A DNA stretch of 64,000 bases from Treponemataceae bacterium (lineage in GTDB: Bacteria; Spirochaetota; Spirochaetia; Treponematales; Rectinemataceae). The stretch covers positions 864,001 through 928,000 of the forward strand of contig CAXXVZ010000005.1 of assembly GCA_963678065.2 (NCBI GenBank), in the 5' to 3' direction. Below, one piece after another: positions 1 to 64,000 of this stretch. Made by a program: the position numbers and the translations under genes. The notes beneath the pieces are model-generated. The model was not told where the DNA came from. It made no database searches and worked only from the letters and a program-made list of their open reading frames with translations. Within the stretch, counting starts at the first letter, position 1. Every line of letters starts with the position of its first letter.

Positions 1-757
1 TTGCGACGATGGCGCGAGCATCGGCGAACGCCATTGTGCCTGAGCGGAATGAGCGACAGCGAGTGGAGCGAATGGCCGAAGAGGGAGCCTGCGACCGATG
101 AGCGTGAACAGCGCTGTTAGTTGCAGTCGTGACCTTCAAGCGCGCTTGGATGGGGAGACTTGTCTCCTCATCCAATACTCTATCTTGCGCGCGTTCTTCT
201 CTTCCTCTTTTCTTAACCCTTATTTTTTTTCACGATTGCAACTAACGTTCTGCCTGTTTGCGACGATGGCGTGAGCATCGGCGAACGCCATTGTGCCTGA
301 GCGGAATGAGCAAAGCGAGTGTAGCGAATGGCCGAAGAGGGAGCCTGCGACCGATGAGCGTGAACAGCGCTGTTAGTTGCAGTCGTGACCTTCGAGCGCG
401 CTTGGATGAGGAGACTTGTCTCCCCATCCAATACTCTATCTTGCGCGCGTTCTTCTCTTCCTCTTTTCTTACCCTTATTTTTTTCTTTCACGATTGCAAC
501 TAACGTTCTGCCTGTTTGCGACGATGGCGCGAGCATCGGCGAGCGCCATTGTGCCTGAGCGGAATGAGCGCATGCGAGTGCAGCGAATAGCCGAAGAGGG
601 AGCCTGCGACCGATGAGCGTGAACAGCGCTGTTAGTTGCAGTCGTGACCTTCGAGCGCGCTTGGATGGGGAGACTTGTCTCCTCATCCAATACTATATCT
701 TGCGCGCGTTCTTCTCTTCCTCTTCTCTTACCCTTATTTTTCTCTTTCACGATTGCA
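1..757 (-). repeat. Small gene-less structured cassette (SNC), 3 tandem copies
   Basis: ~258 bp unit: a dedicated attC subtype plus a ~115 bp body AGTCGTGACC...TCACGATT. The first attC is truncated by the window edge. Confidence 0.9.
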
Positions 758-890
758 ACTAACGTTTCCGGCCTACGACGTTTGCGACCGCACAGGCGGG
801 CGCAAATGTGCCTGAGCGGAATGAGCGAATGCGAGTGAAGCGATGGCCGAAGAAGGAGCCGAAGGCGACTGATGAGCGTGGGCCGTGTTG

Positions 891-1892
891 TTATGCGCAG
901 TTATTTTTGAATATGTCATTAATAATATCAATCACTTCATTACTAAAACTATTTTGCTGATCTTCATTTATTATTATTTCCTTTTTTATTTTTACATAAA
1001 TCCAATCACTATCTTCGCAATACTCAAATCTCGAAGTATCAATATTCCAATTTTCATTTAGTGTATCTTTTTTCAGAGCGACACTAAGTATATATTCCCA
1101 ATATTGTGCGCCTTTATCTACCAAATTTAAATTCAAACCAATAAATATATCATCATTTTTTTTATACTTAATATATCGTCCTTTCGTTGTATCATCATAA
1201 AAATCATTAGCCCATGTTGATAACTCGAAATCCGATCCGATACCATCAATAATCATTTTCCCCGACTTCTCGACCAATTGAATAATCTTACACATAACCT
1301 TTAAAGATTCATGAATATCTTTTGGATTATAAAGCATAGCAACCTCATAAGGTGAAAGGATGGTATCAATTGATGATTTTATTATTAATTCTGATAACAG
1401 GTTTAGTGCTTCAGCTATAATATAAGAATCTTTTTGTAGATCATAACTGAACAAATATCTAATTAGGTCGTCCCAAATTACAATTTTAATAAACGAATAT
1501 TTTAATTTCGCATTTTCAATCTTATCTAGATGTTTATAGTTTTTAGGCAAAATAAATATTTGTCCTTTATAAGGCTTTTTACTATTTATTACCATTTCTG
1601 GATAACTATATATTTGATTGTCCTGCAATGGAGTGTCGATTCGAATTTTGTTTTCAATTAAGTAATAAGCTTTGCTATTAGTAATTACCAAATCAGGAAT
1701 GCCAGTATTATACCTTATCTGAGTAGAACAATGATTTAAATCTATAGAATCAATAGCATTCATATCTATTTTTAAATATGAAAATAATATATCTCTAAAA
1801 TATCTATATTTCAAAAGATTACATAAAATCTCTGTAGATGTATTTTCATCTTCTTTTGTTAGCCCATAAAATATTGATGTAGACCTATTCAT
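891..1892 (-). CDS. PD-(D/E)XK nuclease superfamily protein
   Basis: 333 aa; motif IPDLVI...YLIENKI; stop codon lies in attC R''. Confidence 0.75.
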   Translation of the reverse strand: MNRSTSIFYGLTKEDENTSTEILCNLLKYRYFRDILFSYLKIDMNAIDSIDLNHCSTQIRYNTGIPDLVITNSKAYYLIENKIRIDTPLQDNQIYSYPEMVINSKKPYKGQIFILPKNYKHLDKIENAKLKYSFIKIVIWDDLIRYLFSYDLQKDSYIIAEALNLLSELIIKSSIDTILSPYEVAMLYNPKDIHESLKVMCKIIQLVEKSGKMIIDGIGSDFELSTWANDFYDDTTKGRYIKYKKNDDIFIGLNLNLVDKGAQYWEYILSVALKKDTLNENWNIDTSRFEYCEDSDWIYVKIKKEIIINEDQQNSFSNEVIDIINDIFKNNCA

Positions 1893-2069
1893 ATAATATA
1901 TATATATCCTTCAAAAATAATTGCGCATAACGTTCGCCTGCCTACGACGTTGTGGCGAGCATCGGCGAGCCACAATGTGCCTGAGCAGAATGAGCGATAG
2001 CGAGTGCAGCGAAGGCCGAAGAAGGAGCCGATAGGCGACTGATGAGCGTGGGCAGTGCTGTTAGCCGCT

Positions 2070-2795
2070 TTAGCAAAAGATCCTATCCATATCCCCATTC
2101 TCTGATACTTTTTCTTTTTCTATCTTTCCGTTATTCCCATATACTATATACGCATTTTTACTTTTATCACTTCGGATTATCTGATAGCGATTATTCTCAA
2201 GTACCAATGCACAATTGTCTTCAATCCCAAGAACTTTTTTGTCATGTGTCTTCATAAACTCTATAAACTTTCCTTCCTGCTCTCGCGCGTTAAGATGAGG
2301 ACTATGACATCCACGCATTAGTCCAAGTCCATTTATATATGAATAATTCCATCCATCAGTATTTCCAAAACTTTCTGTATCACTAACTCCATACTCAAAC
2401 CAACATACTGATCCTGCACTTAATCCACTTAAAATAGTCCCTTTTTGAGATGCTTTTACTAGTAAATCTTGTATCCCATATTTTCTCCAAATATCCAACA
2501 TCATTTTCGTATCACCACCACCAACATATATAATATCTGCCATTTTTATTTTTGTTTCTATTTCACAATCATCAATATTTCTGTCCTTTAAACATAACAC
2601 ATCACAGTTACAGCCAAGTTTCTTACCATATACTTCTTGCACAGTCTGAATATATCCTTCCGGTTCTCCACTGGCTGTAGGAATAAAAAGATGGTGAGGA
2701 GATTTCTTTGAACACTTTTCGACAATATAACTATCGATCTCGAATGTTTCACCTGTGCGGATTTCTCCTCCACCAATGGCAATGATTATACTCAT
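2070..2795 (-). CDS. Peptidase E / peptidase S51 family
   Basis: 241 aa; motifs IAIGGG, FIPTAS, IYVGGGDT, GLSAGS; GAGG RBS. Confidence 0.9.
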   Translation of the reverse strand: MSIIIAIGGGEIRTGETFEIDSYIVEKCSKKSPHHLFIPTASGEPEGYIQTVQEVYGKKLGCNCDVLCLKDRNIDDCEIETKIKMADIIYVGGGDTKMMLDIWRKYGIQDLLVKASQKGTILSGLSAGSVCWFEYGVSDTESFGNTDGWNYSYINGLGLMRGCHSPHLNAREQEGKFIEFMKTHDKKVLGIEDNCALVLENNRYQIIRSDKSKNAYIVYGNNGKIEKEKVSENGDMDRIFC

Positions 2796-2828
2796 GTGGA
2801 ACTATTCCTCTCCATCTTTTGCTATTGC

Positions 2829-3085
2829 GGCTAACGTTCTGCCTGTTTACGACGATGGCGTGAGCATCGGCGAGCGCCATTGTGCCTGAGCGGAATGAGC
2901 GCATGCGAGTGCAGCGATGGCCGAAGAGGGAGCCTGCGACCGATGAGCGTGAACAGCGCTGTTAGTTGCAGTCGTGACCTTCGAGCGCGCTTGGATGGGG
3001 AGACTTGTCTCTCCATCCAATACTATATCTTGCGCGCGTTCTTCTCTTCCTCTTCTCTTACCCTTATTTTTTCTTTCACGATTGC
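2829..3085 (-). repeat. SNC, 1 copy
   Basis: Same ~258 bp unit. Confidence 0.9.
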
Positions 3086-3226
3086 AACTAACGTTCGCCT
3101 GCCTACGACGTTGTGGCGAGCATCGGCGAGCCACAATGTGCCTGAGCGGAATGAGCGCATGCGAGTGGAGCGATGGCCGAAGAAGGAGCCGATAGGCGAC
3201 TGATGAGCGTGGGCAGTGCTGTTAGG
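3086..3226 (-). repeat. attC: Representative attC site, major subtype
   Basis: + strand reads ACTAACGTTCGCC-TGCCTACG...CGTGGGCA-GTGCT-GTTAGGC. R and L boxes are complementary, with an internal hairpin TTGTGGCGAGC-ATCG-GCGAGCCACAA. Confidence 0.9.
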
Positions 3227-3257
3227 CGCTGGCTTTGCTCTTATTAAGATATACAAC

Positions 3258-4604
3258 CTACAATTTTAATCTCTCAGATATAACACTAGCCAGAAGATCA
3301 ACCATATCAATAAATACTGTTTTATCATTAATATCTTTCTTATTTATTAAGTTTCTTATAGCTTTTTCTTTCTGTGTATAATAATATTCTTGATTATTTA
3401 TTTCCCGTAGAGAATTAAAAGTCTGTCCAATATTCATTAACAATGCGGGGCTATCTTTAAAAAGGCTTAAATAATTCGTTGTGTTCCCAAAACCAGAAAT
3501 AAAGCTAACAATATTAAGCGCAAATGATACTGAAATACTACCAAGTTGTTTCGCTTGCTTTAACGCCCTATGTTTCATATGTTTAGGCAATTCTTCTTGA
3601 ATTTGGACTCTAAAAGTATTATCAAGATCTTTTCTAATTGTTTCCAATTCATTTATACTAAATATCTTACTAAATTCATTTAAATGTATTTTGTTTATTC
3701 CGCTAATTAAGTCATTGTATTTTAATTGGAATTTTGATTCTAACAACGGCTTTCGTATTTGTATAATATCATGAAACGATAAATTATCAATAATGCCATA
3801 AGAAACCATATATTTCTGCAATGAATCACATACATATTCAATTAATAATTTTGATAATATCTGATCTTCAGACAACCTTGATCTTTTTTGTGTAAGATCA
3901 GTAATATCATAATCAATATAATTCTCCTGAGGTAAGGCACTTTCACAGTTTACTACTCGGGCACCAGAAATATGATATAATAATTCTCTAGATATTTGTA
4001 TTATTGTTCTCTCTTTCGTTGATAAATCTCGTGTACAATCATCAATAAGACCTCGATCTAAAACATTGCTATTTTTAATTTTATTACATATACTTGTTAT
4101 TTTATCTTGATTCCTAATGGAAATATGACTTCGTACTACAGATTTCTCATCATTTAACTCTTCTAAAAATCTTTCTTTAAACCAACTAGAGTTTTCTTCT
4201 AATGGCCAGTCAACTGTCTTTACTATATTGTCTTTATAAAATTGTATGGCATTGTTTTTGTTTTCAAACTCTTTGTTTTGAAATATTTCAGAAATATCAT
4301 CTTTATCTGACCGAAGAGCAGGAATAATTATTCCTGTATTTAGCAACTCAGGATTTTCTTTAAAAAATTGATATACAAAATCTGAGGCTAAATGCGAAGC
4401 AGCAAATATGATATTACTTTTTACTAACAATAATGCTTTTATTTTTCTTTCACCATTTCTTTTTAGCTTTTCTAAATCAACTGTTCTATCAATGATTCTG
4501 TGATCAAAATCAGTAAAATATGCACGCGGACCATTCAAAGTCCTAGGATCTATTCGATACATAGCATTTACCTCATTTTTGTCTTTGCTTCTTGTTTTAA
4601 ACAT
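3258..4604 (-). CDS. Hypothetical protein
   Basis: 448 aa AT-rich ORF filling a cassette; the start may be the downstream Met (MYRIDP). Confidence 0.8.
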   Translation of the reverse strand: MFKTRSKDKNEVNAMYRIDPRTLNGPRAYFTDFDHRIIDRTVDLEKLKRNGERKIKALLLVKSNIIFAASHLASDFVYQFFKENPELLNTGIIIPALRSDKDDISEIFQNKEFENKNNAIQFYKDNIVKTVDWPLEENSSWFKERFLEELNDEKSVVRSHISIRNQDKITSICNKIKNSNVLDRGLIDDCTRDLSTKERTIIQISRELLYHISGARVVNCESALPQENYIDYDITDLTQKRSRLSEDQILSKLLIEYVCDSLQKYMVSYGIIDNLSFHDIIQIRKPLLESKFQLKYNDLISGINKIHLNEFSKIFSINELETIRKDLDNTFRVQIQEELPKHMKHRALKQAKQLGSISVSFALNIVSFISGFGNTTNYLSLFKDSPALLMNIGQTFNSLREINNQEYYYTQKEKAIRNLINKKDINDKTVFIDMVDLLASVISERLKL

Positions 4605-4781
4605 TTAGCCAAGAGCAAAGCTTGCGCCTAACGTTCGCCTGCCTACGACGTTGTGGCGAGCATCGGCGAGCCACAATGTGCCTGAATGGAACGAGCGCAT
4701 GCGAGTGCAATGAAGGCCGAAGAAGGAGCCAAAGGCGACTGATGAGCGTGGGCAGCGCTGTTATGCGAAGGATGACAATCT

Positions 4782-5657
4782 TCACAAGGGCGTTTTATTA
4801 TGCATTTTAGTCTTATTTTCTTTTATATGTTTGATCAATTCATCTAGTTCGTCTTCATCTATAGAAGGAGGAATATTAAATTTAGATACATCAAATATTT
4901 TCCATTTTTCAAGATTAAATTTATTTCCATTTATTTTATAATTTCTTCCTAAATCGTAAATATTTGAATCAAATATTTCTAGATTAAAATTTTCGAAGTT
5001 ATCCTTCAACCTAAAATAGTCGATTGATATAATGAAAACTAAAGAAATATTTTGAATTAAAAAATACACGTACACAACAAAATAGAAAAATATGCACATT
5101 AATAATATCTGAAATTTTAATTCCGGAGATATTTTAATCGTATCCAAATAAAACAATAAATATATTATATTTATAATTAAAACACTTAATTGCAAGACAT
5201 AATATACTGTTGTTTTCCATTTTTTATCTGTATGAACATTCCAAAGTTTTTTTAAATATATGGTCTTTTTTTGAAATAATTTTATAGCAATTAATCCACA
5301 ACAAGAAATAGTACAACTTAAAATTACTCCTAATAATGTTATCCCATTAAACATTAAAACGCTAAATAAAATCATCATAGAAATAATTATCATCAGAAAA
5401 GCAATAAAAATGAATGAATATACAAATTGTGATAATTTTATTATTAAATCACCGATCAATATTGCAAAGGTATCTTTTTTAAATTCAACATCGTCTAAGT
5501 TTTTTATATAAACAATTGGTTCTGAAAATTTTGGTCTCAAAATCGTAAATAAATATACTAATAGTATAAAAAGAAAACCTAATACCGTAAAACTAGAGTT
5601 CAGTATTACTGAAAATAGGTTTTGAAGATAAACTGTCTTTGGATCGAATAATGTCAT
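4782..5657 (-). CDS. Multi-pass membrane protein, hypothetical
   Basis: 291 aa with several hydrophobic segments; second gene of the glycosyltransferase cassette. Confidence 0.7.
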   Translation of the reverse strand: MTLFDPKTVYLQNLFSVILNSSFTVLGFLFILLVYLFTILRPKFSEPIVYIKNLDDVEFKKDTFAILIGDLIIKLSQFVYSFIFIAFLMIIISMMILFSVLMFNGITLLGVILSCTISCCGLIAIKLFQKKTIYLKKLWNVHTDKKWKTTVYYVLQLSVLIINIIYLLFYLDTIKISPELKFQILLMCIFFYFVVYVYFLIQNISLVFIISIDYFRLKDNFENFNLEIFDSNIYDLGRNYKINGNKFNLEKWKIFDVSKFNIPPSIDEDELDELIKHIKENKTKMHNKTPL

Positions 5658-6374
5658 TTTTGTACCCCAACAAATTATGTATATTCATAATCATACACTC
5701 GATAAGTAAATACTTTAGTATTTTTAACCCGTCTACAAATATTTTTAGTTTTGAAATTCCTTTTCTTTCTTCATAAATTGAATATAATTCTTTATATTTT
5801 AGATATTTATATCTATTTGCCATTATTTTTATTTCTGAAGAAAACTCCATTTCGGTTGTTTTATATTTTAAAGATTTGAATACATTATACTTAAAAATGT
5901 ACATACCAGATTGAGAATCTTTCAGCTTCAAAGAAAACAATATGTTTATAATACTTGTAACCATCATATTGCCATAATAGTTTATTTTTTTCATAGATTT
6001 TTATTTATTAATGGAAACCTTGACAAACAAAGGAAATCAATATTTTCAGAAATAATTTTGTCTAAATAACTATGTAATTTTGACAATGAATATGTCCCAT
6101 CTCCATCTATAATTATGACATAATCAGATTGCACTGATACACTTTCTATTCCTTTCCTACATGCATTACCATATCCGTTGTTTTTTTCTTCAACTATTAC
6201 AAAATTATATTTTCTAGCCACTGATTTGGTCTTATCGACAGAATTATTATCAATGACAATAATCTCGTCTATGCATTTTGGTATTTGCGACCCAATATAA
6301 TCAAGTCCTAATTCTTCATTTTTACACGGTATAACAAGGCTAATAAATAAATTGTTATACAACATATCCTCCAT
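5593..6374 (-). pseudogene. Glycosyltransferase family 2 (DPM1-like), frameshifted
   Basis: N-half (5991-6374) has ISLVIPCKNEE, IDNNSVD, IIDGDGTY. C-half (5593-5994) has DSQSGM and YEERKGISKL. Adding one A to the A5 run near 6000 joins them as ...INKKSMKKINY... Confidence 0.8.
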
Positions 6375-6404
6375 TTGGTATTGGTTGCTATTTTGTCATC
6401 TTTC

Positions 6405-6662
6405 GCATAACGTTCTGCCTGTTTGCGACGATGGCGTGAGCATCGGCGAGCGCCATTGTGCCTGAGCGGAATGAGCGTATGCGAGTGGAGCGATGGCCGA
6501 AGAGGGAGCTTGCGACCGATGAGCGTGAACAGCGCTGTTAGTTGCAGTCGTGACCTTCGAGCGCGCTTGGATGGGGAGACTTGTCTCCTCATCCAATACT
6601 CTATCTTGCGCGCGTTCTTCTCTTCCTCTTCTCTTACCCTTATTTTTTTCTTTCACGATTGC
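6405..6662 (-). repeat. SNC, 1 copy
   Basis: Same unit. Confidence 0.9.
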
Positions 6663-6883
6663 AACTAACGTTTGCCTGCCTACGACGTTGTGGCGAGCAT
6701 CGGCGAGCCACAATGTGCCTGAATGGAACGAGCTCATGCGAGTGCAATGAAGGCCGAAGAAGGAGCCGACAGGCGACTGATGAGCGTGGGCAGTGCTGTT
6801 AGCCGATGTGCCCCGCTCTCCCATTGTTACACTTTTCACATTTTCATTTACAAAATATACTTTTTATATACTATCTTTAGTTC

Positions 6884-7144
6884 TTAATTTTGCTCTATCA
6901 ATTTCCCATTCACATACTTATGAAGAATACTTGCCACAAGTGTCTGATACGGAATCCCTTCTTCCAATGCCTTTGTCTTAAGCCCATCCAAATCCTTTTT
7001 CGCGATTCGGATATTCATTCGTTGATCTTTTAACATCGTATTTTTTGCGGCTTCTTGTAATTGCTTAGTAAGCTCTTTTCTATTTTTTACACTTTTCCAC
7101 TCATCATTCTCTATCGAATTAAGGAGGTCCATTTCTTCTACCAT
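6884..7144 (-). CDS. Antitoxin, CopG/RHH-like (BrnA-like)
   Basis: 86 aa; RMNIRI...KALEEGIPYQTLVASILHKY; directly downstream of a BrnT-like toxin. Confidence 0.8.
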   Translation of the reverse strand: MVEEMDLLNSIENDEWKSVKNRKELTKQLQEAAKNTMLKDQRMNIRIAKKDLDGLKTKALEEGIPYQTLVASILHKYVNGKLIEQN

Positions 7145-7146
7145 TT

Positions 7147-7428
7147 CTATTTCCTCCTCTTTCCAGGAAAATATTTATCGGTATATTTCCTACTCGGAAA
7201 AATTGTCTTCATAAAATACCCTTGTTCTGTACATACCACAGGCACCACATATGCATAATCATCTATTCCTACAATGATTAATAATTGATTATTGTATTGT
7301 TCCGTATTTGGATGTTCTAAAACATCCACTATTCCTCCTTCTTCTATCGCAATGACGATTCTTTCGAATCCTATGCTTCGTTCTTTCTTGAGCTGAAGAT
7401 TTTTTTCTTCGTTCCAGTCAAAAACCAT
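7147..7428 (-). CDS. BrnT-like ribonuclease toxin
   Basis: 93 aa; FDWNEEKN...RSIGFE, EHPN, KTIFPSRK. Confidence 0.8.
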   Translation of the reverse strand: MVFDWNEEKNLQLKKERSIGFERIVIAIEEGGIVDVLEHPNTEQYNNQLLIIVGIDDYAYVVPVVCTEQGYFMKTIFPSRKYTDKYFPGKRRK

Positions 7429-7434
7429 ATTCTA

Positions 7435-7463
7435 AAACTAGACCAATGTGTGCCTTTTGTCAA
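7435..7463 (-). promoter_or_regulatory. Sigma70-type promoter, leaderless architecture
   Basis: TTGACA-17 bp-TAGTTT-6 bp-ATG(7428). Confidence 0.65.
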
Positions 7464-7674
7464 TACATGCATTTCTTTTTTTGCATGGCTTTGAAAGCAA
7501 CCCATCGCATATCTTGTCTTCATCTTGGCGGGGCATTTCGGCTAACGTTCGCCTGCCTACGACGTTGTGGCGAGCATCGGCGAGCCACAATGTGCCTGAG
7601 CGGAATGAGCGACAGCGAGTGCAGCGATGGCCGAAGAAGGAGCCGCAGGCGACTGATGAGCGTGGGCCGTGCTG

Positions 7675-8082
7675 TTAGCCGATGTTTATCGCGCTCTTCC
7701 CTTCACCCATTTTTTTGATCTTATTCTCTACCCATTTTACACAATACTCGGAAACCTTTACTGCATCATGATATTCTTGTTCACTGACGGGAGTATATTC
7801 CCCTGGATATCGTGTTTGTACCGCATAATCATTGAGAATCACAACATCTTTCAGTTCATGTGGTAGTTCAGAATATTTAGCTACTTCTCCCAATAAGGTC
7901 ACCATATTATGAATTTTAGGTGCTTCAACATCATGGAATAACAGAAATGCCTTAATCGCTTTTTCTGCTGCTTGTTGTGCCTGAAAACATAAATCTTCAC
8001 GACATATTTCATCAGATACTACTATTTTAGCTAAAGCAAGATTGCTTTTTGCCCGAAGAAGCCATTCCGCATGATTACTCAT
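7675..8082 (-). CDS. HEPN domain protein (MNT-HEPN toxin)
   Basis: CFQAQQAAEKAIKA, PKIHNM, YAVQTRYPG; start overlaps the stop of the upstream MNT gene. Confidence 0.85.
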   Translation of the reverse strand: MSNHAEWLLRAKSNLALAKIVVSDEICREDLCFQAQQAAEKAIKAFLLFHDVEAPKIHNMVTLLGEVAKYSELPHELKDVVILNDYAVQTRYPGEYTPVSEQEYHDAVKVSEYCVKWVENKIKKMGEGKSAINIG

Positions 8083-8395
8083 ACACAACAACACCTTCTC
8101 GTGCGATTGTTTTGTAAATCATTCCTGTTTCAAATTTCAATTTCTCATATTTGTCCGTATCAACCGCAATAAGGTCTATCGGGATTCCAATATTTTCAGT
8201 TACTAACATTCTATATACTTTTTGAGTAATTTCTCGTTCGTTCGTTATGTTATTTTTAAGAATGAGAAGATCATAATCGCTATTCTCGGAATTATCGCCA
8301 CGTGCCCTGGACCCAAACAAGATCACTTTGTATGGATGTACTGATTGAGCAATGACTTCCACAGCACGTCCCAGTTGTCCAACGGCAGCTTTCAT
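8075..8395 (-). CDS. Minimal nucleotidyltransferase (MNT antitoxin)
   Basis: 106 aa; LFGSRARGD...SDYDLL. Confidence 0.9.
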   Translation of the reverse strand: MKAAVGQLGRAVEVIAQSVHPYKVILFGSRARGDNSENSDYDLLILKNNITNEREITQKVYRMLVTENIGIPIDLIAVDTDKYEKLKFETGMIYKTIAREGVVVYE

Positions 8396-8453
8396 AACTC
8401 CATTGTATCCTATGGTTTACCGAAAAACCAGATATCTCCGCGCGATAAATTTC

Positions 8454-8710
8454 GGCTAACGTTTTGCCTGTTTGCGACGATGGCGCGAGCATCGGCGAGC
8501 GCCATTGTGCCTGAGCGGAATGAGCGCATGCGAGTGCAGCGATGGCCGAAGAGGGAGCTTGCGACCGATGAGCGTGAACAGCGCTGTTAGTTGCAGTCGT
8601 GACCTTCGAGCGCGCTTGGATGGGGAGACTTGTCTCCTCATCCAATGCTATATCTTGCGCGCGTTCTTCTCTTCCTCTTCTCTTAACCCTTATTTTTTTT
8701 TCACGATTGC
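8454..8710 (-). repeat. SNC, 1 copy
   Basis: Same unit. Confidence 0.9.
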
Positions 8711-8875
8711 AACTAACGTTCGCCTGCCTACGACGTTGTGGCGAGCATCGGCGAGCCACAATGTGCCTGAGCGGAATGAGCGCATGCGAGTGCAGCGATG
8801 GCCGAAGAAGGAGCCGATAGGCGACTGATGAGCGTGGGCAGTGCTGTTATGTGAAGTTTCCCCCGATCTTCAACC

Positions 8876-9328
8876 CTATTCCTTTATCTTTTCCTGTTTT
8901 TTATCTTTTATCTCATGCTTCATGATTTCCAAATATTCTTCTGCATTTACTATACTCATCTCCTTTCCAACATAATCATCCCCATTTCTTGTTATCAAAA
9001 CACTGATGCCATGTTCAAGTGCTGCATAATATTGTATTGCATCTTCTAGATCTTTGAACTTCGATGCCAATACCAAATCTATTATTTTTTCATCAACATT
9101 CACTAGTTTGGTTAATAATCTTAATTTTCGAAGATGCAGCAAGGCTAGTTCTTGCCCTAACCCTTTTTTCACTATGTAATACAAATTTGAAAATATCACA
9201 GGACTGATATACGCTTCAATTTTTCCCTTTTCTGCCAGTGAGAATAGTGTTGCTGCCGCTGGATAAAATGGCTGACGTTTCAGAAACATATCCAGGATGA
9301 TATCCGTATCGATAAATACCTTATTCAT
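8876..9328 (-). CDS. PIN domain toxin
   Basis: 150 aa; VFIDTDIILD, DLEDAIQY, LITRN. Confidence 0.88.
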   Translation of the reverse strand: MNKVFIDTDIILDMFLKRQPFYPAAATLFSLAEKGKIEAYISPVIFSNLYYIVKKGLGQELALLHLRKLRLLTKLVNVDEKIIDLVLASKFKDLEDAIQYYAALEHGISVLITRNGDDYVGKEMSIVNAEEYLEIMKHEIKDKKQEKIKE

Positions 9329-9570
9329 TTGTATTTATCCGTGAGATAGTCCACATATCCATCATCCATTGCCGAAATATCCACAGCATCAAGAATTCCA
9401 GATAATTCCATAACCAGAGGCGAATAGTGGGGTTCAGTTTTATCTTCAAGCGCAAGGATCTTGAAGTAGTCCTCAACTAATCGGGAAAGACTTCGTTTCC
9501 GTTTTTGAGCATATACTTTGGCGGTTTCTATTACTGTTTGATCCAGTTTGAGCGTCAGTTTTGTTTCCAT
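9325..9570 (-). CDS. Antitoxin (DUF6364-like, RHH)
   Basis: 81 aa; TKLTLKLD...AKVYA...SLSRLVEDYF; ATGA overlap with the PIN gene. Confidence 0.8.
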   Translation of the reverse strand: METKLTLKLDQTVIETAKVYAQKRKRSLSRLVEDYFKILALEDKTEPHYSPLVMELSGILDAVDISAMDDGYVDYLTDKYK

Positions 9571-9580
9571 ACATTACCTC

Positions 9581-9619
9581 AATACGTATAATACTAATAA
9601 ATAAAATACGTATTGTCAA
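9581..9619 (-). promoter_or_regulatory. Promoter with two palindromic operators
   Basis: TTGACA-17 bp-TAGTAT; AATACGTATT at 9605-9614 and AATACGTATA at 9581-9590. Confidence 0.65.
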
Positions 9620-9653
9620 TATCTTTCTCGTACTCTCTCTCGGGGGAAATTTC

Positions 9654-10168
9654 ACATAACGTTCTGCCTGTTTGCGACGATGGCGTGAGCATCGGCGAGC
9701 GCCATTGTGCCTGAGCGGAATGAGCGCATGCGAGTGCATGCGAATGGCCGAAGAGGGAGCCTGCGACCGATGAGCGTGAACAGCGCTGTTAGTTGCAGTC
9801 GTGACCTTCGAGCGCGCTTGGATGGGGAGACTTGTCTCCTCATCCAATGCTATATCTTGCGCGCGTTCTTCTCTTCCTCTTCTCTTACCCTTATTTTTTC
9901 TTTCACGATTGCAACTAACGTTCTGCCTGTTTGCGACGATGGCGCGAGCATCGGCGAGCGCCATTGTGCCTGAGCGGAATGAGCAAAGCGAGTGCAGCGA
10001 TGGCCGAAGAGGGAGCCTGCGACCGATGAGCGTGAACAGCGCTGTTAGTTGCAGTCGTGACCTTCGAGCGCGCTTGGATGGGGAGACTTGTCTCCCCATC
10101 CAATACTATATCTTGCGCGCGTTCTTCTCTTCCTCTTCTCTTACCCTTATTTTTTCTTTCACGATTGC
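9654..10168 (-). repeat. SNC, 2 tandem copies
   Basis: Same unit. Confidence 0.9.
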
Positions 10169-10301
10169 AACTAACGTTTCCGGCCTGCGACGTTTTGGCC
10201 CGCACAGGCGGGACAAAATGTGCCTGAATGGAACGAGCGAATGCGAGTGCAATGAAGGCCGAAGAAGGAGCCAAAGGCGACTGATGAGCGTGGGCCGCGG
10301 T

Positions 10302-10885
10302 GTTAGTTGCTGTGTTTGGGGGGCTCTTTTTCTTCCATTTTTTAAAACGTTTTCTCTTCTCTTACCCTGAGATCTTCATTCTCATAACTCTATAACCGAT
10401 ACTTTCAGAGCATTTATTTTATAGAGTTCTGAATCTTCAACTGTATAAATTGATTTTCCCTCTTTTTCTTTAAAATTCTCAAAACCTTTTTTTTAAATCT
10501 TCTACCATATTCCATAAATATTTTACCTGAAAACAAATATGCCTGATTCCTGTTTCAGAATCTTCATTTTTAAAGATCCCATTTTTTTAATTTTTGAGTT
10601 TGTAACTCGATTATACAATCATTGAGTTGTAGCCAGGTATTATTCGCTCTTCCATGAAATCCTGTAGTCTCATGAAGAATCTTAAATCCCAACATCTCAT
10701 ATTACTATGATATATTTTCATTATATCTATCAGTTTCTATGCAGACAGATAAAATGACTCAATCATTGAAGTTTCTCGAAAAATATCTTTTCTCTTGATC
10801 CCATATTCCCATGAGATATTTATAGCAAACAAAAATGATCTCACTCAGGATGCAAAATTTCCGCCCCCCAAATATTGCAACTAAC
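10302..10885 (-). other. Long gene-less cassette, family L1 copy 1
   Basis: ~580 bp between attC sites with no credible ORF; near-identical to 50193-50776. Confidence 0.75.
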
Positions 10886-11394
10886 GTTCTGCCTGTTTGC
10901 GACGATGGCGTGAGCATCGGCGAACGCCATTGTGCCTGAGCGGAATGAGCAGAGCGAGTGCAGCGATGGCCGAAGAGGGAGCCTGCGACCGATGAGCGTG
11001 AACAGCGCTGTTAGTTGCAGTCGTGACCTTCGAGCGCGCTTGGATGGGGAGACTTGTCTCCTCATCCAATACTCTATCTTGCGCGCGTTCTTCTCTTCCT
11101 CTTCTCTTACCCTTATCTTTTTCTTTCACGATTGCAACTAACGTTCTGCCTGTTTGCGACGATGGCGTGAGCATCGGCGAGCGCCATTGTGCCTGAGCGG
11201 AATGAGCGCATGCGAGTGTAGCGATGGCCGAAGAGGGAGCCTGCGACCGATGAGCGTGAACAGCGCTGTTAGTTGCAGTCGTGACCTTCGAGCGCGCTTG
11301 GATGGGGAGACTTGTCTCCTCATCCAATACTCTATCTTGCGCGCGTTCTTCTCTTTCTCTTTTCTTAACCCTTATTTTTCTCTTTCACGATTGC
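10879..11394 (-). repeat. SNC, 2 tandem copies
   Basis: Same unit. Confidence 0.9.
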
Positions 11395-11557
11395 AACTAA
11401 CGTTTGCCTGCCTACGACGTTGTGGCGAGCATCGGCGAGCCACAATGTGCCTGAGCGGAACGAGCGCAAGCGAGTGCAGCGATGGCCGAAGAAGGAGCCG
11501 CAGGCGACTGATGAGCGTGGGCAGTGCTGTTAGCGGCTGTTTTGCTGCGCTCTTCTC

Positions 11558-11968
11558 TTATCCTCTATATACCTTTATCTTCCCATGTTTTTCCATATTT
11601 TCAAAATCACTATCGTTATGCAGTACTGGTACTTTGGCCATATTTGCATACGTAGCTATTAGGCAATCATATGGTTTTCGTATCGTTACGCCTTTTTTTC
11701 TCAATCCTCTATACAGATCTATTGCATTTTTTGTCACTTCAAGAATATCAAAATCCAACATATGATAACTTTCCATAATCTCTTTCATATCTTTATACAC
11801 TTTTTCTTCTCGTATACCCTGTAAGATCTCTTGATATATTATAGGACATAGAATTATTTTCTGATTATTGAGTAACAGATCATGCAGCATATCTACTTCA
11901 GGTAGTGCTTCTTTAGTTTCACCAAAATATTCTATCCAGACTGACGTATCGACTACTACTCCTGTCAT
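11558..11968 (-). CDS. vapC: VapC PIN toxin
   Basis: 136 aa; VVDTSVWIEYF, EILQG, TIRKPYDCLIA, HNDSDF. Confidence 0.9.
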   Translation of the reverse strand: MTGVVVDTSVWIEYFGETKEALPEVDMLHDLLLNNQKIILCPIIYQEILQGIREEKVYKDMKEIMESYHMLDFDILEVTKNAIDLYRGLRKKGVTIRKPYDCLIATYANMAKVPVLHNDSDFENMEKHGKIKVYRG

Positions 11969-12159
11969 CTCATTGTTCTCATTTCTTCAAGATTTCCTTC
12001 CCAAATATTTTTTCCTCGATACTTTATTATTCTTTTCCGAGTATATGCCCGAATATATTCTTCAAGAGCCAGGTTGATAATAGCTTTTTTTGTTGTCACG
12101 CCACTAAGGTCCATAGCTTCCTTAACGAGAGTATCATCAAGTTCAATATTGGTTCTCAT
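11965..12159 (-). CDS. vapB: VapB antitoxin
   Basis: MRTNIELDDTLVKEAM; GGAGG RBS before ATG 12159. Confidence 0.88.
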   Translation of the reverse strand: MRTNIELDDTLVKEAMDLSGVTTKKAIINLALEEYIRAYTRKRIIKYRGKNIWEGNLEEMRTMR

Positions 12160-12440
12160 ACTAATCCTCCATACACATTTTATATATAATACATACACAT
12201 ACATGAGTCAAGACTTTAGTAAGTACATTTACAGGATAACACTATATTCAATCTGATCTCGCGCAGCAATATTGCCGCTAACGTTTGCCTGCCTACGACG
12301 TTGTGGCGAGCATCGGCGAGCCACAATGTGCCTGAGCGGAATGAGCGACAGCGAGTGAAGCGATGGCCGAAGAAGGAGCCGCAGGCGACTGATGAGCGTG
12401 GGCAGCGCTGTTAGGCGCAGTTCGAAAACATATTTTCAGA

Positions 12441-13292
12441 TTAATTGATTTCTATTTCAGCATTTATCCTATCAATTTCATATCTAATTAATTTAATATC
12501 GTCTTCTATTTTTGATATTTCAAAATCTTTTGGTATATTATAATTATTTTTATTATCAATAAGAGATGTTGTTAACAATATACTTTTAATCATTCTTGTT
12601 TTCATTTTGTTAATTATCTTTTCATATTCCATACTATCTATAATAATAAAATACTCAATAACCGAATTAACTTCTTTATACCATTTATCGAATTTTTTGC
12701 GTTCAAATTCAATAATATCATCAAAATCTTTAGTTGATATATATTTGAGATCAATTTTAGTACATACAATTTCACAATCAATCCTAAAGCGTAAGAAATC
12801 TAGTTCAATGTTTTTTTGAATTAATGTTTTAGTGTTTATATTCAATTTTATCAACAAATCATATATTTTATTTGACAATGAATCATCACCAATATCTTTA
12901 TAGTATTTTTTTATTGCTCTGCATCTCAATATTTCTTCTCTTGTTTGTTTCCACAATATGTTAGCTTTATTTAATAATGTATTGTAATTATTTTTGGGGG
13001 AATAATAGTATTTTTTTCTAGTATCTTCAGAATATTCAACGTTTTTATAAACGTATCCACAAAAATCACAACATTGTTGATTGTCATTTAAAAATGAAAA
13101 GCAAACTTTACATACTTTTATTTTAATATTATTTGGTATATACTTTTCAACTGTAATAGTTGGTATTGGCAGTTTTTCATTGCTTTTAATATTGATAGAA
13201 TCAGTCTTATTTATCCAGTATTTTATAAATGAATATATAATTATTAATATAGTTATAAAAGCAACCATTTTATTCATACTCCTGGTTTTCAT
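12441..13292 (-). CDS. Hypothetical protein with N-terminal TM helix and possible zinc ribbon
   Basis: 283 aa; CKVC...CDFCG. Confidence 0.7.
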   Translation of the reverse strand: MKTRSMNKMVAFITILIIIYSFIKYWINKTDSINIKSNEKLPIPTITVEKYIPNNIKIKVCKVCFSFLNDNQQCCDFCGYVYKNVEYSEDTRKKYYYSPKNNYNTLLNKANILWKQTREEILRCRAIKKYYKDIGDDSLSNKIYDLLIKLNINTKTLIQKNIELDFLRFRIDCEIVCTKIDLKYISTKDFDDIIEFERKKFDKWYKEVNSVIEYFIIIDSMEYEKIINKMKTRMIKSILLTTSLIDNKNNYNIPKDFEISKIEDDIKLIRYEIDRINAEIEIN

Positions 13293-13305
13293 GTTTTCGT
13301 ATTGC

Positions 13306-13562
13306 GCCTAACGTTTTGCCTGTTTGCGACGATGGCGCGAGCATCGGCGAGCGCCATTGTGCCTGAGCGGAATGAGCGCATGCGAGTGCAGCGAGGGCCG
13401 AAGAGGGAGCTTGCGACCGATGAGCGTGAACAGCGCTGTTAGTTGCAGTCGTGACCTTCGAGCGCGCTTGGATGGGGAGACTTGTCTCCTCATCCAATGC
13501 TATATCTTGCGCGCGTTCTTCTCTTCCTCTTCTCTTAACCCTTATTTTTTTTTCACGATTGC
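13306..13562 (-). repeat. SNC, 1 copy
   Basis: Same unit. Confidence 0.9.
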
Positions 13563-13755
13563 AACTAACGTTTGCCTGCCTACGACGTTGTGGCGAGCAT
13601 CGGCGAGCCACAATGTGCCTGAGCGCAATGAGCGATAGCGAGTGAAGCGAATGGCCGAAGAAGGAGCCGCAGGCGACTGATGAGCGTGGGCAGCGCTGTT
13701 AGGCGACGTGTTGTTTTGCGTCTTTTTAACTATTGTACAAATTTCATTTTTCTTA

Positions 13756-14817
13756 TTAATTTGAAGCAGTTGTTATGTTTCTATTTTTTTGCATAAATAA
13801 TTTTTCAACATTTTTCAATATCATCATTGGTAATTCTTTTATTAAAATATAATCATCTTTATTGTTCATAATGTAATCATCGTACATCATCATGTTTCTA
13901 TTATTCATTAATAATTCTTTAAATAAATAATAAACTTCTTTTGAATCTGTATCCGAATTATCATCGCAACTGTTAACTAAGTAATTACCTTCTTCATATA
14001 CCCACGGTAAAACTTCTTTATAAAAACTTAATCCTATCCTAATGCTTAATCTAGGATTTTCATTCATATGCATCATTTCTTCAATCATTCCAGGATGCAT
14101 TCGCCGTCTTCTCATTTTATTCTCATTATATGATATTTTATCTAACCTTGATGGAAGATCTTTGAACATTATTTTTATTTCTTCAAATAATTTTACAGAG
14201 GTATTTTCAATATCATTAACAACCATGTCCGTGGTTGTGGTTTTTGTTTTGCTTGTTGAGTCTAGTTTTTTAAGTATTTCTTGTATACTTGTCTTAAATT
14301 TTCCTACTTGGAATTTTATTGTGTCTTTATCAGGTTCAGAATTTGGGATTCTATTAACTAATTGAAAAACAAGTTTTGTTAATGAATCCTCATCATCAGC
14401 GCAGTTTTGAAACTGTGCGAATGGACCCGATGAAACATCTTTTAATTCAACACCCAGTGCAACCCCAAGAATTGGGGTGTCCAGCTTTCCTTTTGCCATA
14501 CCTGCTTCAAATAGTAGCCATGGTCTATCAATACTTCGTTTAGTTAATAAACATACCACATCTGAAGCACATTGAATGTTTTTTATAATTTCCGGATACC
14601 ATTCAATCCCATATTCAATTCCTTGATTTCCCTTTTTATCAGATGAGCGAAATGATTTTAAAACCCCAGCACTAACACTCTTTAATAGAGCACTAAAAGC
14701 TTCAGCTAATTCTGCATCTCTAGTGTCATGACTAATAAAAACTAAAGGATTAGTAGCTTTTGTCGTTGCAACTTCTTTTTCTTCATTACCCACAACATAC
14801 CCCTTGTTATTATTCAA
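13756..14817 (-). CDS. TIR domain-containing protein
   Basis: 353 aa; VFISHDTRD and SIDRPWLLFEAG, the latter with the typical catalytic Glu. Confidence 0.8.
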   Translation of the reverse strand: MNNNKGYVVGNEEKEVATTKATNPLVFISHDTRDAELAEAFSALLKSVSAGVLKSFRSSDKKGNQGIEYGIEWYPEIIKNIQCASDVVCLLTKRSIDRPWLLFEAGMAKGKLDTPILGVALGVELKDVSSGPFAQFQNCADDEDSLTKLVFQLVNRIPNSEPDKDTIKFQVGKFKTSIQEILKKLDSTSKTKTTTTDMVVNDIENTSVKLFEEIKIMFKDLPSRLDKISYNENKMRRRRMHPGMIEEMMHMNENPRLSIRIGLSFYKEVLPWVYEEGNYLVNSCDDNSDTDSKEVYYLFKELLMNNRNMMMYDDYIMNNKDDYILIKELPMMILKNVEKLFMQKNRNITTASN

Positions 14818-15122
14818 TCTTCGACTGCCGAAGGTGTAAACCTAACGGTATTTATCTTGATACAGATAAACTGATTTATAAAATATTTAATAAAATAGAA
14901 AAACATGAAAGTTTCATTCAACCCGTCAGATATTAATTTTACAAAGACCTCGCAAAACAATATGTCGCCTAACGTTTGCCTGCCTACGACGTTGTGGCGA
15001 GCATTGGCGAGCCACAATGTGCCTGAGCGGAATGAGCGTATGCGAGTGAAGCGAAGGCCGAAGAAGGAGCCGACAGGCGACTGATGAGCGTGGGCAGCGC
15101 TGTTAGCTGATGTTGCGCCTCT

Positions 15123-15536
15123 TCAATTCTTTTGATCCATCTTTTCCGTTATATCTTCATGTACTCTCTCGATATGCCTACCAAGGTTACTTAGTGTGAT
15201 TACCTTCTCATCTTTTGTCACTATTCGTAGTACTTTCCCTATCCTTTCAACATTTTTTATGTCTCTATACCGAATTGTATCTGGATCGTAATACCCTTCT
15301 TTTGATGCATGAATGTGTATCTTTTCAGGATCCGATGCATAGAGTAGACTATGTTTCTTCATATGAGCATATGCTAAATAGCTCATAATCAGAACAATAC
15401 CCTCCATTCCCATCGAATACGCCCATGTCATCCGTTGTAGAATGAGTTGCCCTATTGGCATGATTGATAGCACAAAACAGCGCGCAAGTGATTCTGCCAT
15501 GTAATGCGTTCGTATCTCCATCAGCGCTCCACACAT
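15123..15536 (-). CDS. Small membrane protein, hypothetical
   Basis: Two hydrophobic segments; start probably at MEIRTH. Confidence 0.6.
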   Translation of the reverse strand: MCGALMEIRTHYMAESLARCFVLSIMPIGQLILQRMTWAYSMGMEGIVLIMSYLAYAHMKKHSLLYASDPEKIHIHASKEGYYDPDTIRYRDIKNVERIGKVLRIVTKDEKVITLSNLGRHIERVHEDITEKMDQKN

Positions 15537-15558
15537 CTATTGGTTTTGAATACTGCGT

Positions 15559-16041
15559 TTATACTTCCGCAAATGCTACTATGTAATTGTGTCCATATTT
15601 CTTTGCACACTTCGGGCATGTTGTGTAGTAAAAATAATACTTTTTTGCAGCCTTTCCATTTCTCCTTACGTACTGCTCCATCTCTTCCATATACTTTGGT
15701 ACATTTTGATATGGTCCGTCGAACACCTTACTCATGTACGTTCCTGTCATTTTCACGACTGCTGCTTCGGTATGTTCCTTTGTAACAGACATGTATAGCT
15801 CTGATTTCCATGGGGTAGGATCATATGCCAATAGAAGAAAGTCTTTCATATCGGGTGCGATAGCAAGTTTTTGTGCCTTTTCCCACATACGAGTAATTGC
15901 TTTATTCAGTACTCCGGGAAGCGGCATATGGAATAGTTGGGGTATTGTTTCAGTAAGAAATAGTTTATCGTTCCATTCATGCGTTACTTCGTTCCACGGT
16001 TTTGGATCAAATACGGGGCAGCACTCTTTTTCTTCTGACAT
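15559..16041 (-). CDS. Conserved putative hydrolase / GyrI-like small protein
   Basis: MSEEKECCPVFDPKPW...YFYYTTCPKCAKKYGHNY; GGAGG RBS. Confidence 0.7.
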   Translation of the reverse strand: MSEEKECCPVFDPKPWNEVTHEWNDKLFLTETIPQLFHMPLPGVLNKAITRMWEKAQKLAIAPDMKDFLLLAYDPTPWKSELYMSVTKEHTEAAVVKMTGTYMSKVFDGPYQNVPKYMEEMEQYVRRNGKAAKKYYFYYTTCPKCAKKYGHNYIVAFAEV

Positions 16042-16111
16042 AGTATCTTCCCTCCTATAACTGCATTCTCTATTCTCTAGCATAGTCCCTTTCTTTTCTT
16101 GGCGCAATTTC

Positions 16112-16370
16112 AGCTAACGTTCTGCCTGTTTGCGACGATGGCGTGAGCATCGGCGAGCGCCATTGTGCCTGAGCGGAATGAGCGCATGCGAGTGCAGCGA
16201 ATGGCCGAAGAGGGAGCCTGCGACCGATGAGCGTGAACAGCGCTGTTAGTTGCAGTCGTGACCTTCGAGCGCGCTTGGATGGGGAGACTTGTCTCCTCAT
16301 CCAATACTCTATCTTGCGCGCGTTCTTCTCTTCCTCTTCTCTTACCCTTATTTTTCTCTTTCACGATTGC
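16112..16370 (-). repeat. SNC, 1 copy
   Basis: Same unit. Confidence 0.9.
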
Positions 16371-16502
16371 AACTAACGTTTCCGGCCTGCGACGTTTTGG
16401 CCCGCATCGGCGGGACAAAATGTGTCTGAATGGAACGAGCGTATGCGAGTGGAATGAAGGCCGAAGAAGGAGCCAAAGGCGACTGATGAGCGTGGGCCGC
16501 GG

Positions 16503-17039
16503 TGTTATCTGCTTTGTTTTTGGGGCTCATCCATTTTCTTCTCTTCATTTAAAAACTTTTCTTTCTTACTTCTTCAATCTTGCCCTTATATCCTATATTT
16601 ATATACTTTATACAGATATCGAATATTTTAATTATCTATATTATAGTTATTTAGTAGTTTTTCTCATCAAATATTTTATTATTATATTTTAAGTCCATGA
16701 TTTTATGTAACAAGTATATATTACAGTATTAGCCAATACTATAAATTTCAATATTTATAATTTTCACCCAACAAAAAGATCAGCTTTGAAAGGTCCTTGT
16801 CTTCTCCTGGAATCCCATATTCAAGAATCCCATATTCAAGAATCCCATATTCAAGAATCCCATATTCAAGATTTTTAACTTCATGATCCCTAACATTTCA
16901 GAAACTATATATTTTCCCAAGAGATTAATACTGTATTAACAAAATATCTGGAATCTATGATTCTAGTTTTTAACAATTTGTCGTCATTCAGAATAACAAG
17001 GTTCAACAAAAGATCCGCCCCAAAAATATTGCAGATAAC
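16503..17039 (-). other. Long gene-less cassette, family L2
   Basis: ~535 bp AT-rich stretch with no credible ORF. Confidence 0.7.
16810..16869. repeat. Tandem repeat, 4 x 15 bp GAATCCCATATTCAA
   Basis: Four perfect copies read directly. Confidence 0.95.
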
Positions 17040-17290
17040 GTTTCCGGCCTGCGACGTTTTGTCCCGCATCGGCGGGACAAAATGTGCCTGAATGAAACGA
17101 GCGCATGCGAGTGCAATGAAGGCCGAAGAAGGAGCCACAGGCGACTGATGAGCGTGGGCAGTGCTGTTAGTTGCAGTCGTGACCTTCAAGCGCGCTTGGA
17201 TGGGGAGACTTGTCTCTCCATCCAATACTCTATCTTGCGCGCGTTCTTCTCTTCCTCTTTTCTTACCCTTATTTTTTCTTTCACGATTGC
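17033..17290 (-). repeat. SNC, 1 copy with a non-cognate attC
   Basis: SNC body at 17175-17288, but its attC is of the general subtype. Confidence 0.85.
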
Positions 17291-17424
17291 AACTAACGTA
17301 TGCCTGCCTACGACGTTTTGGCCCGCATCGGCGGGACAAAATGTGCTTGAGCGAAACGAGCGAATGCGAGTGAAGTGAAAGCCGAAGAAGGAGCCGAAGG
17401 CGACTGATGAGCGTGGGCAGCGCT

Positions 17425-17562
17425 GTTATATGCTGTCGCGATCTTGGTTTAGCGCACTGAAAGATGGTGGCTGGATGCCACCATTTTTCAAGGAACATCC
17501 TGTGCGCGTTCTTTCTTTATCTCCTCTTCACTTTAGATACATTCCTCGCGATTGCATATAAC
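17425..17562 (-). other. Diverged small gene-less cassette, structural homolog of SNC
   Basis: Same order of stems, 11 nt linker and pyrimidine tract as SNC, with a different sequence. Confidence 0.8.
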
Positions 17563-17811
17563 GTTCTGCCTGTTTGCGACGATGGCGCGAGCATCGGCGA
17601 GCGCCATTGTGCCTGAGCGGAATGAGCAAAGCGAGTGCAGCGATGGCCGAAGAGGGAGCCTGCGACCGATGAGCGTGAACAGCGCTGTTAGTTGCAGTCG
17701 TGACCTTCGAGCGCGCTTGGATGGGGAGACTTGTCTCCCCATCCAATACTATATCTTGCGCGCGTTCTTCTCTTCCTCTTCTCTTACCCTTATTTTTTCT
17801 TTCACGATTGC
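17556..17811 (-). repeat. SNC, 1 copy
   Basis: Same unit. Confidence 0.9.
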
Positions 17812-18373
17812 AACTAACGTATGCCTGCCTACGACGTTGTGGCGAGCATCGGCGAGCCACAATGTGCCTGAGCGGAATGAGCGCATGCGAGTGGAGTGAA
17901 GGCCGAAGAAGGAGCCGAAGGCGACTGATGAGCGTGGGCAGTGCTGTTAGGCGTAGTTATTTCCATCTTCATTCATTTATTCTACCCTATTCAATTCTCT
18001 TTTATCACGATTTTGAAATATTCTATCAGTGACAATACATCAGGTACAGAGAATACTGCCTTCTCTATTCTATTGTTCCTCGGATCTATTTCATATCCGT
18101 GGGCTTTATAAAATGATGCTTTTCGTAGATCTGCATTATGAAAAAGCGTTGTTCGGAAAAAGCTTCCTGTAAAGTCGGATTCAACAAGATAAGTATTCTG
18201 AAACGCACAATCTACTAGTTCACAGTGTACGAATTTACTTTTTTTCATTGATACATCAGTAAAGTTACAGGCAACTATCCTACATTCATCGAAATCCATA
18301 TCAAATGTTGTTTGATCACAATAGTAATAGTTTATACCTAATACTTTACTTTTAACAAACCTTACCCCTATAA

Positions 18374-20100
18374 CCTGGATTCCCGGGAATTTATACCCAC
18401 AATTCAATAAAGCATTGTAATTACAGTAAATAATTGGTGACAGCAATCTAAATGGGGTATAATATATACCCCATGGAGGATTGTATGCCACAAGGAACAC
18501 AAGTCATCCATGGTGTTGAATATGTTTACGAATATGATTCAAAGCGAATCGCTGAAAAGAACTACAACACGCACAAAAGACACTACATCGGGAAAATGGT
18601 AGATGGTATCTTTGTTCCCACTAAAAACTACCAACTTCAGCAAGCACTCGAGCGGGCAACGTCAATTTCTCCTGGCCCTGTTTCTTCGGTGCTTCATACC
18701 CGAAACTTTTTCGGAGCAACCTATCTGTTTGATGCAATCGGAGAAAAGCTGGGGATAACTGGTGATCTCTGTGTTTGTTTTCCTGATCTCTGGAAACAGA
18801 TACTCTCTATTGCATACTTTTTGATTCTGGAAGACAGGAACTCCATAAGCCGTTTCCCGCGATGGGCTGTACATCATGCGCACCCCTATGGGAACTCGAT
18901 ACCCTCCCAAAGGTCCAGCGAGTTATTCGCCTGTATTGATGAGGACGCCAGGCGACGGTTTTTTCTCAAGCAGGCAAATCGAAGACTCGAGACTGAATAT
19001 CTTGCCTACGATATCACTTCTATTTCTTCGTATTCTCGACTGCTTTCCCAGGTTCGCTATGGCAGGAATAAGGATCATGATCCTTTACCCCAAATCAATT
19101 TGGCGATGCTCTACGGTGATACTTCAAGACTACCGGTTTATTATCGTACATTGCCCGGTAACATCGCCGATGTCACGACGATTCGTACGCTCCTTACTGA
19201 CATTGATCTTCTCAAGCTGGGCAAAGTCAAGTTGGTTTTGGATCGAGGGTTCTACAGCGAAGAGAATATCAACACCCTGTACCATCATCACTATAAGTTC
19301 CTGATAGCAGTTCCAAAGCACTTACGGTTGATTCAGGATGTCCTTGATGATGTTCGAATGTCTATGCGCACGAGAGCCTGTTACTCAAGCCGGTACAGGA
19401 TCAATACATACTCACGGACTATCGAATGGTCATACCATCATCGAAAACCTCGTTCAGGGGATCTGGATGAAGGATCAAGGAGGCTGTATCTCCATCTGTT
19501 CTTCAATGACCAACGGGCAGTGGATGATAAGGCTGCGTTCAATACCCTTTTAGACACGCTTGAAACGGAACTGTATTCCGGAAAACTTGATCCTGAACAT
19601 GAAAAGCTCTATCGGAAATATTTCGAGTACGCTGCAACGCCTGTTCGCGGCATGCAGGTAACACCAATTCAATCTTCAATCGACGAAGCTGAAAAAAACT
19701 ACGGCTATTTTGCTCTCATATCGAATGACATAAAGGATCCTTTGGAAGCGCTTAGAATTTATCGATCTAAGGATCTGATTGAAAAGGCTTTCGGAAATCT
19801 CAAAGAGCGGCTTAACCTGCGCAGAACATCGGTGTCTTCAGAAGAAAACCTCGAGGGCAAGCTCTTTGTCCAATTCATCGCGCTTATGTATCTCTCATAC
19901 ATCGATAAGATGATGGATGAACAGAATCTATATAAGGACTATACGTTACACGAACTTCTTGATGAACTCGATGTGATTGAATGTTTTGGCCATCCTGGTC
20001 GTAGACTTCAAATCGGTGAAATCACTAAGAAACAAACTGAGCTATTTACGAAGTTAGACGTTCCCGTTCCTCTTGGGGTATAAATTCATGGGAATTCAGG
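18374..20100 (+). mobile_element. IS1634-family insertion sequence
   Basis: Left IR CCTGGATTCCCGGGAATTTATACCC, right IR GGGTATAAATTCATGGGAATTCAGG; 6 bp TSD CTATAA at 18368-18373 and 20101-20106. Confidence 0.9.
18485..20083 (+). CDS. IS1634-family DDE transposase
   Basis: YDITSISSYS, YGRNKD, LVLDRGFYS, YRSKDLIEKAF; GGAGG RBS before ATG 18485. Confidence 0.9.
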   Translation: MPQGTQVIHGVEYVYEYDSKRIAEKNYNTHKRHYIGKMVDGIFVPTKNYQLQQALERATSISPGPVSSVLHTRNFFGATYLFDAIGEKLGITGDLCVCFPDLWKQILSIAYFLILEDRNSISRFPRWAVHHAHPYGNSIPSQRSSELFACIDEDARRRFFLKQANRRLETEYLAYDITSISSYSRLLSQVRYGRNKDHDPLPQINLAMLYGDTSRLPVYYRTLPGNIADVTTIRTLLTDIDLLKLGKVKLVLDRGFYSEENINTLYHHHYKFLIAVPKHLRLIQDVLDDVRMSMRTRACYSSRYRINTYSRTIEWSYHHRKPRSGDLDEGSRRLYLHLFFNDQRAVDDKAAFNTLLDTLETELYSGKLDPEHEKLYRKYFEYAATPVRGMQVTPIQSSIDEAEKNYGYFALISNDIKDPLEALRIYRSKDLIEKAFGNLKERLNLRRTSVSSEENLEGKLFVQFIALMYLSYIDKMMDEQNLYKDYTLHELLDELDVIECFGHPGRRLQIGEITKKQTELFTKLDVPVPLGV

Positions 20101-20566
20101 CTATAAATCGTGCCTTGTTGATTTTTGAATTACTGATGTTACACGTATCAAACACACAGTTTTCAAATTGACTTCCAATCAATATCGTTTCAGTGAAATT
20201 GCAGTCAATAAACTGGCATTCAGTAAATTCCTTATGTGCCAATTCTATACCGGTAAAATTGATACCTTTGAATTCTTTGCCTTCATAGTGAGATTCAAGA
20301 AACCCATTCATGATGGTTATAGTATCCTATTCATATACTCTACACTATAGATTCTCTGGAAATAATTACGCCTAACGTTTCCGGCCTACGACGTTTGCGA
20401 CCGCATCGGCGGGCGCAAATGTGCCTGAATGGAACGAGCGTATGCGAGTGAAATGAAGGCCGAAGAAGGAGCCAAAGGCGACTGATGAGCGTGGGCCGTG
20501 TTGTTATCTGATGTTTGAACGCGCTCTTCTCTTCCATCTTCCCATTTTTAAAACCTTTCTTTCTCT

Positions 20567-21148
20567 TCATTTCTTCATTTCAAATTTTTCAATTCCTATT
20601 TTCATTTCCTTATTTTTAACCCATTCTTCTTCCAAAATTCCAAATACCATATCGTCTTTCCATTCATTTTGTATCAAAATACTTTTTACAAAATATCCCT
20701 CATTTCTGAACCCAAGATCTTTCAATAATCGTATTGATGCTGTATTGTCTGGATCTACTGACGCAATAACCCTGTGTTTTTTCAAGGATGTAAATATATA
20801 GTCTATAATTGCTTGAACGGATTCTTTTCCAAATCCCTTATGGTGATCCTTTTGCCCTATTGTATACCCAATCTCACATTGTTGATTTTCTGGATCTATA
20901 AAATGAATCCCACTATCTCCAATAATTGTATCTTCATAATAGATCCCGATCTGAAACCATGTATTCACAACATTGAAGAAAAGTGTGTTATTTTTAATGA
21001 ATGATTCCACATCATTGATGGATGTAGGTTTGAAGGACTGAAACTCCATACTTGAAGGATCAGATCGGTATTCAAACATTTTCAAAGAATCTTCCAGAAC
21101 TATATCTTTCAAAACCAAACGGTTTGTCAGAATGTTAATATAGCCCAT
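20567..21148 (-). CDS. GNAT N-acetyltransferase (RimJ/RimL-like)
   Basis: 193 aa; TNRLVL, CEIGYT, KGFGKE, NTASIRLL; paralog of 39860-40405. Confidence 0.9.
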   Translation of the reverse strand: MGYINILTNRLVLKDIVLEDSLKMFEYRSDPSSMEFQSFKPTSINDVESFIKNNTLFFNVVNTWFQIGIYYEDTIIGDSGIHFIDPENQQCEIGYTIGQKDHHKGFGKESVQAIIDYIFTSLKKHRVIASVDPDNTASIRLLKDLGFRNEGYFVKSILIQNEWKDDMVFGILEEEWVKNKEMKIGIEKFEMKK

Positions 21149-21632
21149 TGTTTTTTCCCTGATCTCGCGCGTTCAAATTTCAGATAACGTTCGCCTGCCT
21201 ACGACGTTGTGGCGAGCATCGGCGAGCCACAATGTGCCTGAATGGAACGAGCGCATGCGAGTGGAGTGAAGGCCGAAGAAGGAGCCGACAGGCGACTGAT
21301 GAGCGTGGGCAGTGCTGTTAGCTGCTGTTGCGTACCCTCTTCGCCTGAACCAAGGACGGCGAAGGCGATTCATACTATGTATCAGAATCTTACCATATTC
21401 CAATCTATCATTCTTTTCTCTAAATTTTCATTTTCTTTATTTGCTTCTATTTCTAATATAGAGCTTGAACACTTATCTGCAGATAACATTACTTATGTAT
21501 CTTTCCATCAATCATTTTTGATATTTCGACATTTGTATTCCAACGACCATTTCTCATCGTTATTGATTTTGCAGATATCTGATGTCCATTATACTCCATC
21601 GTTCTATCAACTCTTAATGCAGTATTTAAATA

Positions 21633-22067
21633 CTACTTCAATGTGTTTGTCTTTTTATAATAGATTATCTCAGGATCATTATAGTCAAGATTATTTATAA
21701 CACCGGATTCAACATAACCATTTTTGTGTAGCATCATTTTCATTGGATAATTACTAGAATTCGTTGAAGTAAATACTTCTCCAGTATTTTCAAATGACTC
21801 AAAATATTTGATTAGTTTATCTCCCAATCCTTTCCTTTGATGATCCTTATGAATAATCAATTGATTAATAAATCTCTTTCCAAAGAAATGAGTAGAAAAT
21901 ATAAGAAATCCTTGAATCTTTTCATTTTCAAGAATAACTAAACATTGTTTGCTATTAATGGATTCTAAAATATCACTTCGCCCATTGAATGAACCAATAA
22001 CAGAATAATCAACATCACAAATTTCTGAGATATCTTCATTTTGGGCTAGTTTTATGACATATTCCAC
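21633..22067 (-). CDS. GNAT N-acetyltransferase
   Basis: HQRKGLG, FTSTNSSN; probable GTG start at 22067 after AAAGGA. Confidence 0.85.
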   Translation of the reverse strand: MEYVIKLAQNEDISEICDVDYSVIGSFNGRSDILESINSKQCLVILENEKIQGFLIFSTHFFGKRFINQLIIHKDHQRKGLGDKLIKYFESFENTGEVFTSTNSSNYPMKMMLHKNGYVESGVINNLDYNDPEIIYYKKTNTLK

Positions 22068-22265
22068 ACCAATTCCTTTATTGTTGTGCGCCAGAACGTG
22101 TGCGTTTTGGGCAGTTGGGTACGCAATAGCAGCTAACGTTCGCCTGCCTACGACGTTGTGGCGAGCATCGGCGAGCCACAATGTGCCTGAATGGAGCGAG
22201 CGCATGCGAGTGCAATGAAGGCCGAAGAAGGAGCCGATAGGCGACTGATGAGCGTGGGCAGTGCT

Positions 22266-22896
22266 GTTATGTGCTGTGTTTTTGGGGCACACCCTGTGTC
22301 TTCTCTTCATTTCTATAATTCTTATTCCTTGGTTCTTTACTCTTAACCCTTTGTCTTTGCTTTTCAATACTTTATTCTAATACATAAGTATTTTATTTCT
22401 CTATACCATAGCTATTTATATACTTTGACCTTGCCTCTTTTATCGTATCCTGTTACCTATATATTTTATCCCTAACTTTATATTTATGGTTCGACTATTA
22501 TAGTTCAGTACACGTTTTTCGATGTTTCCAATTCAAAAATCTATCATTTTTACTCATAAACCATATAGTACATAATACCACTCAATATTTTTCTCTACTT
22601 CAAAATCACTTTTTTTGGATTCACCTATTTCATGGGACATATCTTATGAGAAAAATAGCAGCACCTTCGAAAAGCGTTTTGAACTCTATGATTATCCCAT
22701 ACTCAAGAATAGTATCTTTTATCTATACCATTTTTTGTACTGCACATACCAACAACACTGAATATGGCACTGATCCACAATTACTACAGGATTGTTCATA
22801 AACCCAATATCAAGAGATTCTATTTTTAAATACTATGATGTCATTCAGAATCATACAGTTCAGTAAGAGATCCGCCCCAAAAACATTGCACATAAC
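22266..22896 (-). other. Long gene-less cassette, family L3 copy 1
   Basis: ~630 bp with no credible ORF; homologous to 50906-51540 and 52538-53167. Confidence 0.75.
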
Positions 22897-23097
22897 GTTC
22901 GCCTGCCTACGACGTTGTGGCGAGCATCGGCGAGCCACAATGTGCCTGAGCGGAATGAGCGCATGCGAGTGCAGCGATGGCCGAAGAAGGAGCCGACAGG
23001 CGACTGATGAGCGTGGGCAGTGCTGTTAGCTGATGGTTTGCCCCCCATCTATATCTTTTCTTTTCCCTCTTCACCTTATTCATTGTTCTTCACTATC

Positions 23098-23607
23098 TTA
23101 TATCTTTACCCAATAGTAACAATGTTCATGTTCTATCTTTTCCAATACCCCATTATTCCATTCTATTACTTTCCGTGATCCACTGTTCTTTTCATCACAG
23201 GTTATCAATACATCATTTATATTGAGTTTCTTTATTTCGCTCAATGTCAATTCCAATAACTTCTTCCCATATCCCTTATTCCGTTGTTCTTTCCGAATCC
23301 CATATCCTATATGCCCACCATGGGCACGCAATTTATCGGTTAAGTAATGCCTCATTTTTGAATACCCTAGCACTTCTTCATCATCCATAAGCCAATATAT
23401 TGTTTGTGGCACATATCCTTTTTCAAGCTCAGGAGCTTCATACTGCGCAATAAGTTTTTCGATATATCCTGGATATTCTTCCCATGAGATCCCATATCCA
23501 CCATTCATGAATCCATTTTCTTCTTGATCAATCGATTGTAGCATCTGATAAATGTTTCTATTCGTTGTATCACGTTCAGAAACCTTCTGAAGATAAATCC
23601 TACCCAT
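23098..23607 (-). CDS. GNAT N-acetyltransferase, copy 1 of 4
   Basis: 169 aa; GGHIGYGIRKEQRNKGYG. Confidence 0.9.
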   Translation of the reverse strand: MGRIYLQKVSERDTTNRNIYQMLQSIDQEENGFMNGGYGISWEEYPGYIEKLIAQYEAPELEKGYVPQTIYWLMDDEEVLGYSKMRHYLTDKLRAHGGHIGYGIRKEQRNKGYGKKLLELTLSEIKKLNINDVLITCDEKNSGSRKVIEWNNGVLEKIEHEHCYYWVKI

Positions 23608-23758
23608 AATAATTCCTTAAAAGAACAATACTGCATCACACAATCAAATAGTGCAAACCATATGTAAATTCACTATCCAAAGTCTCAAGCCGATACTACA
23701 GTTCATGCACTTTGAAAACAGTGGTATCGGCCTATCTGATCTCGGGGGGCAAACTTTC

Positions 23759-24529
23759 AGCTAACGTTCTGCCTGTTTGCGACGATGGCGTGAGCATCGG
23801 CGAACGCCATTGTGCCTGAGCGGAATGAGCAAAGCGAGTGTAGCGATGGCCGAAGAGGGAGCTTGCGACCGATGAGCGTGAACAGCGCTGTTAGTTGCAG
23901 TCGTGACCTTCGAGCGCGCTTGGATGGGGAGACTTGTCTCCTCATCCAATACTCTATCTTGCGCGCGTTCTTCTCTTCCTCTTCTCTTACCCTTATTTTT
24001 TCTTTCACGATTGCAACTAACGTTCTGCCTGTTTGCGACGATGGCGCGAGCATCGGCGAGCGCCATTGTGCCTGAGCGGAATGAGCGACAGCGAGTGCAG
24101 CGATGGCCGAAGAGGGAGCTTGCGACCGATGAGCGTGAACAGCGCTGTTAGTTGCAGTCGTGACCTTCGAGCGCGCTTGGATGGGGAGACTTGTCTCCCC
24201 ATCCAATGCTATATCTTGCGCGCGTTCTTCTCTTCCTCTTCTCTTACCCTTATTTTTTTCTTTCACGATTGCAACTAACGTTCTGCCTGTTTGCGACGAT
24301 GGCGTGAGCATCGGCGAGCGCCATTGTGCCTGAGCGGAATGAGCGGAGCGAGTGAAGCGATGGCCGAAGAGGGAGCCTGCGACCGATGAGCGTGAACAGC
24401 GCTGTTAGTTGCAGTCGTGACCTTCGAGCGCGCTTGGATGGGGAGACTTGTCTCCTCATCCAATGCTATATCTTGCGCGCGTTCTTCTCTTCCTCTTCTC
24501 TTACCCCTATTTTTTTCTTTCACGATTGC
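23759..24529 (-). repeat. SNC, 3 tandem copies
   Basis: Same unit. Confidence 0.9.
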
Positions 24530-24750
24530 AACTAACGTATGCCTGCCTGCGACGTTTTGGCCCGCATCGGCGGGACAAAATGTGCCTGAATGAAACGAGC
24601 GAATGCGAGTGGAATGAAGACCGAAGAAGGAGCCGAAGGCGACTGATGAGCGTGGGCAGCGCTGTTAGCTGCTTTACGAATCGCTCTTCATCAATATCTT
24701 TGTTTCTAATATTCGGAGCGCGCAGTGTACATGTAAATAGTTTTCTGTAT

Positions 24751-25560
24751 TTATCGTTTCAAAATGCTTTCAATCTTTTTCTTTTTTAGTTCTATCATTT
24801 TTGATATAAATTGATCATATTCTTCTGAAGGATAAAAAAGGTTTGGAATAAATTCACGGCTTTTAACTGTCATTGGATTAATGCTTTCCATAAGCTTACT
24901 CACAGTTGATGACCAGATATCATTTTCATATGTAACATTATATTTCCCTTTTTCAATTTGCTTATATAATATTTTAAGTTGTGAAAAATGTTCTTCCAAT
25001 TTCAACTCAGTTGAACTACTATAACCATTCCTAATTCTTTCTGTGATTATTTGCTGTATCTGTTCATAATTAGCTTCTTCTGTATTTACGTTACTCCTAA
25101 CATAGATTCGATTTTTAGCTAATTCTTCACCATCACATTCAGCAACAAATGGTATGTACTCCTTTTCATAATTTACAAATATTACTTGGAATTTTTTTCC
25201 AACTAATTTCCCATATTCACTATCAGCATATATAAAATCAACAATCTCATATCTTAAGTTTTTAGGTAAATATTTTTGAATACTTTTCCCAATAACTGTT
25301 TTATCTTCAACCTTGGTTAAGCCAATTGATTCCAAACTTCCATCATTGTTTTGTTTTACTCCAAAAATTAAAGCGCCATCTCCAGTATTAGCAATTCCTA
25401 AAATATGTTTAGCAATTTTTGAATAGGAACAATAATCTTGCTTAAAATCTAAATCATTAAATTCACCAAGATTGTTTTTTAGTAGATCACGCAATTTTGT
25501 TCTATTTGGATCATCAAAGAAATTAAAAAAATCTTCTTTAAAGCTTTTTTTTGTCTCCAT
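24751..25560 (-). CDS. AlbA_2 / Schlafen-like domain protein
   Basis: GEFNDLDFKQ...IAKHILGIANTGDGALIFGV...IYVR. Confidence 0.8.
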   Translation of the reverse strand: METKKSFKEDFFNFFDDPNRTKLRDLLKNNLGEFNDLDFKQDYCSYSKIAKHILGIANTGDGALIFGVKQNNDGSLESIGLTKVEDKTVIGKSIQKYLPKNLRYEIVDFIYADSEYGKLVGKKFQVIFVNYEKEYIPFVAECDGEELAKNRIYVRSNVNTEEANYEQIQQIITERIRNGYSSSTELKLEEHFSQLKILYKQIEKGKYNVTYENDIWSSTVSKLMESINPMTVKSREFIPNLFYPSEEYDQFISKMIELKKKKIESILKR

Positions 25561-25865
25561 TATTTTTTCTCCTAAACATTTTCTCAATTAATACATGAAC
25601 CATACAGACGAAGAATAGGACGCTATGAGAAGTCTCAACTCTCGCGATTCGTATTGCAGCTAACGTTCGCCTGCCTACGACGTTGTGGCGAGCATCGGCG
25701 AGCCACAATGTGCCTGAGCGGAATGAGCGCATGCGAGTGCAGCGATGGCCGAAGAAGGAGCCGACAGGCGACTGATGAGCGTGGGCAGTGCTGTTAGCTG
25801 ATGGTTTGCCCCCCATCTATATCTTTTCTTTTCCCTCTTCACCTTATTCATTGTTCTTCACTATC

Positions 25866-26375
25866 TTATATCTTTACCCAATAGTAACAATGTTCATGTT
25901 CTATCTTTTCCAATACCCCATTATTCCATTCTATTACTTTCCGTGATCCACTGTTCTTTTCATCACAGGTTATCAATACATCATTTATATTGAGTTTCTT
26001 TATTTCGCTCAATGTCAATTCCAATAACTTCTTCCCATATCCCTTATTCCGTTGTTCTTTCCGAATCCCATATCCTATATGCCCACCATGGGCACGCAAT
26101 TTATCGGTTAAGTAATGCCTCATTTTTGAATACCCTAGCACTTCTTCATCATCCATAAGCCAGTATATTGTTTGTGGCACATATCCTTTTTCAAGCTCAG
26201 GAGCTTCATACTGCGCAATAAGTTTTTCGATATATCCTGGATATTCTTCCCATGAGATCCCATATCCACCATTCATGAATCCATTTTCTTCTTGATCAAT
26301 CGATTGTAGCATCTGATAAATGTTTCTATTCGTTGTATCACGTTCAGAAACCTTCTGAAGATAAATCCTACCCAT
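25866..26375 (-). CDS. GNAT N-acetyltransferase, copy 2 of 4
   Basis: Protein identical to 23098-23607. Confidence 0.9.
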   Translation of the reverse strand: MGRIYLQKVSERDTTNRNIYQMLQSIDQEENGFMNGGYGISWEEYPGYIEKLIAQYEAPELEKGYVPQTIYWLMDDEEVLGYSKMRHYLTDKLRAHGGHIGYGIRKEQRNKGYGKKLLELTLSEIKKLNINDVLITCDEKNSGSRKVIEWNNGVLEKIEHEHCYYWVKI

Positions 26376-26526
26376 AATAATTCCTTAAAAGAACAATACT
26401 GCATCACACAATCAAATAGTGCAAACCATATGTAAATTCACTATCCAAAGTCTCAAGCCGATACTACAGTTCATGCACTTTGAAAACAGTGGTATCGGCC
26501 TATCTGATCTCGGGGGGCAAACTTTC

Positions 26527-27042
26527 AGCTAACGTTCTGCCTGTTTGCGACGATGGCGTGAGCATCGGCGAGCGCCATTGTGCCTGAGCGGAATGAGCGG
26601 AGCGAGTGAAGCGATGGCCGAAGAGGGAGCCTGCGACCGATGAGCGTGAACAGCGCTGTTAGTTGCAGTCGTGACCTTCGAGCGCGCTTGGATGGGGAGA
26701 CTTGTCTCCTCATCCAATGCTATATCTTGCGCGCGTTCTTCTCTTCCTCTTCTCTTACCCCTATTTTTTTCTTTCACGATTGCAACTAACGTTCTGCCTG
26801 TTTGCGACGATGGCGTGAGCATCGGCGAGCGCCATTGTGCCTGAGCGGAATGAGCGCATGCGAGTGCAGCGAATGGCCGAAGAGGGAGCTTGCGACCGAT
26901 GAGCGTGAACAGCGCTGTTAGTTGCAGTCGTGACCTTCGAGCGCGCTTGGATGGGGAGACTTGTCTCCCCATCCAATGCTATATCTTGCGCGCGTTCTTC
27001 TCTTCTTCTTCTCTTACCCTTATTTTTTTCTTTCACGATTGC
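26527..27042 (-). repeat. SNC, 2 tandem copies
   Basis: Same unit. Confidence 0.9.
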
Positions 27043-27178
27043 AACTAACGTTCGCCTGCCTACGACGTTGTGGCGAGCATCGGCGAGCCACAATGTGCCT
27101 GAGCGGAATGAGCGATAGCGAGTGCAGCGATGGCCGAAGAAGGAGCCGAAAGGCGACTGATGAGCGTGGGCAGTGCTG

Positions 27179-27976
27179 TTAGGTGCTGTTTTTCGGGCTA
27201 ACCTGGATCCTATCCCGTATCGTTTCTATTTTCTCTTTTGCCTTTTTTAGAAACGTTTTATTCTCTTCTCCATTTTTAGTTACTACTTCTAATGTATAGA
27301 TTCCCGTATATGTTTTCGGAAATTTCTGTATCATCATATCCCACTCAATAATTCCTTCATCAGGCAACCAATGCGAATCATTAATTCCATCATTATCTGA
27401 TAAATGCACACATAACAATTTATCTTTATACGTTTCTACTATTTCATAAGGAGTACGTGCATATAATTTGTCATGAGAACTATCATAACAGAAACCTAAA
27501 TACTCTGAATGTATGGTTTCATATATTTTATCAAGAAGAATAGGAACTCTGGTATTTTCAAGCGCAATTTTTACATTTTTATCTTCAGCTAACTTTACCA
27601 GATCGTGTAGTATACTGATTCCAGAATCGTTTATTTCCTGTATCTGATACCCTTTCGATATATGCATCACCAGTATTGGAATGGCATGTTTTGAACAAAA
27701 CTCTATATACGTTCTATATTCATTTTTTATACTATTTGCCTTAACAGTATCCAATGACCATATATCATTACATGCATCAAATGGAATATGAGCATTTTCA
27801 AGAAAGAGCCCAGAATCCCGGACTATATACGGCATATCATCCATTTTGTTATGTTTCACCAAGGAATCTTCTTCCCCAATCCACATGGATGTTGCATCAA
27901 AACCTGTTTCTTTTATGGAACTGATTCTCTCTATAAACGGCTTATCTATTCCATACCAAGAAAATATTCCAATCAT
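27179..27976 (-). CDS. Sugar phosphate isomerase/epimerase (xylose isomerase-like TIM barrel), copy 1
   Basis: IALEN, FCYDSSH, VHLSDNDG, HWLPDEG. True start is MIGIFSW; the longer ORF reads through attC. Confidence 0.85.
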   Translation of the reverse strand: MIGIFSWYGIDKPFIERISSIKETGFDATSMWIGEEDSLVKHNKMDDMPYIVRDSGLFLENAHIPFDACNDIWSLDTVKANSIKNEYRTYIEFCSKHAIPILVMHISKGYQIQEINDSGISILHDLVKLAEDKNVKIALENTRVPILLDKIYETIHSEYLGFCYDSSHDKLYARTPYEIVETYKDKLLCVHLSDNDGINDSHWLPDEGIIEWDMMIQKFPKTYTGIYTLEVVTKNGEENKTFLKKAKEKIETIRDRIQVSPKNST

Positions 27977-28012
27977 TTTATTGTTACCCCTAGAGGCAGC
28001 CCGAAAAATTGC

Positions 28013-28270
28013 ACCTAACGTTCTGCCTGTTTGCGACGATGGCGTGAGCATCGGCGAACGCCATTGTGCCTGAGCGGAATGAGCGCATGCGAGTGGAGCG
28101 ATGGCCGAAGAGGGAGCCTGCGACCGATGAGCGTGAACAGCGCTGTTAGTTGCAGTCGTGACCTTCGAGCGCGCTTGGATGGGGAGACTTGTCTCCCCAT
28201 CCAATACTATATCTTGCGCGCGTTCTTCTCTTCCTCTTCTCTTAACCCTTATTTTTTCTTTCACGATTGC
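28013..28270 (-). repeat. SNC, 1 copy
   Basis: Same unit. Confidence 0.9.
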
Positions 28271-28420
28271 AACTAACGTTTTGTGCCTCTGACGTTTCGG
28301 ACCGCATCGGCGGGCCGAAATGTGCCTGAGTGGAGTGAGCGAATGCGAGCGGAACGATGGCCGAAGAGCCCTGAAAGGGCGATGAGCAGGGGCACGGTGT
28401 TATGCGCTGTTATTTTATTT

Positions 28421-28933
28421 TTATTTTGGATTGATATAAATAGTCCAATAGTTTTCACTACTATTACTCTCTATGCATAATATTATCTGTAATTTTTCTG
28501 GCATAGATAGCATCATCCATCCGGTTCTTCCTGATTTATAAGTTACTTGGCCGGAAGATAATATATTTTTACCTAATTTGCTTCCCTTTGGAATCATTGA
28601 AATTGCTGGCGCTTTCCCTGCATCAACATATTTCATTCCATCAAGAAATGGAATATAAGAATTATCATTATAAAATACTGTAGATTTTTCCCAAATAATT
28701 CGCGCTATAGATAAAGAATTATTTGCAATACTTACTTCAACCCACCCAATACCTGGTTTGTCATCTAAGGGGAATTGATATTCTATATGCGGAATAGTGA
28801 CAGTTACTCCTGAACTTTTTTTCTCACTTTCAACAACAATGTTAAAATCGCTAGTATTTCTCCATTGAAAATCTTGTGCAAACAAAATTTGAGTTGCAAA
28901 AAATATTAATCCAATAAATGCAATCTTTTTCAT
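28421..28933 (-). CDS. Secreted hypothetical protein
   Basis: Signal peptide-like MKKIAFIGLIFFATQILFA; AAGGG RBS. Confidence 0.7.
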   Translation of the reverse strand: MKKIAFIGLIFFATQILFAQDFQWRNTSDFNIVVESEKKSSGVTVTIPHIEYQFPLDDKPGIGWVEVSIANNSLSIARIIWEKSTVFYNDNSYIPFLDGMKYVDAGKAPAISMIPKGSKLGKNILSSGQVTYKSGRTGWMMLSMPEKLQIILCIESNSSENYWTIYINPK

Positions 28934-29198
28934 ATATCCCTTCTTTTTATAAAAATATGAAGCCTCCAACGGAGGCAATATTAAGCGATATTTATTAATA
29001 TTACAGATGAAACCCATATGATTATAGACATAATATTTTATTTTGTCATGTTTACAAATACGATCTCATAATAATCGTAATGACATAATGAAATTGAAGC
29101 ACGAAATTTAAAATGTACTTATGCATATATAACTAATATAATTTTAATTGCACGAATTAAATATCTTACTTAGTTTGTAAACATTTAATAATGTATTA

Positions 29199-29295
29199 CT
29201 GGTTTTTCATTAGCAAGACAACGTGAGTTACAATATTCCCCAATGAACACAAGGTAAATTCAAGAGTCATGTTGTGCTAAAAAAGAAAGAGTTAG
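29199..29295 (-). mobile_element. MITE, diverged copy in reverse orientation
   Basis: 97 bp reverse-complement homolog of 33321-33418, flanked by TA on both sides. Confidence 0.8.
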
Positions 29296-29352
29296 TAACA
29301 AACAACATTTTTAAGTGACATAAGGTATATTTTAAAAAAATAAAATAATTGC

Positions 29353-29867
29353 GCATAACGTTCTGCCTGTTTGCGACGATGGCGCGAGCATCGGCGAGCG
29401 CCATTGTGCCTGAGCGAAACGAGCGCATGCGAGTGCAGCGATGGCCGAAGAGGGAGCCTGCGACCGATGAGCGTGAACAGCGCTGTTAGTTGCAGTCGTG
29501 ACCTTCGAGCGCGCTTGGATGGGGAGACTTGTCTCCTCATCCAATACTCTATCTTGCGCGCGTTCTTCTCTTCCTCTTTTCTTACCCTTATTTTTTTCTT
29601 TCACGATTGCAACTAACGTTCTGCCTGTTTACGACGATGGCGTGAGCATCGGCGAGCGCCATTGTGCCTGAGCGGAATGAGCGCATGCGAGTGCAGCGAT
29701 GGCCGAAGAGGGAGCCTGCGACCGATGAGCGTGAACAGCGCTGTTAGTTGCAGTCGTGACCTTCGAGCGCGCTTGGATGGGGAGACTTGTCTCTCCATCC
29801 AATACTATATCTTGCGCGCGTTCTTCTCTTCCTCTTCTCTTACCCTTATTTTTTCTTTCACGATTGC
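29353..29867 (-). repeat. SNC, 2 tandem copies
   Basis: Same unit. Confidence 0.9.
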
Positions 29868-30067
29868 AACTAACGTTCGCCTGCCTACGACGTTGTGGCG
29901 AGCATCGGCGAGCCACAATGTGCCTGAGCGGAATGAGCGACAGCGAGTGCAGCGAAGGCCGAAGAAGGAGCCGATAGGCGACTGATGAGCGTGGGCAGTG
30001 CTGTTAGGCGCCGTTATCTATTTATATCTATACAATTCTAATGTCAGATATTGCATTTTCTAGTTAC

Positions 30068-30340
30068 TTATTCATCATGCGGAATACTCTCGAGTATTGT
30101 GTTTAAATCTGTAACAACATTTACTACTTTATTTTCCTCTATTTCAGTAATAATTTTATTTATCTTATCAATAAGTAGTTGATAATCTTTTGTTCTAGCC
30201 CCATAGCGATTCAACACCTCTTCTATTTCTGATTCGAAAAGCATTTCTTTTGCTTCTCGTGCTTTTTGTCTTTGTGACTCATTCGAATCATCAGAGGTAA
30301 TAATTCTTTGAAGCCTATCTAATTCTGATTGATAATCCAT
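30068..30340 (-). CDS. Hypothetical helical protein
   Basis: 90 aa; AGGAGG RBS. Confidence 0.75.
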   Translation of the reverse strand: MDYQSELDRLQRIITSDDSNESQRQKAREAKEMLFESEIEEVLNRYGARTKDYQLLIDKINKIITEIEENKVVNVVTDLNTILESIPHDE

Positions 30341-30357
30341 ACATTCCTCCTATAAGA

Positions 30358-31470
30358 TTATAGATTAAAAACACCTGCTTTATCTAATGCATCAAGATCA
30401 CGTTTTACGCTAAAAATAAACGAACTTAATTCATAGGTTTGCTGCGCTATATCTATGGGTTCATTAATTAATACAAGTATGTTACTCAACGCTACTTTTG
30501 TTTTAGCTAATAATTGACTATATGATACAATTAATTTGTATAATGCAACTTGAGTATCGATGACTACACGATACCTGATCGCATCATCATTAGCTTTTAT
30601 TGTACATTGTTCAATGTAACTAATAATAAGTTCATCAAGTATTTTCCCCGTACCATAAACTAATATTTCTTTATTTTCAGTTAATTCAACACTATCGTAT
30701 ATTTTTCGCATTTTTGTTTGAACTTCATCTAACCTTGATTTTTGCAAGCCCGAAGGCTCCAAATACTCGCGTAAAATATTTTTTATATTACGTAAAGCAG
30801 TTGCAACATTATCTTGATACTCAGTTAGCATTCTATCAGATTGCAACGCTTTTAATCTATAAAAATCTTCTCCATCCTTTGCAAACAAGAGCAAGATATC
30901 TTGTATTATCGGTTCAGTAATTTTCATTGTAGCAATAAATTGCTCGCGATTATTCGCTTCAGTCAATTTTGCAACTATAGTTGCTAAAATATTGCCAGAA
31001 ATTGAAAGTATTTCATTTGAGAATAGCGATGATGTTAATTTATTTATATTATTTATTAGTGAATTACTTATTGATTTTACATCTTCTATATTTTTCCCTT
31101 CAGCAAGTGCAGTTAACAATGAATTATAATTTGATATTGCCAATAAGGCATCAAAACGATAATCCAAATCACTTTTTACGTTTCTACCTTGAACCGTAGA
31201 TGTTATATCTACCTCATGTGGATATTCCTTATAACTTGTTTTTGTTTCTTTTTTCCCATCTGTATCAACTTTAGTACTTTTCTTTTTTTCTTCTGCTAAC
31301 TTAGCTTTATCAAATTCAAGTAATACTTGTCCTGTGATATCTTTTGTCTCTTTAAAGACATCATTGTATGCTTGCCATTCTCTTTGTGGAATACTTACAC
31401 ATCCCCATAATCCAGATAGTATCATCAAGATTATTCCATAAGTACCTAATCTTCTTCCATTCATACACAT
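30358..31470 (-). CDS. Putative lipoprotein
   Basis: 370 aa; hydrophobic leader ending LWGC (lipobox-like). Confidence 0.7.
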   Translation of the reverse strand: MCMNGRRLGTYGIILMILSGLWGCVSIPQREWQAYNDVFKETKDITGQVLLEFDKAKLAEEKKKSTKVDTDGKKETKTSYKEYPHEVDITSTVQGRNVKSDLDYRFDALLAISNYNSLLTALAEGKNIEDVKSISNSLINNINKLTSSLFSNEILSISGNILATIVAKLTEANNREQFIATMKITEPIIQDILLLFAKDGEDFYRLKALQSDRMLTEYQDNVATALRNIKNILREYLEPSGLQKSRLDEVQTKMRKIYDSVELTENKEILVYGTGKILDELIISYIEQCTIKANDDAIRYRVVIDTQVALYKLIVSYSQLLAKTKVALSNILVLINEPIDIAQQTYELSSFIFSVKRDLDALDKAGVFNL

Positions 31471-31735
31471 CCTCCTTCGATATAATAGAATTTAGAGTTA
31501 TGCTAATGTAAATAGATTATGGCGCCTAACGTTCGCCTGCCTACGACGTTGTGGCGAGCATCGGCGAGCCACAATGTGCCTGAATGGAACGAGCGGATGC
31601 GAGTGGAGTGAAGGCCGAAGAAGGAGCCGAAGGCGACTGATGAGCGTGGGCAGTGCTGTTAGGCGCTGTACCAATTCCCCGTCTTAATTGAACCATCTCC
31701 GCGCCGGACGCCCGGAGGGCGAGGCGCGGAGATAT

Positions 31736-33008
31736 GGCTCTTCGACGAATCGTGTGGGTAACCAAGGAAGCATGGTAGGATGAGCAGGATGAAAGACGTA
31801 GAACTATTCGCCCTTGCGCTTGGATTATCTGAACCCTGGATTGTTGAGAACATAGAGTTCAAACCAACAGAACATCGGCTTGATATACAGCTTGGGTTCA
31901 AGCCCGGGAGTCGTTTTCCGTGTTTTTCCTGCGATTACAAGGGTACAGCCTACGATACGATGCCCAAAACATGGCGTCACCTCAATTTTTTCCAGCATGA
32001 AGCCTATCTGCATGCACGGGTTCCGCGGATAGACTGTCCTGAGCATGGCGTTCATCTGATTGATATCCCGTGGGCTCGTAAAGGATCGGGATTTACGCTG
32101 CTGTATGAAGCCCTCATGATGATCATGGTCAAGGAAATGAGCGTCAAGGCAGTTTCCAGACTGACAGCTACCACCGATACGCGAGTGTGGCGAATTATGG
32201 ACCATTATGTTTCCGAAGACGTGGCTACACAAGATTTATCGAAAACCACACGAATCGGAATCGACGAAACAGCAGCCAAACGCGGACACTCATACATCAC
32301 CGTTGTGGCCGATCTCGATACAGGGAAAGCCATATATGTGACCGAAGGCAAGGATGCATCCACTATAAAAGCCTTTACAGAGCATCTGGAAGCCCATGGA
32401 GGCTCGAAAACTGCTATCACGGACGTCTGTACCGATATGTCGCCGGCGTTCATGTCCGGGATCGAAGAGCATCTTCCACAGGCTGCTCTCACGTTTGATC
32501 GGTTTCATGTCATGAAGCTTCTGGGTGAAGCAGTCAACGACGTGCGGAAAGAAGAATCAACGATGGAAACGGTACTCAGAGGTTCGAAATATGTCTGGTT
32601 GAGCAACCCCTACAATCTGTCGGTTAAGAATTTGGCCCGTCTCAACACCTTGTCAGGATTACAGTTAAAAACAGGGCGAGCATGGCGAATGATGAACATT
32701 TTCAAGGGACTTTTCGAATTCTCGGCTTCTCGAGCCATAGAAGAACTTGAAAAATGGAGAGTATGGGCAACACGATCACAGCTTACCCCAATCATCAATT
32801 TTGCTGCGATGCTGAAACGACACTGGAATGGAGTCGTTCGGTGGCTTACATCCGGAGTGACAAATGGGCTTCTTGAATCGTTGAATAGTCTGATTCAGTC
32901 AGCAAAGACCAGAGCCAGAGGATTCCGAACTATCAAAAATCTCAAGATCATGACCTACATTGTCGCCGGTAAACTGGGGCAGTTACCCACATGAAACAGC
33001 GAAGAGCC
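31736..33008 (+). mobile_element. ISL3-family insertion sequence, copy 1
   Basis: 1273 bp; ends GGCTCTTCG...CGAAGAGCC; 8 bp TSD GGAGATAT; empty site visible near 60736. Confidence 0.95.
31780..32994 (+). CDS. ISL3-family transposase
   Basis: 404 aa; WRHL, IGIDE, CTDMS, FDRFHV, TNGLLESLNS, RARGFR. Confidence 0.95.
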   Translation: MSRMKDVELFALALGLSEPWIVENIEFKPTEHRLDIQLGFKPGSRFPCFSCDYKGTAYDTMPKTWRHLNFFQHEAYLHARVPRIDCPEHGVHLIDIPWARKGSGFTLLYEALMMIMVKEMSVKAVSRLTATTDTRVWRIMDHYVSEDVATQDLSKTTRIGIDETAAKRGHSYITVVADLDTGKAIYVTEGKDASTIKAFTEHLEAHGGSKTAITDVCTDMSPAFMSGIEEHLPQAALTFDRFHVMKLLGEAVNDVRKEESTMETVLRGSKYVWLSNPYNLSVKNLARLNTLSGLQLKTGRAWRMMNIFKGLFEFSASRAIEELEKWRVWATRSQLTPIINFAAMLKRHWNGVVRWLTSGVTNGLLESLNSLIQSAKTRARGFRTIKNLKIMTYIVAGKLGQLPT

Positions 33009-33320
33009 GGAGATATTATATCCTAATCTTTAATCATAAAACTTTGAACAAAATATTCAGGAAATAATATTCCTATTCTTCTTTTTAACTTATTCCATCC
33101 TAAAACATTTTTATCAATTACTATTTCAAATTGCTTTCTATAATCCTCTTGTAAATTTTCGAGAATCAATTCCTTAATTCCATTAATAGTATTTAAACAG
33201 GTATCAATATCATCCTTTTCAATCTGAAACATTGTCTGAGAAGCAAATTCAACGGAAATATCTTTTTCAGATTCAAATACAGGAATAGTCCCTTCAAAAA
33301 ACACATGATCAAATTTATTA

Positions 33321-33418
33321 CTAATTCTTTCGTATTTAGCACAACATGACTTATGAATTTACCTTGTATTCATTGGGCAATATTGTAACTCACGTTGTCA
33401 TACTAATGAAAGATTTAG
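33321..33418 (+). mobile_element. 98 bp MITE with TA target duplication
   Basis: TIR CTAATTCTTTC / GAAAGATTTAG; absent from the intact paralog. Confidence 0.93.
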
Positions 33419-33747
33419 TAACTCCTGGCTGAATATTCCCATGCAAGAAGTCATTTCGCTTATTCATCATTACTAAAAAGTTTTTAAACCTAATATCCAT
33501 TTGGTCAATCTGCTTTTTTAATCCAATACAATTCAAATGTAATGTCTTTATCCTTATATCAATATTATTTCTAAAAATACTATCTAATAGTCTTTCATCT
33601 TCTTTTATTTCAGGCCTTGCAAAGTAAAATACTACAAGATTGATAAATGACTCACCTACAACTGGCGCCAACATTCGTATTGCTAATCCATAATCCTTTA
33701 TTTTTATTATAGAATCTGTGTATCTCTTCATATCAGATAGGTACTTA

Positions 33748-33845
33748 CTAACTCTTTCGTTTTTAGTACAACATGACTTATGAATTTACCTTGTATTCAA
33801 TGGGGAATATCGCAATTCACTTTGTCCTACTAATGAAAGATTTAG
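33748..33845 (+). mobile_element. 98 bp MITE with TA target duplication
   Basis: TIR CTAACTCTTTC / GAAAGATTTAG; absent from the intact paralog. Confidence 0.93.
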
Positions 33846-34805
33846 TATCTGCTTCAATTTTAGTAAAAAAGGGCTTATCTATCTCTATTGGTTTCTCTGG
33901 ATTTACTTCTGAGTATTTTGAATAAAAGTATTTCAAAGAATTATTAATTCTACTATATGTATTTGAAAACAAATCCCAATGCTCAATATTGTTTTTTATA
34001 CTCAATATTCCTTTTACATTTTTAGATATTTCATTTTGAAGCTCATTAATTATTGTATCTTCATTAATATTTTCAAAATCAGCTTTATTATTTGCAAATA
34101 CATGAAATTCCAAAAAACGGATAGATCCTAAAATATCTATATACACTTTTTTATACTTAAATGAATAATGCCATTGGATAAAATTATCGGAATCATTTGC
34201 TCTTATAAAAGATTGAAAGCCATTTGGTTGTCCATATTTGAATCTAAGGAAGCAGTATAAATCTATTTGTTTAATACGATGGTTGTTCCTAATAATCAAA
34301 CTTTCCATACTTTTGTTTTTTATTAAGTCAATGTATTCTTTATCTTTATGCAAAGTCATTTCATTTATTATCATTGCATCCTCATATTCGATGTAGTTAA
34401 ATCAATATTCATCTTTAAATTGTACGAGCCCGACGGCCGGAGGCCCGGGCGAGTCCTAATCAAACAAATGCGGGAAATTGGTATTGCGCCTAACGTTTGC
34501 CTGCCTACGACGTTGTGGCGAGCATCGGCGAGCCACAATGTGCCTGAGCGGAATGAGCGACAGCGAGTGCAGCGATGGCCGAAGAAGGAGCCGAAGGCGA
34601 CTGATGAGCGTGGGCAGTGCTGTTAGCCGCATGTACGAATTTCTCGCTTATCATGTTGTTTTTATAAGCATATACTTATCGGTTTCATTTTTTATTAATT
34701 CTAAGTTACTATACACTACCACGGACAAGGTGAACACCTAAGTTTTTGTAATAATTTATCAACATAATGCTTCATAAATTAGTTTAAAACGTGTGCTAAC
34801 ATATT

Positions 34806-35024
34806 TTATTGATTTGGTATATTCTCTATTTTAATATTTCCTCTTTTAACTAAAACAATGAGTATTACGACGGCAATAGAATAAGCTAGTAAAAAATATA
34901 TAACAGATGGATTTTTTACTAGTATCCTAATACTAATAGATCCAATAATCATAATTATTGATAATACTAAAAGATATCCAGCAAAGATATTACTCTTTTT
35001 TTTGTTCATTTTGATTCTTCTCAT
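34806..35024 (-). CDS. Small two-TM membrane protein
   Basis: Overlaps the end of the upstream gene; start probably at MNKKKS. Confidence 0.55.
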   Translation of the reverse strand: MRRIKMNKKKSNIFAGYLLVLSIIMIIGSISIRILVKNPSVIYFLLAYSIAVVILIVLVKRGNIKIENIPNQ

Positions 35025-36024
35025 TAATTACCGATAGCAAATTAATTATTGCTTCTGGACTACTAATTTTTTGTTCTTTTAGTTTATCTGAAAGAACTTT
35101 TTTTGTTTTTCTATCTTGACTAGAATTTAATAAAGCATTTAGTTTATCTATAAAGCTTCCTGTACTTAAGTCAAAATCAGCTTTATTAATCATAAACTTT
35201 AGTCCTCCACCATTAACAAATATTATGATCAATGCTACTAAAACAAGTATGTACGGAGCATATGAAATTAAATCAATCTCGCCAGGAGAGTTGAGATTTA
35301 TCTTTGACTCAATATTTGTTGTATCTTCTTTTATAGATAAGTCATAAAGTATTTCATCTCCTACATCTAGCAATGATAAGCATGTACTGAATAATTCTCT
35401 AAAAATTATTCCGTTTTCTTTTTCGACATTAAGGCGCAAATAGTATTTATCATTTTTTTTATAAAAATCATGAAGCAATGGATCTACCCAACTAGCATAG
35501 TTATTAACGTTAAAAATAGCTTGATGACTACTAAACATTTGAAAAAACTTTGGATTATAATTATTTTTTGGAATAGTTCTCATCCAGTTAATATTTTTTA
35601 CTTTATTGAATTCATCATCAATACTTATTGAGTCAACCTTTTTAATATATATATTTGAATGAGTAACAACATCCGATTCCACTATTCCTATAGCCAGATC
35701 ATCTGATGAGCTACTAGGAATTATCACAACATCCCCCTCCTTTACTTCGAAAAAGAACCTAAATAGTTGAGATACAATAAGTCCAGGGACCTTATGATCT
35801 GGATATATTTCAGAAACTTTTTGAAGTAGTTCCTGTCTTAATGCACTTTCGCTAATGTCTCTCTTATACATATAATTAATTGCAATTTCGGGGTAACCAA
35901 TTGAGATTACATTTTGATCTAGATAGCTTTCATACAAGCGACCACTATCAGTTCTAACAAACCAATAATTTCTTGAATCATTAATTTTAACACAATTATT
36001 TACTAGATCATCTAATATACTCAC
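34990..36024 (-). CDS. Hypothetical protein; N-terminus resembles EVE/PUA-like domains of restriction-associated proteins
   Basis: 344 aa; NYWFVRT, ISIGY, EVKEGDVVIIPS; hydrophobic segment near the C-terminus; AGGAG RBS. Confidence 0.6.
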   Translation of the reverse strand: MSILDDLVNNCVKINDSRNYWFVRTDSGRLYESYLDQNVISIGYPEIAINYMYKRDISESALRQELLQKVSEIYPDHKVPGLIVSQLFRFFFEVKEGDVVIIPSSSSDDLAIGIVESDVVTHSNIYIKKVDSISIDDEFNKVKNINWMRTIPKNNYNPKFFQMFSSHQAIFNVNNYASWVDPLLHDFYKKNDKYYLRLNVEKENGIIFRELFSTCLSLLDVGDEILYDLSIKEDTTNIESKINLNSPGEIDLISYAPYILVLVALIIIFVNGGGLKFMINKADFDLSTGSFIDKLNALLNSSQDRKTKKVLSDKLKEQKISSPEAIINLLSVINEKNQNEQKKE

Positions 36025-36408
36025 TTCAATTCTCCTTTATTGTATTACTACTTTCAATTATTTAATTGTAATAGCATGATTTTTACTGACCAGTATAGTA
36101 TAAACTAGATATTTTGATTTTTCTAGAAATTCGTATTGCGGCTAACGTTTGCCTGCCTACGACGTTGTGGCGAGCATCGGCGAGCCACAATGTGCCTGAG
36201 CGAAATGAGCGAATGCGAGTGGAGTGAAGGCCGAAGAAGGAGCCGTAGGCGACTGATGAGCGTGGGCAGTGCTGTTATATGCAGTACTTATTTTGCGCTT
36301 TTACTAAACCATCTCCGTGCCGAACGCCCGGAGGGCAAGGCACGGAGATCCAATAAAGTATTCCTATACAAAATGATTCGACCTAATTAATTTCATCAAT
36401 TATTCATA

Positions 36409-37089
36409 TCATTTAATGTTTTTAGGAATTTTTTTTTCATCAAGTGGCTTGGCAATATTCAACTTCTTAGCATCATTTTCCAATGATCGTATTATTTTAA
36501 TTTCAACTACACTTATTATTTCGGTAATCTTATCAACTGTTTTTGCACTATCACTATGTAATTTGGTGATTTCATCATTTATTTTTTCAATGCTATCATT
36601 TTTAGCTCTATTTAATAATCTGTTTTGTAGTTCTTTCAATTTACTAAACATATCCTCAATTTTTTTTATTTCATTACTTATTTCTTTGGAAGAAGTATCA
36701 GTAAATGGAAATTCGATTTTAATTAATTGATGAATAAATGCTAATTTCATTTGATTTTCGGTAATAAAGTCATCCAATAAATCAATATCTAATGTTTCCC
36801 CCGAGTTGAATTTATTTTTTGTGTTCTTAATAAAATTATATATGTAAGTAAGATATTCTGAGAACAATGTAATAATTTTGGTCATCGACTCACGTGATCT
36901 ATAATATTGTTCTTTTTTCAATTGAAATATTGTATTTTTACTATTTTGAAATATCGCAAAAAACCAACCGGTAATTGCCAATACAAAACCACTAACAATT
37001 GGTAGAATCAATTGCAAATAGTCATAAGTGGATTTTTGAGACTTTAGGGCATTTTTCAAGTATTCGATATAAACATCTGTTGGAATCAT
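36409..37089 (-). CDS. Hypothetical protein with one TM helix and coiled coil
   Basis: 226 aa ORF filling a cassette. Confidence 0.75.
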   Translation of the reverse strand: MIPTDVYIEYLKNALKSQKSTYDYLQLILPIVSGFVLAITGWFFAIFQNSKNTIFQLKKEQYYRSRESMTKIITLFSEYLTYIYNFIKNTKNKFNSGETLDIDLLDDFITENQMKLAFIHQLIKIEFPFTDTSSKEISNEIKKIEDMFSKLKELQNRLLNRAKNDSIEKINDEITKLHSDSAKTVDKITEIISVVEIKIIRSLENDAKKLNIAKPLDEKKIPKNIK

Positions 37090-37209
37090 CTACTTTCCTT
37101 TATCTGTTTGTATAATACGTCCAATATCAGCCAAAATCTATTATGTGCGAGCCCGACGGCCGGAGGCCCGGGCGAGCCCTATTTTAGTGACCGCGCAAAA
37201 TAAGTATTG

Positions 37210-37466
37210 CATATAACGTTCTGCCTGTTTGCGACGATGGCGCGAGCATCGGCGAGCGCCATTGTGCCTGAGCGGAATGAGCAAAGCGAGTGCAGCGATG
37301 GCCGAAGAGGGAGCCTGCGACCGATGAGCGTGAACAGCGCTGTTAGTTGCAGTCGTGACCTTCGAGCGCGCTTGGATGGGGAGACTTGTCTCCCCATCCA
37401 ATACTATATCTTGCGCGCGTTCTTCTCTTCCTCTTCTCTTACCCTTATTTTTTCTTTCACGATTGC
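37210..37466 (-). repeat. SNC, 1 copy
   Basis: Same unit. Confidence 0.9.
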
Positions 37467-37627
37467 AACTAACGTTTGCCTGCCTGCGACGTTTTGGCCC
37501 GCATCGGCGGGACAAAATGTGCCTGAGCGGAACGAGCGAATGCGAGTGCAGCGATGGCCGAAGAAGGAGCCGAAGGCGACTGATGAGCGTGGGCAGCGCT
37601 GTTAGGCGCTGTGTTTTTGAAAATTAT

Positions 37628-38497
37628 TTAAACAATTTCAATTTTACTTTGATTGTATATTTTCCTAATAAATCCAATATATTCCTTCTTTTTTTCAGAT
37701 TTTCGTAAAAGAATTAATAAGCCGCCAATTCCATATATTGCATTATTTAGTATAGGTATCATATACCTTATCTCGTAACATATCATTGGATCGGTTGGAT
37801 GAACAAAATGATTCCTTTGTTTTTTAATTTCCATAAACTGAGACCATTCTTTAGTGTTAATAAGATCCAATTCAGTTTTATCTGTAAATAAATACAACCA
37901 TGCTTTAATTCTTTCATCAATGGGTTTTGTTGATTTTAGTTCATTATAAACCTTTTCATCTTTAATAATTACATTTTGTTCCCGTATGTGAAATATATAT
38001 CGTTGAAGAAAACATTCAATAAGTGAAATGGAACTTAACAAATATGCTCTATACGCTCTTGAATACATCTTATAATTTTGACTATTGCACGCATCAACAA
38101 ACATTTCCCTAAAATAACAAATATCATCTGCCAATGATTTTTCTGGCGCTCCAATCATCCCATTCGTCTTCAATGTTTTTACACATGATCCAAAACGAGA
38201 TTCCATACTAAAGCTTTTTGTTATACCTTCTCCATCTTGACCTATTTCAAGAATTGGGCTTAAAAACTGATCATCAGAATCATATATATATTGAAGTACA
38301 TCTGCTTGTCCGTTTTCACAGACATTACGTATCTCTTTTTCAATATCAATTTCCCACACACCATTATTATTGGGAATTTTCAATATAGGTGGTAAATTTC
38401 CAGAGATCTTTTGTTTATAAATATCTTCGACCAATGCATAAACATATTGTCTTGCGTTTTCATAAGACATGAGATTTTTAGTGAATTTAAGTTTCAT
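37628..38497 (-). CDS. Hypothetical protein with HEPN-like RxxxxH motif
   Basis: 289 aa; SLIECF...QRNHFVHP. Confidence 0.65.
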   Translation of the reverse strand: MKLKFTKNLMSYENARQYVYALVEDIYKQKISGNLPPILKIPNNNGVWEIDIEKEIRNVCENGQADVLQYIYDSDDQFLSPILEIGQDGEGITKSFSMESRFGSCVKTLKTNGMIGAPEKSLADDICYFREMFVDACNSQNYKMYSRAYRAYLLSSISLIECFLQRYIFHIREQNVIIKDEKVYNELKSTKPIDERIKAWLYLFTDKTELDLINTKEWSQFMEIKKQRNHFVHPTDPMICYEIRYMIPILNNAIYGIGGLLILLRKSEKKKEYIGFIRKIYNQSKIEIV

Positions 38498-38525
38498 ACA
38501 TATTCTCCATTTTCAAAAACATTGC

Positions 38526-38781
38526 GCCTAACGTTCTGCCTGTTTGCGACGATGGCGTGAGCATCGGCGAGCGCCATTGTGCCTGAGCGGAATGAGCAGA
38601 GCGAGTGCAGCGATGGCCGAAGAGGGAGCCTGCGACCGATGAGCGTGAACAGCGCTGTTAGTTGCAGTCGTGACCTTCGAGCGCGCTTGGATGGGGAGAC
38701 TTGTCTCCTCATCCAATACTCTATCTTGCGCGCGTTCTTCTCTTCCTCTTCTCTTACCCTTATTTTTTCTTTCACGATTGC
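38526..38781 (-). repeat. SNC, 1 copy
   Basis: Same unit. Confidence 0.9.
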
Positions 38782-38942
38782 AACTAACGTTCGCCTGCCT
38801 ACGACGTTGTGGCGAGCATCGGCGAGCCACAATGTGCCTGAGCGGAATGAGCGACAGCGAGTGCAGCGATGGCCGAAGAAGGAGCCGCAGGCGACTGATG
38901 AGCGTGGGCAGTGCTGTTAGGCGATGTGTGTGCGCGACTATC

Positions 38943-39341
38943 TCACCAAACTACTTTTAATCCGTCTTCTTTGTATTTTTTGAAGTTTTCATCTTTACTC
39001 AGTATTACCATTTTTCGATGTATTGCTTGCCATATCAACATTCGATCAAATGGATCTTTATGATCCTCATAATATGTCAGGTCATTATACGTGCTCGATT
39101 CATCTTCATCCAAAGTAATTATTGACCCCACTTGCTTTGCATATTTTGGTAAATCCCTGATTTCTAGTCCTTCCAAGGTATACCGATGCATTCGAACTTT
39201 TATCGCTATTTCCCACAATGAAATAGTGCTGATAAATATTCCATTCTCTTTATCCTTTATTATATCCGATACTTTTTTACTTAACGTATCAGAATCCAAT
39301 AGAGACCAGATAAACGTATGCGTATCAAGTAAATACATCAT
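38943..39341 (-). CDS. vapC: VapC-family PIN toxin
   Basis: YLLDTHTFIW, SLWEIAIK, HKDPFDRMLIWQA. Confidence 0.9.
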   Translation of the reverse strand: MMYLLDTHTFIWSLLDSDTLSKKVSDIIKDKENGIFISTISLWEIAIKVRMHRYTLEGLEIRDLPKYAKQVGSIITLDEDESSTYNDLTYYEDHKDPFDRMLIWQAIHRKMVILSKDENFKKYKEDGLKVVW

Positions 39342-39344
39342 AGT

Positions 39345-39572
39345 TTATCCCAAAAACTCTTCTTCAGTAATTTTCCCATCTCCTATGATGGAAAATGATG
39401 CTTTCCCATTGAGCATGCCTATTTTTCGTTGTTTTTTGTCTTCATTTGGTACAAGCATAGCAATGGGTTTTTTTGCTTTCCCATACAATATCCTAACCTT
39501 TTCTCCGTGCTTTACAAGTTCAAGGAGTTCAGAAAAGTGGCTCTTGAATTCTCCAACCGTCATCTCTTTCAT
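39345..39572 (-). CDS. Phd/YefM-family antitoxin
   Basis: MKEMTVGEFKSHFSELLELVKHGE. Confidence 0.85.
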   Translation of the reverse strand: MKEMTVGEFKSHFSELLELVKHGEKVRILYGKAKKPIAMLVPNEDKKQRKIGMLNGKASFSIIGDGKITEEEFLG

Positions 39573-39578
39573 ATCCCA

Positions 39579-39607
39579 AATATACGTTATTCTTTTCAAG
39601 TTGTCAA
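39579..39607 (-). promoter_or_regulatory. Sigma70-type promoter, leaderless architecture
   Basis: TTGACA-17 bp-TATATT-6 bp-ATG(39572). Confidence 0.7.
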
Positions 39608-39859
39608 CTATATCTCGCGCACACATTTCGCCTAACGTTTGCCTGCCTACGACGTTGTGGCGAGCATCGGCGAGCCACAATGTGCCTGAGCGAAACGAGC
39701 GATAGCGAGTGCAGCGATGGCCGAAGAAGGAGCCGATAGGCGACTGATGAGCGTGGGCAGCGCTGTTAGCTGATGTTTGAACGCGCTCTTCTCTTCCATC
39801 TTCCCATCTTTTAAACTTTTTCTTTATCTTTTCAATTCATTATTCTATATTTGTTATCG

Positions 39860-40405
39860 TCATTTCTTCATTTTTTGCCATTCTTCTTCTACTATCCCCA
39901 ATACCATATCATCTTTCCATTCACCATGTATCAATACGCTCTTTACGAAATATCCTTCTTTTCTGAATCCGAGATTTTTCAACAATCGTATTGATGCAGT
40001 ATTTTCTGGATCTACTGATGCAACAATTCTATGTTTTTTCAATGTTGTGAAGATATAGTCAATAATTGCTTGAACTGATTCTTTTCCAAATCCCTTATGT
40101 TGATCTTTTTTCCCTATTGTATAACCAATCTCACATTGTTGATTTTCTGGATCTAAAAAATGGATCCCACTATCTCCAATAATTGTATCTTCATAATAAA
40201 TTCCAATTTGAAACCATGTATTCACAACATTGAATTGTGCAGTGTTATTTTTAATAAATATTTCTACATCATGGATGGACGCAGGTTTGAAGGACTGAAA
40301 CTCCATAATAGATGGATCAGATCGATATTCAAACATTCGCTCAGAATCCTCTGGAACAATATCTTTCAATACCAATCGGTTTGTTTGTATTTCAATATAG
40401 GCCAT
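39860..40405 (-). CDS. GNAT N-acetyltransferase (RimJ/RimL-like)
   Basis: 181 aa; diverged paralog of 20567-21148. Confidence 0.9.
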   Translation of the reverse strand: MAYIEIQTNRLVLKDIVPEDSERMFEYRSDPSIMEFQSFKPASIHDVEIFIKNNTAQFNVVNTWFQIGIYYEDTIIGDSGIHFLDPENQQCEIGYTIGKKDQHKGFGKESVQAIIDYIFTTLKKHRIVASVDPENTASIRLLKNLGFRKEGYFVKSVLIHGEWKDDMVLGIVEEEWQKMKK

Positions 40406-40599
40406 TATTTTTCCTGATCTTGCGCGTTCAAATTTCAGCTAACGTTCGCCTGCCTACGACGTTGTGGCGAGCATCGGCGAGCCACAATGTGCCTGAGCGG
40501 AATGAGCGCAGGCGAGTGCAGCGATGGCCGAAGAAGGAGCCGCAGGCGACTGATGAGCGTGGGCAGTGCTGTTAGCGGCTGTTTTGCTGCGCTCTTCTC

Positions 40600-41010
40600 C
40601 TATCCTCTATATACCTTTATCTTCCCATGTTTTTCCATGTTTTCAAAATCATTATCGTTATGCAGTAGTGGTACTTTGGCCATATTTGCATACGTAGCTA
40701 TTAGGCAATCATATGGTTTTCGTATCGTCACGCCTTTTTTTCTCAATCCTCTATACAGATCTATTGCATTTTTTGTCACTTCAAGAATATCAAAACCTAA
40801 CATATGATAACTTTCCATAATCTCTTTCATATCTTTATACACTTTTTCTTCTCGTATTCCCTGTAAGATCTCTTGATAGATTATAGGACAGAGTAGTATT
40901 TTCTGATTATTGAGCAACAGATCATGCAACATATCTACTTCAGGGAGTGCTTCTTTATTTTCACTAAAATATTCTATCCAGACTGACGTATCGACTAATA
41001 CCCCTATCAT
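40600..41010 (-). CDS. vapC: VapC PIN toxin, paralog of 11558-11968
   Basis: 136 aa, nearly identical to the first copy. Confidence 0.9.
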   Translation of the reverse strand: MIGVLVDTSVWIEYFSENKEALPEVDMLHDLLLNNQKILLCPIIYQEILQGIREEKVYKDMKEIMESYHMLGFDILEVTKNAIDLYRGLRKKGVTIRKPYDCLIATYANMAKVPLLHNDNDFENMEKHGKIKVYRG

Positions 41011-41201
41011 CTCATTGTTCTCATTTCTTCAAGATTCCCTTCCCAGATGTTTTTTCCACGGTACTTTATTATTTTTTTCCGAGTATATGCCCGAATATAT
41101 TCTTCAAGAGCCAGATTGATAACAGCTTTTTTTGTCGTCGCGCCACTAAGGTTCATAGCTTCTTTGACGAGAGTATCATCAAGTTCGATATTGGTTCTCA
41201 T
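41007..41201 (-). CDS. vapB: VapB antitoxin
   Basis: MRTNIELDD; GGAGG RBS. Confidence 0.88.
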   Translation of the reverse strand: MRTNIELDDTLVKEAMNLSGATTKKAVINLALEEYIRAYTRKKIIKYRGKNIWEGNLEEMRTMR

Positions 41202-41686
41202 ATTAATCCTCCATACACATTCCATATATAATACATACACATACATCAGTCAAGGCATTAGTAAATACATTTACGGCATAACGTTATATGCTATCTGATC
41301 TCGCGCAGCAATATTGCCGCTAACGTTTCCGGCCTACGACGTTGTGGCGAGCATCGGCGAGCCACAATGTGCCTGAGCGGAACGAGCGACAGCGAGTGCA
41401 GCGATGGCCGAAGAAGGAGCCGAAGGCGACTGATGAGCGTGGGCAGTGCTGTTAGGTGCTGTTCCGCCCGCGTCTTCGCCCGAGCCATAGATGGCGAGGG
41501 CGTCTTCCCATTTTTCACTTTTTTCCTAAATTCCCGAAGAATCATACCAAGGCGATATATATTTATATGACGAGCAATTTTTATACTTGGTATTTTTTAT
41601 ACCAAGTATCACATTACTATTTCTATATACTCTATAAAATAAGATCCATTGTTATTGTTTTAGAATTCAGGTCTTTATCGTTTCAT

Positions 41687-42163
41687 TTAATCTATTTCTT
41701 TTTGCATTCTTATTCGCATGTTTTTCATACCCATTTTTTGGAAAAACGCTTTTCCTCTTTCATTGAAATTCCATACATTTAGCTCTAGCGATGTATATCC
41801 TTTTTCTTTTCCCATTTGTTCTAGCTGCTTAAAGAATCCCTTTCCATAACCCTTTTTCCTTTCATCTTCCCTAACACAAATATCATCTATAAACATAATT
41901 CTTTGATCATATATCAAAGGATTATCTTTCACATTCATTTCTACTAAAGCAGCATATGCTATTATCTCTTTTCTCTCATTCTCAAGTATGAATATGTGCT
42001 CCTTTTCAAGCTCATCAAGAAATTCACTTTTAGCAAATGGATTTTCAGAGATTCTATAAAATTTAGGTTCTGATTCGACATGAATATTATGAACTTGCTT
42101 TTTCAGCATAAGAACACCCTCATAATCCTGTTCTATCGCTTTTCTAAATATTACCATTTTCAT
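41687..42163 (-). CDS. GNAT N-acetyltransferase
   Basis: 158 aa; IDDICV...RKKGYG, LELNVWNFN. Confidence 0.9.
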   Translation of the reverse strand: MKMVIFRKAIEQDYEGVLMLKKQVHNIHVESEPKFYRISENPFAKSEFLDELEKEHIFILENERKEIIAYAALVEMNVKDNPLIYDQRIMFIDDICVREDERKKGYGKGFFKQLEQMGKEKGYTSLELNVWNFNERGKAFFQKMGMKNMRIRMQKEID

Positions 42164-42360
42164 TCCCTTTCATGTATCGTAGAGTATGTAGTTTTGTCGA
42201 TATCATTAATGTAGCTACAAATACTATTGAATTATTTGAATATGATAAGTGCAAAGAACATCCTGTCATTAATACAAAACAAGCTATGAAGGTGATATTA
42301 ACAAGTTTCACGATCGCGCGTCAGGACGACGCGCGATCGTATCTTCGCGGGCGGAATTGC

Positions 42361-42616
42361 ACCTAACGTTCTGCCTGTTTGCGACGATGGCGCGAGCATC
42401 GGCGAGCGCCATTGTGCCTGAGCGGAATGAGCAAAGCGAGTGCAGCGATGGCCGAAGAGGGAGCCTGCGACCGATGAGCGTGAACAGCGCTGTTAGTTGC
42501 AGTCGTGACCTTCGAGCGCGCTTGGATGGGGAGACTTGTCTCCCCATCCAATACTATATCTTGCGCGCGTTCTTCTCTTCCTCTTCTCTTACCCTTATTT
42601 TTTCTTTCACGATTGC
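42361..42616 (-). repeat. SNC, 1 copy
   Basis: Same unit. Confidence 0.9.
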
Positions 42617-43025
42617 AACTAACGTTTCCGGCCTGCGACGTTTGCGACCGCATCGGCGGGCGCAAATGTGCCTGAATGGAACGAGCGTATGCGAGTGGAA
42701 TGAAGGCCGAAGAAGGAGCCGACAGGCGACTGATGAGCGTGGGCCGTGTTGTTATCTGCTTTTCGCCCCCTCTTCAAACCCTTTTTACCTTCTCTTCATC
42801 TTCCTCTTTTCTTCACCCTTTTACGTTTTTTTTTATCTTTATCCCCTATATGATTTTAGAACCATTCCATGGTTTTCAAAATTCTATTCGCAATAGTTTT
42901 GTTATAACCTATAATTTTCTTATTCCATTTTTAACAACTTTTTCACGTTTTCTTACCTTTATAAATTTCTTATCATTATACTTTATCTCTATCTAATATC
43001 TATAATTACTACCTATAGTATCTAT

Positions 43026-43054
43026 TTGACAAGCATACCTATTATATTTATCAT
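43026..43054 (+). promoter_or_regulatory. Sigma70-type promoter, leaderless architecture
   Basis: TTGACA-17 bp-TATCAT-6 bp-ATG(43061). Confidence 0.7.
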
Positions 43055-43060
43055 ATAATT

Positions 43061-43351
43061 ATGATACCACTACGGTTTTCATGGGATGAAGCTAAAAATA
43101 CGATCAACATCGCAAAACACAACATTTCATTTCATGAAGCCCAATCCGTATTCCATGATCCGTATGCCAGAATCATTGCTGATCCAGAACATTCAGATCA
43201 AGAAGATCGTTTCATACTGTTAGGTTTGAGTCAGAAGCTCAGACTCTTGATTGTCTGTCATTGTTATCGTTCTGATGACGACATCATCAGGATCATTTCT
43301 GCCAGAAAAGCTACAAAGACCGAATCCCAGTATTATGGAGGACCGCTATGA
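43061..43351 (+). CDS. brnT: BrnT family toxin, oriented opposite to the array
   Basis: FSWDEAKNTINIAKHNISFHEA...IRIISARKAT. Confidence 0.92.
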   Translation: MIPLRFSWDEAKNTINIAKHNISFHEAQSVFHDPYARIIADPEHSDQEDRFILLGLSQKLRLLIVCHCYRSDDDIIRIISARKATKTESQYYGGPL

Positions 43352-43557
43352 AAACTGAATACGATTTTTCCCAATCAAAACCAAATCCCTATATAAAGAA
43401 GCTCAGAAAACAGATCACCATCAGAATTGATATAGAGACGATTGAGTATTTCAAGAAGCAGGCTGAAACCACAGGGATTCCCTATCAAAACCTGATAAAT
43501 CTCTATCTGTACGATTGTGCCTCGAAATCGAAAAAACTTGATCTTGCCTGGAAATAA
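43348..43557 (+). CDS. brnA: BrnA/CopG family antitoxin
   Basis: EYDFS...ITIRIDIETIEYFK...GIPYQNLIN. Confidence 0.9.
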   Translation: MKTEYDFSQSKPNPYIKKLRKQITIRIDIETIEYFKKQAETTGIPYQNLINLYLYDCASKSKKLDLAWK

Positions 43558-43742
43558 TTTTCTTCCTCTCGGGGGCGAATTGCAGATAACGTTCGCCTGC
43601 CTACGACGTTGTGGCGAGCATCGGCGAGCCACAATGTGCCTGAGCGGAATGAGCGACAGCGAGTGCAGCGATGGCCGAAGAAGGAGCCGTAGGCGACTGA
43701 TGAGCGTGGGCAGTGCTGTTAGCTGCTGTAACACACGCGTCT

Positions 43743-44204
43743 TCATCCCCGTTCTTCTAGCTCTTTTACTCTTCGTTCAAATAGATCGATATGCCAGTGT
43801 AAATGAACAAAATAATCTTCTACCAGATACTTCAAACTTAGTTTTTCTTCCTTTGTTTCCCAATAGTTTCCCAGTGACTCTTTCTTTATGTTTCTAATTA
43901 TATATACGATATAATCATTGTACATTTTCCATAATTCTATTAATGATCTATACTTATATTCTCCTACCCCTGATACCTTTCGCCATTCTTCTGCATCATA
44001 CGATGGAAACTCTATTCGTCTCTCCTGTTGGAGGCGTATACATCTCTGATGATTATTTGATGCTGAATCTATCAAATGTCCCACCATTTCTTTTAAGGTC
44101 TATGTATCATCGGATAATCTACTATCTGCTATTTCTTCATGCTTCTGCATCACTGCATAAAACCCTTTTATTATTTCATGATATTTTTCTACAGCAAATT
44201 CCAC
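43743..44204 (-). pseudogene. DinB family protein with an internal nonsense codon
   Basis: GTG start at 44204 after AAGGAG. In-frame TAG at 44100-44102, where Trp is expected (T*TLKEMVGHLIDSASNNHQR). Confidence 0.8.
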
Positions 44205-44252
44205 ACCTGTCTCCTTATGTTCAATTCATATACTCACGTTGCATACATACAT

Positions 44253-44612
44253 TTATGCCTTATTCCCGTCATGAAATTCCATTGCCCGCACCGCATACCT
44301 CGCATATGCTGCAGCAGGTCCTCCTCCCATCTCTATTGCCACATCTATTGTTTCATAGATCTCTTTTTTTGTTGCTCCAGCAAGTCTTGCTTGCTGTACA
44401 TGCCATTCGATACAAGGCTCACATTTTGTTACGATTGATATGGATAATGCCATCAGTTCCTTGTGCTTTTTTGATAGTTCCCCTTCCTGAAATGCACGCT
44501 TTTCTACTTCCAGAAAGTGAGGATACGTCTCGCAATTTTCTACAAACATGCTATAAAGATATTTCCTATCCTTGATACTCTGCTGTAATTTCTCTTCATT
44601 ATACGAATCCAT
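44253..44612 (-). CDS. Carboxymuconolactone decarboxylase / AhpD family
   Basis: KELMALSISIVTKCEPCIEWH. Confidence 0.9.
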   Translation of the reverse strand: MDSYNEEKLQQSIKDRKYLYSMFVENCETYPHFLEVEKRAFQEGELSKKHKELMALSISIVTKCEPCIEWHVQQARLAGATKKEIYETIDVAIEMGGGPAAAYARYAVRAMEFHDGNKA

Positions 44613-44818
44613 GGCTACCTCTATTCAGAATGTTCTTCGTGCCAGAATAAGGCTATTCTTCCTTCTTCGCGTGTGTTATTGCAGCTAACGTTCGCCTGCC
44701 TACGACGTTGTGGCGAGCATCGGCGAGCCACAATGTGCCTGAGCGGAATGAGCGATAGCGAGTGCAGCGATGGCCGAAGAAGGAGCCGAAAGGCGACTGA
44801 TGAGCGTGGGCAGTGCTG

Positions 44819-45616
44819 TTAGGTGCTGTTTTTCGGGCTAACCTGGATCCTATCCCGTATCGTTTCTATTTTCTCTTTTGCCTTTTTTAGAAACGTTTTA
44901 TTCTCTTCTCCATTTTTAGTTACTACTTCTAATGTATAGATTCCCGTATATGTTTTCGGAAATTTCTGTATCATCATATCCCACTCAATAATTCCTTCAT
45001 CAGGCAACCAATGCGAATCATTAATTCCATCATTATCTGATAAATGCACACATAACAATTTATCTTTATACGTTTCTACTATTTCATAAGGAGTACGTGC
45101 ATATAATTTGTCATGAGAACTATCATAACAGAAACCTAAATACTCTGAATGTATGGTTTCATATATTTTATCAAGAAGAATAGGAACTCTGGTATTTTCA
45201 AGCGCAATTTTTACATTTTTATCTTCAGCTAACTTTACCAGATCGTGTAGTATACTGATTCCAGAATCGTTTATTTCCTGTATCTGATACCCTTTCGATA
45301 TATGCATCACCAGTATTGGAATGGCATGTTTTGAACAAAACTCTATATACGTTCTATATTCATTTTTTATACTATTTGCCTTAACAGTATCCAATGACCA
45401 TATATCATTACATGCATCAAATGGAATATGAGCATTTTCAAGAAAGAGCCCAGAATCCCGGACTATATACGGCATATCATCCATTTTGTTATGTTTCACC
45501 AAGGAATCTTCTTCCCCAATCCAAATGGATGTTGCATCAAAACCTGTTTCTTTTATGGAACTGATTCTCTCTATAAACGGCTTATCTATTCCATACCAAG
45601 AAAATATTCCAATCAT
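44819..45616 (-). CDS. Sugar phosphate isomerase/epimerase, copy 2
   Basis: One visible amino acid change (M>I) relative to 27179-27976. Confidence 0.85.
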   Translation of the reverse strand: MIGIFSWYGIDKPFIERISSIKETGFDATSIWIGEEDSLVKHNKMDDMPYIVRDSGLFLENAHIPFDACNDIWSLDTVKANSIKNEYRTYIEFCSKHAIPILVMHISKGYQIQEINDSGISILHDLVKLAEDKNVKIALENTRVPILLDKIYETIHSEYLGFCYDSSHDKLYARTPYEIVETYKDKLLCVHLSDNDGINDSHWLPDEGIIEWDMMIQKFPKTYTGIYTLEVVTKNGEENKTFLKKAKEKIETIRDRIQVSPKNST

Positions 45617-45808
45617 TTTATTGTTACCCCTAGAGGCAGCCCGAAAAATTGCACCTAACGTTTTGTGCCTCTGACGTGTGCGTCCGCACAGGCGGGCGCA
45701 CATGTGCCTGAGTGGAGTGAGCGAATGCGAGCGTAACGAAGGCCGAAGAGCCCTGAAAGGGCGATGAGCAGGGGCACGGTGTTAGGCGAAGTAATGTGGA
45801 AATCTCAA

Positions 45809-47047
45809 TTATTTGCCCCTCCACTTAAATGCCCTTCTATATCCCTCCATCTCAGCATCTGAAATATTATATTTGTAGATTATTTTATCACTATTTTTCA
45901 TAATGATATTATCATATTGTTGATCCATCGGGAGGTGATAAATAAAAGTCTTATTACCATAATCATCTCGTCCAATATGACACTTTATCATTGGGTAATC
46001 GGGAATATCTATATTCTCTTCGAATCTTACATTTAATGCATTTGCAAATGCCTTTGCGACACTAGATAATTCAGTATGAGTAATAAAATAACCTTTTATT
46101 GTTCTTTTTTCTTCAGGATGCTCAAGTTTATATAAAATAGTAGTTCCATACAATTGAGCTATATGTTTTTCATGAATCATTTTAGCTTTTGCCCAATACT
46201 TGCATTGAATTATTAATATTTCTTTTTCATTATGCGCAATTAAATCACGCCCTAAATCTTCAAGTTTTTTGTGTATTCCATAATATTCTACCAAATATTT
46301 ATTATTTTCAAACCTATATCCAATGTATCTTTCAAAATCTCTTCCAATTTCCCATCTCTTTTTTTTACGATTTTTGTATATTTCTAGAGCAAGAATACTT
46401 TTATCAACATTCGTAAGTTCTTTAAAATCTATACTATTATTTATTAATATTGTGTTTACTGTATCAATTTCATCATCAACAACTATATCTCGTTTTTCAC
46501 ATATATCATCAATATTATCTAGATCTGGAAACATGCTTCGAATATATTCTAATTCATATTCCAGTTCTTTATTTTTTTGGATTAATTCCTTTTTTTCAAT
46601 GCGAAGTTCTCTGACTTCTTTTGCCTTTTCAATTGCTGGTCTCTGTTTATTTTCCAAATATTCAGCTAAATACTCATCCTCTATAGTTTTCATATCAGAT
46701 ATTATGCCTGAAACCCACTTAAATGTTTTTGCTTTATCTTGAAAGACAGTATCCATATCAGAAGCAATTTTTTTCCGTACATTTATTCTTTCTTCTTTCA
46801 TTTTTGCAATATCCGCTACAAGTAACTGATATTGTTCTGATGCCTTTTTAATATTGTTTTCATACAAAGAGTCTTTGTTTTTTAACAATATTTCTACAGA
46901 TTTTACTTTTTCGTTTAATTCTCTAATGATTTTTTCATTCTCGCTCTTGATATTTTCTATTCTTTTTTCTGAATCTGAATTTGTCCTAACAATAAGGTAG
47001 AGCAAATATATAATTATAATAGCGCCTATAATATCATATATTTGCAT
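45809..47047 (-). CDS. Membrane-anchored coiled-coil protein with a Mrr-like restriction endonuclease domain
   Basis: N-terminal TM helix and coiled coil, then GRDFERY...DLGRDLI...IIQCKYW. Confidence 0.8.
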   Translation of the reverse strand: MQIYDIIGAIIIIYLLYLIVRTNSDSEKRIENIKSENEKIIRELNEKVKSVEILLKNKDSLYENNIKKASEQYQLLVADIAKMKEERINVRKKIASDMDTVFQDKAKTFKWVSGIISDMKTIEDEYLAEYLENKQRPAIEKAKEVRELRIEKKELIQKNKELEYELEYIRSMFPDLDNIDDICEKRDIVVDDEIDTVNTILINNSIDFKELTNVDKSILALEIYKNRKKKRWEIGRDFERYIGYRFENNKYLVEYYGIHKKLEDLGRDLIAHNEKEILIIQCKYWAKAKMIHEKHIAQLYGTTILYKLEHPEEKRTIKGYFITHTELSSVAKAFANALNVRFEENIDIPDYPMIKCHIGRDDYGNKTFIYHLPMDQQYDNIIMKNSDKIIYKYNISDAEMEGYRRAFKWRGK

Positions 47048-47279
47048 TAAATATCCTTTCCACATTATTTCGCCTAACGTTCGCCTGCCTACGACGTTGT
47101 GGCGAGCATCGGCGAGCCACAATGTGCCTGAGCGGAATGAGCGCATGCGAGTGCAGCGATGGCCGAAGAAGGAGCCGACAGGCGACTGATGAGCGTGGGC
47201 AGTGCTGTTAGCTGATGGTTTGCCCCCCATCTATATCTTTTCTTTTCCCTCTTCACCTTATTCATTGTTCTTCACTATC

Positions 47280-47789
47280 TTATATCTTTACCCAATAGTA
47301 ACAATGTTCATGTTCTATCTTTTCCAATACCCCATTATTCCATTCTATTACTTTCCGTGATCCACTGTTCTTTTCATCACAGGTTATCAATACATCATTT
47401 ATATTGAGTTTCTTTATTTCGCTCAATGTCAATTCCAATAACTTCTTCCCATATCCCTTATTCCGTTGTTCTTTCCGAATCCCATATCCTATATGCCCAC
47501 CATGGGCACGCAATTTATCGGTTAAGTAATGCCTCATTTTTGAATACCCTAGCACTTCTTCATCATCCATAAGCCAATATATTGTTTGTGGCACATATCC
47601 TTTTTCAAGCTCAGGAGCTTCATACTGCGCAATAAGTTTTTCGATATATCCTGGATATTCTTCCCATGAGATCCCATATCCACCATTCATGAATCCATTT
47701 TCTTCTTGATCAATCGATTGTAGCATCTGATAAATGTTTCTATTCGTTGTATCACGTTCAGAAACCTTCTGAAGATAAATCCTACCCAT
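47280..47789 (-). CDS. GNAT N-acetyltransferase, copy 3 of 4
   Basis: Protein identical to 23098-23607. Confidence 0.9.
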   Translation of the reverse strand: MGRIYLQKVSERDTTNRNIYQMLQSIDQEENGFMNGGYGISWEEYPGYIEKLIAQYEAPELEKGYVPQTIYWLMDDEEVLGYSKMRHYLTDKLRAHGGHIGYGIRKEQRNKGYGKKLLELTLSEIKKLNINDVLITCDEKNSGSRKVIEWNNGVLEKIEHEHCYYWVKI

Positions 47790-47940
47790 AATAATTCCTT
47801 AAAAGAACAATACTGCATCACACAATCAAATAGTGCAAACCATATGTAAATTCACTATCCAAAGTCTCAAGCCGATACTACAGTTCATGCACTTTGAAAA
47901 CAGTGGTATCGGCCTATCTGATCTCGGGGGGCAAACTTTC

Positions 47941-48198
47941 AGCTAACGTTCTGCCTGTTTGCGACGATGGCGCGAGCATCGGCGAGCGCCATTGTGCCTG
48001 AGCGGAATGAGCGACAGCGAGTGCAGCGATGGCCGAAGAGGGAGCTTGCGACCGATGAGCGTGAACAGCGCTGTTAGTTGCAGTCGTGACCTTCGAGCGC
48101 GCTTGGATGGGGAGACTTGTCTCCCCATCCAATGCTATATCTTGCGCGCGTTCTTCTCTTCCTCTTCTCTTACCCTTATTTTTTTCTTTCACGATTGC
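47941..48198 (-). repeat. SNC, 1 copy
   Basis: Same unit. Confidence 0.9.
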
Positions 48199-48425
48199 AA
48201 CTAACGTTTGCCTGCCTACGACGTTGTGGCGAGCATCGGCGAGCCACAATGTGCCTGAATGGAACGAGCGCATGCGAGTGTAATGAAGGCCGAAGAAGGA
48301 GCCAAAGGCGACTGATGAGCGTGGGCAGTGCTGTTAGGCGACGTTGTTCTGGGCGCTCTCCCTACCCTTTCGTTTATGTCGTCCTCGTCATACTGGCGAG
48401 GATGTTCAGTATTTATACAGTTCCT

Positions 48426-48998
48426 TTAGTTTACTCGATATTCCTTACCCGAACTCCATCCCTGTCCTAGTTCCTTTCCAACTTCACAATACCTGTTTTC
48501 TAAACCTAAAAAACACAGCGGTTTCATTTTTCTACTATCGATCCCTTTATCATCAGATACATACTCCTCATTAATATATACTTGAACAACTTCTCCAAAA
48601 TAAACCCTATCCATAGCAAATTCCACTACTTTATCTATGAACCTACATTCACATGTAATCGGAAATTCCTGAATCATTGGAGCCGTTCCTAATTCCCCAT
48701 AAAACGAAGTAAACATTTTTGATTTACTGGTTTTTCTTTCACTCACAAGACCACAAAAATCTGTTTCTACGACATACTCCGCTGATGGAAAATTGATACT
48801 GAATGTTTTGTTTTCAATAATTCCCTCAGAAGTATAGTGATTTCTATTTATACTTATATAGACAATAGCTGGATTACTATTCACTCCATTCGTAAATCCT
48901 ATCGTTGCATAATTAGGCTCATTTTTGATGTTTGTACCAACGAGTGCTATAGGAACAATTGGAAAAGGAATAAACGCTCCAGTCTTAATCTTATTCAT
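48426..48998 (-). CDS. Flavin reductase family protein
   Basis: PIALVGT, FSINFPS, DFCGLVS, APMIQEFPITCEC. Confidence 0.88.
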   Translation of the reverse strand: MNKIKTGAFIPFPIVPIALVGTNIKNEPNYATIGFTNGVNSNPAIVYISINRNHYTSEGIIENKTFSINFPSAEYVVETDFCGLVSERKTSKSKMFTSFYGELGTAPMIQEFPITCECRFIDKVVEFAMDRVYFGEVVQVYINEEYVSDDKGIDSRKMKPLCFLGLENRYCEVGKELGQGWSSGKEYRVN

Positions 48999-49339
48999 TG
49001 AAGTACTCTCCTTGCAGTGTTTGCGGATCATGAACGCTAATGAGATACTTCATTATACTAAAATATTTGTCAAACCTTTTTTAAATTCATTCTATTTCAT
49101 TATCCTCAATAGATTAGAATGATTCGTATACAACTCGAATTGTGGTATGCAGCCCGCTAGGACGGCTGGCTGTTGCACAGACTGCGCCCAGAATAATGTC
49201 GCCTAACGTTTTGTGCCTACGACGTTTTGGTGAGCATCGGCGAACCAAAATGTGCCTGAATGGAATGAGCGAATGCGAGTGGAATGAAGGCCGAAGAGCC
49301 ATGAAATGGCGATGAGCGTGGGCACGGTGTTAGGCGAAG

Positions 49340-50038
49340 TCACAAAGGACTCTTCATTTTATCTAGTATTATTTTTAACCCCGATTCCTTTTTAAATATA
49401 TTATAATATCGAGGGTGAGCTGACCTAACAATTTTTTCCGGTGCATTATTACTAAATGCTTCATCGAAAATATTCTGTGCTTTTTTTCCCCATAAAAACC
49501 ATGTGGCGTCATTATTGCAACAGTTTATATATTTTAATATATTTTTTGTAAATTTATTCCATTGCTTAAGATGAGATCCTGCCTTTCCTTGTTCACAGGT
49601 TAGTGCAGTATTTAAAAGCAAAACACCATTTTGTAATAATTTTACGAATACTAATTTAGGCTTACAAGCTGATTGTAATTTAGTAATTAAATCTTTTTTT
49701 TGAAGATCGGTTTGGTATTTGTAATAAAAGGCTGCTTTGACTATTCTTCCAAAAGAATCGTTTTTCAACATGTTCCAATTATTAAAACCACTAATCTCAA
49801 AAGCTTGTCCCGAGGCTTTACCTTTTTGAAAATAAGGGTCCTGCCCCAAAATTATGTATTTTACATTACATAAATCATATTTAAATACTTTAAATATATC
49901 TTTACTATTTGGACATATATTATTACGTTGATCATAAATACATTTCTCAATCTCTTCAAGAATTGATTTATTAATAATAAAGAAAGATCCCCATGAATCA
50001 TGAATATAATGATTGAGGTCTAAGAATCTCAATTTCAT
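49340..50038 (-). CDS. Uracil-DNA glycosylase family 1-like protein
   Basis: IILGQDPY, GVLLLNTALT, FLWGKKAQ, SAHP. Confidence 0.85.
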   Translation of the reverse strand: MKLRFLDLNHYIHDSWGSFFIINKSILEEIEKCIYDQRNNICPNSKDIFKVFKYDLCNVKYIILGQDPYFQKGKASGQAFEISGFNNWNMLKNDSFGRIVKAAFYYKYQTDLQKKDLITKLQSACKPKLVFVKLLQNGVLLLNTALTCEQGKAGSHLKQWNKFTKNILKYINCCNNDATWFLWGKKAQNIFDEAFSNNAPEKIVRSAHPRYYNIFKKESGLKIILDKMKSPL

Positions 50039-50192
50039 GTTTTTGTCCTTTGTGATTTCGCCTAACGTTTCCGGCCTGCGACGTTTTGGCCCGCACAGGC
50101 GGGACAAAATGTGCCTGAATGGAACGAGCGAATGCGAGTGCAATGAAGGCCGAAGAAGGAGCCAAAGGCGACTGATGAGCGTGGGCCGCGGT

Positions 50193-50776
50193 GTTAGTTG
50201 CTGTGTTTGGGGGGCTCTTTTTCTTCCATTTTTTAAAACGTTTTCTCTTCTCTTACCCTGAGATCTTCATTCTCATAACTCTATAACCGATACTTTCAGA
50301 GCATTTATTTTATAGAGTTCTGAATCTTCAACTGTATAAATTGATTTTCCCTCTTTTTCTTTAAAATTCTCAAAACCTTTTTTTTAAATCTTCTACCATA
50401 TTCCATAAATATTTTACCTGAAAACAAATATGCCTGATTCCTGTTTCAGAATCTTCATTTTTAAAGATTCCATTTTTTTAATTTTTGAGTTTGTAACTCG
50501 ATTATACAATCATTGAGTTTTAGCCAGGTATTATTCTCTTTTCCATGAAATCCTGTAGTCTCATGAAGAATCTCAAATCCCAACATTCTGCATTACTATG
50601 ATATACTTTCATTATATCTATCAGTTTCTATGCAGACAAATAAAATGACTCAATCATTGAAGTTTCTCGAAAAATATCTTTTCTCTTGATCCCATATTCC
50701 CATGAGATATTTATAGCAAACAAAAATGATCTCACTCAGGATGCAAAATTTCCGCCCCCCAAATATTGCAACTAAC
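50193..50776 (-). other. Long gene-less cassette, family L1 copy 2
   Basis: Near-identical to 10302-10885, including its attC. Confidence 0.75.
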
Positions 50777-50905
50777 GTTCGCCTGCCTGCGACGTTGTGG
50801 CGAGCATCGGCGAGCCACAATGTGCCTGAATGGAACGAGCGCATGCGAGTGCAATGAAGGGGCCGAAGAAGGAGCCAAAGGCGACTGATGAGCGTGGGCA
50901 GCGCT

Positions 50906-51540
50906 GTTATGTGCTGTGTTTTTGGGGCACACCTAGTTTCTTCTCTTCATTTCTATAATTCTTATTCCTTTGCTCTTTACTCTTAACCCTTTGTCTTTGC
51001 TTTTCAATACTTTATTCTAATACATAAGTATTTTATTTCTCTATACCATATTTATTTATATACTTTGACCTTGCCTCTTTTATTGTATTCTATTACCTAT
51101 ATATTTTATCCCTAACTTTATATTTATGGTTCGACTATTATAGTTCAGTACATGTTTTTTTGATGTTTCCAATTCAATAATCTACCATTTATACTCATAA
51201 ACCATATAGTACATAATGCCACTACTCAATATTCTTCTCTACTTCAAAAATCACTTTTTTTGGATCCACCTATTTCATGGCACATATCTCATGAGAAAAA
51301 TAGCAACACCTTAGAAAAGCGTTTTAAACTCCATGATTATCCCATATTCAAGAATAGTATTTTTATTTATACCATTTTTTGTACTGCACATACCAACAAC
51401 ACTGAATATAGCACTGATCCACAATTACTACAGGATTGTTTATTAACCCAATATCAGAAGATCCTATTTTTGAATACTCTGACGTCATTCAGGATCATAC
51501 AGTTTCGCACGAGATCCGCCCCAAAAACATTGCACATAAC
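50906..51540 (-). other. Long gene-less cassette, family L3 copy 2
   Basis: Homolog of 22266-22896. Confidence 0.75.
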
Positions 51541-51743
51541 GTTCGCCTGCCTACGACGTTGTGGCGAGCATCGGCGAGCCACAATGTGCCTGAGCGGAAT
51601 GAGCGATAGCGAGTGCAGCGATGGCCGAAGAAGGAGCCGATAGGCGACTGATGAGCGTGGGCAGTGCTGTTAGCTGATGGCTTGCCCCCCATCCATGTCT
51701 TTTCTCTCTTCACCTTATTCATTGTTTTTCAATATCTTATACC

Positions 51744-52253
51744 TTATATCTTTATCCAATAATAACAATGTTCATGTTCTATCTTTTCCAATATCCCATT
51801 ATTCCATTCTATTACTTTTCTTGATCCTCTGTTGGTTTCATCACAGGTTATCAATACATCATTCACATCACGTTTCTTTATTTCGTTCAATGTCAGTTCC
51901 AATAACTTCTTCCCATACCCCTTATTTCGTTGTTCTTTCCGAATCCCATATCCTATATGCCCACCATGAGCACGCAATTTATCGGTTAAGTAATGCCTCA
52001 TTTTTGAGTACCCGAGTACTTCTTCATCATCCATAAGCCAATATATTGTTTGTGGCACATATCCTTTTTCAAGCTCAGGAGCTTCATACTGCGCAATAAG
52101 TTTTTCGATATATCCCGGATACTCTTCCCATGAGATCCCATATCCACCATTCATAAATCCATTTTCTTCTTGATCAATCGATTGTAGCATCTGATAAATG
52201 TTTCTATTCGTTTTATCACGTTCAGAAACCTTCTGAAGATAAATCCTACCCAT
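51744..52253 (-). CDS. GNAT N-acetyltransferase, copy 4 (diverged C-terminus)
   Basis: 169 aa; substitutions are concentrated in the last third. Confidence 0.9.
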   Translation of the reverse strand: MGRIYLQKVSERDKTNRNIYQMLQSIDQEENGFMNGGYGISWEEYPGYIEKLIAQYEAPELEKGYVPQTIYWLMDDEEVLGYSKMRHYLTDKLRAHGGHIGYGIRKEQRNKGYGKKLLELTLNEIKKRDVNDVLITCDETNRGSRKVIEWNNGILEKIEHEHCYYWIKI

Positions 52254-52537
52254 AATAATTCCTTAAAAGAACAATACTGCATCACACAATCAAATAGTGC
52301 AAACCATATGTAAATTCACTATCCAAAGTCTCAAGCCGATACTACAGTTCATGCACTTTGAAAACAGTGGTATCGGCCTATCTGATCTCGGGGGGCAAAC
52401 TTTCAGCTAACGTTCGCCTGCCTACGACGTTGTGGCGAGCATCGGCGAGCCACAATGTGCCTGAGCGGAATGAGCGATAGCGAGTGCAGCGATGGCCGAA
52501 GAAGGAGCCGCAGGCGACTGATGAGCGTGGGCAGTGC

Positions 52538-53167
52538 TGTTATGTGCTGTGTTTTTGGGGCACACCCTGTGTCTTCTCTTCATTTCTATAATTCTTATTC
52601 CTTTACTCTTTACTCTTAACCCTTTATCTTTGCTTTTCAATACTTTATTCAGATACATAGGTACTTTATTTCTTTATACCATATTTATTTACTTTGACAG
52701 TGCCTCTTTTATTATATCCTATTACCTACATATTTTATCCCTAAATTTATATTTATGCTTTCGACTATTATAGTTCAGTACATGTTTTTTCGATGTTTCC
52801 AATTCAAAAACCTATCATTTTTACTTATAAACTATATAGTACATAATACCACTCAATATTTTTCTCTACTTCAAAATCACTTTTTTTTGGATTCACCTAT
52901 TTCATGGCACATATCTCATGAGAAAAATAGCAGCATCTTCGAAAGGCATTTTGAAATCCATGATAATCCCATACCCAGAAATCCTATTTTTTACCTATGA
53001 TATTTTTGTACTGCATATACTAACAACACTGAGTATAGCACTGATCCATAATTATTACAGGATTGTTTATTAACCCAATATCAGAAGATTCTATTTTAAA
53101 TACTCTGACGTCATTCAGAATCATACAGTTTCGCACGAGATCCGCCCCAAAAACATTGCACATAACG
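52538..53167 (-). other. Long gene-less cassette, family L3 copy 3
   Basis: Homolog of 22266-22896. Confidence 0.75.
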
Positions 53168-53462
53168 TTTGTGCCTCTGACGTGTGCGACCGCACAGGCG
53201 GGCGCACATGTGCCTGAGCGGAATGAGCGCAAGCGAGTGCAGCGATGGCCGAGGAGCCATGAAATGGCGACGAGCAGGGGCACGGTGTTATGTGCTGTAC
53301 CGCGCGATCTTTCTTCATTCTTATACTTTTTACTACCCTTATTACCATTTTTTGTTCTTCAGTTTCGATATTCTATATTTACCTTTTCTACATCAGTACT
53401 TCAAAATATTTTCGCATACACTTTTTATAATATTACTTTCTAATTCATTCTTTCATCAATTT

Positions 53463-53951
53463 TCATATCGTACATTCTGCTTTTACTATTTCATTTCCAT
53501 TACTATATGTAAGTACTTCCCTATCTTCAAATCCATGACTCAAATACATACTTCGTAAATACTTTCTTTGCTTTTCATAATCCAATCTCACATACTGTTT
53601 CCCATTTTCTCTTCCATAGCTCTTGATCCATTCAAGCATTTTGTCTGAATATCCTTTCCCTCCACATCCAGTTCGTACTACGAATTTATGAATGTAATAT
53701 GCTTTTTCATCCATTTCATCAGGCCAATATCGCCTATCGTGTTCTATCAATAAGAAACCACCAACTTTTTCTTCATCTTCATATGCTAAATAGCATTTTG
53801 GATTTTCATACTTTTCAATAATCGATGCTTTATTCAATTGATCGAGTTTCCACATTTCTTTGTTATGCTCTTTTAGCCATAGATGCCGTTCAATCCATAG
53901 GTTTATCAATTCATCCATATGCTCATACTCGATAATTTTAATATTGAACAT
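53463..53951 (-). CDS. GNAT N-acetyltransferase
   Basis: YIHKFVVR...GKGYS, YVRLD. Confidence 0.88.
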   Translation of the reverse strand: MFNIKIIEYEHMDELINLWIERHLWLKEHNKEMWKLDQLNKASIIEKYENPKCYLAYEDEEKVGGFLLIEHDRRYWPDEMDEKAYYIHKFVVRTGCGGKGYSDKMLEWIKSYGRENGKQYVRLDYEKQRKYLRSMYLSHGFEDREVLTYSNGNEIVKAECTI

Positions 53952-54767
53952 CTATTTCCACCTCAGTTTTCCATGAACCCCATCATATCAAAAGACAGCA
54001 CAGATTTCTCTTTCTTTTTCTTCGCGCGGTATTGCACATAACGTTTTGTGCCTCTGACGTTTTGGCCCGCATCGGCGGGCCGAAATGTGCCTGAGTGAAG
54101 TGAGCGCATGCGAGCGTAACGAAGGCCGAAGAGCCCTGAAAGGGCGATGAGCAGGGGCACGGTGTTAGGCGCAGTTATAATTCTAAACTTATTTCTTCTA
54201 TTATCGTTCTCACTGAGTGACGTGCGATAAACTCATTACAATTAAATAGATCACACTATTTACTAATTCCAATTTTTTTTAGTATAAACCCATTATCATC
54301 TGATTTACTAATTTTATCTTCTCTGCCGGCTATTATCGTTTTTAAAAAGCTAATTACATCATCATCAATAACTCCATAAACCTGATTGTTATTTGAAACA
54401 TTGTTTATTATCTGATTTGCTTGAGCATCTGTAAAATATTGAAAAGATTTAAGATTTCTTATTATTGTATGAGTTTGTGAAAAACTACCGCTTTGTAAAA
54501 GCAACTCAATTGCAGTTTCTTTGCTTTTTTCTGTAATTAGATTTATATCTTTTACATGTTCATTTAAAAATTGAACTAAGCTAGTATAATATAATAAATT
54601 TGAATTCTTGTTAGTGTTCCATTCTTTAACTAAGAAAATATTCATTGTATTTTGATTAGCTGGAGATTGATAATCCCGATCTGCACTTACAAAGAATAAA
54701 TCTTCATTATTAGGAACATTTTCCAATAGACTAATCCAATTAATGGCATCACCATATGAATTATTCT

Positions 54768-56040
54768 GGCTCTTCGCTGTTTCATGTGGGTAACTGCCCC
54801 AGTTTACCGGCGACAATGTAGGTCATGATCTTGAGATTTTTGATAGTTCGGAATCCTCTGGCTCTGGTCTTTGCTGACTGAATCAGACTATTCAACGATT
54901 CAAGAAGCCCATTTGTCACTCCGGATGTAAGCCACCGAACGACTCCATTCCAGTGTCGTTTCAGCATCGCAGCAAAATTGATGATTGGGGTAAGCTGTGA
55001 TCGTGTTGCCCATACTCTCCATTTTTCAAGTTCTTCTATGGCTCGAGAGGCCGAGAATTCGAAAAGTCCCTTGAAAATGTTCATCATTCGCCATGCTCGC
55101 CCTGTTTTTAACTGTAATCCTGACAAGGTGTTGAGACGGGCCAAATTCTTAACCGACAGATTGTAGGGGTTGCTCAACCAGACATATTTCGAACCTCTGA
55201 GTACCGTTTCCATCGTTGATTCTTCTTTCCGCACGTCGTTGACTGCTTCACCCAGAAGCTTCATGACATGAAACCGATCAAACGTGAGAGCAGCCTGTGG
55301 AAGATGCTCTTCGATCCCGGACATGAACGCCGGCGACATATCGGTACAGACGTCCGTGATAGCAGTTTTCGAGCCTCCATGGGCTTCCAGATGCTCTGTA
55401 AAGGCTTTTATAGTGGATGCATCCTTGCCTTCGGTCACATATATGGCTTTCCCTGTATCGAGATCGGCCACAACGGTGATGTATGAGTGTCCGCGTTTGG
55501 CTGCTGTTTCGTCGATTCCGATTCGTGTGGTTTTCGATAAATCTTGTGTAGCCACGTCTTCGGAAACATAATGGTCCATAATTCGCCACACTCGCGTATC
55601 GGTGGTAGCTGTCAGTCTGGAAACTGCCTTGACGCTCATTTCCTTGACCATGATCATCATGAGGGCTTCATACAGCAGCGTAAATCCCGATCCTTTACGA
55701 GCCCACGGGATATCAATCAGATGAACGCCATGCTCAGGACAGTCTATCCGCGGAACCCGTGCATGCAGATAGGCTTCATGCTGGAAAAAATTGAGGTGAC
55801 GCCATGTTTTGGGCATCGTATCGTAGGCTGTACCCTTGTAATCGCAGGAAAAACACGGAAAACGACTCCCGGGCTTGAACCCAAGCTGTATATCAAGCCG
55901 ATGTTCTGTTGGTTTGAACTCTATGTTCTCAACAATCCAGGGTTCAGATAATCCAAGCGCAAGGGCGAATAGTTCTACGTCTTTCATCCTGCTCATCCTA
56001 CCATGCTTCCTTGGTTACCCACACGATTCGTCGAAGAGCC
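54768..56040 (-). mobile_element. ISL3-family insertion sequence, copy 2
   Basis: 1273 bp; 8 bp TSD ATTATTCT. Confidence 0.95.
54782..55996 (-). CDS. ISL3-family transposase
   Basis: Protein identical to 31780-32994. Confidence 0.95.
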   Translation of the reverse strand: MSRMKDVELFALALGLSEPWIVENIEFKPTEHRLDIQLGFKPGSRFPCFSCDYKGTAYDTMPKTWRHLNFFQHEAYLHARVPRIDCPEHGVHLIDIPWARKGSGFTLLYEALMMIMVKEMSVKAVSRLTATTDTRVWRIMDHYVSEDVATQDLSKTTRIGIDETAAKRGHSYITVVADLDTGKAIYVTEGKDASTIKAFTEHLEAHGGSKTAITDVCTDMSPAFMSGIEEHLPQAALTFDRFHVMKLLGEAVNDVRKEESTMETVLRGSKYVWLSNPYNLSVKNLARLNTLSGLQLKTGRAWRMMNIFKGLFEFSASRAIEELEKWRVWATRSQLTPIINFAAMLKRHWNGVVRWLTSGVTNGLLESLNSLIQSAKTRARGFRTIKNLKIMTYIVAGKLGQLPT

Positions 56041-57130
56041 ATTATTCTTACCTGGAGGATTGCCACGTAAATATCTCTTATATGCTTCATCGAGAATGGT
56101 TTCGCTTTCTTCGATAATAACAGAATTTTTATGTATTTTATTTACTAATTGATCAGCAGGTAAAGATATACTAGATATTGATGATTCAACTTTTATACAT
56201 AATTCCTTATGGATTATTTGTATATCTTTATATAATTTATTAAATGTTTCATATTCAGAAAATCCCATACATAGATTGGGAATTTGTATTTTAAAATCTT
56301 TAAATTTTTTAAACGCCTCATTTATTTTTCCATCACGATTCCGCTGTATTTCATATGCCACCTGCTGTGGCATATAAAGCCTAATATCCCTATTCAACAT
56401 ATCATTCAACTTTGAAAATTCAATTAAGTCATTACTTGAATAATAATATAAATCTAACCATATATTAGAGTCTAGGAACAAATTTTTCACCGAAATTACT
56501 CCTTTCCTCAAAATTCATTCTATCTATTATGCTTGGTGATTGATTATCCAATTAGAATATCAGATCCCTCGGGAATTATAATTGCGCCTAACGTTCGCCT
56601 GCCTACGACGTTGTGGCGAGCATCGGCGAGCCACAATGTGCCTGAGCGGAATGAGCGTTAGCGAGTGGAGCGATGGCCGAAGAAGGAGCCGCAGGCGACT
56701 GATGAGCGTGGGCAGTGCTGTTAGGCGAAGTAGCTCAGAAAATTATACACGACTAATTCCCAAATCTGTAAATATTGGATCCAAATCATCTTGTAGTAAT
56801 GGCCATTTATTAGTGATATTGTCTTCATAATTGAATACGAGTATATACATTATGATCACTACAGGTTGCCTAAAAAGCAACTTAGTTGCTGAACGCTCAA
56901 TAATTCTCTCTATAATATATGATTTTTCTTTAATAAAATTATCAACAATTTCTGGTGTGATAATTTTAATTTCATCACAAAATGCATCAAGAAGGTAAAA
57001 ACTGAGTTTTTCCTCATACTCAAAATTTATTTGAGAACCATATTTTTCACGGATATGCTCTACAATTGGATTCACATAACTATCTTCGCACTCAAAACTG
57101 TTTTCTGCTTCAATAAAAATACAATCAGTT

Positions 57131-58525
57131 GAGGCTTTTTCAAAACTCCGTAATCCGCTTTGTAAAAAAGCGAGTTATTGTAACTGAAGCTTCGTTTTTA
57201 CACAGTAAAAATTACATGTGCAGTAAAAAGGGCTCTCTTTTCAGTGCAAAAGATGGACTACGCCTACAAAACCCAGTTCTGTCGGATCACCAGGTTACAA
57301 TTTCTGCAGTTCGGGAAGGATGAAGTACTGCAAAGCCTTGATGGCCGCCAGAACCACTACCCCGCACATGAGCAGGAATGATACTTTCTCAAATCCCCGT
57401 ACAAATATCTGACCCGGTATGAGCCAATCCTTCAAATGCGAGTTTGCACGTTCAACCGTTGTCCTGATTGTGTACCGCTCCTTCTGTGACGGCGAAAATG
57501 GTTCCCGTTCCGTTCCACGACGCGTATTCCGATCAATCAGCGGAACACGCCCACGTCCCTGGATATAGGTCGCGATGGGATCCGCATCGTATGCAGCGTC
57601 CATGACTGAATACAGATGTCGGACCTTTTTCTCTGTCATCTTTTCCAGAGGAATCGCTACTTGCGAATCATGAACATTGGCGCCGGTTACGACTGCTGAA
57701 ATAGGGAATCCTGTGTCGCTGACATCAAGGTGCAACTTGTATCCTTTCCATGTTTCCCTATTCCCCTGGCTGTTCTTCTTGCATCCCCATGCACAGTTTT
57801 TTGATAGTTCTGACAAGGATTTCCTGACGCTTTGGCCGACTTGCTTTTCTATCTGTGTCGGCTCCTTCACAGGCCGAACTTCTCCTTTTCGGGGACGACC
57901 CCGTTTCCGTTGCGGTGTCGTGGAAGAAACAGCTTCACGTTTGGCAGGTACAGGTTTTTCTCGTGCTCGTATCTCCGTCGCATCCCGATTTATGTGTCCG
58001 ACGATATGGCCGTCATGACAATCCTTCACCATGGTATTCAAAGTCTGAATCAGCGGAGTCTTTTTTGAAAACTCCGCGTAGCGACGCGAAAAGGTCGCAG
58101 AGCTTGGAACGGAGGTGAAGCCGCATATCCTCCGCAGATTCGGATCGTTGATCAGCCTGTTCCTAAGGTCCGTGACTGTCGCTATGTGGAATACAGTACG
58201 GGCGAAAAACGCCCGCATGATCGGTTCGTTCCGATGTGGAGGACGGCCAGTTCGTGCACATGGTGATGTAATCCGTGGCTGAGCATCTTCAATGACTCGG
58301 AGCAGAGCGATAAAAAAGCGATGTTCGTCGGTGAGATATTCTTCGAAACATCGCTGGATATCGTAAGAAATCGGCAAAAGTATTTGCGCTCCGCCCAGTA
58401 TTTCTGGTATGGTTTTCATCAGCGGGGGCTCCTCCTGGTGACGTTTGTGTTGCAACATCATCATACAGGTTCTGTCCCCGCTTTTCATTATATTTCATTC
58501 TGTTCTTGTGTTTTGAAAGAACCTC
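57131..58525 (-). mobile_element. IS5/IS1182-like insertion sequence
   Basis: IRs GAGGCTTTTTCAAAAC / GTTTTGAAAGAACCTC; 4 bp TSD AGTT; 1395 bp. Confidence 0.88.
57295..58488 (-). CDS. DDE transposase (IS5/IS1182-like)
   Basis: TGRPP, LRRICGF, PSSATFSR, DAT, GYKLHL, MDAAYD, RTTVERANS; start uncertain. Confidence 0.88.
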   Translation of the reverse strand: MKSGDRTCMMMLQHKRHQEEPPLMKTIPEILGGAQILLPISYDIQRCFEEYLTDEHRFFIALLRVIEDAQPRITSPCARTGRPPHRNEPIMRAFFARTVFHIATVTDLRNRLINDPNLRRICGFTSVPSSATFSRRYAEFSKKTPLIQTLNTMVKDCHDGHIVGHINRDATEIRAREKPVPAKREAVSSTTPQRKRGRPRKGEVRPVKEPTQIEKQVGQSVRKSLSELSKNCAWGCKKNSQGNRETWKGYKLHLDVSDTGFPISAVVTGANVHDSQVAIPLEKMTEKKVRHLYSVMDAAYDADPIATYIQGRGRVPLIDRNTRRGTEREPFSPSQKERYTIRTTVERANSHLKDWLIPGQIFVRGFEKVSFLLMCGVVVLAAIKALQYFILPELQKL

Positions 58526-59106
58526 AGTTGTTTCAATTAGAGCCATGCTTCGGGCAATCAAACGATGAATACCTGGATCAGAGGTTTTTTGAGGTTTATA
58601 TATTGTGTTATGTGTCAGTTCACTATATGCATGTTGCAATATAGTCCGTACCTGTATCTCACACGAGATTCCTTTTTTTAAAACAATATCTCTACATATG
58701 ATATCGTTCTTTGGTCTCAAAATATAATGAACAGACTGGTACTCGAACTTTGTTGGATTTTTTCTTCGTTCATCTTCAAAATCTCTGTCGCAACTAAACG
58801 AAAATACATTCTGCTCTTCAATGATTTTTTTAAATTTCTTCAACCGATTTATTGTAAGAAATATAAAACGAATACCCACTTTATCAGTTATATCATTATA
58901 CGGATCGCTATAATTTTTTTCACGATAGAAAGCTTTTTGTATTAATGATTTTTCATCTTTTACTCGAAAACTAGGATCAATACAAAAATCGCTCTTACTC
59001 CCTTTATTCTCTGTCCATTTCAAAATTAAGAAATCTCTTACATACTCTCCTAACCCAGCATACATACTTTTTTCTTTTTTGAATTTATCAACAAAGTCGT
59101 TCTCTA

Positions 59107-60247
59107 TCATACTTTTTGATCCTCAATTTTTCCTTTTATAGCTACAGTAGTTTCAGTTTGATCCGAAGAAATTATACGAATAACATCCGACAAAGAACCA
59201 CCGACTCTTAATATTTTTACTCCACTAGAAAATCTAATATTTCTTCTACGAAGCTTATTCTTTATTAGGCTCAAATCCTTAACTATTCCCTGTTCTGGAT
59301 AATGCGATACACGCATATAGGCTAGATATTTGTCCCTATGCCTAATTTGAAGATTTGCCTCTGCAAATTCCTTTACACCAATAGTAGTCGCAACTTCATT
59401 TCGTAGATACCCATACAAACTATCTTGATAGTTTAGTTTTACTGTAAGCTCACTATCCAAATCATTGATATATTCTCTTGTAAGTAAGTAAAATTGCTGT
59501 GTTTGAGCTTTATTACTTTCAGCTATTTTGCATCCTAAAAAACCAAAATAAAAATATTTAGCCGCTTGCGTTGATTCAGAACGAGTCATATTGTGATCAT
59601 ATATAAAGGCATCATAGGCATCATTGTTAGCAATAAAAAACCCTATTTTGTATAATTTTTGTTGCGGGGTAAGAAATAGGTCAGCTAAATATTCGATAGT
59701 CAGATTTCCAGAAAAACCAGATTTATGAAAACCAGTATGTACTTCAGCTTTTACTAACGCACAACATTTCTTGCTAGATGCCCCAATGGTACCAATAATT
59801 ACTGCTAATATTCCTCCAGGTATTTTTCTAGAAATTTGAGCCATAGAAAGCTTTTCTGCAAATTCTTTAGAATGTACTACATAGTCAGTTTCGCCACAAC
59901 TCAATATATTTACGACTGTTTGATAAACACTATCAGTCTTCTTATCAACTATATCCATTTGAATACAGTGAGAGTTATTTCCTAACGCATCAACAATTCG
60001 TTTCTCTAGCGTTTCAATCCCTTTGCTATCTAGGGGAGCAACTGTATTACTAAAATGCGGTATAGTCGGTTTATCTGTATCATCTCTTTGCATACTAATT
60101 CTTTCGTATTTAGCACAACATGACTTATGAATTTACCTTGTATTCATTGGGTAATATTGTAACTCACGTTGTCATACTAATGAAAGATTTAGTAACTTCA
60201 TGAAAAATAATTTTTCCAATTCGAAAATTTTCAAAAAATTGTGACAT
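59107..60247 (-). pseudogene. Nucleoid-associated (YejK/NdpA-like) protein interrupted by a MITE
   Basis: Removing the MITE restores MSQFFENFRIGKIIFHEV-MQRDD... (346 aa). Family call rests on IIFHEV, PGGILAV, ALVKAE, KLYKIG, AKYFYFGFLGC. Confidence 0.7.
60095..60192 (+). mobile_element. 98 bp MITE with TA target duplication
   Basis: Nearly identical to 33321-33418; TA at 60093-60094 and 60193-60194. Confidence 0.92.
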
Positions 60248-60273
60248 GTTTTTCTCCTTTTCTGAGCTATTTC

Positions 60274-60530
60274 GCCTAACGTTCTGCCTGTTTACGACGA
60301 TGGCGTGAGCATCGGCGAGCGCCATTGTGCCTGAGCGGAATGAGCGCATGCGAGTGCAGCGATGGCCGAAGAGGGAGCCTGCGACCGATGAGCGTGAACA
60401 GCGCTGTTAGTTGCAGTCGTGACCTTCGAGCGCGCTTGGATGGGGAGACTTGTCTCTCCATCCAATACTATATCTTGCGCGCGTTCTTCTCTTCCTCTTC
60501 TCTTACCCTTATTTTTTCTTTCACGATTGC
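60274..60530 (-). repeat. SNC, 1 copy
   Basis: Same unit. Confidence 0.9.
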
Positions 60531-60749
60531 AACTAACGTTCGCCTGCCTACGACGTTGTGGCGAGCATCGGCGAGCCACAATGTGCCTGAATGGAACGAG
60601 CGGATGCGAGTGGAGTGAAGGCCGAAGAAGGAGCCGACAGGCGACTGATGAGCGTGGGCAGTGCTGTTAGGCGCTGTACCAATTCCCCGTCTTAATTGAA
60701 CCATCTCCGCGCCGGACGCCCGGAGGGCGAGGCGCGGAGATATTATATC

Positions 60750-61901
60750 CTAATCTTTAATCATAAAACTTTGAACAAAATATTCAGGAAATAATATTCC
60801 TATTCTTCTTTTTAACTTATTCCATCCTAAAACATTTTTATCAATTACTATTTCAAATTGCTTTCTATAATCCTCTTGTAAATTTTCGAGAATCAATTCC
60901 TTAATTCCATTAATAGTATTTAAACAGGTATCAATATCATCCTTTTCAATCTGAAACATTGTCTGAGAAGCAAATTCAACGGAAATATCTTTTTCAGATT
61001 CAAATACAGGAATAGTCCCTTCAAAAAACACATGATCAAATTTATTAACTCCTGGCTGAATATTCCCATGCAAGAAGTCATTTCGCTTATTCATCATTAC
61101 TAAAAAGTTTTTAAACCTAATATCCATTTGGTCAATCTGCTTTTTTAATCCAATACAATTCAAATGTAATGTCTTTATCCTTATATCAATATTATTTCTA
61201 AAAATACTATCTAATAGTCTTTCATCTTCTTTTATTTCAGGCCTTGCAAAGTAAAATACTACAAGATTGATAAATGACTCACCTACAACTGGCGCCAACA
61301 TTCGTATTGCTAATCCATAATCCTTTATTTTTATTATAGAATCTGTGTATCTCTTCATATCAGATAGGTACTTATCTGCTTCAATTTTAGTAAAAAAGGG
61401 CTTATCTATCTCTATTGGTTTCTCTGGATTTACTTCTGAGTATTTTGAATAAAAGTATTTCAAAGAATTATTAATTCTACTATATGTATTTGAAAACAAA
61501 TCCCAATGCTCAATATTGTTTTTTATACTCAATATTCCTTTTACATTTTTAGATATTTCATTTTGAAGCTCATTAATTATTGTATCTTCATTAATATTTT
61601 CAAAATCAGCTTTATTATTTGCAAATACATGAAATTCCAAAAAACGGATAGATCCTAAAATATCTATATACACTTTTTTATACTTAAATGAATAATGCCA
61701 TTGGATAAAATTATCGGAATCATTTGCTCTTATAAAAGATTGAAAGCCATTTGGTTGTCCATATTTGAATCTAAGGAAGCAGTATAAATCTATTTGTTTA
61801 ATACGATGGTTGTTCCTAATAATCAAACTTTCCATACTTTTGTTTTTTATTAAGTCAATGTATTCTTTATCTTTATGCAAAGTCATTTCATTTATTATCA
61901 T
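60750..61901 (-). CDS. Hypothetical protein with HEPN-like RxxxxH motif, intact copy
   Basis: 383 aa; VGESF...KRNDFLHGN. Confidence 0.75.
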   Translation of the reverse strand: MIINEMTLHKDKEYIDLIKNKSMESLIIRNNHRIKQIDLYCFLRFKYGQPNGFQSFIRANDSDNFIQWHYSFKYKKVYIDILGSIRFLEFHVFANNKADFENINEDTIINELQNEISKNVKGILSIKNNIEHWDLFSNTYSRINNSLKYFYSKYSEVNPEKPIEIDKPFFTKIEADKYLSDMKRYTDSIIKIKDYGLAIRMLAPVVGESFINLVVFYFARPEIKEDERLLDSIFRNNIDIRIKTLHLNCIGLKKQIDQMDIRFKNFLVMMNKRNDFLHGNIQPGVNKFDHVFFEGTIPVFESEKDISVEFASQTMFQIEKDDIDTCLNTINGIKELILENLQEDYRKQFEIVIDKNVLGWNKLKRRIGILFPEYFVQSFMIKD

Positions 61902-62231
61902 TGCATCCTCATATTCGATGTAGTTAAATCAATATTCATCGTTAAATTGTACGAGCCCGACGGCCGGAGGCCCGGGCGAGTCCTAATCAAACAAATGCGG
62001 GAAATTGGTATTGCGCCTAACGTTTGCCTGCCTACGACGTTGTGGCGAGCATCGGCGAGCCACAATGTGCCTGAGAGGAATGAGCGCATGCGAGTGGAGC
62101 GAAGACCGAAGAAGGAGCCGAAGGCGACTGATGAGCGTGGGCAGTGCTGTTAGGTGCAGTGCCAACCATCTTCGGGTAATGACGCGCGCCGACGGCCGGA
62201 GGCCCGGCACGGCATTGAAAATACTTGTCTA

Positions 62232-62891
62232 TTATATTTCGTTTTTCAATTCTGTGCTTATGAATTCTCTTACAGCCTCAACAACCTCTACTATATTCAA
62301 TATAGATTTCTCAATATCATTAATAACCTCAAAAGCATGGCCCGCTTTTTGAATCTCCTTTAGATTAACGTTTTTTCTTCCTTTTATGCGATTAATCTCT
62401 TCTACTTTGTAATACTTATCTGCCGTTCCACATACTACCATTGATCTATTAACCGACTCAATAATCGTTGAAAAAATATCGTGAACATATACTCCAGGCG
62501 TAAGCCAAATAATCAATGAATCAGCCGAAATCAAGTTTGCATTCAACTGCTTCATTAACATTGTAGTTCCAAGTGATTTCCCAATATATACTGTTTCTGC
62601 ATAATGGCTAGTTTCATTTTTAAGATTCTCTCCAATTACCCTACTGTCATAATCAAACCATGTATCCTGCAATTCCTCAGTTGCATTCATGAATTCAATG
62701 TTTTCATTATATCTATAATCAATACCATACGTATCATAACCATTGCTTCGAAATAGCTCTAATAAATAAAAGAAACAAGGCGCACTTAACGAATATCCTA
62801 GTCCTGGATAAAATATAGCGATTTTGCTATTTCCCTTCAGAGACTGTTGTACTGTAATGTTTTTTTTGTTATAGCCGAATATTTCATTCAT
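62232..62891 (-). CDS. Alpha/beta hydrolase
   Basis: YPGLGY, IGKSLG nucleophile elbow, GTAD, AGH. Confidence 0.85.
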   Translation of the reverse strand: MNEIFGYNKKNITVQQSLKGNSKIAIFYPGLGYSLSAPCFFYLLELFRSNGYDTYGIDYRYNENIEFMNATEELQDTWFDYDSRVIGENLKNETSHYAETVYIGKSLGTTMLMKQLNANLISADSLIIWLTPGVYVHDIFSTIIESVNRSMVVCGTADKYYKVEEINRIKGRKNVNLKEIQKAGHAFEVINDIEKSILNIVEVVEAVREFISTELKNEI

Positions 62892-63121
62892 GCTTTTCTT
62901 CCTCCACAGAAATTAAATGCAAATTTGCGCCCGACGGCCGGAGGCCCGGGCGCTCTCTTCGCCCAAAACGATGTTGGTTGGCATTGCACCTAACGTTTCC
63001 GGCCTGCGACGTTTTGGTGAGCATCGGCGAACCAAAATGTGCCTGAATGGAACGAGCGCATGCGAGTGGAATGAAGGCCGAAGAAGGAGCCAAAGGCGAC
63101 TGATGAGCGTGGGCCGCGGTG

Positions 63122-63943
63122 TTAGACGACGTTTTTCAGGAAATCATTTATAAATATGTCTTTCCAGAATTTAGTATAGTCATATTTTTCTTTCTCGATT
63201 GTTATATCGCTTTTTTTTATAAATTCATACAAAAATGCAGAACATATTTCAAATAGTACCCAAAATTGGATATTAACCATTTTTTTTCTCTCATTAATAT
63301 CTGTCATTTGAGAATTTTGTAACAAATTCAAATACTCACAATGAGCATAACTTGATAAATATGAATACAGGAATGAGCTTTGATAAGGAGTAACATTCAT
63401 TATTTTCATTATGTTTTTCCATCCAGGTCTCCATTTTCCTCTATTTTTGTATTCTGCTTTTTGATCTTTAGGTAATATTTTAAAACAATTATTATTGTAT
63501 ACTTTTTTTTCAATTTCGATAATTGCATTTTTTTCTTGTTTTAGTTTTTCAATTCCATCGGCATCTAATGGAATAAAGTGTTGTCTTGTAAGCATCCCCT
63601 CTCGTTCCCAGCTATAATATCTAAATTCCAATTCTTCATTATTTTTGGAATCAATATAGATATAGTAAAATAATAATACTGTTTCTAAAGTTGCTCTATT
63701 TATTGTAAGTATTGCTGAATAATCTTGTACCTTAACTTGTATTTTCCCATCATCAAGATTGGATCCATTTCGCAATGTACACATCGTAATAAAATGACAA
63801 TATATCTTGATAAAAAATTCATAGCCATAGGCTGTAATCCTATCAGGTATTGTTTTTTTATTTTGAATAGCCTTATCCACTTTATCAAATATTTGCATAA
63901 ACTGTACAATTTCATTATCAATATCAATTTTATTAGGATCCAT
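63122..63943 (-). CDS. Hypothetical protein (DUF5677-like)
   Basis: 273 aa; NRATLE...YI and YSYLSSYAH; stop codon lies in attC R''. Confidence 0.65.
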   Translation of the reverse strand: MDPNKIDIDNEIVQFMQIFDKVDKAIQNKKTIPDRITAYGYEFFIKIYCHFITMCTLRNGSNLDDGKIQVKVQDYSAILTINRATLETVLLFYYIYIDSKNNEELEFRYYSWEREGMLTRQHFIPLDADGIEKLKQEKNAIIEIEKKVYNNNCFKILPKDQKAEYKNRGKWRPGWKNIMKIMNVTPYQSSFLYSYLSSYAHCEYLNLLQNSQMTDINERKKMVNIQFWVLFEICSAFLYEFIKKSDITIEKEKYDYTKFWKDIFINDFLKNVV

Positions 63944-64000
63944 AATCTCTCCTGAAAAATGTCGTCTAACGTTCGCCTGCCTACGACGTTTTGTCCCGCA

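Follow-up and report, generated by a model that had tools for sequence, protein, structure and literature searches.

The window, the whole 64,000-nt stretch of DNA that was analysed, is filled from end to end by an array of cassettes in the host genome (G000, whose contigs C5 and C3 are referred to below). At the head of this array, about 3.6-5 kb past the right end of the window, a tyrosine recombinase with invariant catalytic residues (R248, K273, H337, R340, H363 and Y372) adjoins an attI-like junction, as in a canonical integron, and the first cassette follows about 320 bp downstream. Replication orientation was taken from the position of dnaA, the GC skew being too noisy. The principal landmarks are:

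1..64000, minus strand: host array, with 76 of its 174 attC-like sites in the window
G000:C5:754-932 kb: whole array, 174 sites
C5:931571: attI-like junction
G000:C5:931895-933076, minus strand: recombinase, past the window's right end

With canonical integrons (IntI, attI, attC), among them the co-oriented 'reverse' integrons of Treponema (PMC3607928), the array shares the tyrosine recombinase, the attI-like junction, hairpin sites bounded by GTT/AAC, a co-oriented gene and typical cargo (GNAT, VapB/PIN pairs, TIR and Mrr). Unlike canonical integrons, it lacks both the IntI insertion in the recombinase and the extra base in attC. The recombinase bears a HARP domain, scores 197 bits against TIGR02249 (cut-off 265) and, aligned with the genome's own IntI, shows a gap in place of the ~35-residue insertion, with 64 rather than 106 residues between the catalytic K and HxxRH. 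The adjacent enzyme is thus not an IntI, and a sequence-only reading of the window that spoke of a cassette "exploiting IntI" does not hold in this respect. Similarly, the extra base expected in the L'' box is missing from 167 of 169 sites in their best register, while all six sites of a control array on C3 have it, and cassette ends match each other at 20 of 22 positions, compared with only 9-12 in the genome's canonical integron. Among the matches listed by a recombinase profile scan, no close relative of the host array was seen, the matches showing generic Xer motifs; that arrays of this kind occur in Tenacibaculum found no confirmation, one paper describing its strain as without integrons.

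The most abundant cassette in the array is a gene-free, self-folding unit of 257 bases, here named E, accompanied by two rarer gene-less families, F and G. The earlier reading had reported 27 copies at 19 locations, in runs of one to three, with 22 copies in the first 30 kb; our recount agrees in every particular (27 of the 76 cassettes starting in the window), and each of the three motifs quoted there occurs 27 times. That count is right for the window yet covers only half of the family, which has 52 members among the 174 cassettes of the whole array (30%). Copies in the window, 256-259 bp long, lie as follows:

1..763, minus: three E cassettes in a row, with bodies at 116-246, 372-504 and 631-763; attC-like site left of each body on the plus strand, the first starting 10 bp before the window
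2836..3092, minus: E cassette, identical to the copies at 29618 and 60281
6412..6669, minus: E cassette
8461..8717, minus: E cassette
9661..10175, minus: two E cassettes, units 9661-9919 and 9920-10175
9661..9787, minus: example of the E-type attC-like site, L box without extra base
10886..11401, minus: two E cassettes
13313..13569, minus: E cassette
16119..16377, minus: E cassette
17040..17297, minus: E body with the common (non-E) attC subtype
17298..17562, minus: F cassette, 138-bp body, ordinary attC subtype
17563..17818, minus: E cassette, member of a set of five identical copies lying far apart
23766..24536, minus: three E cassettes in a row, each with a different sequence
26534..27049, minus: two E cassettes
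28020..28277, minus: E cassette
29360..29874, minus: two E cassettes
37218..37473, minus: E cassette
38533..38788, minus: E cassette
42368..42623, minus: E cassette
47948..48205, minus: E cassette
60281..60537, minus: E cassette

E is a gene-less cassette of this integron-like array: GTT/AAC cores mark its limits, and it carries a hairpin site of its own. All 56 strong model matches in G000 fall inside the array and none outside it, so that E lacks the copies beyond the array that mark a REP/MITE-type dispersed repeat. ORF scans bear out the view that the body holds no conserved ORF: the longest in copy 1 has 33 codons when GTG and TTG starts are allowed, and ATG-only ORFs range from 0 to 32 codons and are not common to the copies listed. 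The body itself, previously put at ~115 bp, measures 131-134 bp in the window once the end stems are counted. A dedicated attC subtype does accompany 26 of the 27 copies, the exception being that at 17040-17297; the right spacer is 8 nt in 48 E-type sites.

The fold of E is illustrated by one body:

9788..9804, plus: P1 arm, 17 bp, pairing with 9903-9919
9812-9817 with 9859-9864, plus: P2, 6 bp
9818-9847, plus: P3 hairpin, 14 bp with a 2-nt loop
9848-9858, plus: linker, 11 nt
9865..9902, plus: unpaired tract, pyrimidine-rich on the plus strand

Since the top strand of the cassettes is the minus strand of the window, this fold is that of the bottom strand. The nested palindrome noticed earlier is real: its stability gives z scores of -8.1 (DNA, plus), -11.1 (RNA, plus) and -6.1 (RNA, minus), and none of 200 shuffles was as stable in any of the three foldings. 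It is nevertheless in part a feature of almost every cassette here. P1 is the generic cassette-end stem carrying the GTT/AAC cores, invariant in all 52 E copies, and cannot be regarded as special to E, because a terminal stem of at least 17 bp (median 21) is found at 80 of 90 distinct cassette starts. The unpaired tract spans 34-41 nt and is 92% purine on the top strand. As for the 14-bp hairpin, it is present but perfect in only 15 of 52 copies; 36 of the 37 imperfect copies have a G-T wobble on the bottom strand and a mismatch on the top strand. Stem variants in E therefore favour the bottom, recombining strand, a bias that C-to-T mutation on exposed single-stranded DNA, instead of selection, could produce.

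The same fold recurs in the sister families. F, with three copies in the genome, is 43% divergent from E, and G, a single copy, equals E in fold and size. Across the ~40% divergence that separates the three, the nested fold is retained with compensatory changes: 10 of the 14 P3 pairs have changed on both sides, and the lengths of P2, P3 and the loop are kept, which could equally mean a host function.

E is the largest of 92 families in the array, far larger than neutral drift allows: none of 20,000 neutral simulations reached 52 copies, the maximum being 29. The copies are scattered at random. E is the first cassette after the attI-like junction and recurs at array positions 3 and 9; E-E adjacencies number 15 against 15.3 expected, and neighbouring copies are no more alike than random pairs (differences of 9.4 vs 9.6, 13 pairs, P 0.42) or distant copies. 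Preferential self-insertion and tandem duplication were both rejected. Sets of identical E copies lie far apart amid mostly unrelated neighbours, and 67 of 105 site pairs in E fail the four-gamete test; gene conversion could be the source of the identical distant copies.

Little resembling E was found elsewhere. A DNA search of 401 genomes of the order, with two candidates scored per genome, returned attC-part or short matches only. Model R1 gave no full-length match outside G000 in overlapping sets of 68 family and 150 order genomes (mostly fragmented, 22-49 candidates scored in each), the sole hit being a weak 38-nt match in one genome, G019. Searches for E in plasmid, phage and viral collections gave no match, and a degenerate E/F/G pattern gave no locus in the viral collection and four in metagenomes, three by chance and one a near-identical E-E. 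On this last contig, the E-E pair stands behind a cassette that in G000 precedes a coding cassette, so the order differs.

Several explanations for such an element deserve consideration, and the most trivial may be dismissed at once. Near-identical 257-bp repeats, partly in tandem, are what misassembly or local tandem duplication would yield, yet 40 of the 50 intact copies are distinct in sequence, adjacent copies show no extra similarity, the independent metagenome contig carries E-E, and in a short-read run of this organism, possibly the assembly's own source, contigs over E bodies reach depths of 237-3055, where single-copy DNA has about 29-37, values that do not amount to a copy number. 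E is not an assembly artefact, and either origin for its copies is extremely improbable. It is also very unlikely, as had been proposed, that E is a blank scaffold for making new coding cassettes. Its tract and linker do hold short purine motifs found at the stem bases of coding cassettes, where AAGA precedes the 3' arm in 51 of 90 cassettes against a 12% background, but its end arms occur in no coding cassette: the E-type left arm accompanies an E body at 49 of 49 sites, and the right half of the E-type site is found with one coding cassette only. It seems to us unlikely that the three families encode a structured non-coding RNA or provide the transcript of the array with an RNase III-type processing site. 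The altered P3 pairs would suit such a role, as would the integron-cassette small RNA sRNA-Xcc1 (cited in passages of PMC6557892), likewise an ORF-less cassette with possible RNA structure, and E sequence appears in contigs of two metatranscriptome runs, X1 and X2, of one study, contigs that show neither strand nor level. Against this, Rfam gave no match at the gathering threshold in the window (two chance matches had E 0.58), no boundary signals were found, and the E variants break pairs on the sense strand while keeping those on the antisense strand, which the fold favours. The covariation comes, moreover, from only three lineages, and palindrome self-correction is a mechanism able to produce it. 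E and some flanking chromosomal genes are represented among the X1 and X2 contigs, from which the recombinase and most unique coding cassettes are missing; the survey took in four of 12 listed runs, whose contigs cannot rank expression and whose strains may differ. One X2 contig of 287 nt runs from an E through its site into the start of another E, with a 30-nt overlap, and could equally well represent a tandem pair or a circle.

A selected transcriptional part, whether a promoter inside the cassette or, to insulate the array, an antisense terminator or a site for Rho loading, is a doubtful alternative with more in its favour. The plus strand carries a C/U-rich, G-poor tract after the hairpin, which we take to resemble a rut site, and rho is present in the genome. 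Promoter-active gene-less cassettes are reported in Vibrionaceae and Treponema (Blanco et al., 10.1101/2023.11.21.568050; Tansirichaiya et al., PMC6557892), likewise ORF-less and in chromosomal arrays; in contrast, the four E copies inside 9600-11500 contain no sigma-70 consensus and no intrinsic terminator (a GC-rich hairpin followed directly by a U run). Neither a promoter nor the terminator-like spacer suggested earlier thus finds a consensus in these copies, although the same scan detected no promoter between the recombinase and attI, and so may miss this organism's promoters. A TATAGT-like hexamer is present in only 14 of 52 E copies and absent from F and G, there is no shortage of E copies in tandem, and neighbours show no bias, the leader lengths of downstream cassettes showing no difference (30 vs 73 cassettes, P 0.33). 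Rather improbable, finally, is a host-selected lock or decoy, which would sequester the crossover cores of both neighbouring sites by pairing its ends locally, or soak up recombinase, and so slow the loss of useful cassettes. In its support, when cores are folded with 140-nt flanks their predicted pairing has medians of 5e-6 and 2e-5 next to a lone E (35 sites each) and 0.035 between coding cassettes (83 sites), an uneven comparison that includes both ends of E and only one end of a coding cassette. Folded whole, coding cassettes behave like E. E itself, furthermore, looks mobile, and a six-copy coding family stands behind it at four of six places.

The explanation that we prefer, and to which we give about an even chance, is that E is a cheap passenger cassette, multiplied by repeated single-unit insertion through an advantage in mobility or persistence and not through any need of the cell. 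The evidence supports a gene-less cassette that is mobile and over-amplified, and the "selfish minimal cassette" appears the best of the four suggestions in the earlier reading. On single-stranded bottom DNA, the two inner stems are predicted to draw the 17-bp ends of the same E to each other locally (with a pairing above 0.5 in 23 of 24 lone copies), and the excised 258-nt circle is predicted to fold into a near-rod with its crossover site fully paired (median site pairing 0.94). The adjacent insertion-less recombinase would then excise E and insert it at the attI-like site, while homologous recombination may mix the copies. Because excision and re-insertion within one lineage bring no net gain, the increase would probably need uptake of sibling DNA, or loss slower than that of coding cassettes. 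G000 carries a Competence-family (ComEC-type) gene, and Vibrio integrons are reported to take up cassettes from transformed single-stranded DNA. Several points tell against this explanation. Fold alone does not explain the copy number, since F and G share fold and size and are not amplified. The two sites that flank a lone E are predicted to adopt the canonical recombinogenic form only rarely (medians 2e-4 and 2e-5), and excision would suffer by the standard model, although the effect is not unique to E, being predicted also for coding cassettes folded whole (0.008 or less in 13 of 14). The fourth arm of the junction is predicted above 0.1 in only six of 24 E copies, and PMC12614218 states that pfold is not limiting for single-stranded substrates.

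A bolder reading, which we put forward tentatively and hold to be improbable, though not remote, is that E lives as a gene-less parasite on a second class of integron, one without the insertion, and is its minimal self-assembling substrate. Cassettes in general would leave the array when their two inverted ends, ~21 bp long, pair with each other into a four-way junction, which the Xer-like, HARP-bearing recombinase would resolve; E would reduce this substrate to an end stem, a ~40-nt unpaired fork and a closing hairpin, and its tuned site subtype would give it drive through sibling DNA uptake.

The question whether non-coding cassettes of high copy number are selfish or serve a use has stood since 2006, and both these cassettes and the selfish-versus-regulatory question are already published for Vibrio. 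In the passages available from Boucher et al. 2006 (PMC1382264), one gene-less family makes up 45 of 219 and 34 of 187 cassettes in V. vulnificus, selfishness is one option, and promoter or RNA roles and gene conversion are already proposed. E, F and G, alike in size and fold and different in recombination-site subtype, form a natural control set with 52, three and one copies, so that swaps of body and site would directly test what drives amplification, and the 258-bp substrate should be handy for a recombinase without the IntI insertion acting on sites without the extra base. Like the sedentary integrons of Vibrio, the array studied here is dominated by many paralogs of one gene-less family. 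Most Vibrio non-coding cassettes have close homologs in other species, according to the same passages, and those passages describe no fold for the paralogous ones; E has a fold, and no homolog was found in the species searched. E differs further in being short, in covarying with two sister families and in its private site subtype, and what is new here is, besides an array headed by a HARP-bearing recombinase without the IntI insertion and made up of sites devoid of the extra L-box base, the conserved fold in the sister gene-less families F and G, favouring the recombining bottom strand.

The amplified gene-less cassette of about 257 bp, here called E, is a real, non-neutral and well-defined family. 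Each motif quoted in the sequence-only reading was counted 27 times in the window, and the estimate of about a third of the array agrees with the 27 E copies among the 76 cassettes starting there; cassette parsing likewise returned the claimed 19 locations in runs of one to three, and 22 copies do fall within the first 30 kb. The window corresponds to C5:864001-928000 in genome G000. The whole array, an integron-like assembly read on the minus strand (cassette top strand minus, bottom strand plus), spans approximately 754-932 kb of contig C5 and carries 174 hairpin sites; E makes up 52 of its 174 cassettes and about 8% of its bases, with 50 copies intact and two having an interrupted site. A genome-wide covariance model search gave 56 strong matches, namely the 52 E copies and four relatives, all 56 inside the array. 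Read depth in a short-read run is compatible with many E copies, an E-E tandem with different neighbours was found on a separate metagenome contig, and the frequency of E differs mildly from one part of the array to another (P 0.03).

On the bottom strand, the E body folds into a 17-bp end stem (P1), a 6-bp inner stem (P2) and a 14-bp hairpin (P3), with unpaired segments of 7 and about 39 nt and an 11-nt linker. The nested palindrome described from the sequence holds up as a specific feature in its interior, but not in its outer stem P1, which is generic: end stems reach at least 17 bp (median 21) in 80 of 90 distinct cassette starts, and 80 of 90 share an internal mismatch at position 11, a G-T wobble on the bottom strand. 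With P1 removed, E still has a fold z of -9.0; three longer non-coding families gave +1.4 to -1.6. Neither P1 nor P2 varies among the 52 copies. The unpaired tract occurs in 19 variants, and of the 37 copies with an imperfect P3, 36 remain paired on the bottom strand only. The E-type left arm of the site lies behind an E body in 49 of 49 cases, so this site subtype is private to E. In 51 of 90 cassettes, against a background of 12%, the 3' end stem is immediately preceded by AAGA; together with the conserved end-stem mismatch at positions 10-11, this motif is possibly part of the recombinase site.

Two rarer families share the nested fold.

Sister families of E
Window 17298-17562: one copy of family F, gene-less, 3 copies
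Family G: gene-less, 1 copy

Both are 39-43% divergent from E and keep its layout. In a fold alignment of 12 E, F and G sequences, 99% of cells pair (28-48% in slid controls), and P3 has two-sided changes at 10 of 14 pairs, these 12 sequences representing three lineages only.

The distribution of copies bears on how they arose. E-E adjacency is at chance level (15 observed, 15.3 expected), adjacent copies are no more similar than random pairs (the distance tests excluded two copies whose sites are foreign or chimeric), and members of identical sets lie far apart. The 50 copies comprise 40 different sequences, and the four-gamete test fails for 67 of 105 site pairs. This pattern fits independent insertions from a mixed pool, along with recombination between copies, rather than tandem duplication. 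Chimeric or swapped recombination sites were seen in cassettes 56 (window 17040-17297), 127 and 130 of the contig, which points to homologous exchange within the central, conserved part of these sites. The array holds 92 cassette families, the second largest having 7 members, and none of 20,000 neutral simulations attained a family of 52; E therefore has some kind of advantage. Its fold alone is insufficient for amplification, because F (3 copies) and G (1 copy) share it.

From folding, a lone E is predicted to pair its own ends with a value above 0.5 in 23 of 24 cases, displacing both neighbouring crossover cores, and E-E junctions and circles are predicted to pair fully (0.93-0.94). Coding cassettes folded whole show the same predicted own-end pairing in 13 of 14 cases, and what would distinguish E is that it does so within about 130 nt. 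End-pairing could set up a junction in advance, to be resolved into a circle by a single exchange; from the same geometry, it could instead lock the sites. Since excision and re-insertion within one lineage would bring no net gain, amplification would require uptake of sibling DNA or slower loss. Such uptake has been shown for Vibrio (PMC12614218), and a Competence-family gene is present in the genome studied. We give an even chance to E being a passenger with an advantage in mobility or persistence, and rank this above regulatory, lock, ncRNA, scaffold and artefact readings.

The array is headed by a recombinase just right of the window, and the same genome contains a canonical integron that serves as a control.

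Recombinase and control integron (genome G000)
C5:931895-933076 (locus L005:1183-2364), minus strand: co-oriented tyrosine recombinase heading the 174-site array
C3:96956-124712 (loci L001, L155): canonical co-oriented integron with IntI and 10 or more sites, which differ in type from those of the array

The recombinase has 393 aa with intact catalytic residues, lacks the IntI insertion, and has a weak HARP match (24.8 bits against a cut-off of 25). The first cassette, an E, begins about 320 bp downstream, and from this position we infer that the enzyme acts on the array. The two systems differ in their sites: the L-box extra base is missing from 167 of 169 array sites and cassette ends match at a median of 20 of 22 positions (87 starts), whereas the C3 integron has the extra base in 6 of 6 sites and its cassette ends agree over a short stretch (9-12 of 22 positions; 7 of 10 cassettes parsed). 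Further C3-type sites lie at C3:823 kb, C3:2366-2370 kb and C2:660 kb, the N-terminus of the C3 IntI faintly resembles HARP, and C3 cassettes open with small GC hairpins. From the position of dnaA, the array's bottom strand is predicted to be the leading-strand template, an orientation that PMC5371416 associates with arrays that are large and stable.

Among relatives, a cassette-like start lies just 3' of the recombinase at 5 of 8 homologous loci (by eye), and genome G039 has an array. Arrays also occur at 3 of 7 more distant loci in which sites were chained, all three in Bacteroidota (L074, L080, L081). The C5 layout, in which a co-oriented, HARP-bearing recombinase without the insertion heads sites lacking the extra base and cassettes with inverted ends of about 21 bp, recurs in relatives and at these three loci. 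Locus L014 differs from the other relatives: a hairpin site comes right after the homologous recombinase, then a gene in the opposite orientation.

Large non-coding cassette families have precedents: V. vulnificus has families of 45 and of 34 members (Boucher 2006), for which selfish, promoter and RNA roles were already raised. Gene-less cassettes with promoter activity are reported in 10.1101/2023.11.21.568050 and in PMC6557892. The literature searched, comprising few subscription papers and no supplements, yielded neither a description of E's fold nor an insertion-less system of comparable size.

Three further families of 507-635 bp, without a long ORF or significant internal fold, are candidate promoter cassettes.

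Longer AT-rich families
Window 52412-53166, 50777-51540, 22138-22896: family of 7
Window 50067-50776, 10176-10885: family of 2
Window 16378-17039: family of 2

Cargo cassettes encode TIR, AlbA_2, Mrr and PIN-type toxin-antitoxin proteins (window 13756-14817, 24751-25587, 45809-47230, 11558-12204, 8876-9570), and transposases (DDE_Tnp_1, ISL3) interrupt cassettes at window 18452, 31780 and 57295. In other genomes, a different, apparently gene-less 299-bp cassette with a long internal stem (L156:2595-2893, on G173:C3) is accompanied by a truncated second copy where the contig ends, another unit of 298 bp lies at L051:19382-19679, and relatives' coding cassettes (L054:14890-19961, L052, L010, L012) carry repeated short GC-rich hairpins in the leader as well as the trailer.

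What the first reader, a model, noticed from the sequence alone, without database searches (positions are those of the whole stretch)
889..63970. Cassette-specific 19-24 bp inverted repeats join the two ends of many cassettes
Seen in sequence, left end versus reverse complement of right end: 3221-4632 GTTAGGCGCTGGCTTTGCTCTT / GTTAGGCGCAAGCTTTGCTCTT; 13698-14973 GTTAGGCGACGTGTTGTTTTGCG / GTTAGGCGACATATTGTTTTGCG; 37601-38532 GTTAGGCGCTGTGTTTTTGAAAAT / GTTAGGCGCAATGTTTTTGAAAAT; 45781-47078 GTTAGGCGAAGTAATGTGGAAA / GTTAGGCGAAATAATGTGGAAA; 49328-50066 GTTAGGCGAAGTCACAAAGGAC / GTTAGGCGAAATCACAAAGGAC; 56720-60280 GTTAGGCGAAGTAGCTCAGAAAA / GTTAGGCGAAATAGCTCAGAAAA. The pattern also holds for 889-1932, 2060-2835, 4760-6411 and 63120-63970. 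The extension differs per cassette, mismatches cluster at positions 10-11 (often a G-T on +), and it can overlap the last codons of the gene. Established: about 7 bp R'/R'' complementarity is expected in the excised circle. Inference: the extra 12-17 bp is either a footprint of cassette genesis (fold-back copying of one end) or a stem that makes the circle's own attC more recombinogenic.
Basis: partly seen in the sequence, partly recalled or inferred. Interest (0 to 1): 0.85.

Follow-up and report, generated by a model that had tools for sequence, protein, structure and literature searches.

The report
Self-pairing ends on integron-like cassettes
Nearly every mobile gene cassette in this huge bacterial gene-capture array has two matching ends that can pair into a 20-base stem with one fixed mispair, and the neighbouring recombinase lacks the part that textbook integron enzymes use, so this looks like an integron variant with a different site design.

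Summary
Confirmed. The window lies in a 176-kb cassette array (177 attC-like repeats). A cassette's own ends pair at positions 1-9 and 12-~22 (9.1/10 at 12-21 versus 3.2 for shuffled ends; 0 of 20,000 permutations). Position 11 never pairs Watson-Crick (0 of 167); it is a G·T on the bottom strand. Pairing to 9-11 nt is published and I see it in VCR-type and class 1 cassettes. The second stem is not general: 0/98, 1/62 and 0/11 in canonical arrays, against 49/58 in arrays beside relatives of this array's recombinase. That enzyme lacks the 41-residue IntI insertion, the attC stems lack extrahelical bases, and attI has dif-like 11-6-11 geometry. The stem is about 20-fold more conserved than its flanks, and one identical end pair carries four unrelated genes, so one-off fold-back copying is unlikely. 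Best reading (0.6): positions 2-12 are the recombinase arm, the wobble marks the strand, and 13-22 is a clamp that closes the site around the gene. No recombination was tested. Not found in ten library searches; key older papers were unavailable. This scan noted the same design earlier on other spirochaete and CPR DNA.

The parts
1..64000 (-). Central part of a cassette array that runs from window -109,318 to +67,571 (G000:C5 754.7-931.6 kb); cassette genes on the - strand, so + is the bottom strand. Two further parts lie just beyond the window: the inferred attI (L008:1115-1142, window +67,560 to +67,587; 11-bp arm + 6-bp spacer + 11-bp arm) and the 393-aa insertion-less tyrosine recombinase gene (L008:1450-2631, window +67,895 to +69,076, - strand, reading towards the array)
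   Evidence: (177 attC-like hits on C5, 165 full length; 167 cassettes with both ends); attI; recombinase
3221..3242 (+). Example left end (R'' side, gene 3' end): arm positions 1-12, G at position 11 (3231), distal stem 13-22
4611..4632 (+). Matching right end of the same cassette (R' side, gene 5' end); T at 4622 faces G3231; inferred crossover at 4631|4632
3093..3220 (+). attC interior belonging to cassette 3221-4632: 7- and 5-nt spacers, 8-bp L stem without a bulge, branched terminal structure; 74 full copies (121-129 nt) in the window
890..1931 (-). Cassette with paired ends (21 of 22); the gene stops in the TAA of R''
2060..2835 (-). Cassette with paired ends (20 of 22; T·T at 10 and 11); Peptidase_S51 gene whose last codons lie in the stem
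4760..6411 (-). Cassette with paired ends (18 of 20)
13698..14973 (-). Cassette whose 23+23-nt end pair is identical to that of three unrelated cargoes upstream of the window (-90739, -87557, -24778)
37601..38532 (-). Cassette with paired ends (22 of 24)
45781..47078 (-). Cassette with paired ends (21 of 22)
49329..50066 (-). Cassette with paired ends (21 of 22)
56720..60280 (-). Cassette with paired ends (22 of 23), enlarged by a DDE transposase element
63121..63970 (-). Cassette with paired ends (20 of 21)
2961..3092 (-). Example of the ORF-less 132-bp cassette (27 copies in the window, 50 in the array); its stem ends at position 17; it has its own attC interior type

Best explanation
The paired ends are a working, selected part of the recombination site of an integron-like system run by a tyrosine recombinase that lacks the IntI insertion. 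SHOWN: the pairing, its strand bias, its conservation, its co-occurrence with this recombinase type, bulge-free attC stems and an 11-6-11 attI. INFERRED: (1) positions 2-12 are the 11-bp recombinase-binding arm; on the cassette's 5' end it also serves as the right arm of attI after integration. (2) The fixed mispair at 11 is a G·T on the bottom strand and an A·C on the top strand, and replaces the extrahelical bases as the strand and orientation mark. (3) Positions 13-22 are a sequence-free clamp. In the excised single-stranded circle they extend the attC stem, so circles are better substrates than array sites (bias to integration and storage). In the array they let a cassette's own ends pair with the gene looped out; since the attC interiors are near-identical, a hybrid L stem can then form from the two flanking interiors. 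Two adjacent looped-out cassettes would give two fully paired sites whose exchange releases the usual circle. (4) New cassettes reuse existing end frames with new cargo.
For: Own versus shuffled ends. Position 11: 0 of 167 Watson-Crick, 67 of 75 G·T on +; the wobble flips with attC orientation in inverted segments of L074 and L090. attC interior travels with the cassette on its right (48 of 48), fixing + as the bottom strand. L stem 8/8 without a bulge on + in 154 of 165. Recombinase has gaps of 31+10 residues against IntI1 and scores 197 bits, under the 265 cut-off of TIGR02249. Second stem in 49 of 58 end pairs beside related recombinases versus 0 of 98 (canonical spirochaete arrays, including 0 of 7 in this genome's own second array), 1 of 62 (VCR-type), 0 of 11 (class 1). 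Five genomes with such arrays have no IntI over the cut-off. Best inverted arm at spacer 6 in 18 and spacer 7 in 5 of 27 attI candidates. Stem 13-21 variable in 1 of 198 columns versus 49 of 528 (flank) and 700 of 6569 (body). Whole-cassette folding: own ends pair (P>0.5) in 28 of 36, and in 5 of 36 when positions 13-28 are foreign; hybrid L stem 20 versus 2 of 36; the ordinary array attC R pair forms in 1 of 36 on each side. Thirteen short cassettes (<330 bp) have stems ending at 14-17 versus median 21.
Against: No recombination, binding or circle was observed; the contigs laid cannot show circles and their 'joints' are repeat artefacts. In the circle, positions 1-12 suffice for R-box pairing in 63 of 73. 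Stem length does not rise with cassette length between 400 and 1700 bp (rho -0.03, n=62), distal duplex energy trends slightly the wrong way there (rho 0.29, p=0.02), and 9 of the 13 short cassettes come from one array. ViennaRNA treats kilobase loops crudely and ignores kinetics and SSB. In a Chryseobacterium plasmid array the wobble is kept but the distal stem is only 3-4 bp on 600-1100-bp cassettes, so a 10-bp clamp is not universal. This genome's attI left arm scores poorly in absolute terms (-8.9 bits). Eight of 75 representatives have T·T at 11. The canonical controls are related genomes (six of one genus, two of another) and kin are not independent. How paired changes arise is unexplained.
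Confidence: 0.6

Rival explanations
1. Genesis footprint: one end is copied from the other by fold-back synthesis when a cassette is made, and the extension has no later role.
For: Near-perfect complementarity over 75 different sequences with few internal mismatches (9 in 69 stems) is hard to reach by stepwise mutation; in 19 of 69 the stop codon lies within the paired ends; in two cassette families both ends changed together at one position (5 or 6).
Against: Position 11 is never complementary (0 of 167); the stem is about 20-fold more conserved than its flanks; an identical pair, including a non-Watson-Crick G·T at 13, sits on four unrelated cargoes, and near-identical pairs recur in other genomes on cargo without detectable homology; 50 of 69 genes stop beyond position 22.
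Confidence: 0.13
2. Templated correction: ends pair in single-stranded intermediates only because of the 12-bp arm, and mismatch repair or conversion keeps extending and homogenising them without a benefit.
For: Explains paired changes and low divergence at both ends.
Against: Does not explain the sharp end near position 22, the persistent mispair at 10-11, or why canonical arrays with 9-12 paired bases show no second stem.
Confidence: 0.13
3. RNA-level role: the ends pair in the transcript (terminator, processing signal, or shielding of the ribosome-binding site).
For: The stem ends just before the purine-rich 5' leader; both ends lie on one transcript.
Against: The transcript has the - strand sequence, where position 11 is A·C; wobble pairs favour the + strand at 11 and in the L stem; bottom strand more stable in 73 of 73; ORF-less cassettes keep the pattern.
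Confidence: 0.06
4. It is the ordinary, already described extension of R'/R'' pairing in attC sites, served by the genome's canonical IntI in trans.
For: Bouvier 2009 states pairing of 9-11 consecutive nt for most cassettes; VCR-type ends pair 89% at 9 and 71% at 11; the genome has a canonical IntI on C3. I recall 'variable inverse repeats' in the Pseudomonas alcaligenes array (Vaisvila 2001), which I could not read.
Against: No second stem in 0/98, 1/62, 0/11 canonical pairs; the C3 IntI has its own array with extrahelical bases and 8-bp pairing; five other genomes have the long design and no canonical IntI.
Confidence: 0.08

Closest known systems
Canonical integrons (IntI, attI, attC), especially sedentary chromosomal arrays such as the Vibrio VCR array
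   Same: Tyrosine recombinase beside attI; head-to-tail cassettes; repeated folding sites with GTT/AAC ends, unpaired spacer and L stem; bottom-strand bias; own-end pairing to 9-11 nt (PMC2727003, passages read)
   Different: Recombinase lacks the 41-residue insertion; attC lacks extrahelical bases; fixed G·T at 11; second 10-bp stem; attI with 11-6-11 geometry
Treponema-type integrons with intI transcribed towards the cassettes (Wu et al. 2013, PMC3607928, parts 1-2 of 4 read)
   Same: Probable host group; recombinase and cassettes in the same direction
   Different: Those have canonical IntI and attC with a protruding base; in eight related genomes and this genome's C3 array the ends pair 7-9 bp only (0 of 98 with a second stem)
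Xer/dif recombination (XerCD, XerA; IMEX elements such as CTXphi)
   Same: Recombinase colinear with XerA (5HXY); 11-6-11 site geometry (dif layout recalled, not from a call); folded single-stranded partner as in CTXphi (recalled)
   Different: One dedicated recombinase beside a large array; the genome has separate XerC/D-like genes on C3
'Integron-like' tyrosine recombinase subgroup of Smyshlyaev et al. 2021 (PMC8138268, passages read)
   Same: [quoted passage not shown]
   Different: The passages read describe no cassette arrays or sites for insertion-less members; I did not test membership in that subgroup

Membership tests
Canonical integron | Tyrosine recombinase with intact catalytic residues next to the array | tested here: met
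   PF00589 and PF13495 hits; R248, K273/K276, H337, R340, H363, Y372 invariant in the alignment with IntI1
Canonical integron | IntI-specific insertion (I2 helix) | tested here: not met
   Gaps of 31+10 residues against IntI1 and the C3 IntI; two separate blocks against 2A3V; 197 of 265 bits
Canonical integron | Array of cassettes bounded by repeated sites with GTT/AAC ends, genes co-oriented | tested here: met
   177 repeats, 167 cassettes; duplicated cassettes in different neighbourhoods
Canonical integron | attC folds on the bottom strand with R box, unpaired spacer and L box | tested here: met
   (in silico)
Canonical integron | Extrahelical bases in L'' | tested here: not met
   8-bp L stem without a bulge in 154 of 165, whereas the C3 array shows the bulge
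Canonical integron | attI next to the recombinase gene at the leading end of the array | tested here: met
   The last cassette ends without an attC interior 323 bp from the gene end; same layout in relatives
Canonical integron | Pc promoter driving the cassettes | not tested
   Only one ORF-less cassette was scanned (no sigma-70-like hit)
Canonical integron | Recombinase-catalysed excision and integration through a single-stranded site | not testable with these tools
   Indirect only: repeated cassettes in different neighbourhoods
Xer/dif system | 11-6-11 site with inverted arms | tested here: inconclusive
   Spacer 6 best in 18 of 27 attI candidates; clear in several relatives, weak in this genome
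Xer/dif system | Housekeeping XerC/D role at the terminus | tested here: inconclusive
   Better XerC-family matches lie on C3 (308 and 249 bits versus 173), which argues against; position relative to the terminus could not be judged

The most novel reading that the evidence does not exclude
A widespread, undescribed class of integron-like elements (Spirochaetota, Bacteroidota, and per earlier scan notes CPR bacteria) in which a Xer-like recombinase without the I2 helix recombines a dif-like attI with bulge-free folded sites. Strand choice is set by one G·T wobble, each cassette supplies both halves of its own site, excision goes through looped-out cassettes, and new cassettes arise by cargo exchange inside reusable end frames. 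It would be a living model of the step from Xer to IntI and a handle on cassette genesis, and is missed by pipelines that filter on the I2 domain.
Probability: 0.4. Interest if true: 0.9.

Novelty: new variant of a known kind. Interest (0 to 1): 0.72.

Why it matters
The I2 insertion and extrahelical bases are treated as the core of integron recombination, and screening pipelines keep only integrases with that domain (PMC9176274, passages read). A 176-kb array built without either implies another way to choose the strand and to bias integration over excision, and suggests a large cassette reservoir that is not being counted. Escudero 2016 (PMC4792948, passages read) proposes a Xer-like ancestor and says no reliable model of cassette genesis exists. 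End frames reused on unrelated genes give a traceable mark for that question, and every step can be tested with standard conjugation assays.

Tried and rejected
Rfam scan of the window: no family. VCR motif in viral contigs: 0 hits. attC repeat against plasmids: no match. FlaA family search for host phylum: nothing rang, controls included, uninformative; the top PDB match of ribosomal L2 was 8FMW, which I recall as a Borrelia ribosome, so 'spirochaete' is an inference, backed by Treponema-type arrays in the same order. The search for related loci gave two loci without a usable array. Twelve of 20 regions fetched downstream of canonical IntI genes (L061-L072) showed no array with my detector and were dropped; 5 of the 20 regions examined beside insertion-less relatives gave no scorable pair; Persicobacter and C. 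oryzae regions gave no scorable pair. Contig 'joints' were rejected as repeat artefacts, and cassettes without cover in run X6 are not used as evidence; small-share runs are not used as habitat evidence. A continuous relation of stem length to cassette length was not found. The five array intervals without the second stem in register are four long intervals whose two ends appear to come from different cassettes and one with a 1-nt bulge (34622). Literature: ten searches listed no paper describing the second stem, the position-11 wobble or arrays beside insertion-less recombinases; I read only passages or parts of 12 papers. Vaisvila 2001 and Rowe-Magnus 2003 are not held; Stokes 1997 and Coleman 2004 were not looked up; no supplements were read, and attC alignments in supplements could bear on novelty.
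Full report
Setting. The window is G000:C5:864,001-928,000 of a 5.27-Mb genome of about 59% GC; the window has 38%. A profile of the repeat finds 177 copies on C5, all on one strand, from 754.7 to 931.4 kb, plus one partial copy on C2; 165 are full length and delimit 167 cassettes with both ends. Cassette genes run on the - strand. At the right end the last cassette stops without a repeat and is followed by a tyrosine recombinase gene that reads towards the array. The host is probably a spirochaete: inference from the best PDB match of L2 (organism recalled) and from Treponema-type arrays in the same order.

Observation. On 75 non-redundant cassettes, own ends match at 9.13 of positions 12-21 against 3.17 for cross pairs; 67 of 75 against 41 of 5550 reach 8 or more; none of 20,000 permutations comes near; neighbouring ends in the array score 3.4. 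The pattern is regular: positions 1-9 pair at 97-100%, position 10 in 33 of 75, position 11 never (0 of 167), positions 12-21 at 72-99%, then falling to chance; stems end at 18-25, median 22. At position 11 the + strand has G·T in 67 and T·T in 8 of 75. Over the whole array 162 of 167 match at 5 or more of positions 12-17. Contigs from two runs reproduce five window cassettes end to end.

Polarity. One attC interior type always has the ORF-less cassette on its right (48 of 48), so the interior belongs to the cassette on its right, the crossover is at the left end of the repeat, and + is the bottom strand. The inner L stem pairs 8 of 8 on + without a bulge in 154 of 165 sites, always with one or two G·T pairs. 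The circle junction is more stable on + in 73 of 73. In inverted array segments of two other genomes the position-11 wobble flips together with the spacer asymmetry.

Is it a general attC property? Partly. Bouvier et al. 2009 (PMC2727003, passages) state that self-pairing extends to 9-11 consecutive nt for most cassettes. I see that: in 62 VCR-type pairs from metagenome loci (107 intervals, 67 distinct, 62 passing the R-box filter) pairing is 89% at 9, 71% at 11, 39% at 12 and chance after, and 1 of 62 has the second stem. Class 1 cassettes pair 8-12 nt and 0 of 11 have it (19 genes examined). Canonical-IntI arrays in eight related genomes plus this genome's own second array on C3 give 0 of 98 (117 intervals, 109 passing, 98 distinct). 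Arrays beside relatives of this array's recombinase give 49 of 58 (88 intervals, 64 passing, 58 distinct, 15 of 20 regions contributing), with the G/A mispair at 11 in 46 of 58. These genomes are kin, so the contrast is descriptive rather than a clean test.

The recombinase. It scores 197 bits against the 265 cut-off of TIGR02249, aligns to VchIntIA (2A3V) in two blocks and colinearly to XerA, and has gaps of 31 and 10 residues against IntI1. The genome also has a canonical IntI with its own bulged attC sites and separate XerC/D-like genes. Five other genomes with the long design have no IntI over the cut-off, so the design does not depend on IntI in trans. Relatives occur in 35 of 401 sampled genomes of the phylum, this one included. 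A Chryseobacterium plasmid (NZ_CP041688.1) has an insertion-less recombinase followed by cassettes, three of which show the same mispair at 11 with only 3-4 bp beyond; single examples were seen in Chondrinema (by eye) and Hymenobacter plasmids. Smyshlyaev et al. 2021 (PMC8138268, passages) note that the insertion is not fully conserved in their integron-like subgroup but call it essential for integron function.

attI. Scoring the sequence upstream of the first cassette with a profile of cassette 5' arms (positions 2-12), the best inverted arm lies at a 6-bp spacer in 18 and a 7-bp spacer in 5 of 27 loci. This is the 11-6-11 layout that I recall for dif sites. It explains why positions 1-4, 8 and 10-12 are conserved in sequence while 13-22 are free: inference, the arm is 2-12.

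Footprint or function? Within 11 families of homologous cassettes, columns 13-21 vary in 1 of 198, flanks 22-45 in 49 of 528, bodies in 700 of 6569 (p = 2e-6 against the flanks). Four cassettes with no detectable protein homology share an identical 23+23-nt pair including a G·T at 13, and near-identical pairs recur in other genomes on cargo without tblastx homology. In 50 of 69 cassettes the gene stops beyond position 22. A one-off fold-back copy predicts a match at 11, decay at flank rate and unique ends; none holds. Against a purely selective story, internal mismatches are rare (9 in 69 stems) and two families changed both ends at once, so some templated step may generate new frames; that remains unexplained.

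Mechanism. With DNA parameters, the circle junction is more stable than the array site in 70 of 73 cases (mean -12.4 kcal/mol); the R box pairs in 72 versus 30 of 73. Replacing 13-28 costs 9 kcal/mol but leaves the R box paired in 63 of 73. The distal stem matters more in the array: folding whole cassettes under 900 bp with both flanking repeats, own ends pair in 28 of 36, and in 5 of 36 with foreign 13-28; a hybrid L stem from the two flanking interiors forms in 20 versus 2 of 36; the ordinary array site forms in 1 of 36 per side. Cassettes under 330 bp have shorter stems (13 cases, three genomes), but there is no gradient above 400 bp. I therefore propose: arm 2-12, wobble as strand mark, clamp 13-22 that closes the site around the gene both in the circle and by loop-out in the array; two adjacent looped-out cassettes give two complete sites for excision. 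These folds are equilibrium models with crude long-loop terms; nothing here shows recombination.

Prior knowledge. Ten library searches found no description of the second stem, the fixed wobble or arrays beside insertion-less recombinases. I saw passages only of PMC5371416, PMC8352920, PMC2727003, PMC8138268, PMC8618304, PMC4792948, PMC3053210, PMC8946536, PMC1382264, PMC9176274 and bioRxiv 2025.06.18.660453, and parts 1-2 of 4 of PMC3607928. Vaisvila 2001, which I recall mentions variable inverse repeats around Pseudomonas cassettes, and Rowe-Magnus 2003 were not available. Earlier notes of this scan report the same design in other spirochaete and CPR genomes; they are unchecked leads, and one pointed me to Bouvier 2009 and one used the loop-out wording.

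Verdict. It works like an integron but fails two defining features (I2 insertion, extrahelical bases), so I do not file it as a canonical integron. New variant of a known kind; interest 0.72; if a distinct, widespread insertion-less integron class is confirmed at the bench, 0.9.

Noticed in passing
window 116-246, 2961-3092 and 25 more; 50 of 167 in the array: One ORF-less 132-bp cassette, often in tandem, with its own attC interior type, invariant ends, an internal inverted repeat and a pyrimidine tract; it is also the cassette at attI. No sigma-70-like promoter or terminator hit in one copy. Possibly a selfish or spacer cassette.
   Followed up: partly
G000:C3:96,956-126,000 (L009): A second, canonical integron in the same genome: IntI over the cut-off, also reading towards its array, with bulged attC sites; each cassette 5' end has a small hairpin right after the 8-bp pairing, as in the treponeme-like arrays.
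   Followed up: partly
L008:1450-2631, residues 23-60: HARP-like N-terminal domain on the recombinase (24.8 bits, cut-off 25); similar N-terminal extensions align in the C3 IntI and two Bacteroidota recombinases. HARP is recalled as a DNA-annealing module.
   Followed up: partly
L180:13131-13168, 15226-15263, 17607-17644 (Chryseobacterium plasmid NZ_CP041688.1): A 38-bp cargo-less cassette that is only the paired ends plus a short loop, in at least three copies: a bare end frame.
   Followed up: no
L037 (G041:C12): All cassettes of this array share almost the same end pair, with a shifted register in place of the usual wobble: the extension is constant there, not cassette-specific.
   Followed up: no
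L074 (G624) and L090 (G004): Array segments inverted relative to the recombinase; the wobble and spacer asymmetry flip with them.
   Followed up: partly
L182:8615-8708 (Chondrinema plasmid NZ_CP111070.1); array cassette at window -90739: A group II intron appears to interrupt the R'' end of a cassette right after TAA in the plasmid array; a reverse-transcriptase-like ORF (by eye) also lies in the 3055-bp cassette upstream of the window.
   Followed up: no
window -102242, -76056, -41190, -28655 (outside the window): Several attC interiors are cut by the same insertion element at nearly the same place; ISL3 and DDE transposases also sit inside window cassettes at 31780, 18452 and 57295.
   Followed up: no
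window -50348 and -76796 (outside the window): Cassettes whose 5' arm differs from their own 3' arm only at position 5 or 5-6, as if the arm had been exchanged further in than the usual crossover.
   Followed up: no
G000:C2:667,433-667,506: A lone, partial attC-like repeat outside the array.
   Followed up: no
one search hits H8-H25: Acinetobacter plasmids, mostly from farm sources, carry a 46% identical recombinase match next to IS26; whether it derives from such an array was not examined.
   Followed up: no

Follow-up and report, generated by a model that had tools for sequence, protein, structure and literature searches.

The unit at positions 17425-17562 of the window (the whole analysed stretch of 64,000 nucleotides, G000:C5:864001-928000) is best explained as part of a gene-less cassette that occurs in three types with one predicted fold, is built of the end signals of its array and, in a reading to which we give about an even chance, folds as bottom-strand single-stranded DNA and travels as a passenger of the array's recombinase. 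The unit is a real and well-defined feature, if a less special one than the preliminary description had taken it for. Gene-less repeated cassettes are already known; it is one fold kept in three types for which we found no description in the open-access literature searched. The reason for which such cassettes accumulate in large arrays, be they selfish or useful, has been a question since 2006 (PMC1382264). Recent work answers "promoters", whereas the fold family offers a different answer and a compact test, with three natural versions and separable parts, and reveals the parts that are left in cassettes of this integrase class once the gene is gone.

The array and the type-2 cassette

The array comprises 178 attC-like sites, all on one strand, in direct orientation (C5:754-932 kb), and ends at attI beside a tyrosine recombinase (C5:931895-933073) that runs in the same direction as the cassette genes. 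This shared direction makes the minus strand the top strand and the + strand the integron bottom strand, as had been proposed from the window; the same reversed integrase orientation is reported for Treponema arrays with promoter cassettes (PMC6557892). The direct array, the GTT/AAC cores, an attI beside a tyrosine recombinase and the bottom-strand bias are all shared with the canonical integron (IntI, attI, attC). In contrast, the recombinase and VchIntIA (PDB 2a3v) align as two blocks, and a stretch that measures 52 residues in 2a3v measures 6 in the recombinase. On TIGR02249 the recombinase scores 197 bits, below the integron-integrase cut-off of 265, and its N-terminal part includes a HARP-like piece (24.8 bits, just under the Pfam cut-off of 25). 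Because the integron-specific insertion (I2) is absent from it, we did not file the unit as a canonical integron cassette. The type-2 unit nevertheless lies within this direct array with its attI and recombinase, and is bounded by GTT and AAC cores (9 of 9 pairs) that agree with GTTRRRY / RYYYAAC, the four bases after GTT fitting the consensus loosely. Skew is weak in this genome (G000) and does not give the direction of replication. Judging by its 16S, we take the host for a spirochaete. Elsewhere in the window, we noted a 543-codon ORF on the + strand (18452-20083), transposase-like by eye and inserted in a cassette against the array direction, and about four 14-base units in tandem (16816-16871) inside a short cassette of a repeated 500-720-base family.

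As parsed from the array and folded as a circle, the whole gene-less type-2 cassette spans 17297-17561 (265 bp; top strand minus) and consists of the 138-base body and its own attC-like site (17294-17428, + strand), of a subtype present in all three type-2 copies and on 4 gene cassettes. Read on the + strand, the body starts with a left terminal arm (17425-17441) made of the 9-bp core, a T.T mismatch, a G.T wobble and a 6-bp arm, and finishes with the right terminal arm (17546-17562), the outer arms being 17435-17441 and 17546-17552. Between them lie the left arm of a clamp (17452-17457), which pairs with the right clamp arm (17502-17507) and shows one compensatory change relative to types 1 and 3; a 14-bp hairpin (17458-17490) with the loop TGGAT (17472-17476) and one G.T pair; an 11-base bulge or linker (17491-17501) that ends in ATCYT and is 13 bases long in type 3; and a 38-base pyrimidine tract (17508-17545). 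Stems, 5-base loop and linker were all found where the preliminary description had put them. It had also called the mismatches G-T wobbles, and two G.T pairs are indeed real (17435.17552 and 17463.17485), but a T.T mismatch (17434/17553) adjoins the first. The cassette adjoins the body of a type-1 (SNC) copy at 17166-17297 (+), and a second type-1 body lies at 17687-17818 (+), preceded by an attC site of the SNC-private subtype (17559-17690).

Whether modelled as RNA or as DNA, the body folds on either strand with a z of about -7, a level reached by none of 200 shuffles. Outside the array, the combination of clamp, 13-15-bp hairpin and bulge has a single occurrence in 10.2 million bases (both strands), in a scan whose strand count is one-sided by construction and was left out of the argument. 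A peptide-coding role was rejected: no ORF is conserved, the longest closed ORF in the type-2 cassette has 43 codons (no ORF over 150 bp, the limit of Boucher 2006), and type-1 lengths of 128-135 break any reading frame. A 197-codon frame from 17498 spans three repeats and was taken as spurious. Two further candidates were set aside: a mini-hairpin inside the 11-base linker, which varies in 2 of 3 type-2 copies, and insertions at the loose ends at 17439/17440 (runs X3 and X5), which fall at a GATC site and resemble proximity-ligation junctions.

Copies, covariation and the origin of the pairing

A model built from 9 sequences detected 56 copies in the genome: 52 of type 1 (SNC), 3 of type 2 (C5:816638, 841252 and 881425) and one of type 3 (C5:804589; L084:1090-1227), which adjoins a type-1 copy. 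The type-2 cassette, at first described as a singleton, is thus single only within the window, and its sequence is also present in contigs of runs X3, X5 and X6. The gene-less fold family makes up 56 of 173 parsed cassettes, a third of the array and about sevenfold above any gene cassette family, the next largest cassette family having 7 copies; by this count it is highly paralogous. Copies are spread evenly over the thirds of the array (18/57, 21/58 and 17/58), with 19 adjacent pairs against 17.8 expected. Tandem amplification was rejected as the main route of copying. The first cassette at attI is a type-1 copy, and 49 of the 52 type-1 copies carry a private attC subtype. First place at attI, even spread, private attC and sevenfold excess fit repeated insertion at one site.

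The three types are 57-68% alike and have identical stem lengths of 6, 6 and 14. Across the 9 sequences, 16 of 36 pairs have changed on both sides (10/14 in the hairpin, 1/6 in the clamp and 5/16 in the outer stem), and 99.7% of alignment cells pair, which none of 500 shuffles reached in a control that ignores relatedness. Three lineages underlie this covariation, together with one compensatory change inside type 2. The third type keeps the fold as well, and the proposal that compensatory changes maintain it is supported. The broader proposal, that shape and not sequence is under selection, applies to the hairpin, whose arms are the most divergent part between types (5-8 of 14 identical), but not to the unpaired tract (24/32 to 31/32 identical, among the least divergent parts) or the clamp (5-6 of 6). 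Sequence therefore matters outside the hairpin.

Among imperfect SNC hairpins, 36 of 37 carry G.T in the sense of the + strand, in agreement with the earlier view that wobbles favour that strand. An uncorrected G.T is kept by 36/52 type-1 and 3/3 type-2 copies, while one type-1 copy has A.C; counted as events, type-1 hairpins show three kinds of G.T against one of A.C. The excess of G.T over A.C could have another source in a C-to-T bias on the exposed strand.

The pairing could also be a by-product of template switching that copies arm onto arm, the unit being a relic of fused cassette ends with an unselected inner fold. The hairpin arms change fastest, and 5 adjacent changes form a block when types 1 and 3 are compared; this suits template switching, which gives block changes and can produce multi-base compensatory changes (PMC8794818). 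Since the ends of every cassette are self-complementary and arbitrary, there may be a process that copies arms. The right clamp arm and its flanks also look like a gene-cassette right end joined to a left end, and there are only three lineages. We nonetheless consider this origin unlikely in view of the identical stem lengths at 57-68% likeness, the G.T pairs left uncorrected and the recurrence of comparable hairpins in other genomes, described below.

Generic and family-specific parts of the unit

Comparison with the other cassettes of the array separated generic from specific elements. Almost all cassettes in G000:C5:754807-931314 bear self-pairing ends of their own, 20-22 bases long, in which position 11 is a fixed G.T and TCT comes just inside both arms. 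In a set of 88 distinct ends, a few of them from broken bodies, 73-85 are paired at any one of positions 12-20, and G.T stands at position 11 in 75. The outer stem and its G.T are thus not special but common to almost all cassettes, coding ones too. TCT lies at most 6 bases inside the left arm in 42/76 gene cassettes and inside the right arm in 41/76, against a background of 10% (3 of 79 gene cassettes were dropped for short arms), and a pyrimidine tract follows the left arm in 34/79, the tracts of all three types scoring like such trailers and that of the type-2 unit resembling them in composition. Outer stem, TCT motifs and tract are generic array-end signals, and half of the "fold" is generic.

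By place and loop, the 14-bp hairpin is one of a class of GA-loop hairpins that lie close to the ends of cassettes in related arrays. At the left end and on the bottom strand, these were present in 7/79 gene cassettes of the same genome (mid-gene controls 3/79), 12/17 cassettes of relatives (controls 0/16), 4/4 short cassettes of the distant spirochaete G566 and 2/3 fold-family types; on the top strand there were none in any cassette set compared. The loop is a 3-base GGA in 13 of 25 left-end GA-loop hairpins. GGA-loop hairpins of 13-14 bp recur in G566 and G032, and a G032 example of 14 bp places its loop at position 48, where the type-2 unit has it at 49. In a subclass of gene cassettes, the bottom strand carries two GA-loop hairpins, one towards either end; the subclass is a minority in G000 (C5:799406, 845021, 860109, 861113, 895658, 900274, 905451 and 930247) and a majority in relatives (L085, L086, L088 and L077).

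Such hairpins might act as single-strand initiation signals, by which an excised circle would be primed and copied, leading to amplification. GNA mini-hairpins occur at primase sites (the G4 origin, ssiA) and in the N4 single-stranded DNA promoter (PMC13037366), and related end hairpins carry GNA-type loops. Yet the most amplified type has no GGA loop and the same hairpin class sits on single-copy gene cassettes; we judge priming very unlikely. The type-2 loop, TGGAT, is not the 3-base, C-G-closed GNA loop of a DNA mini-hairpin.

Three parts are specific to the fold family: its clamp, a bulge of 11-13 bases and an end arm of 6 bp. Gene-cassette arms have a median of 10 bp, none of 95 long bodies has 4-6 bp, and 15 break within 2 bases. 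An end arm of exactly 6 bp was found in 11 of 12 short gene-less bodies of G566, and also in one G566 gene cassette. These 12 bodies, with ORFs of at most 44 codons, form several families, mostly have their own attC subtype and lack the clamp; the first five lie next to attI. The G566 array (L123:8029-18599) is dominated by gene-less cassettes of 147-150, 176, 250 and 313 bases, and part of it is inverted between 12260 and 15473. By eye, type 3 resembles the 148-base G566 family in 15 of 16 bases at its clamp. Homology of the two is not claimed, as covariance model R1 matched only the ends and tract.

A more far-reaching idea, which we hold to be doubtful, is that the units are empty products or minimal substrates of a cassette-making machinery, that the ends, TCT, trailer and GGA-loop hairpin would form a single-stranded DNA code read by the HARP-like domain or a primase, and that a 6-bp rather than 10-bp arm would mark a self-amplifying class across spirochaete arrays. 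If true, a 265-base unit would make cassette genesis directly testable.

The fold family is so far confined to one organism, and the further homologs that the preliminary description had called for were not found outside it. Model R1 had matches in 0/68 family, 0/150 order and 0/150 phylum genomes (overlapping samples of mostly fragmented genomes with often unassembled arrays, 22-150 candidates scored per genome), and gave one weak partial match (E 0.15) in 5 chosen genomes. A metagenome pattern scan returned three matches, a near-identical type 1 (L093), one without a cassette (L092) and a short cassette without the hairpin (L094); both matches of the GTDB pattern scan lacked the hairpin. An order-wide scan for the inner pattern hit 114/401 genomes; the hits were scattered and about as frequent as with the reversed control, and among the matches listed the hairpin was absent outside G000. 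The attC motif was found in none of the viral contigs, and blastn against plasmids and phages gave short chance matches only. Metagenome contig L094, which is AT-rich and unrelated, shows the same end grammar in its short cassettes at 227-356 and 647-838. A cassette of a different family in G121 (L086:5996-6294; 299 bases) has a long internal stem (z -8.5), a 10-bp end arm, no ORF over 60 codons and no Rfam match, and a similar start is seen in L074 (G028).

Single-stranded DNA, RNA and promoter readings

Canonical integrons recombine the bottom strand in its folded form, with excision of cassettes and their re-insertion at attI (PMC11023631, PMC5371416, PMC3458562); by analogy, the same route may well operate here. 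In the passenger reading, the recombinase would excise the unit as a single-stranded circle, on the assumption of a single-strand route; the ends of the unit would pair and extend the attC stem; clamp and hairpin, one stacked on the other, could form a 20-bp helix, which would hold the circle compact or be recognised by a protein; and re-insertion at attI would yield more copies, with no benefit to the host. Folded as circles, all three types are 7-11 kcal/mol better on the bottom strand (-50 to -53 kcal/mol) than on the top strand (-42 to -45 kcal/mol). In protein-free minimum-energy folds of 32 of 163 sites (8 per class, distant arms lying outside the folded window), the attC core was unpaired at 16/16 sampled sites beside one unit, against 4/8 between gene cassettes and 2/8 between two units, so that the unit is predicted to close on itself. 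Host functions gave no signal in our searches, with no promoter consensus, Rfam match or conserved ORF, and no CsrA in G000. In favour of the passenger reading, the 3-base GGA loop form of related end hairpins is far more stable in DNA than in RNA (PMC13037366). The reading also has points against it: none of types 1-3 has a stable DNA triloop (type 1 has a TT loop, types 2 and 3 have 5-base loops), the insertion with which canonical integrases handle folded attC is missing from the recombinase, and for ordinary cassettes recombination goes on in the absence of clamp and bulge.

A role in RNA, which the preliminary description had offered alongside single-stranded DNA on the + strand, is rather unlikely; the single-stranded DNA half of that proposal is the likelier one, and nothing that we found favours RNA over it. 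The fold would act in antisense (+) RNA, as a small RNA or as a terminator-like insulator, its GC clamp running into a tail rich in U and C, against antisense transcription in the array. The G.T bias toward the + strand fits G.U. Of the 8 bases after the clamp, 5-6 are T in types 1 and 2 but only 4 in type 3, and a terminator scan found none at the unit. The tract is rich in C and T and poor in G, and the genome contains a Rho-like motif; the same tract, however, follows the left end of 34/79 gene cassettes. No match reached the gathering score in Rfam 15, GNRA and UNCG loops are absent, and no promoter consensus reached 9/12 in or beside the 7 copies tested. Type-1 pieces do occur in contigs of two RNA runs from one study, but these contigs are strandless and a 52-copy repeat is what appears first under DNA carry-over; positions 17436-17501 of type 2 are uncovered in the same two RNA runs, an observation from contigs only that carries no weight, and runs X7 and X14 contributed no alignment. 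A CsrA sponge or CsrA-binding small RNA was rejected, with one GGA loop and PF02599 not found in G000. The RNA-encoding gene-less cassette sRNA-Xcc1 of Xanthomonas (cited in PMC6557892 and PMC8876359) is a precedent, also gene-less and with a possible RNA, whereas for the fold family we found neither a match in Rfam nor a promoter consensus, nor any sign of a discrete RNA.

The closest likeness of the fold family is to the paralogous non-coding cassettes of Vibrio (PMC1382264), which likewise have no ORF over 150 bp, are highly paralogous, with 45 copies in V. vulnificus CMCP6, and have no homolog outside the host group. No conserved fold is reported for these in the excerpts of that source, whereas here a single build is common to three diverged types, pairing of the ends extends over 17 bases, and the integron insertion is absent from the recombinase. 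Excerpts of PMC8876359, PMC3607928 and PMC11511950 describe no such fold, and the build with clamp and hairpin is not described in the open-access literature searched.

A promoter cassette of the kind found in the arrays of Vibrio and oral Treponema is in our view highly improbable. Most gene-less cassettes tested in those arrays were promoters and they too are gene-less units in long arrays (PMC11014356, PMC6557892), whereas the body here is short and mostly paired, with no sigma-70 match of 9/12 on either strand of 7 copies with flanks and no hexamers conserved from type to type (for other sigma factors, the sequences were inspected by eye only). A 9/12 match is present in 26/79 gene-cassette leaders, 4 of which reach 11-12/12. 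The gene cassettes at G000:C5:754807, 787204, 848532 and 863221 have their own near-perfect sigma-70 promoters (11-12 of 12).
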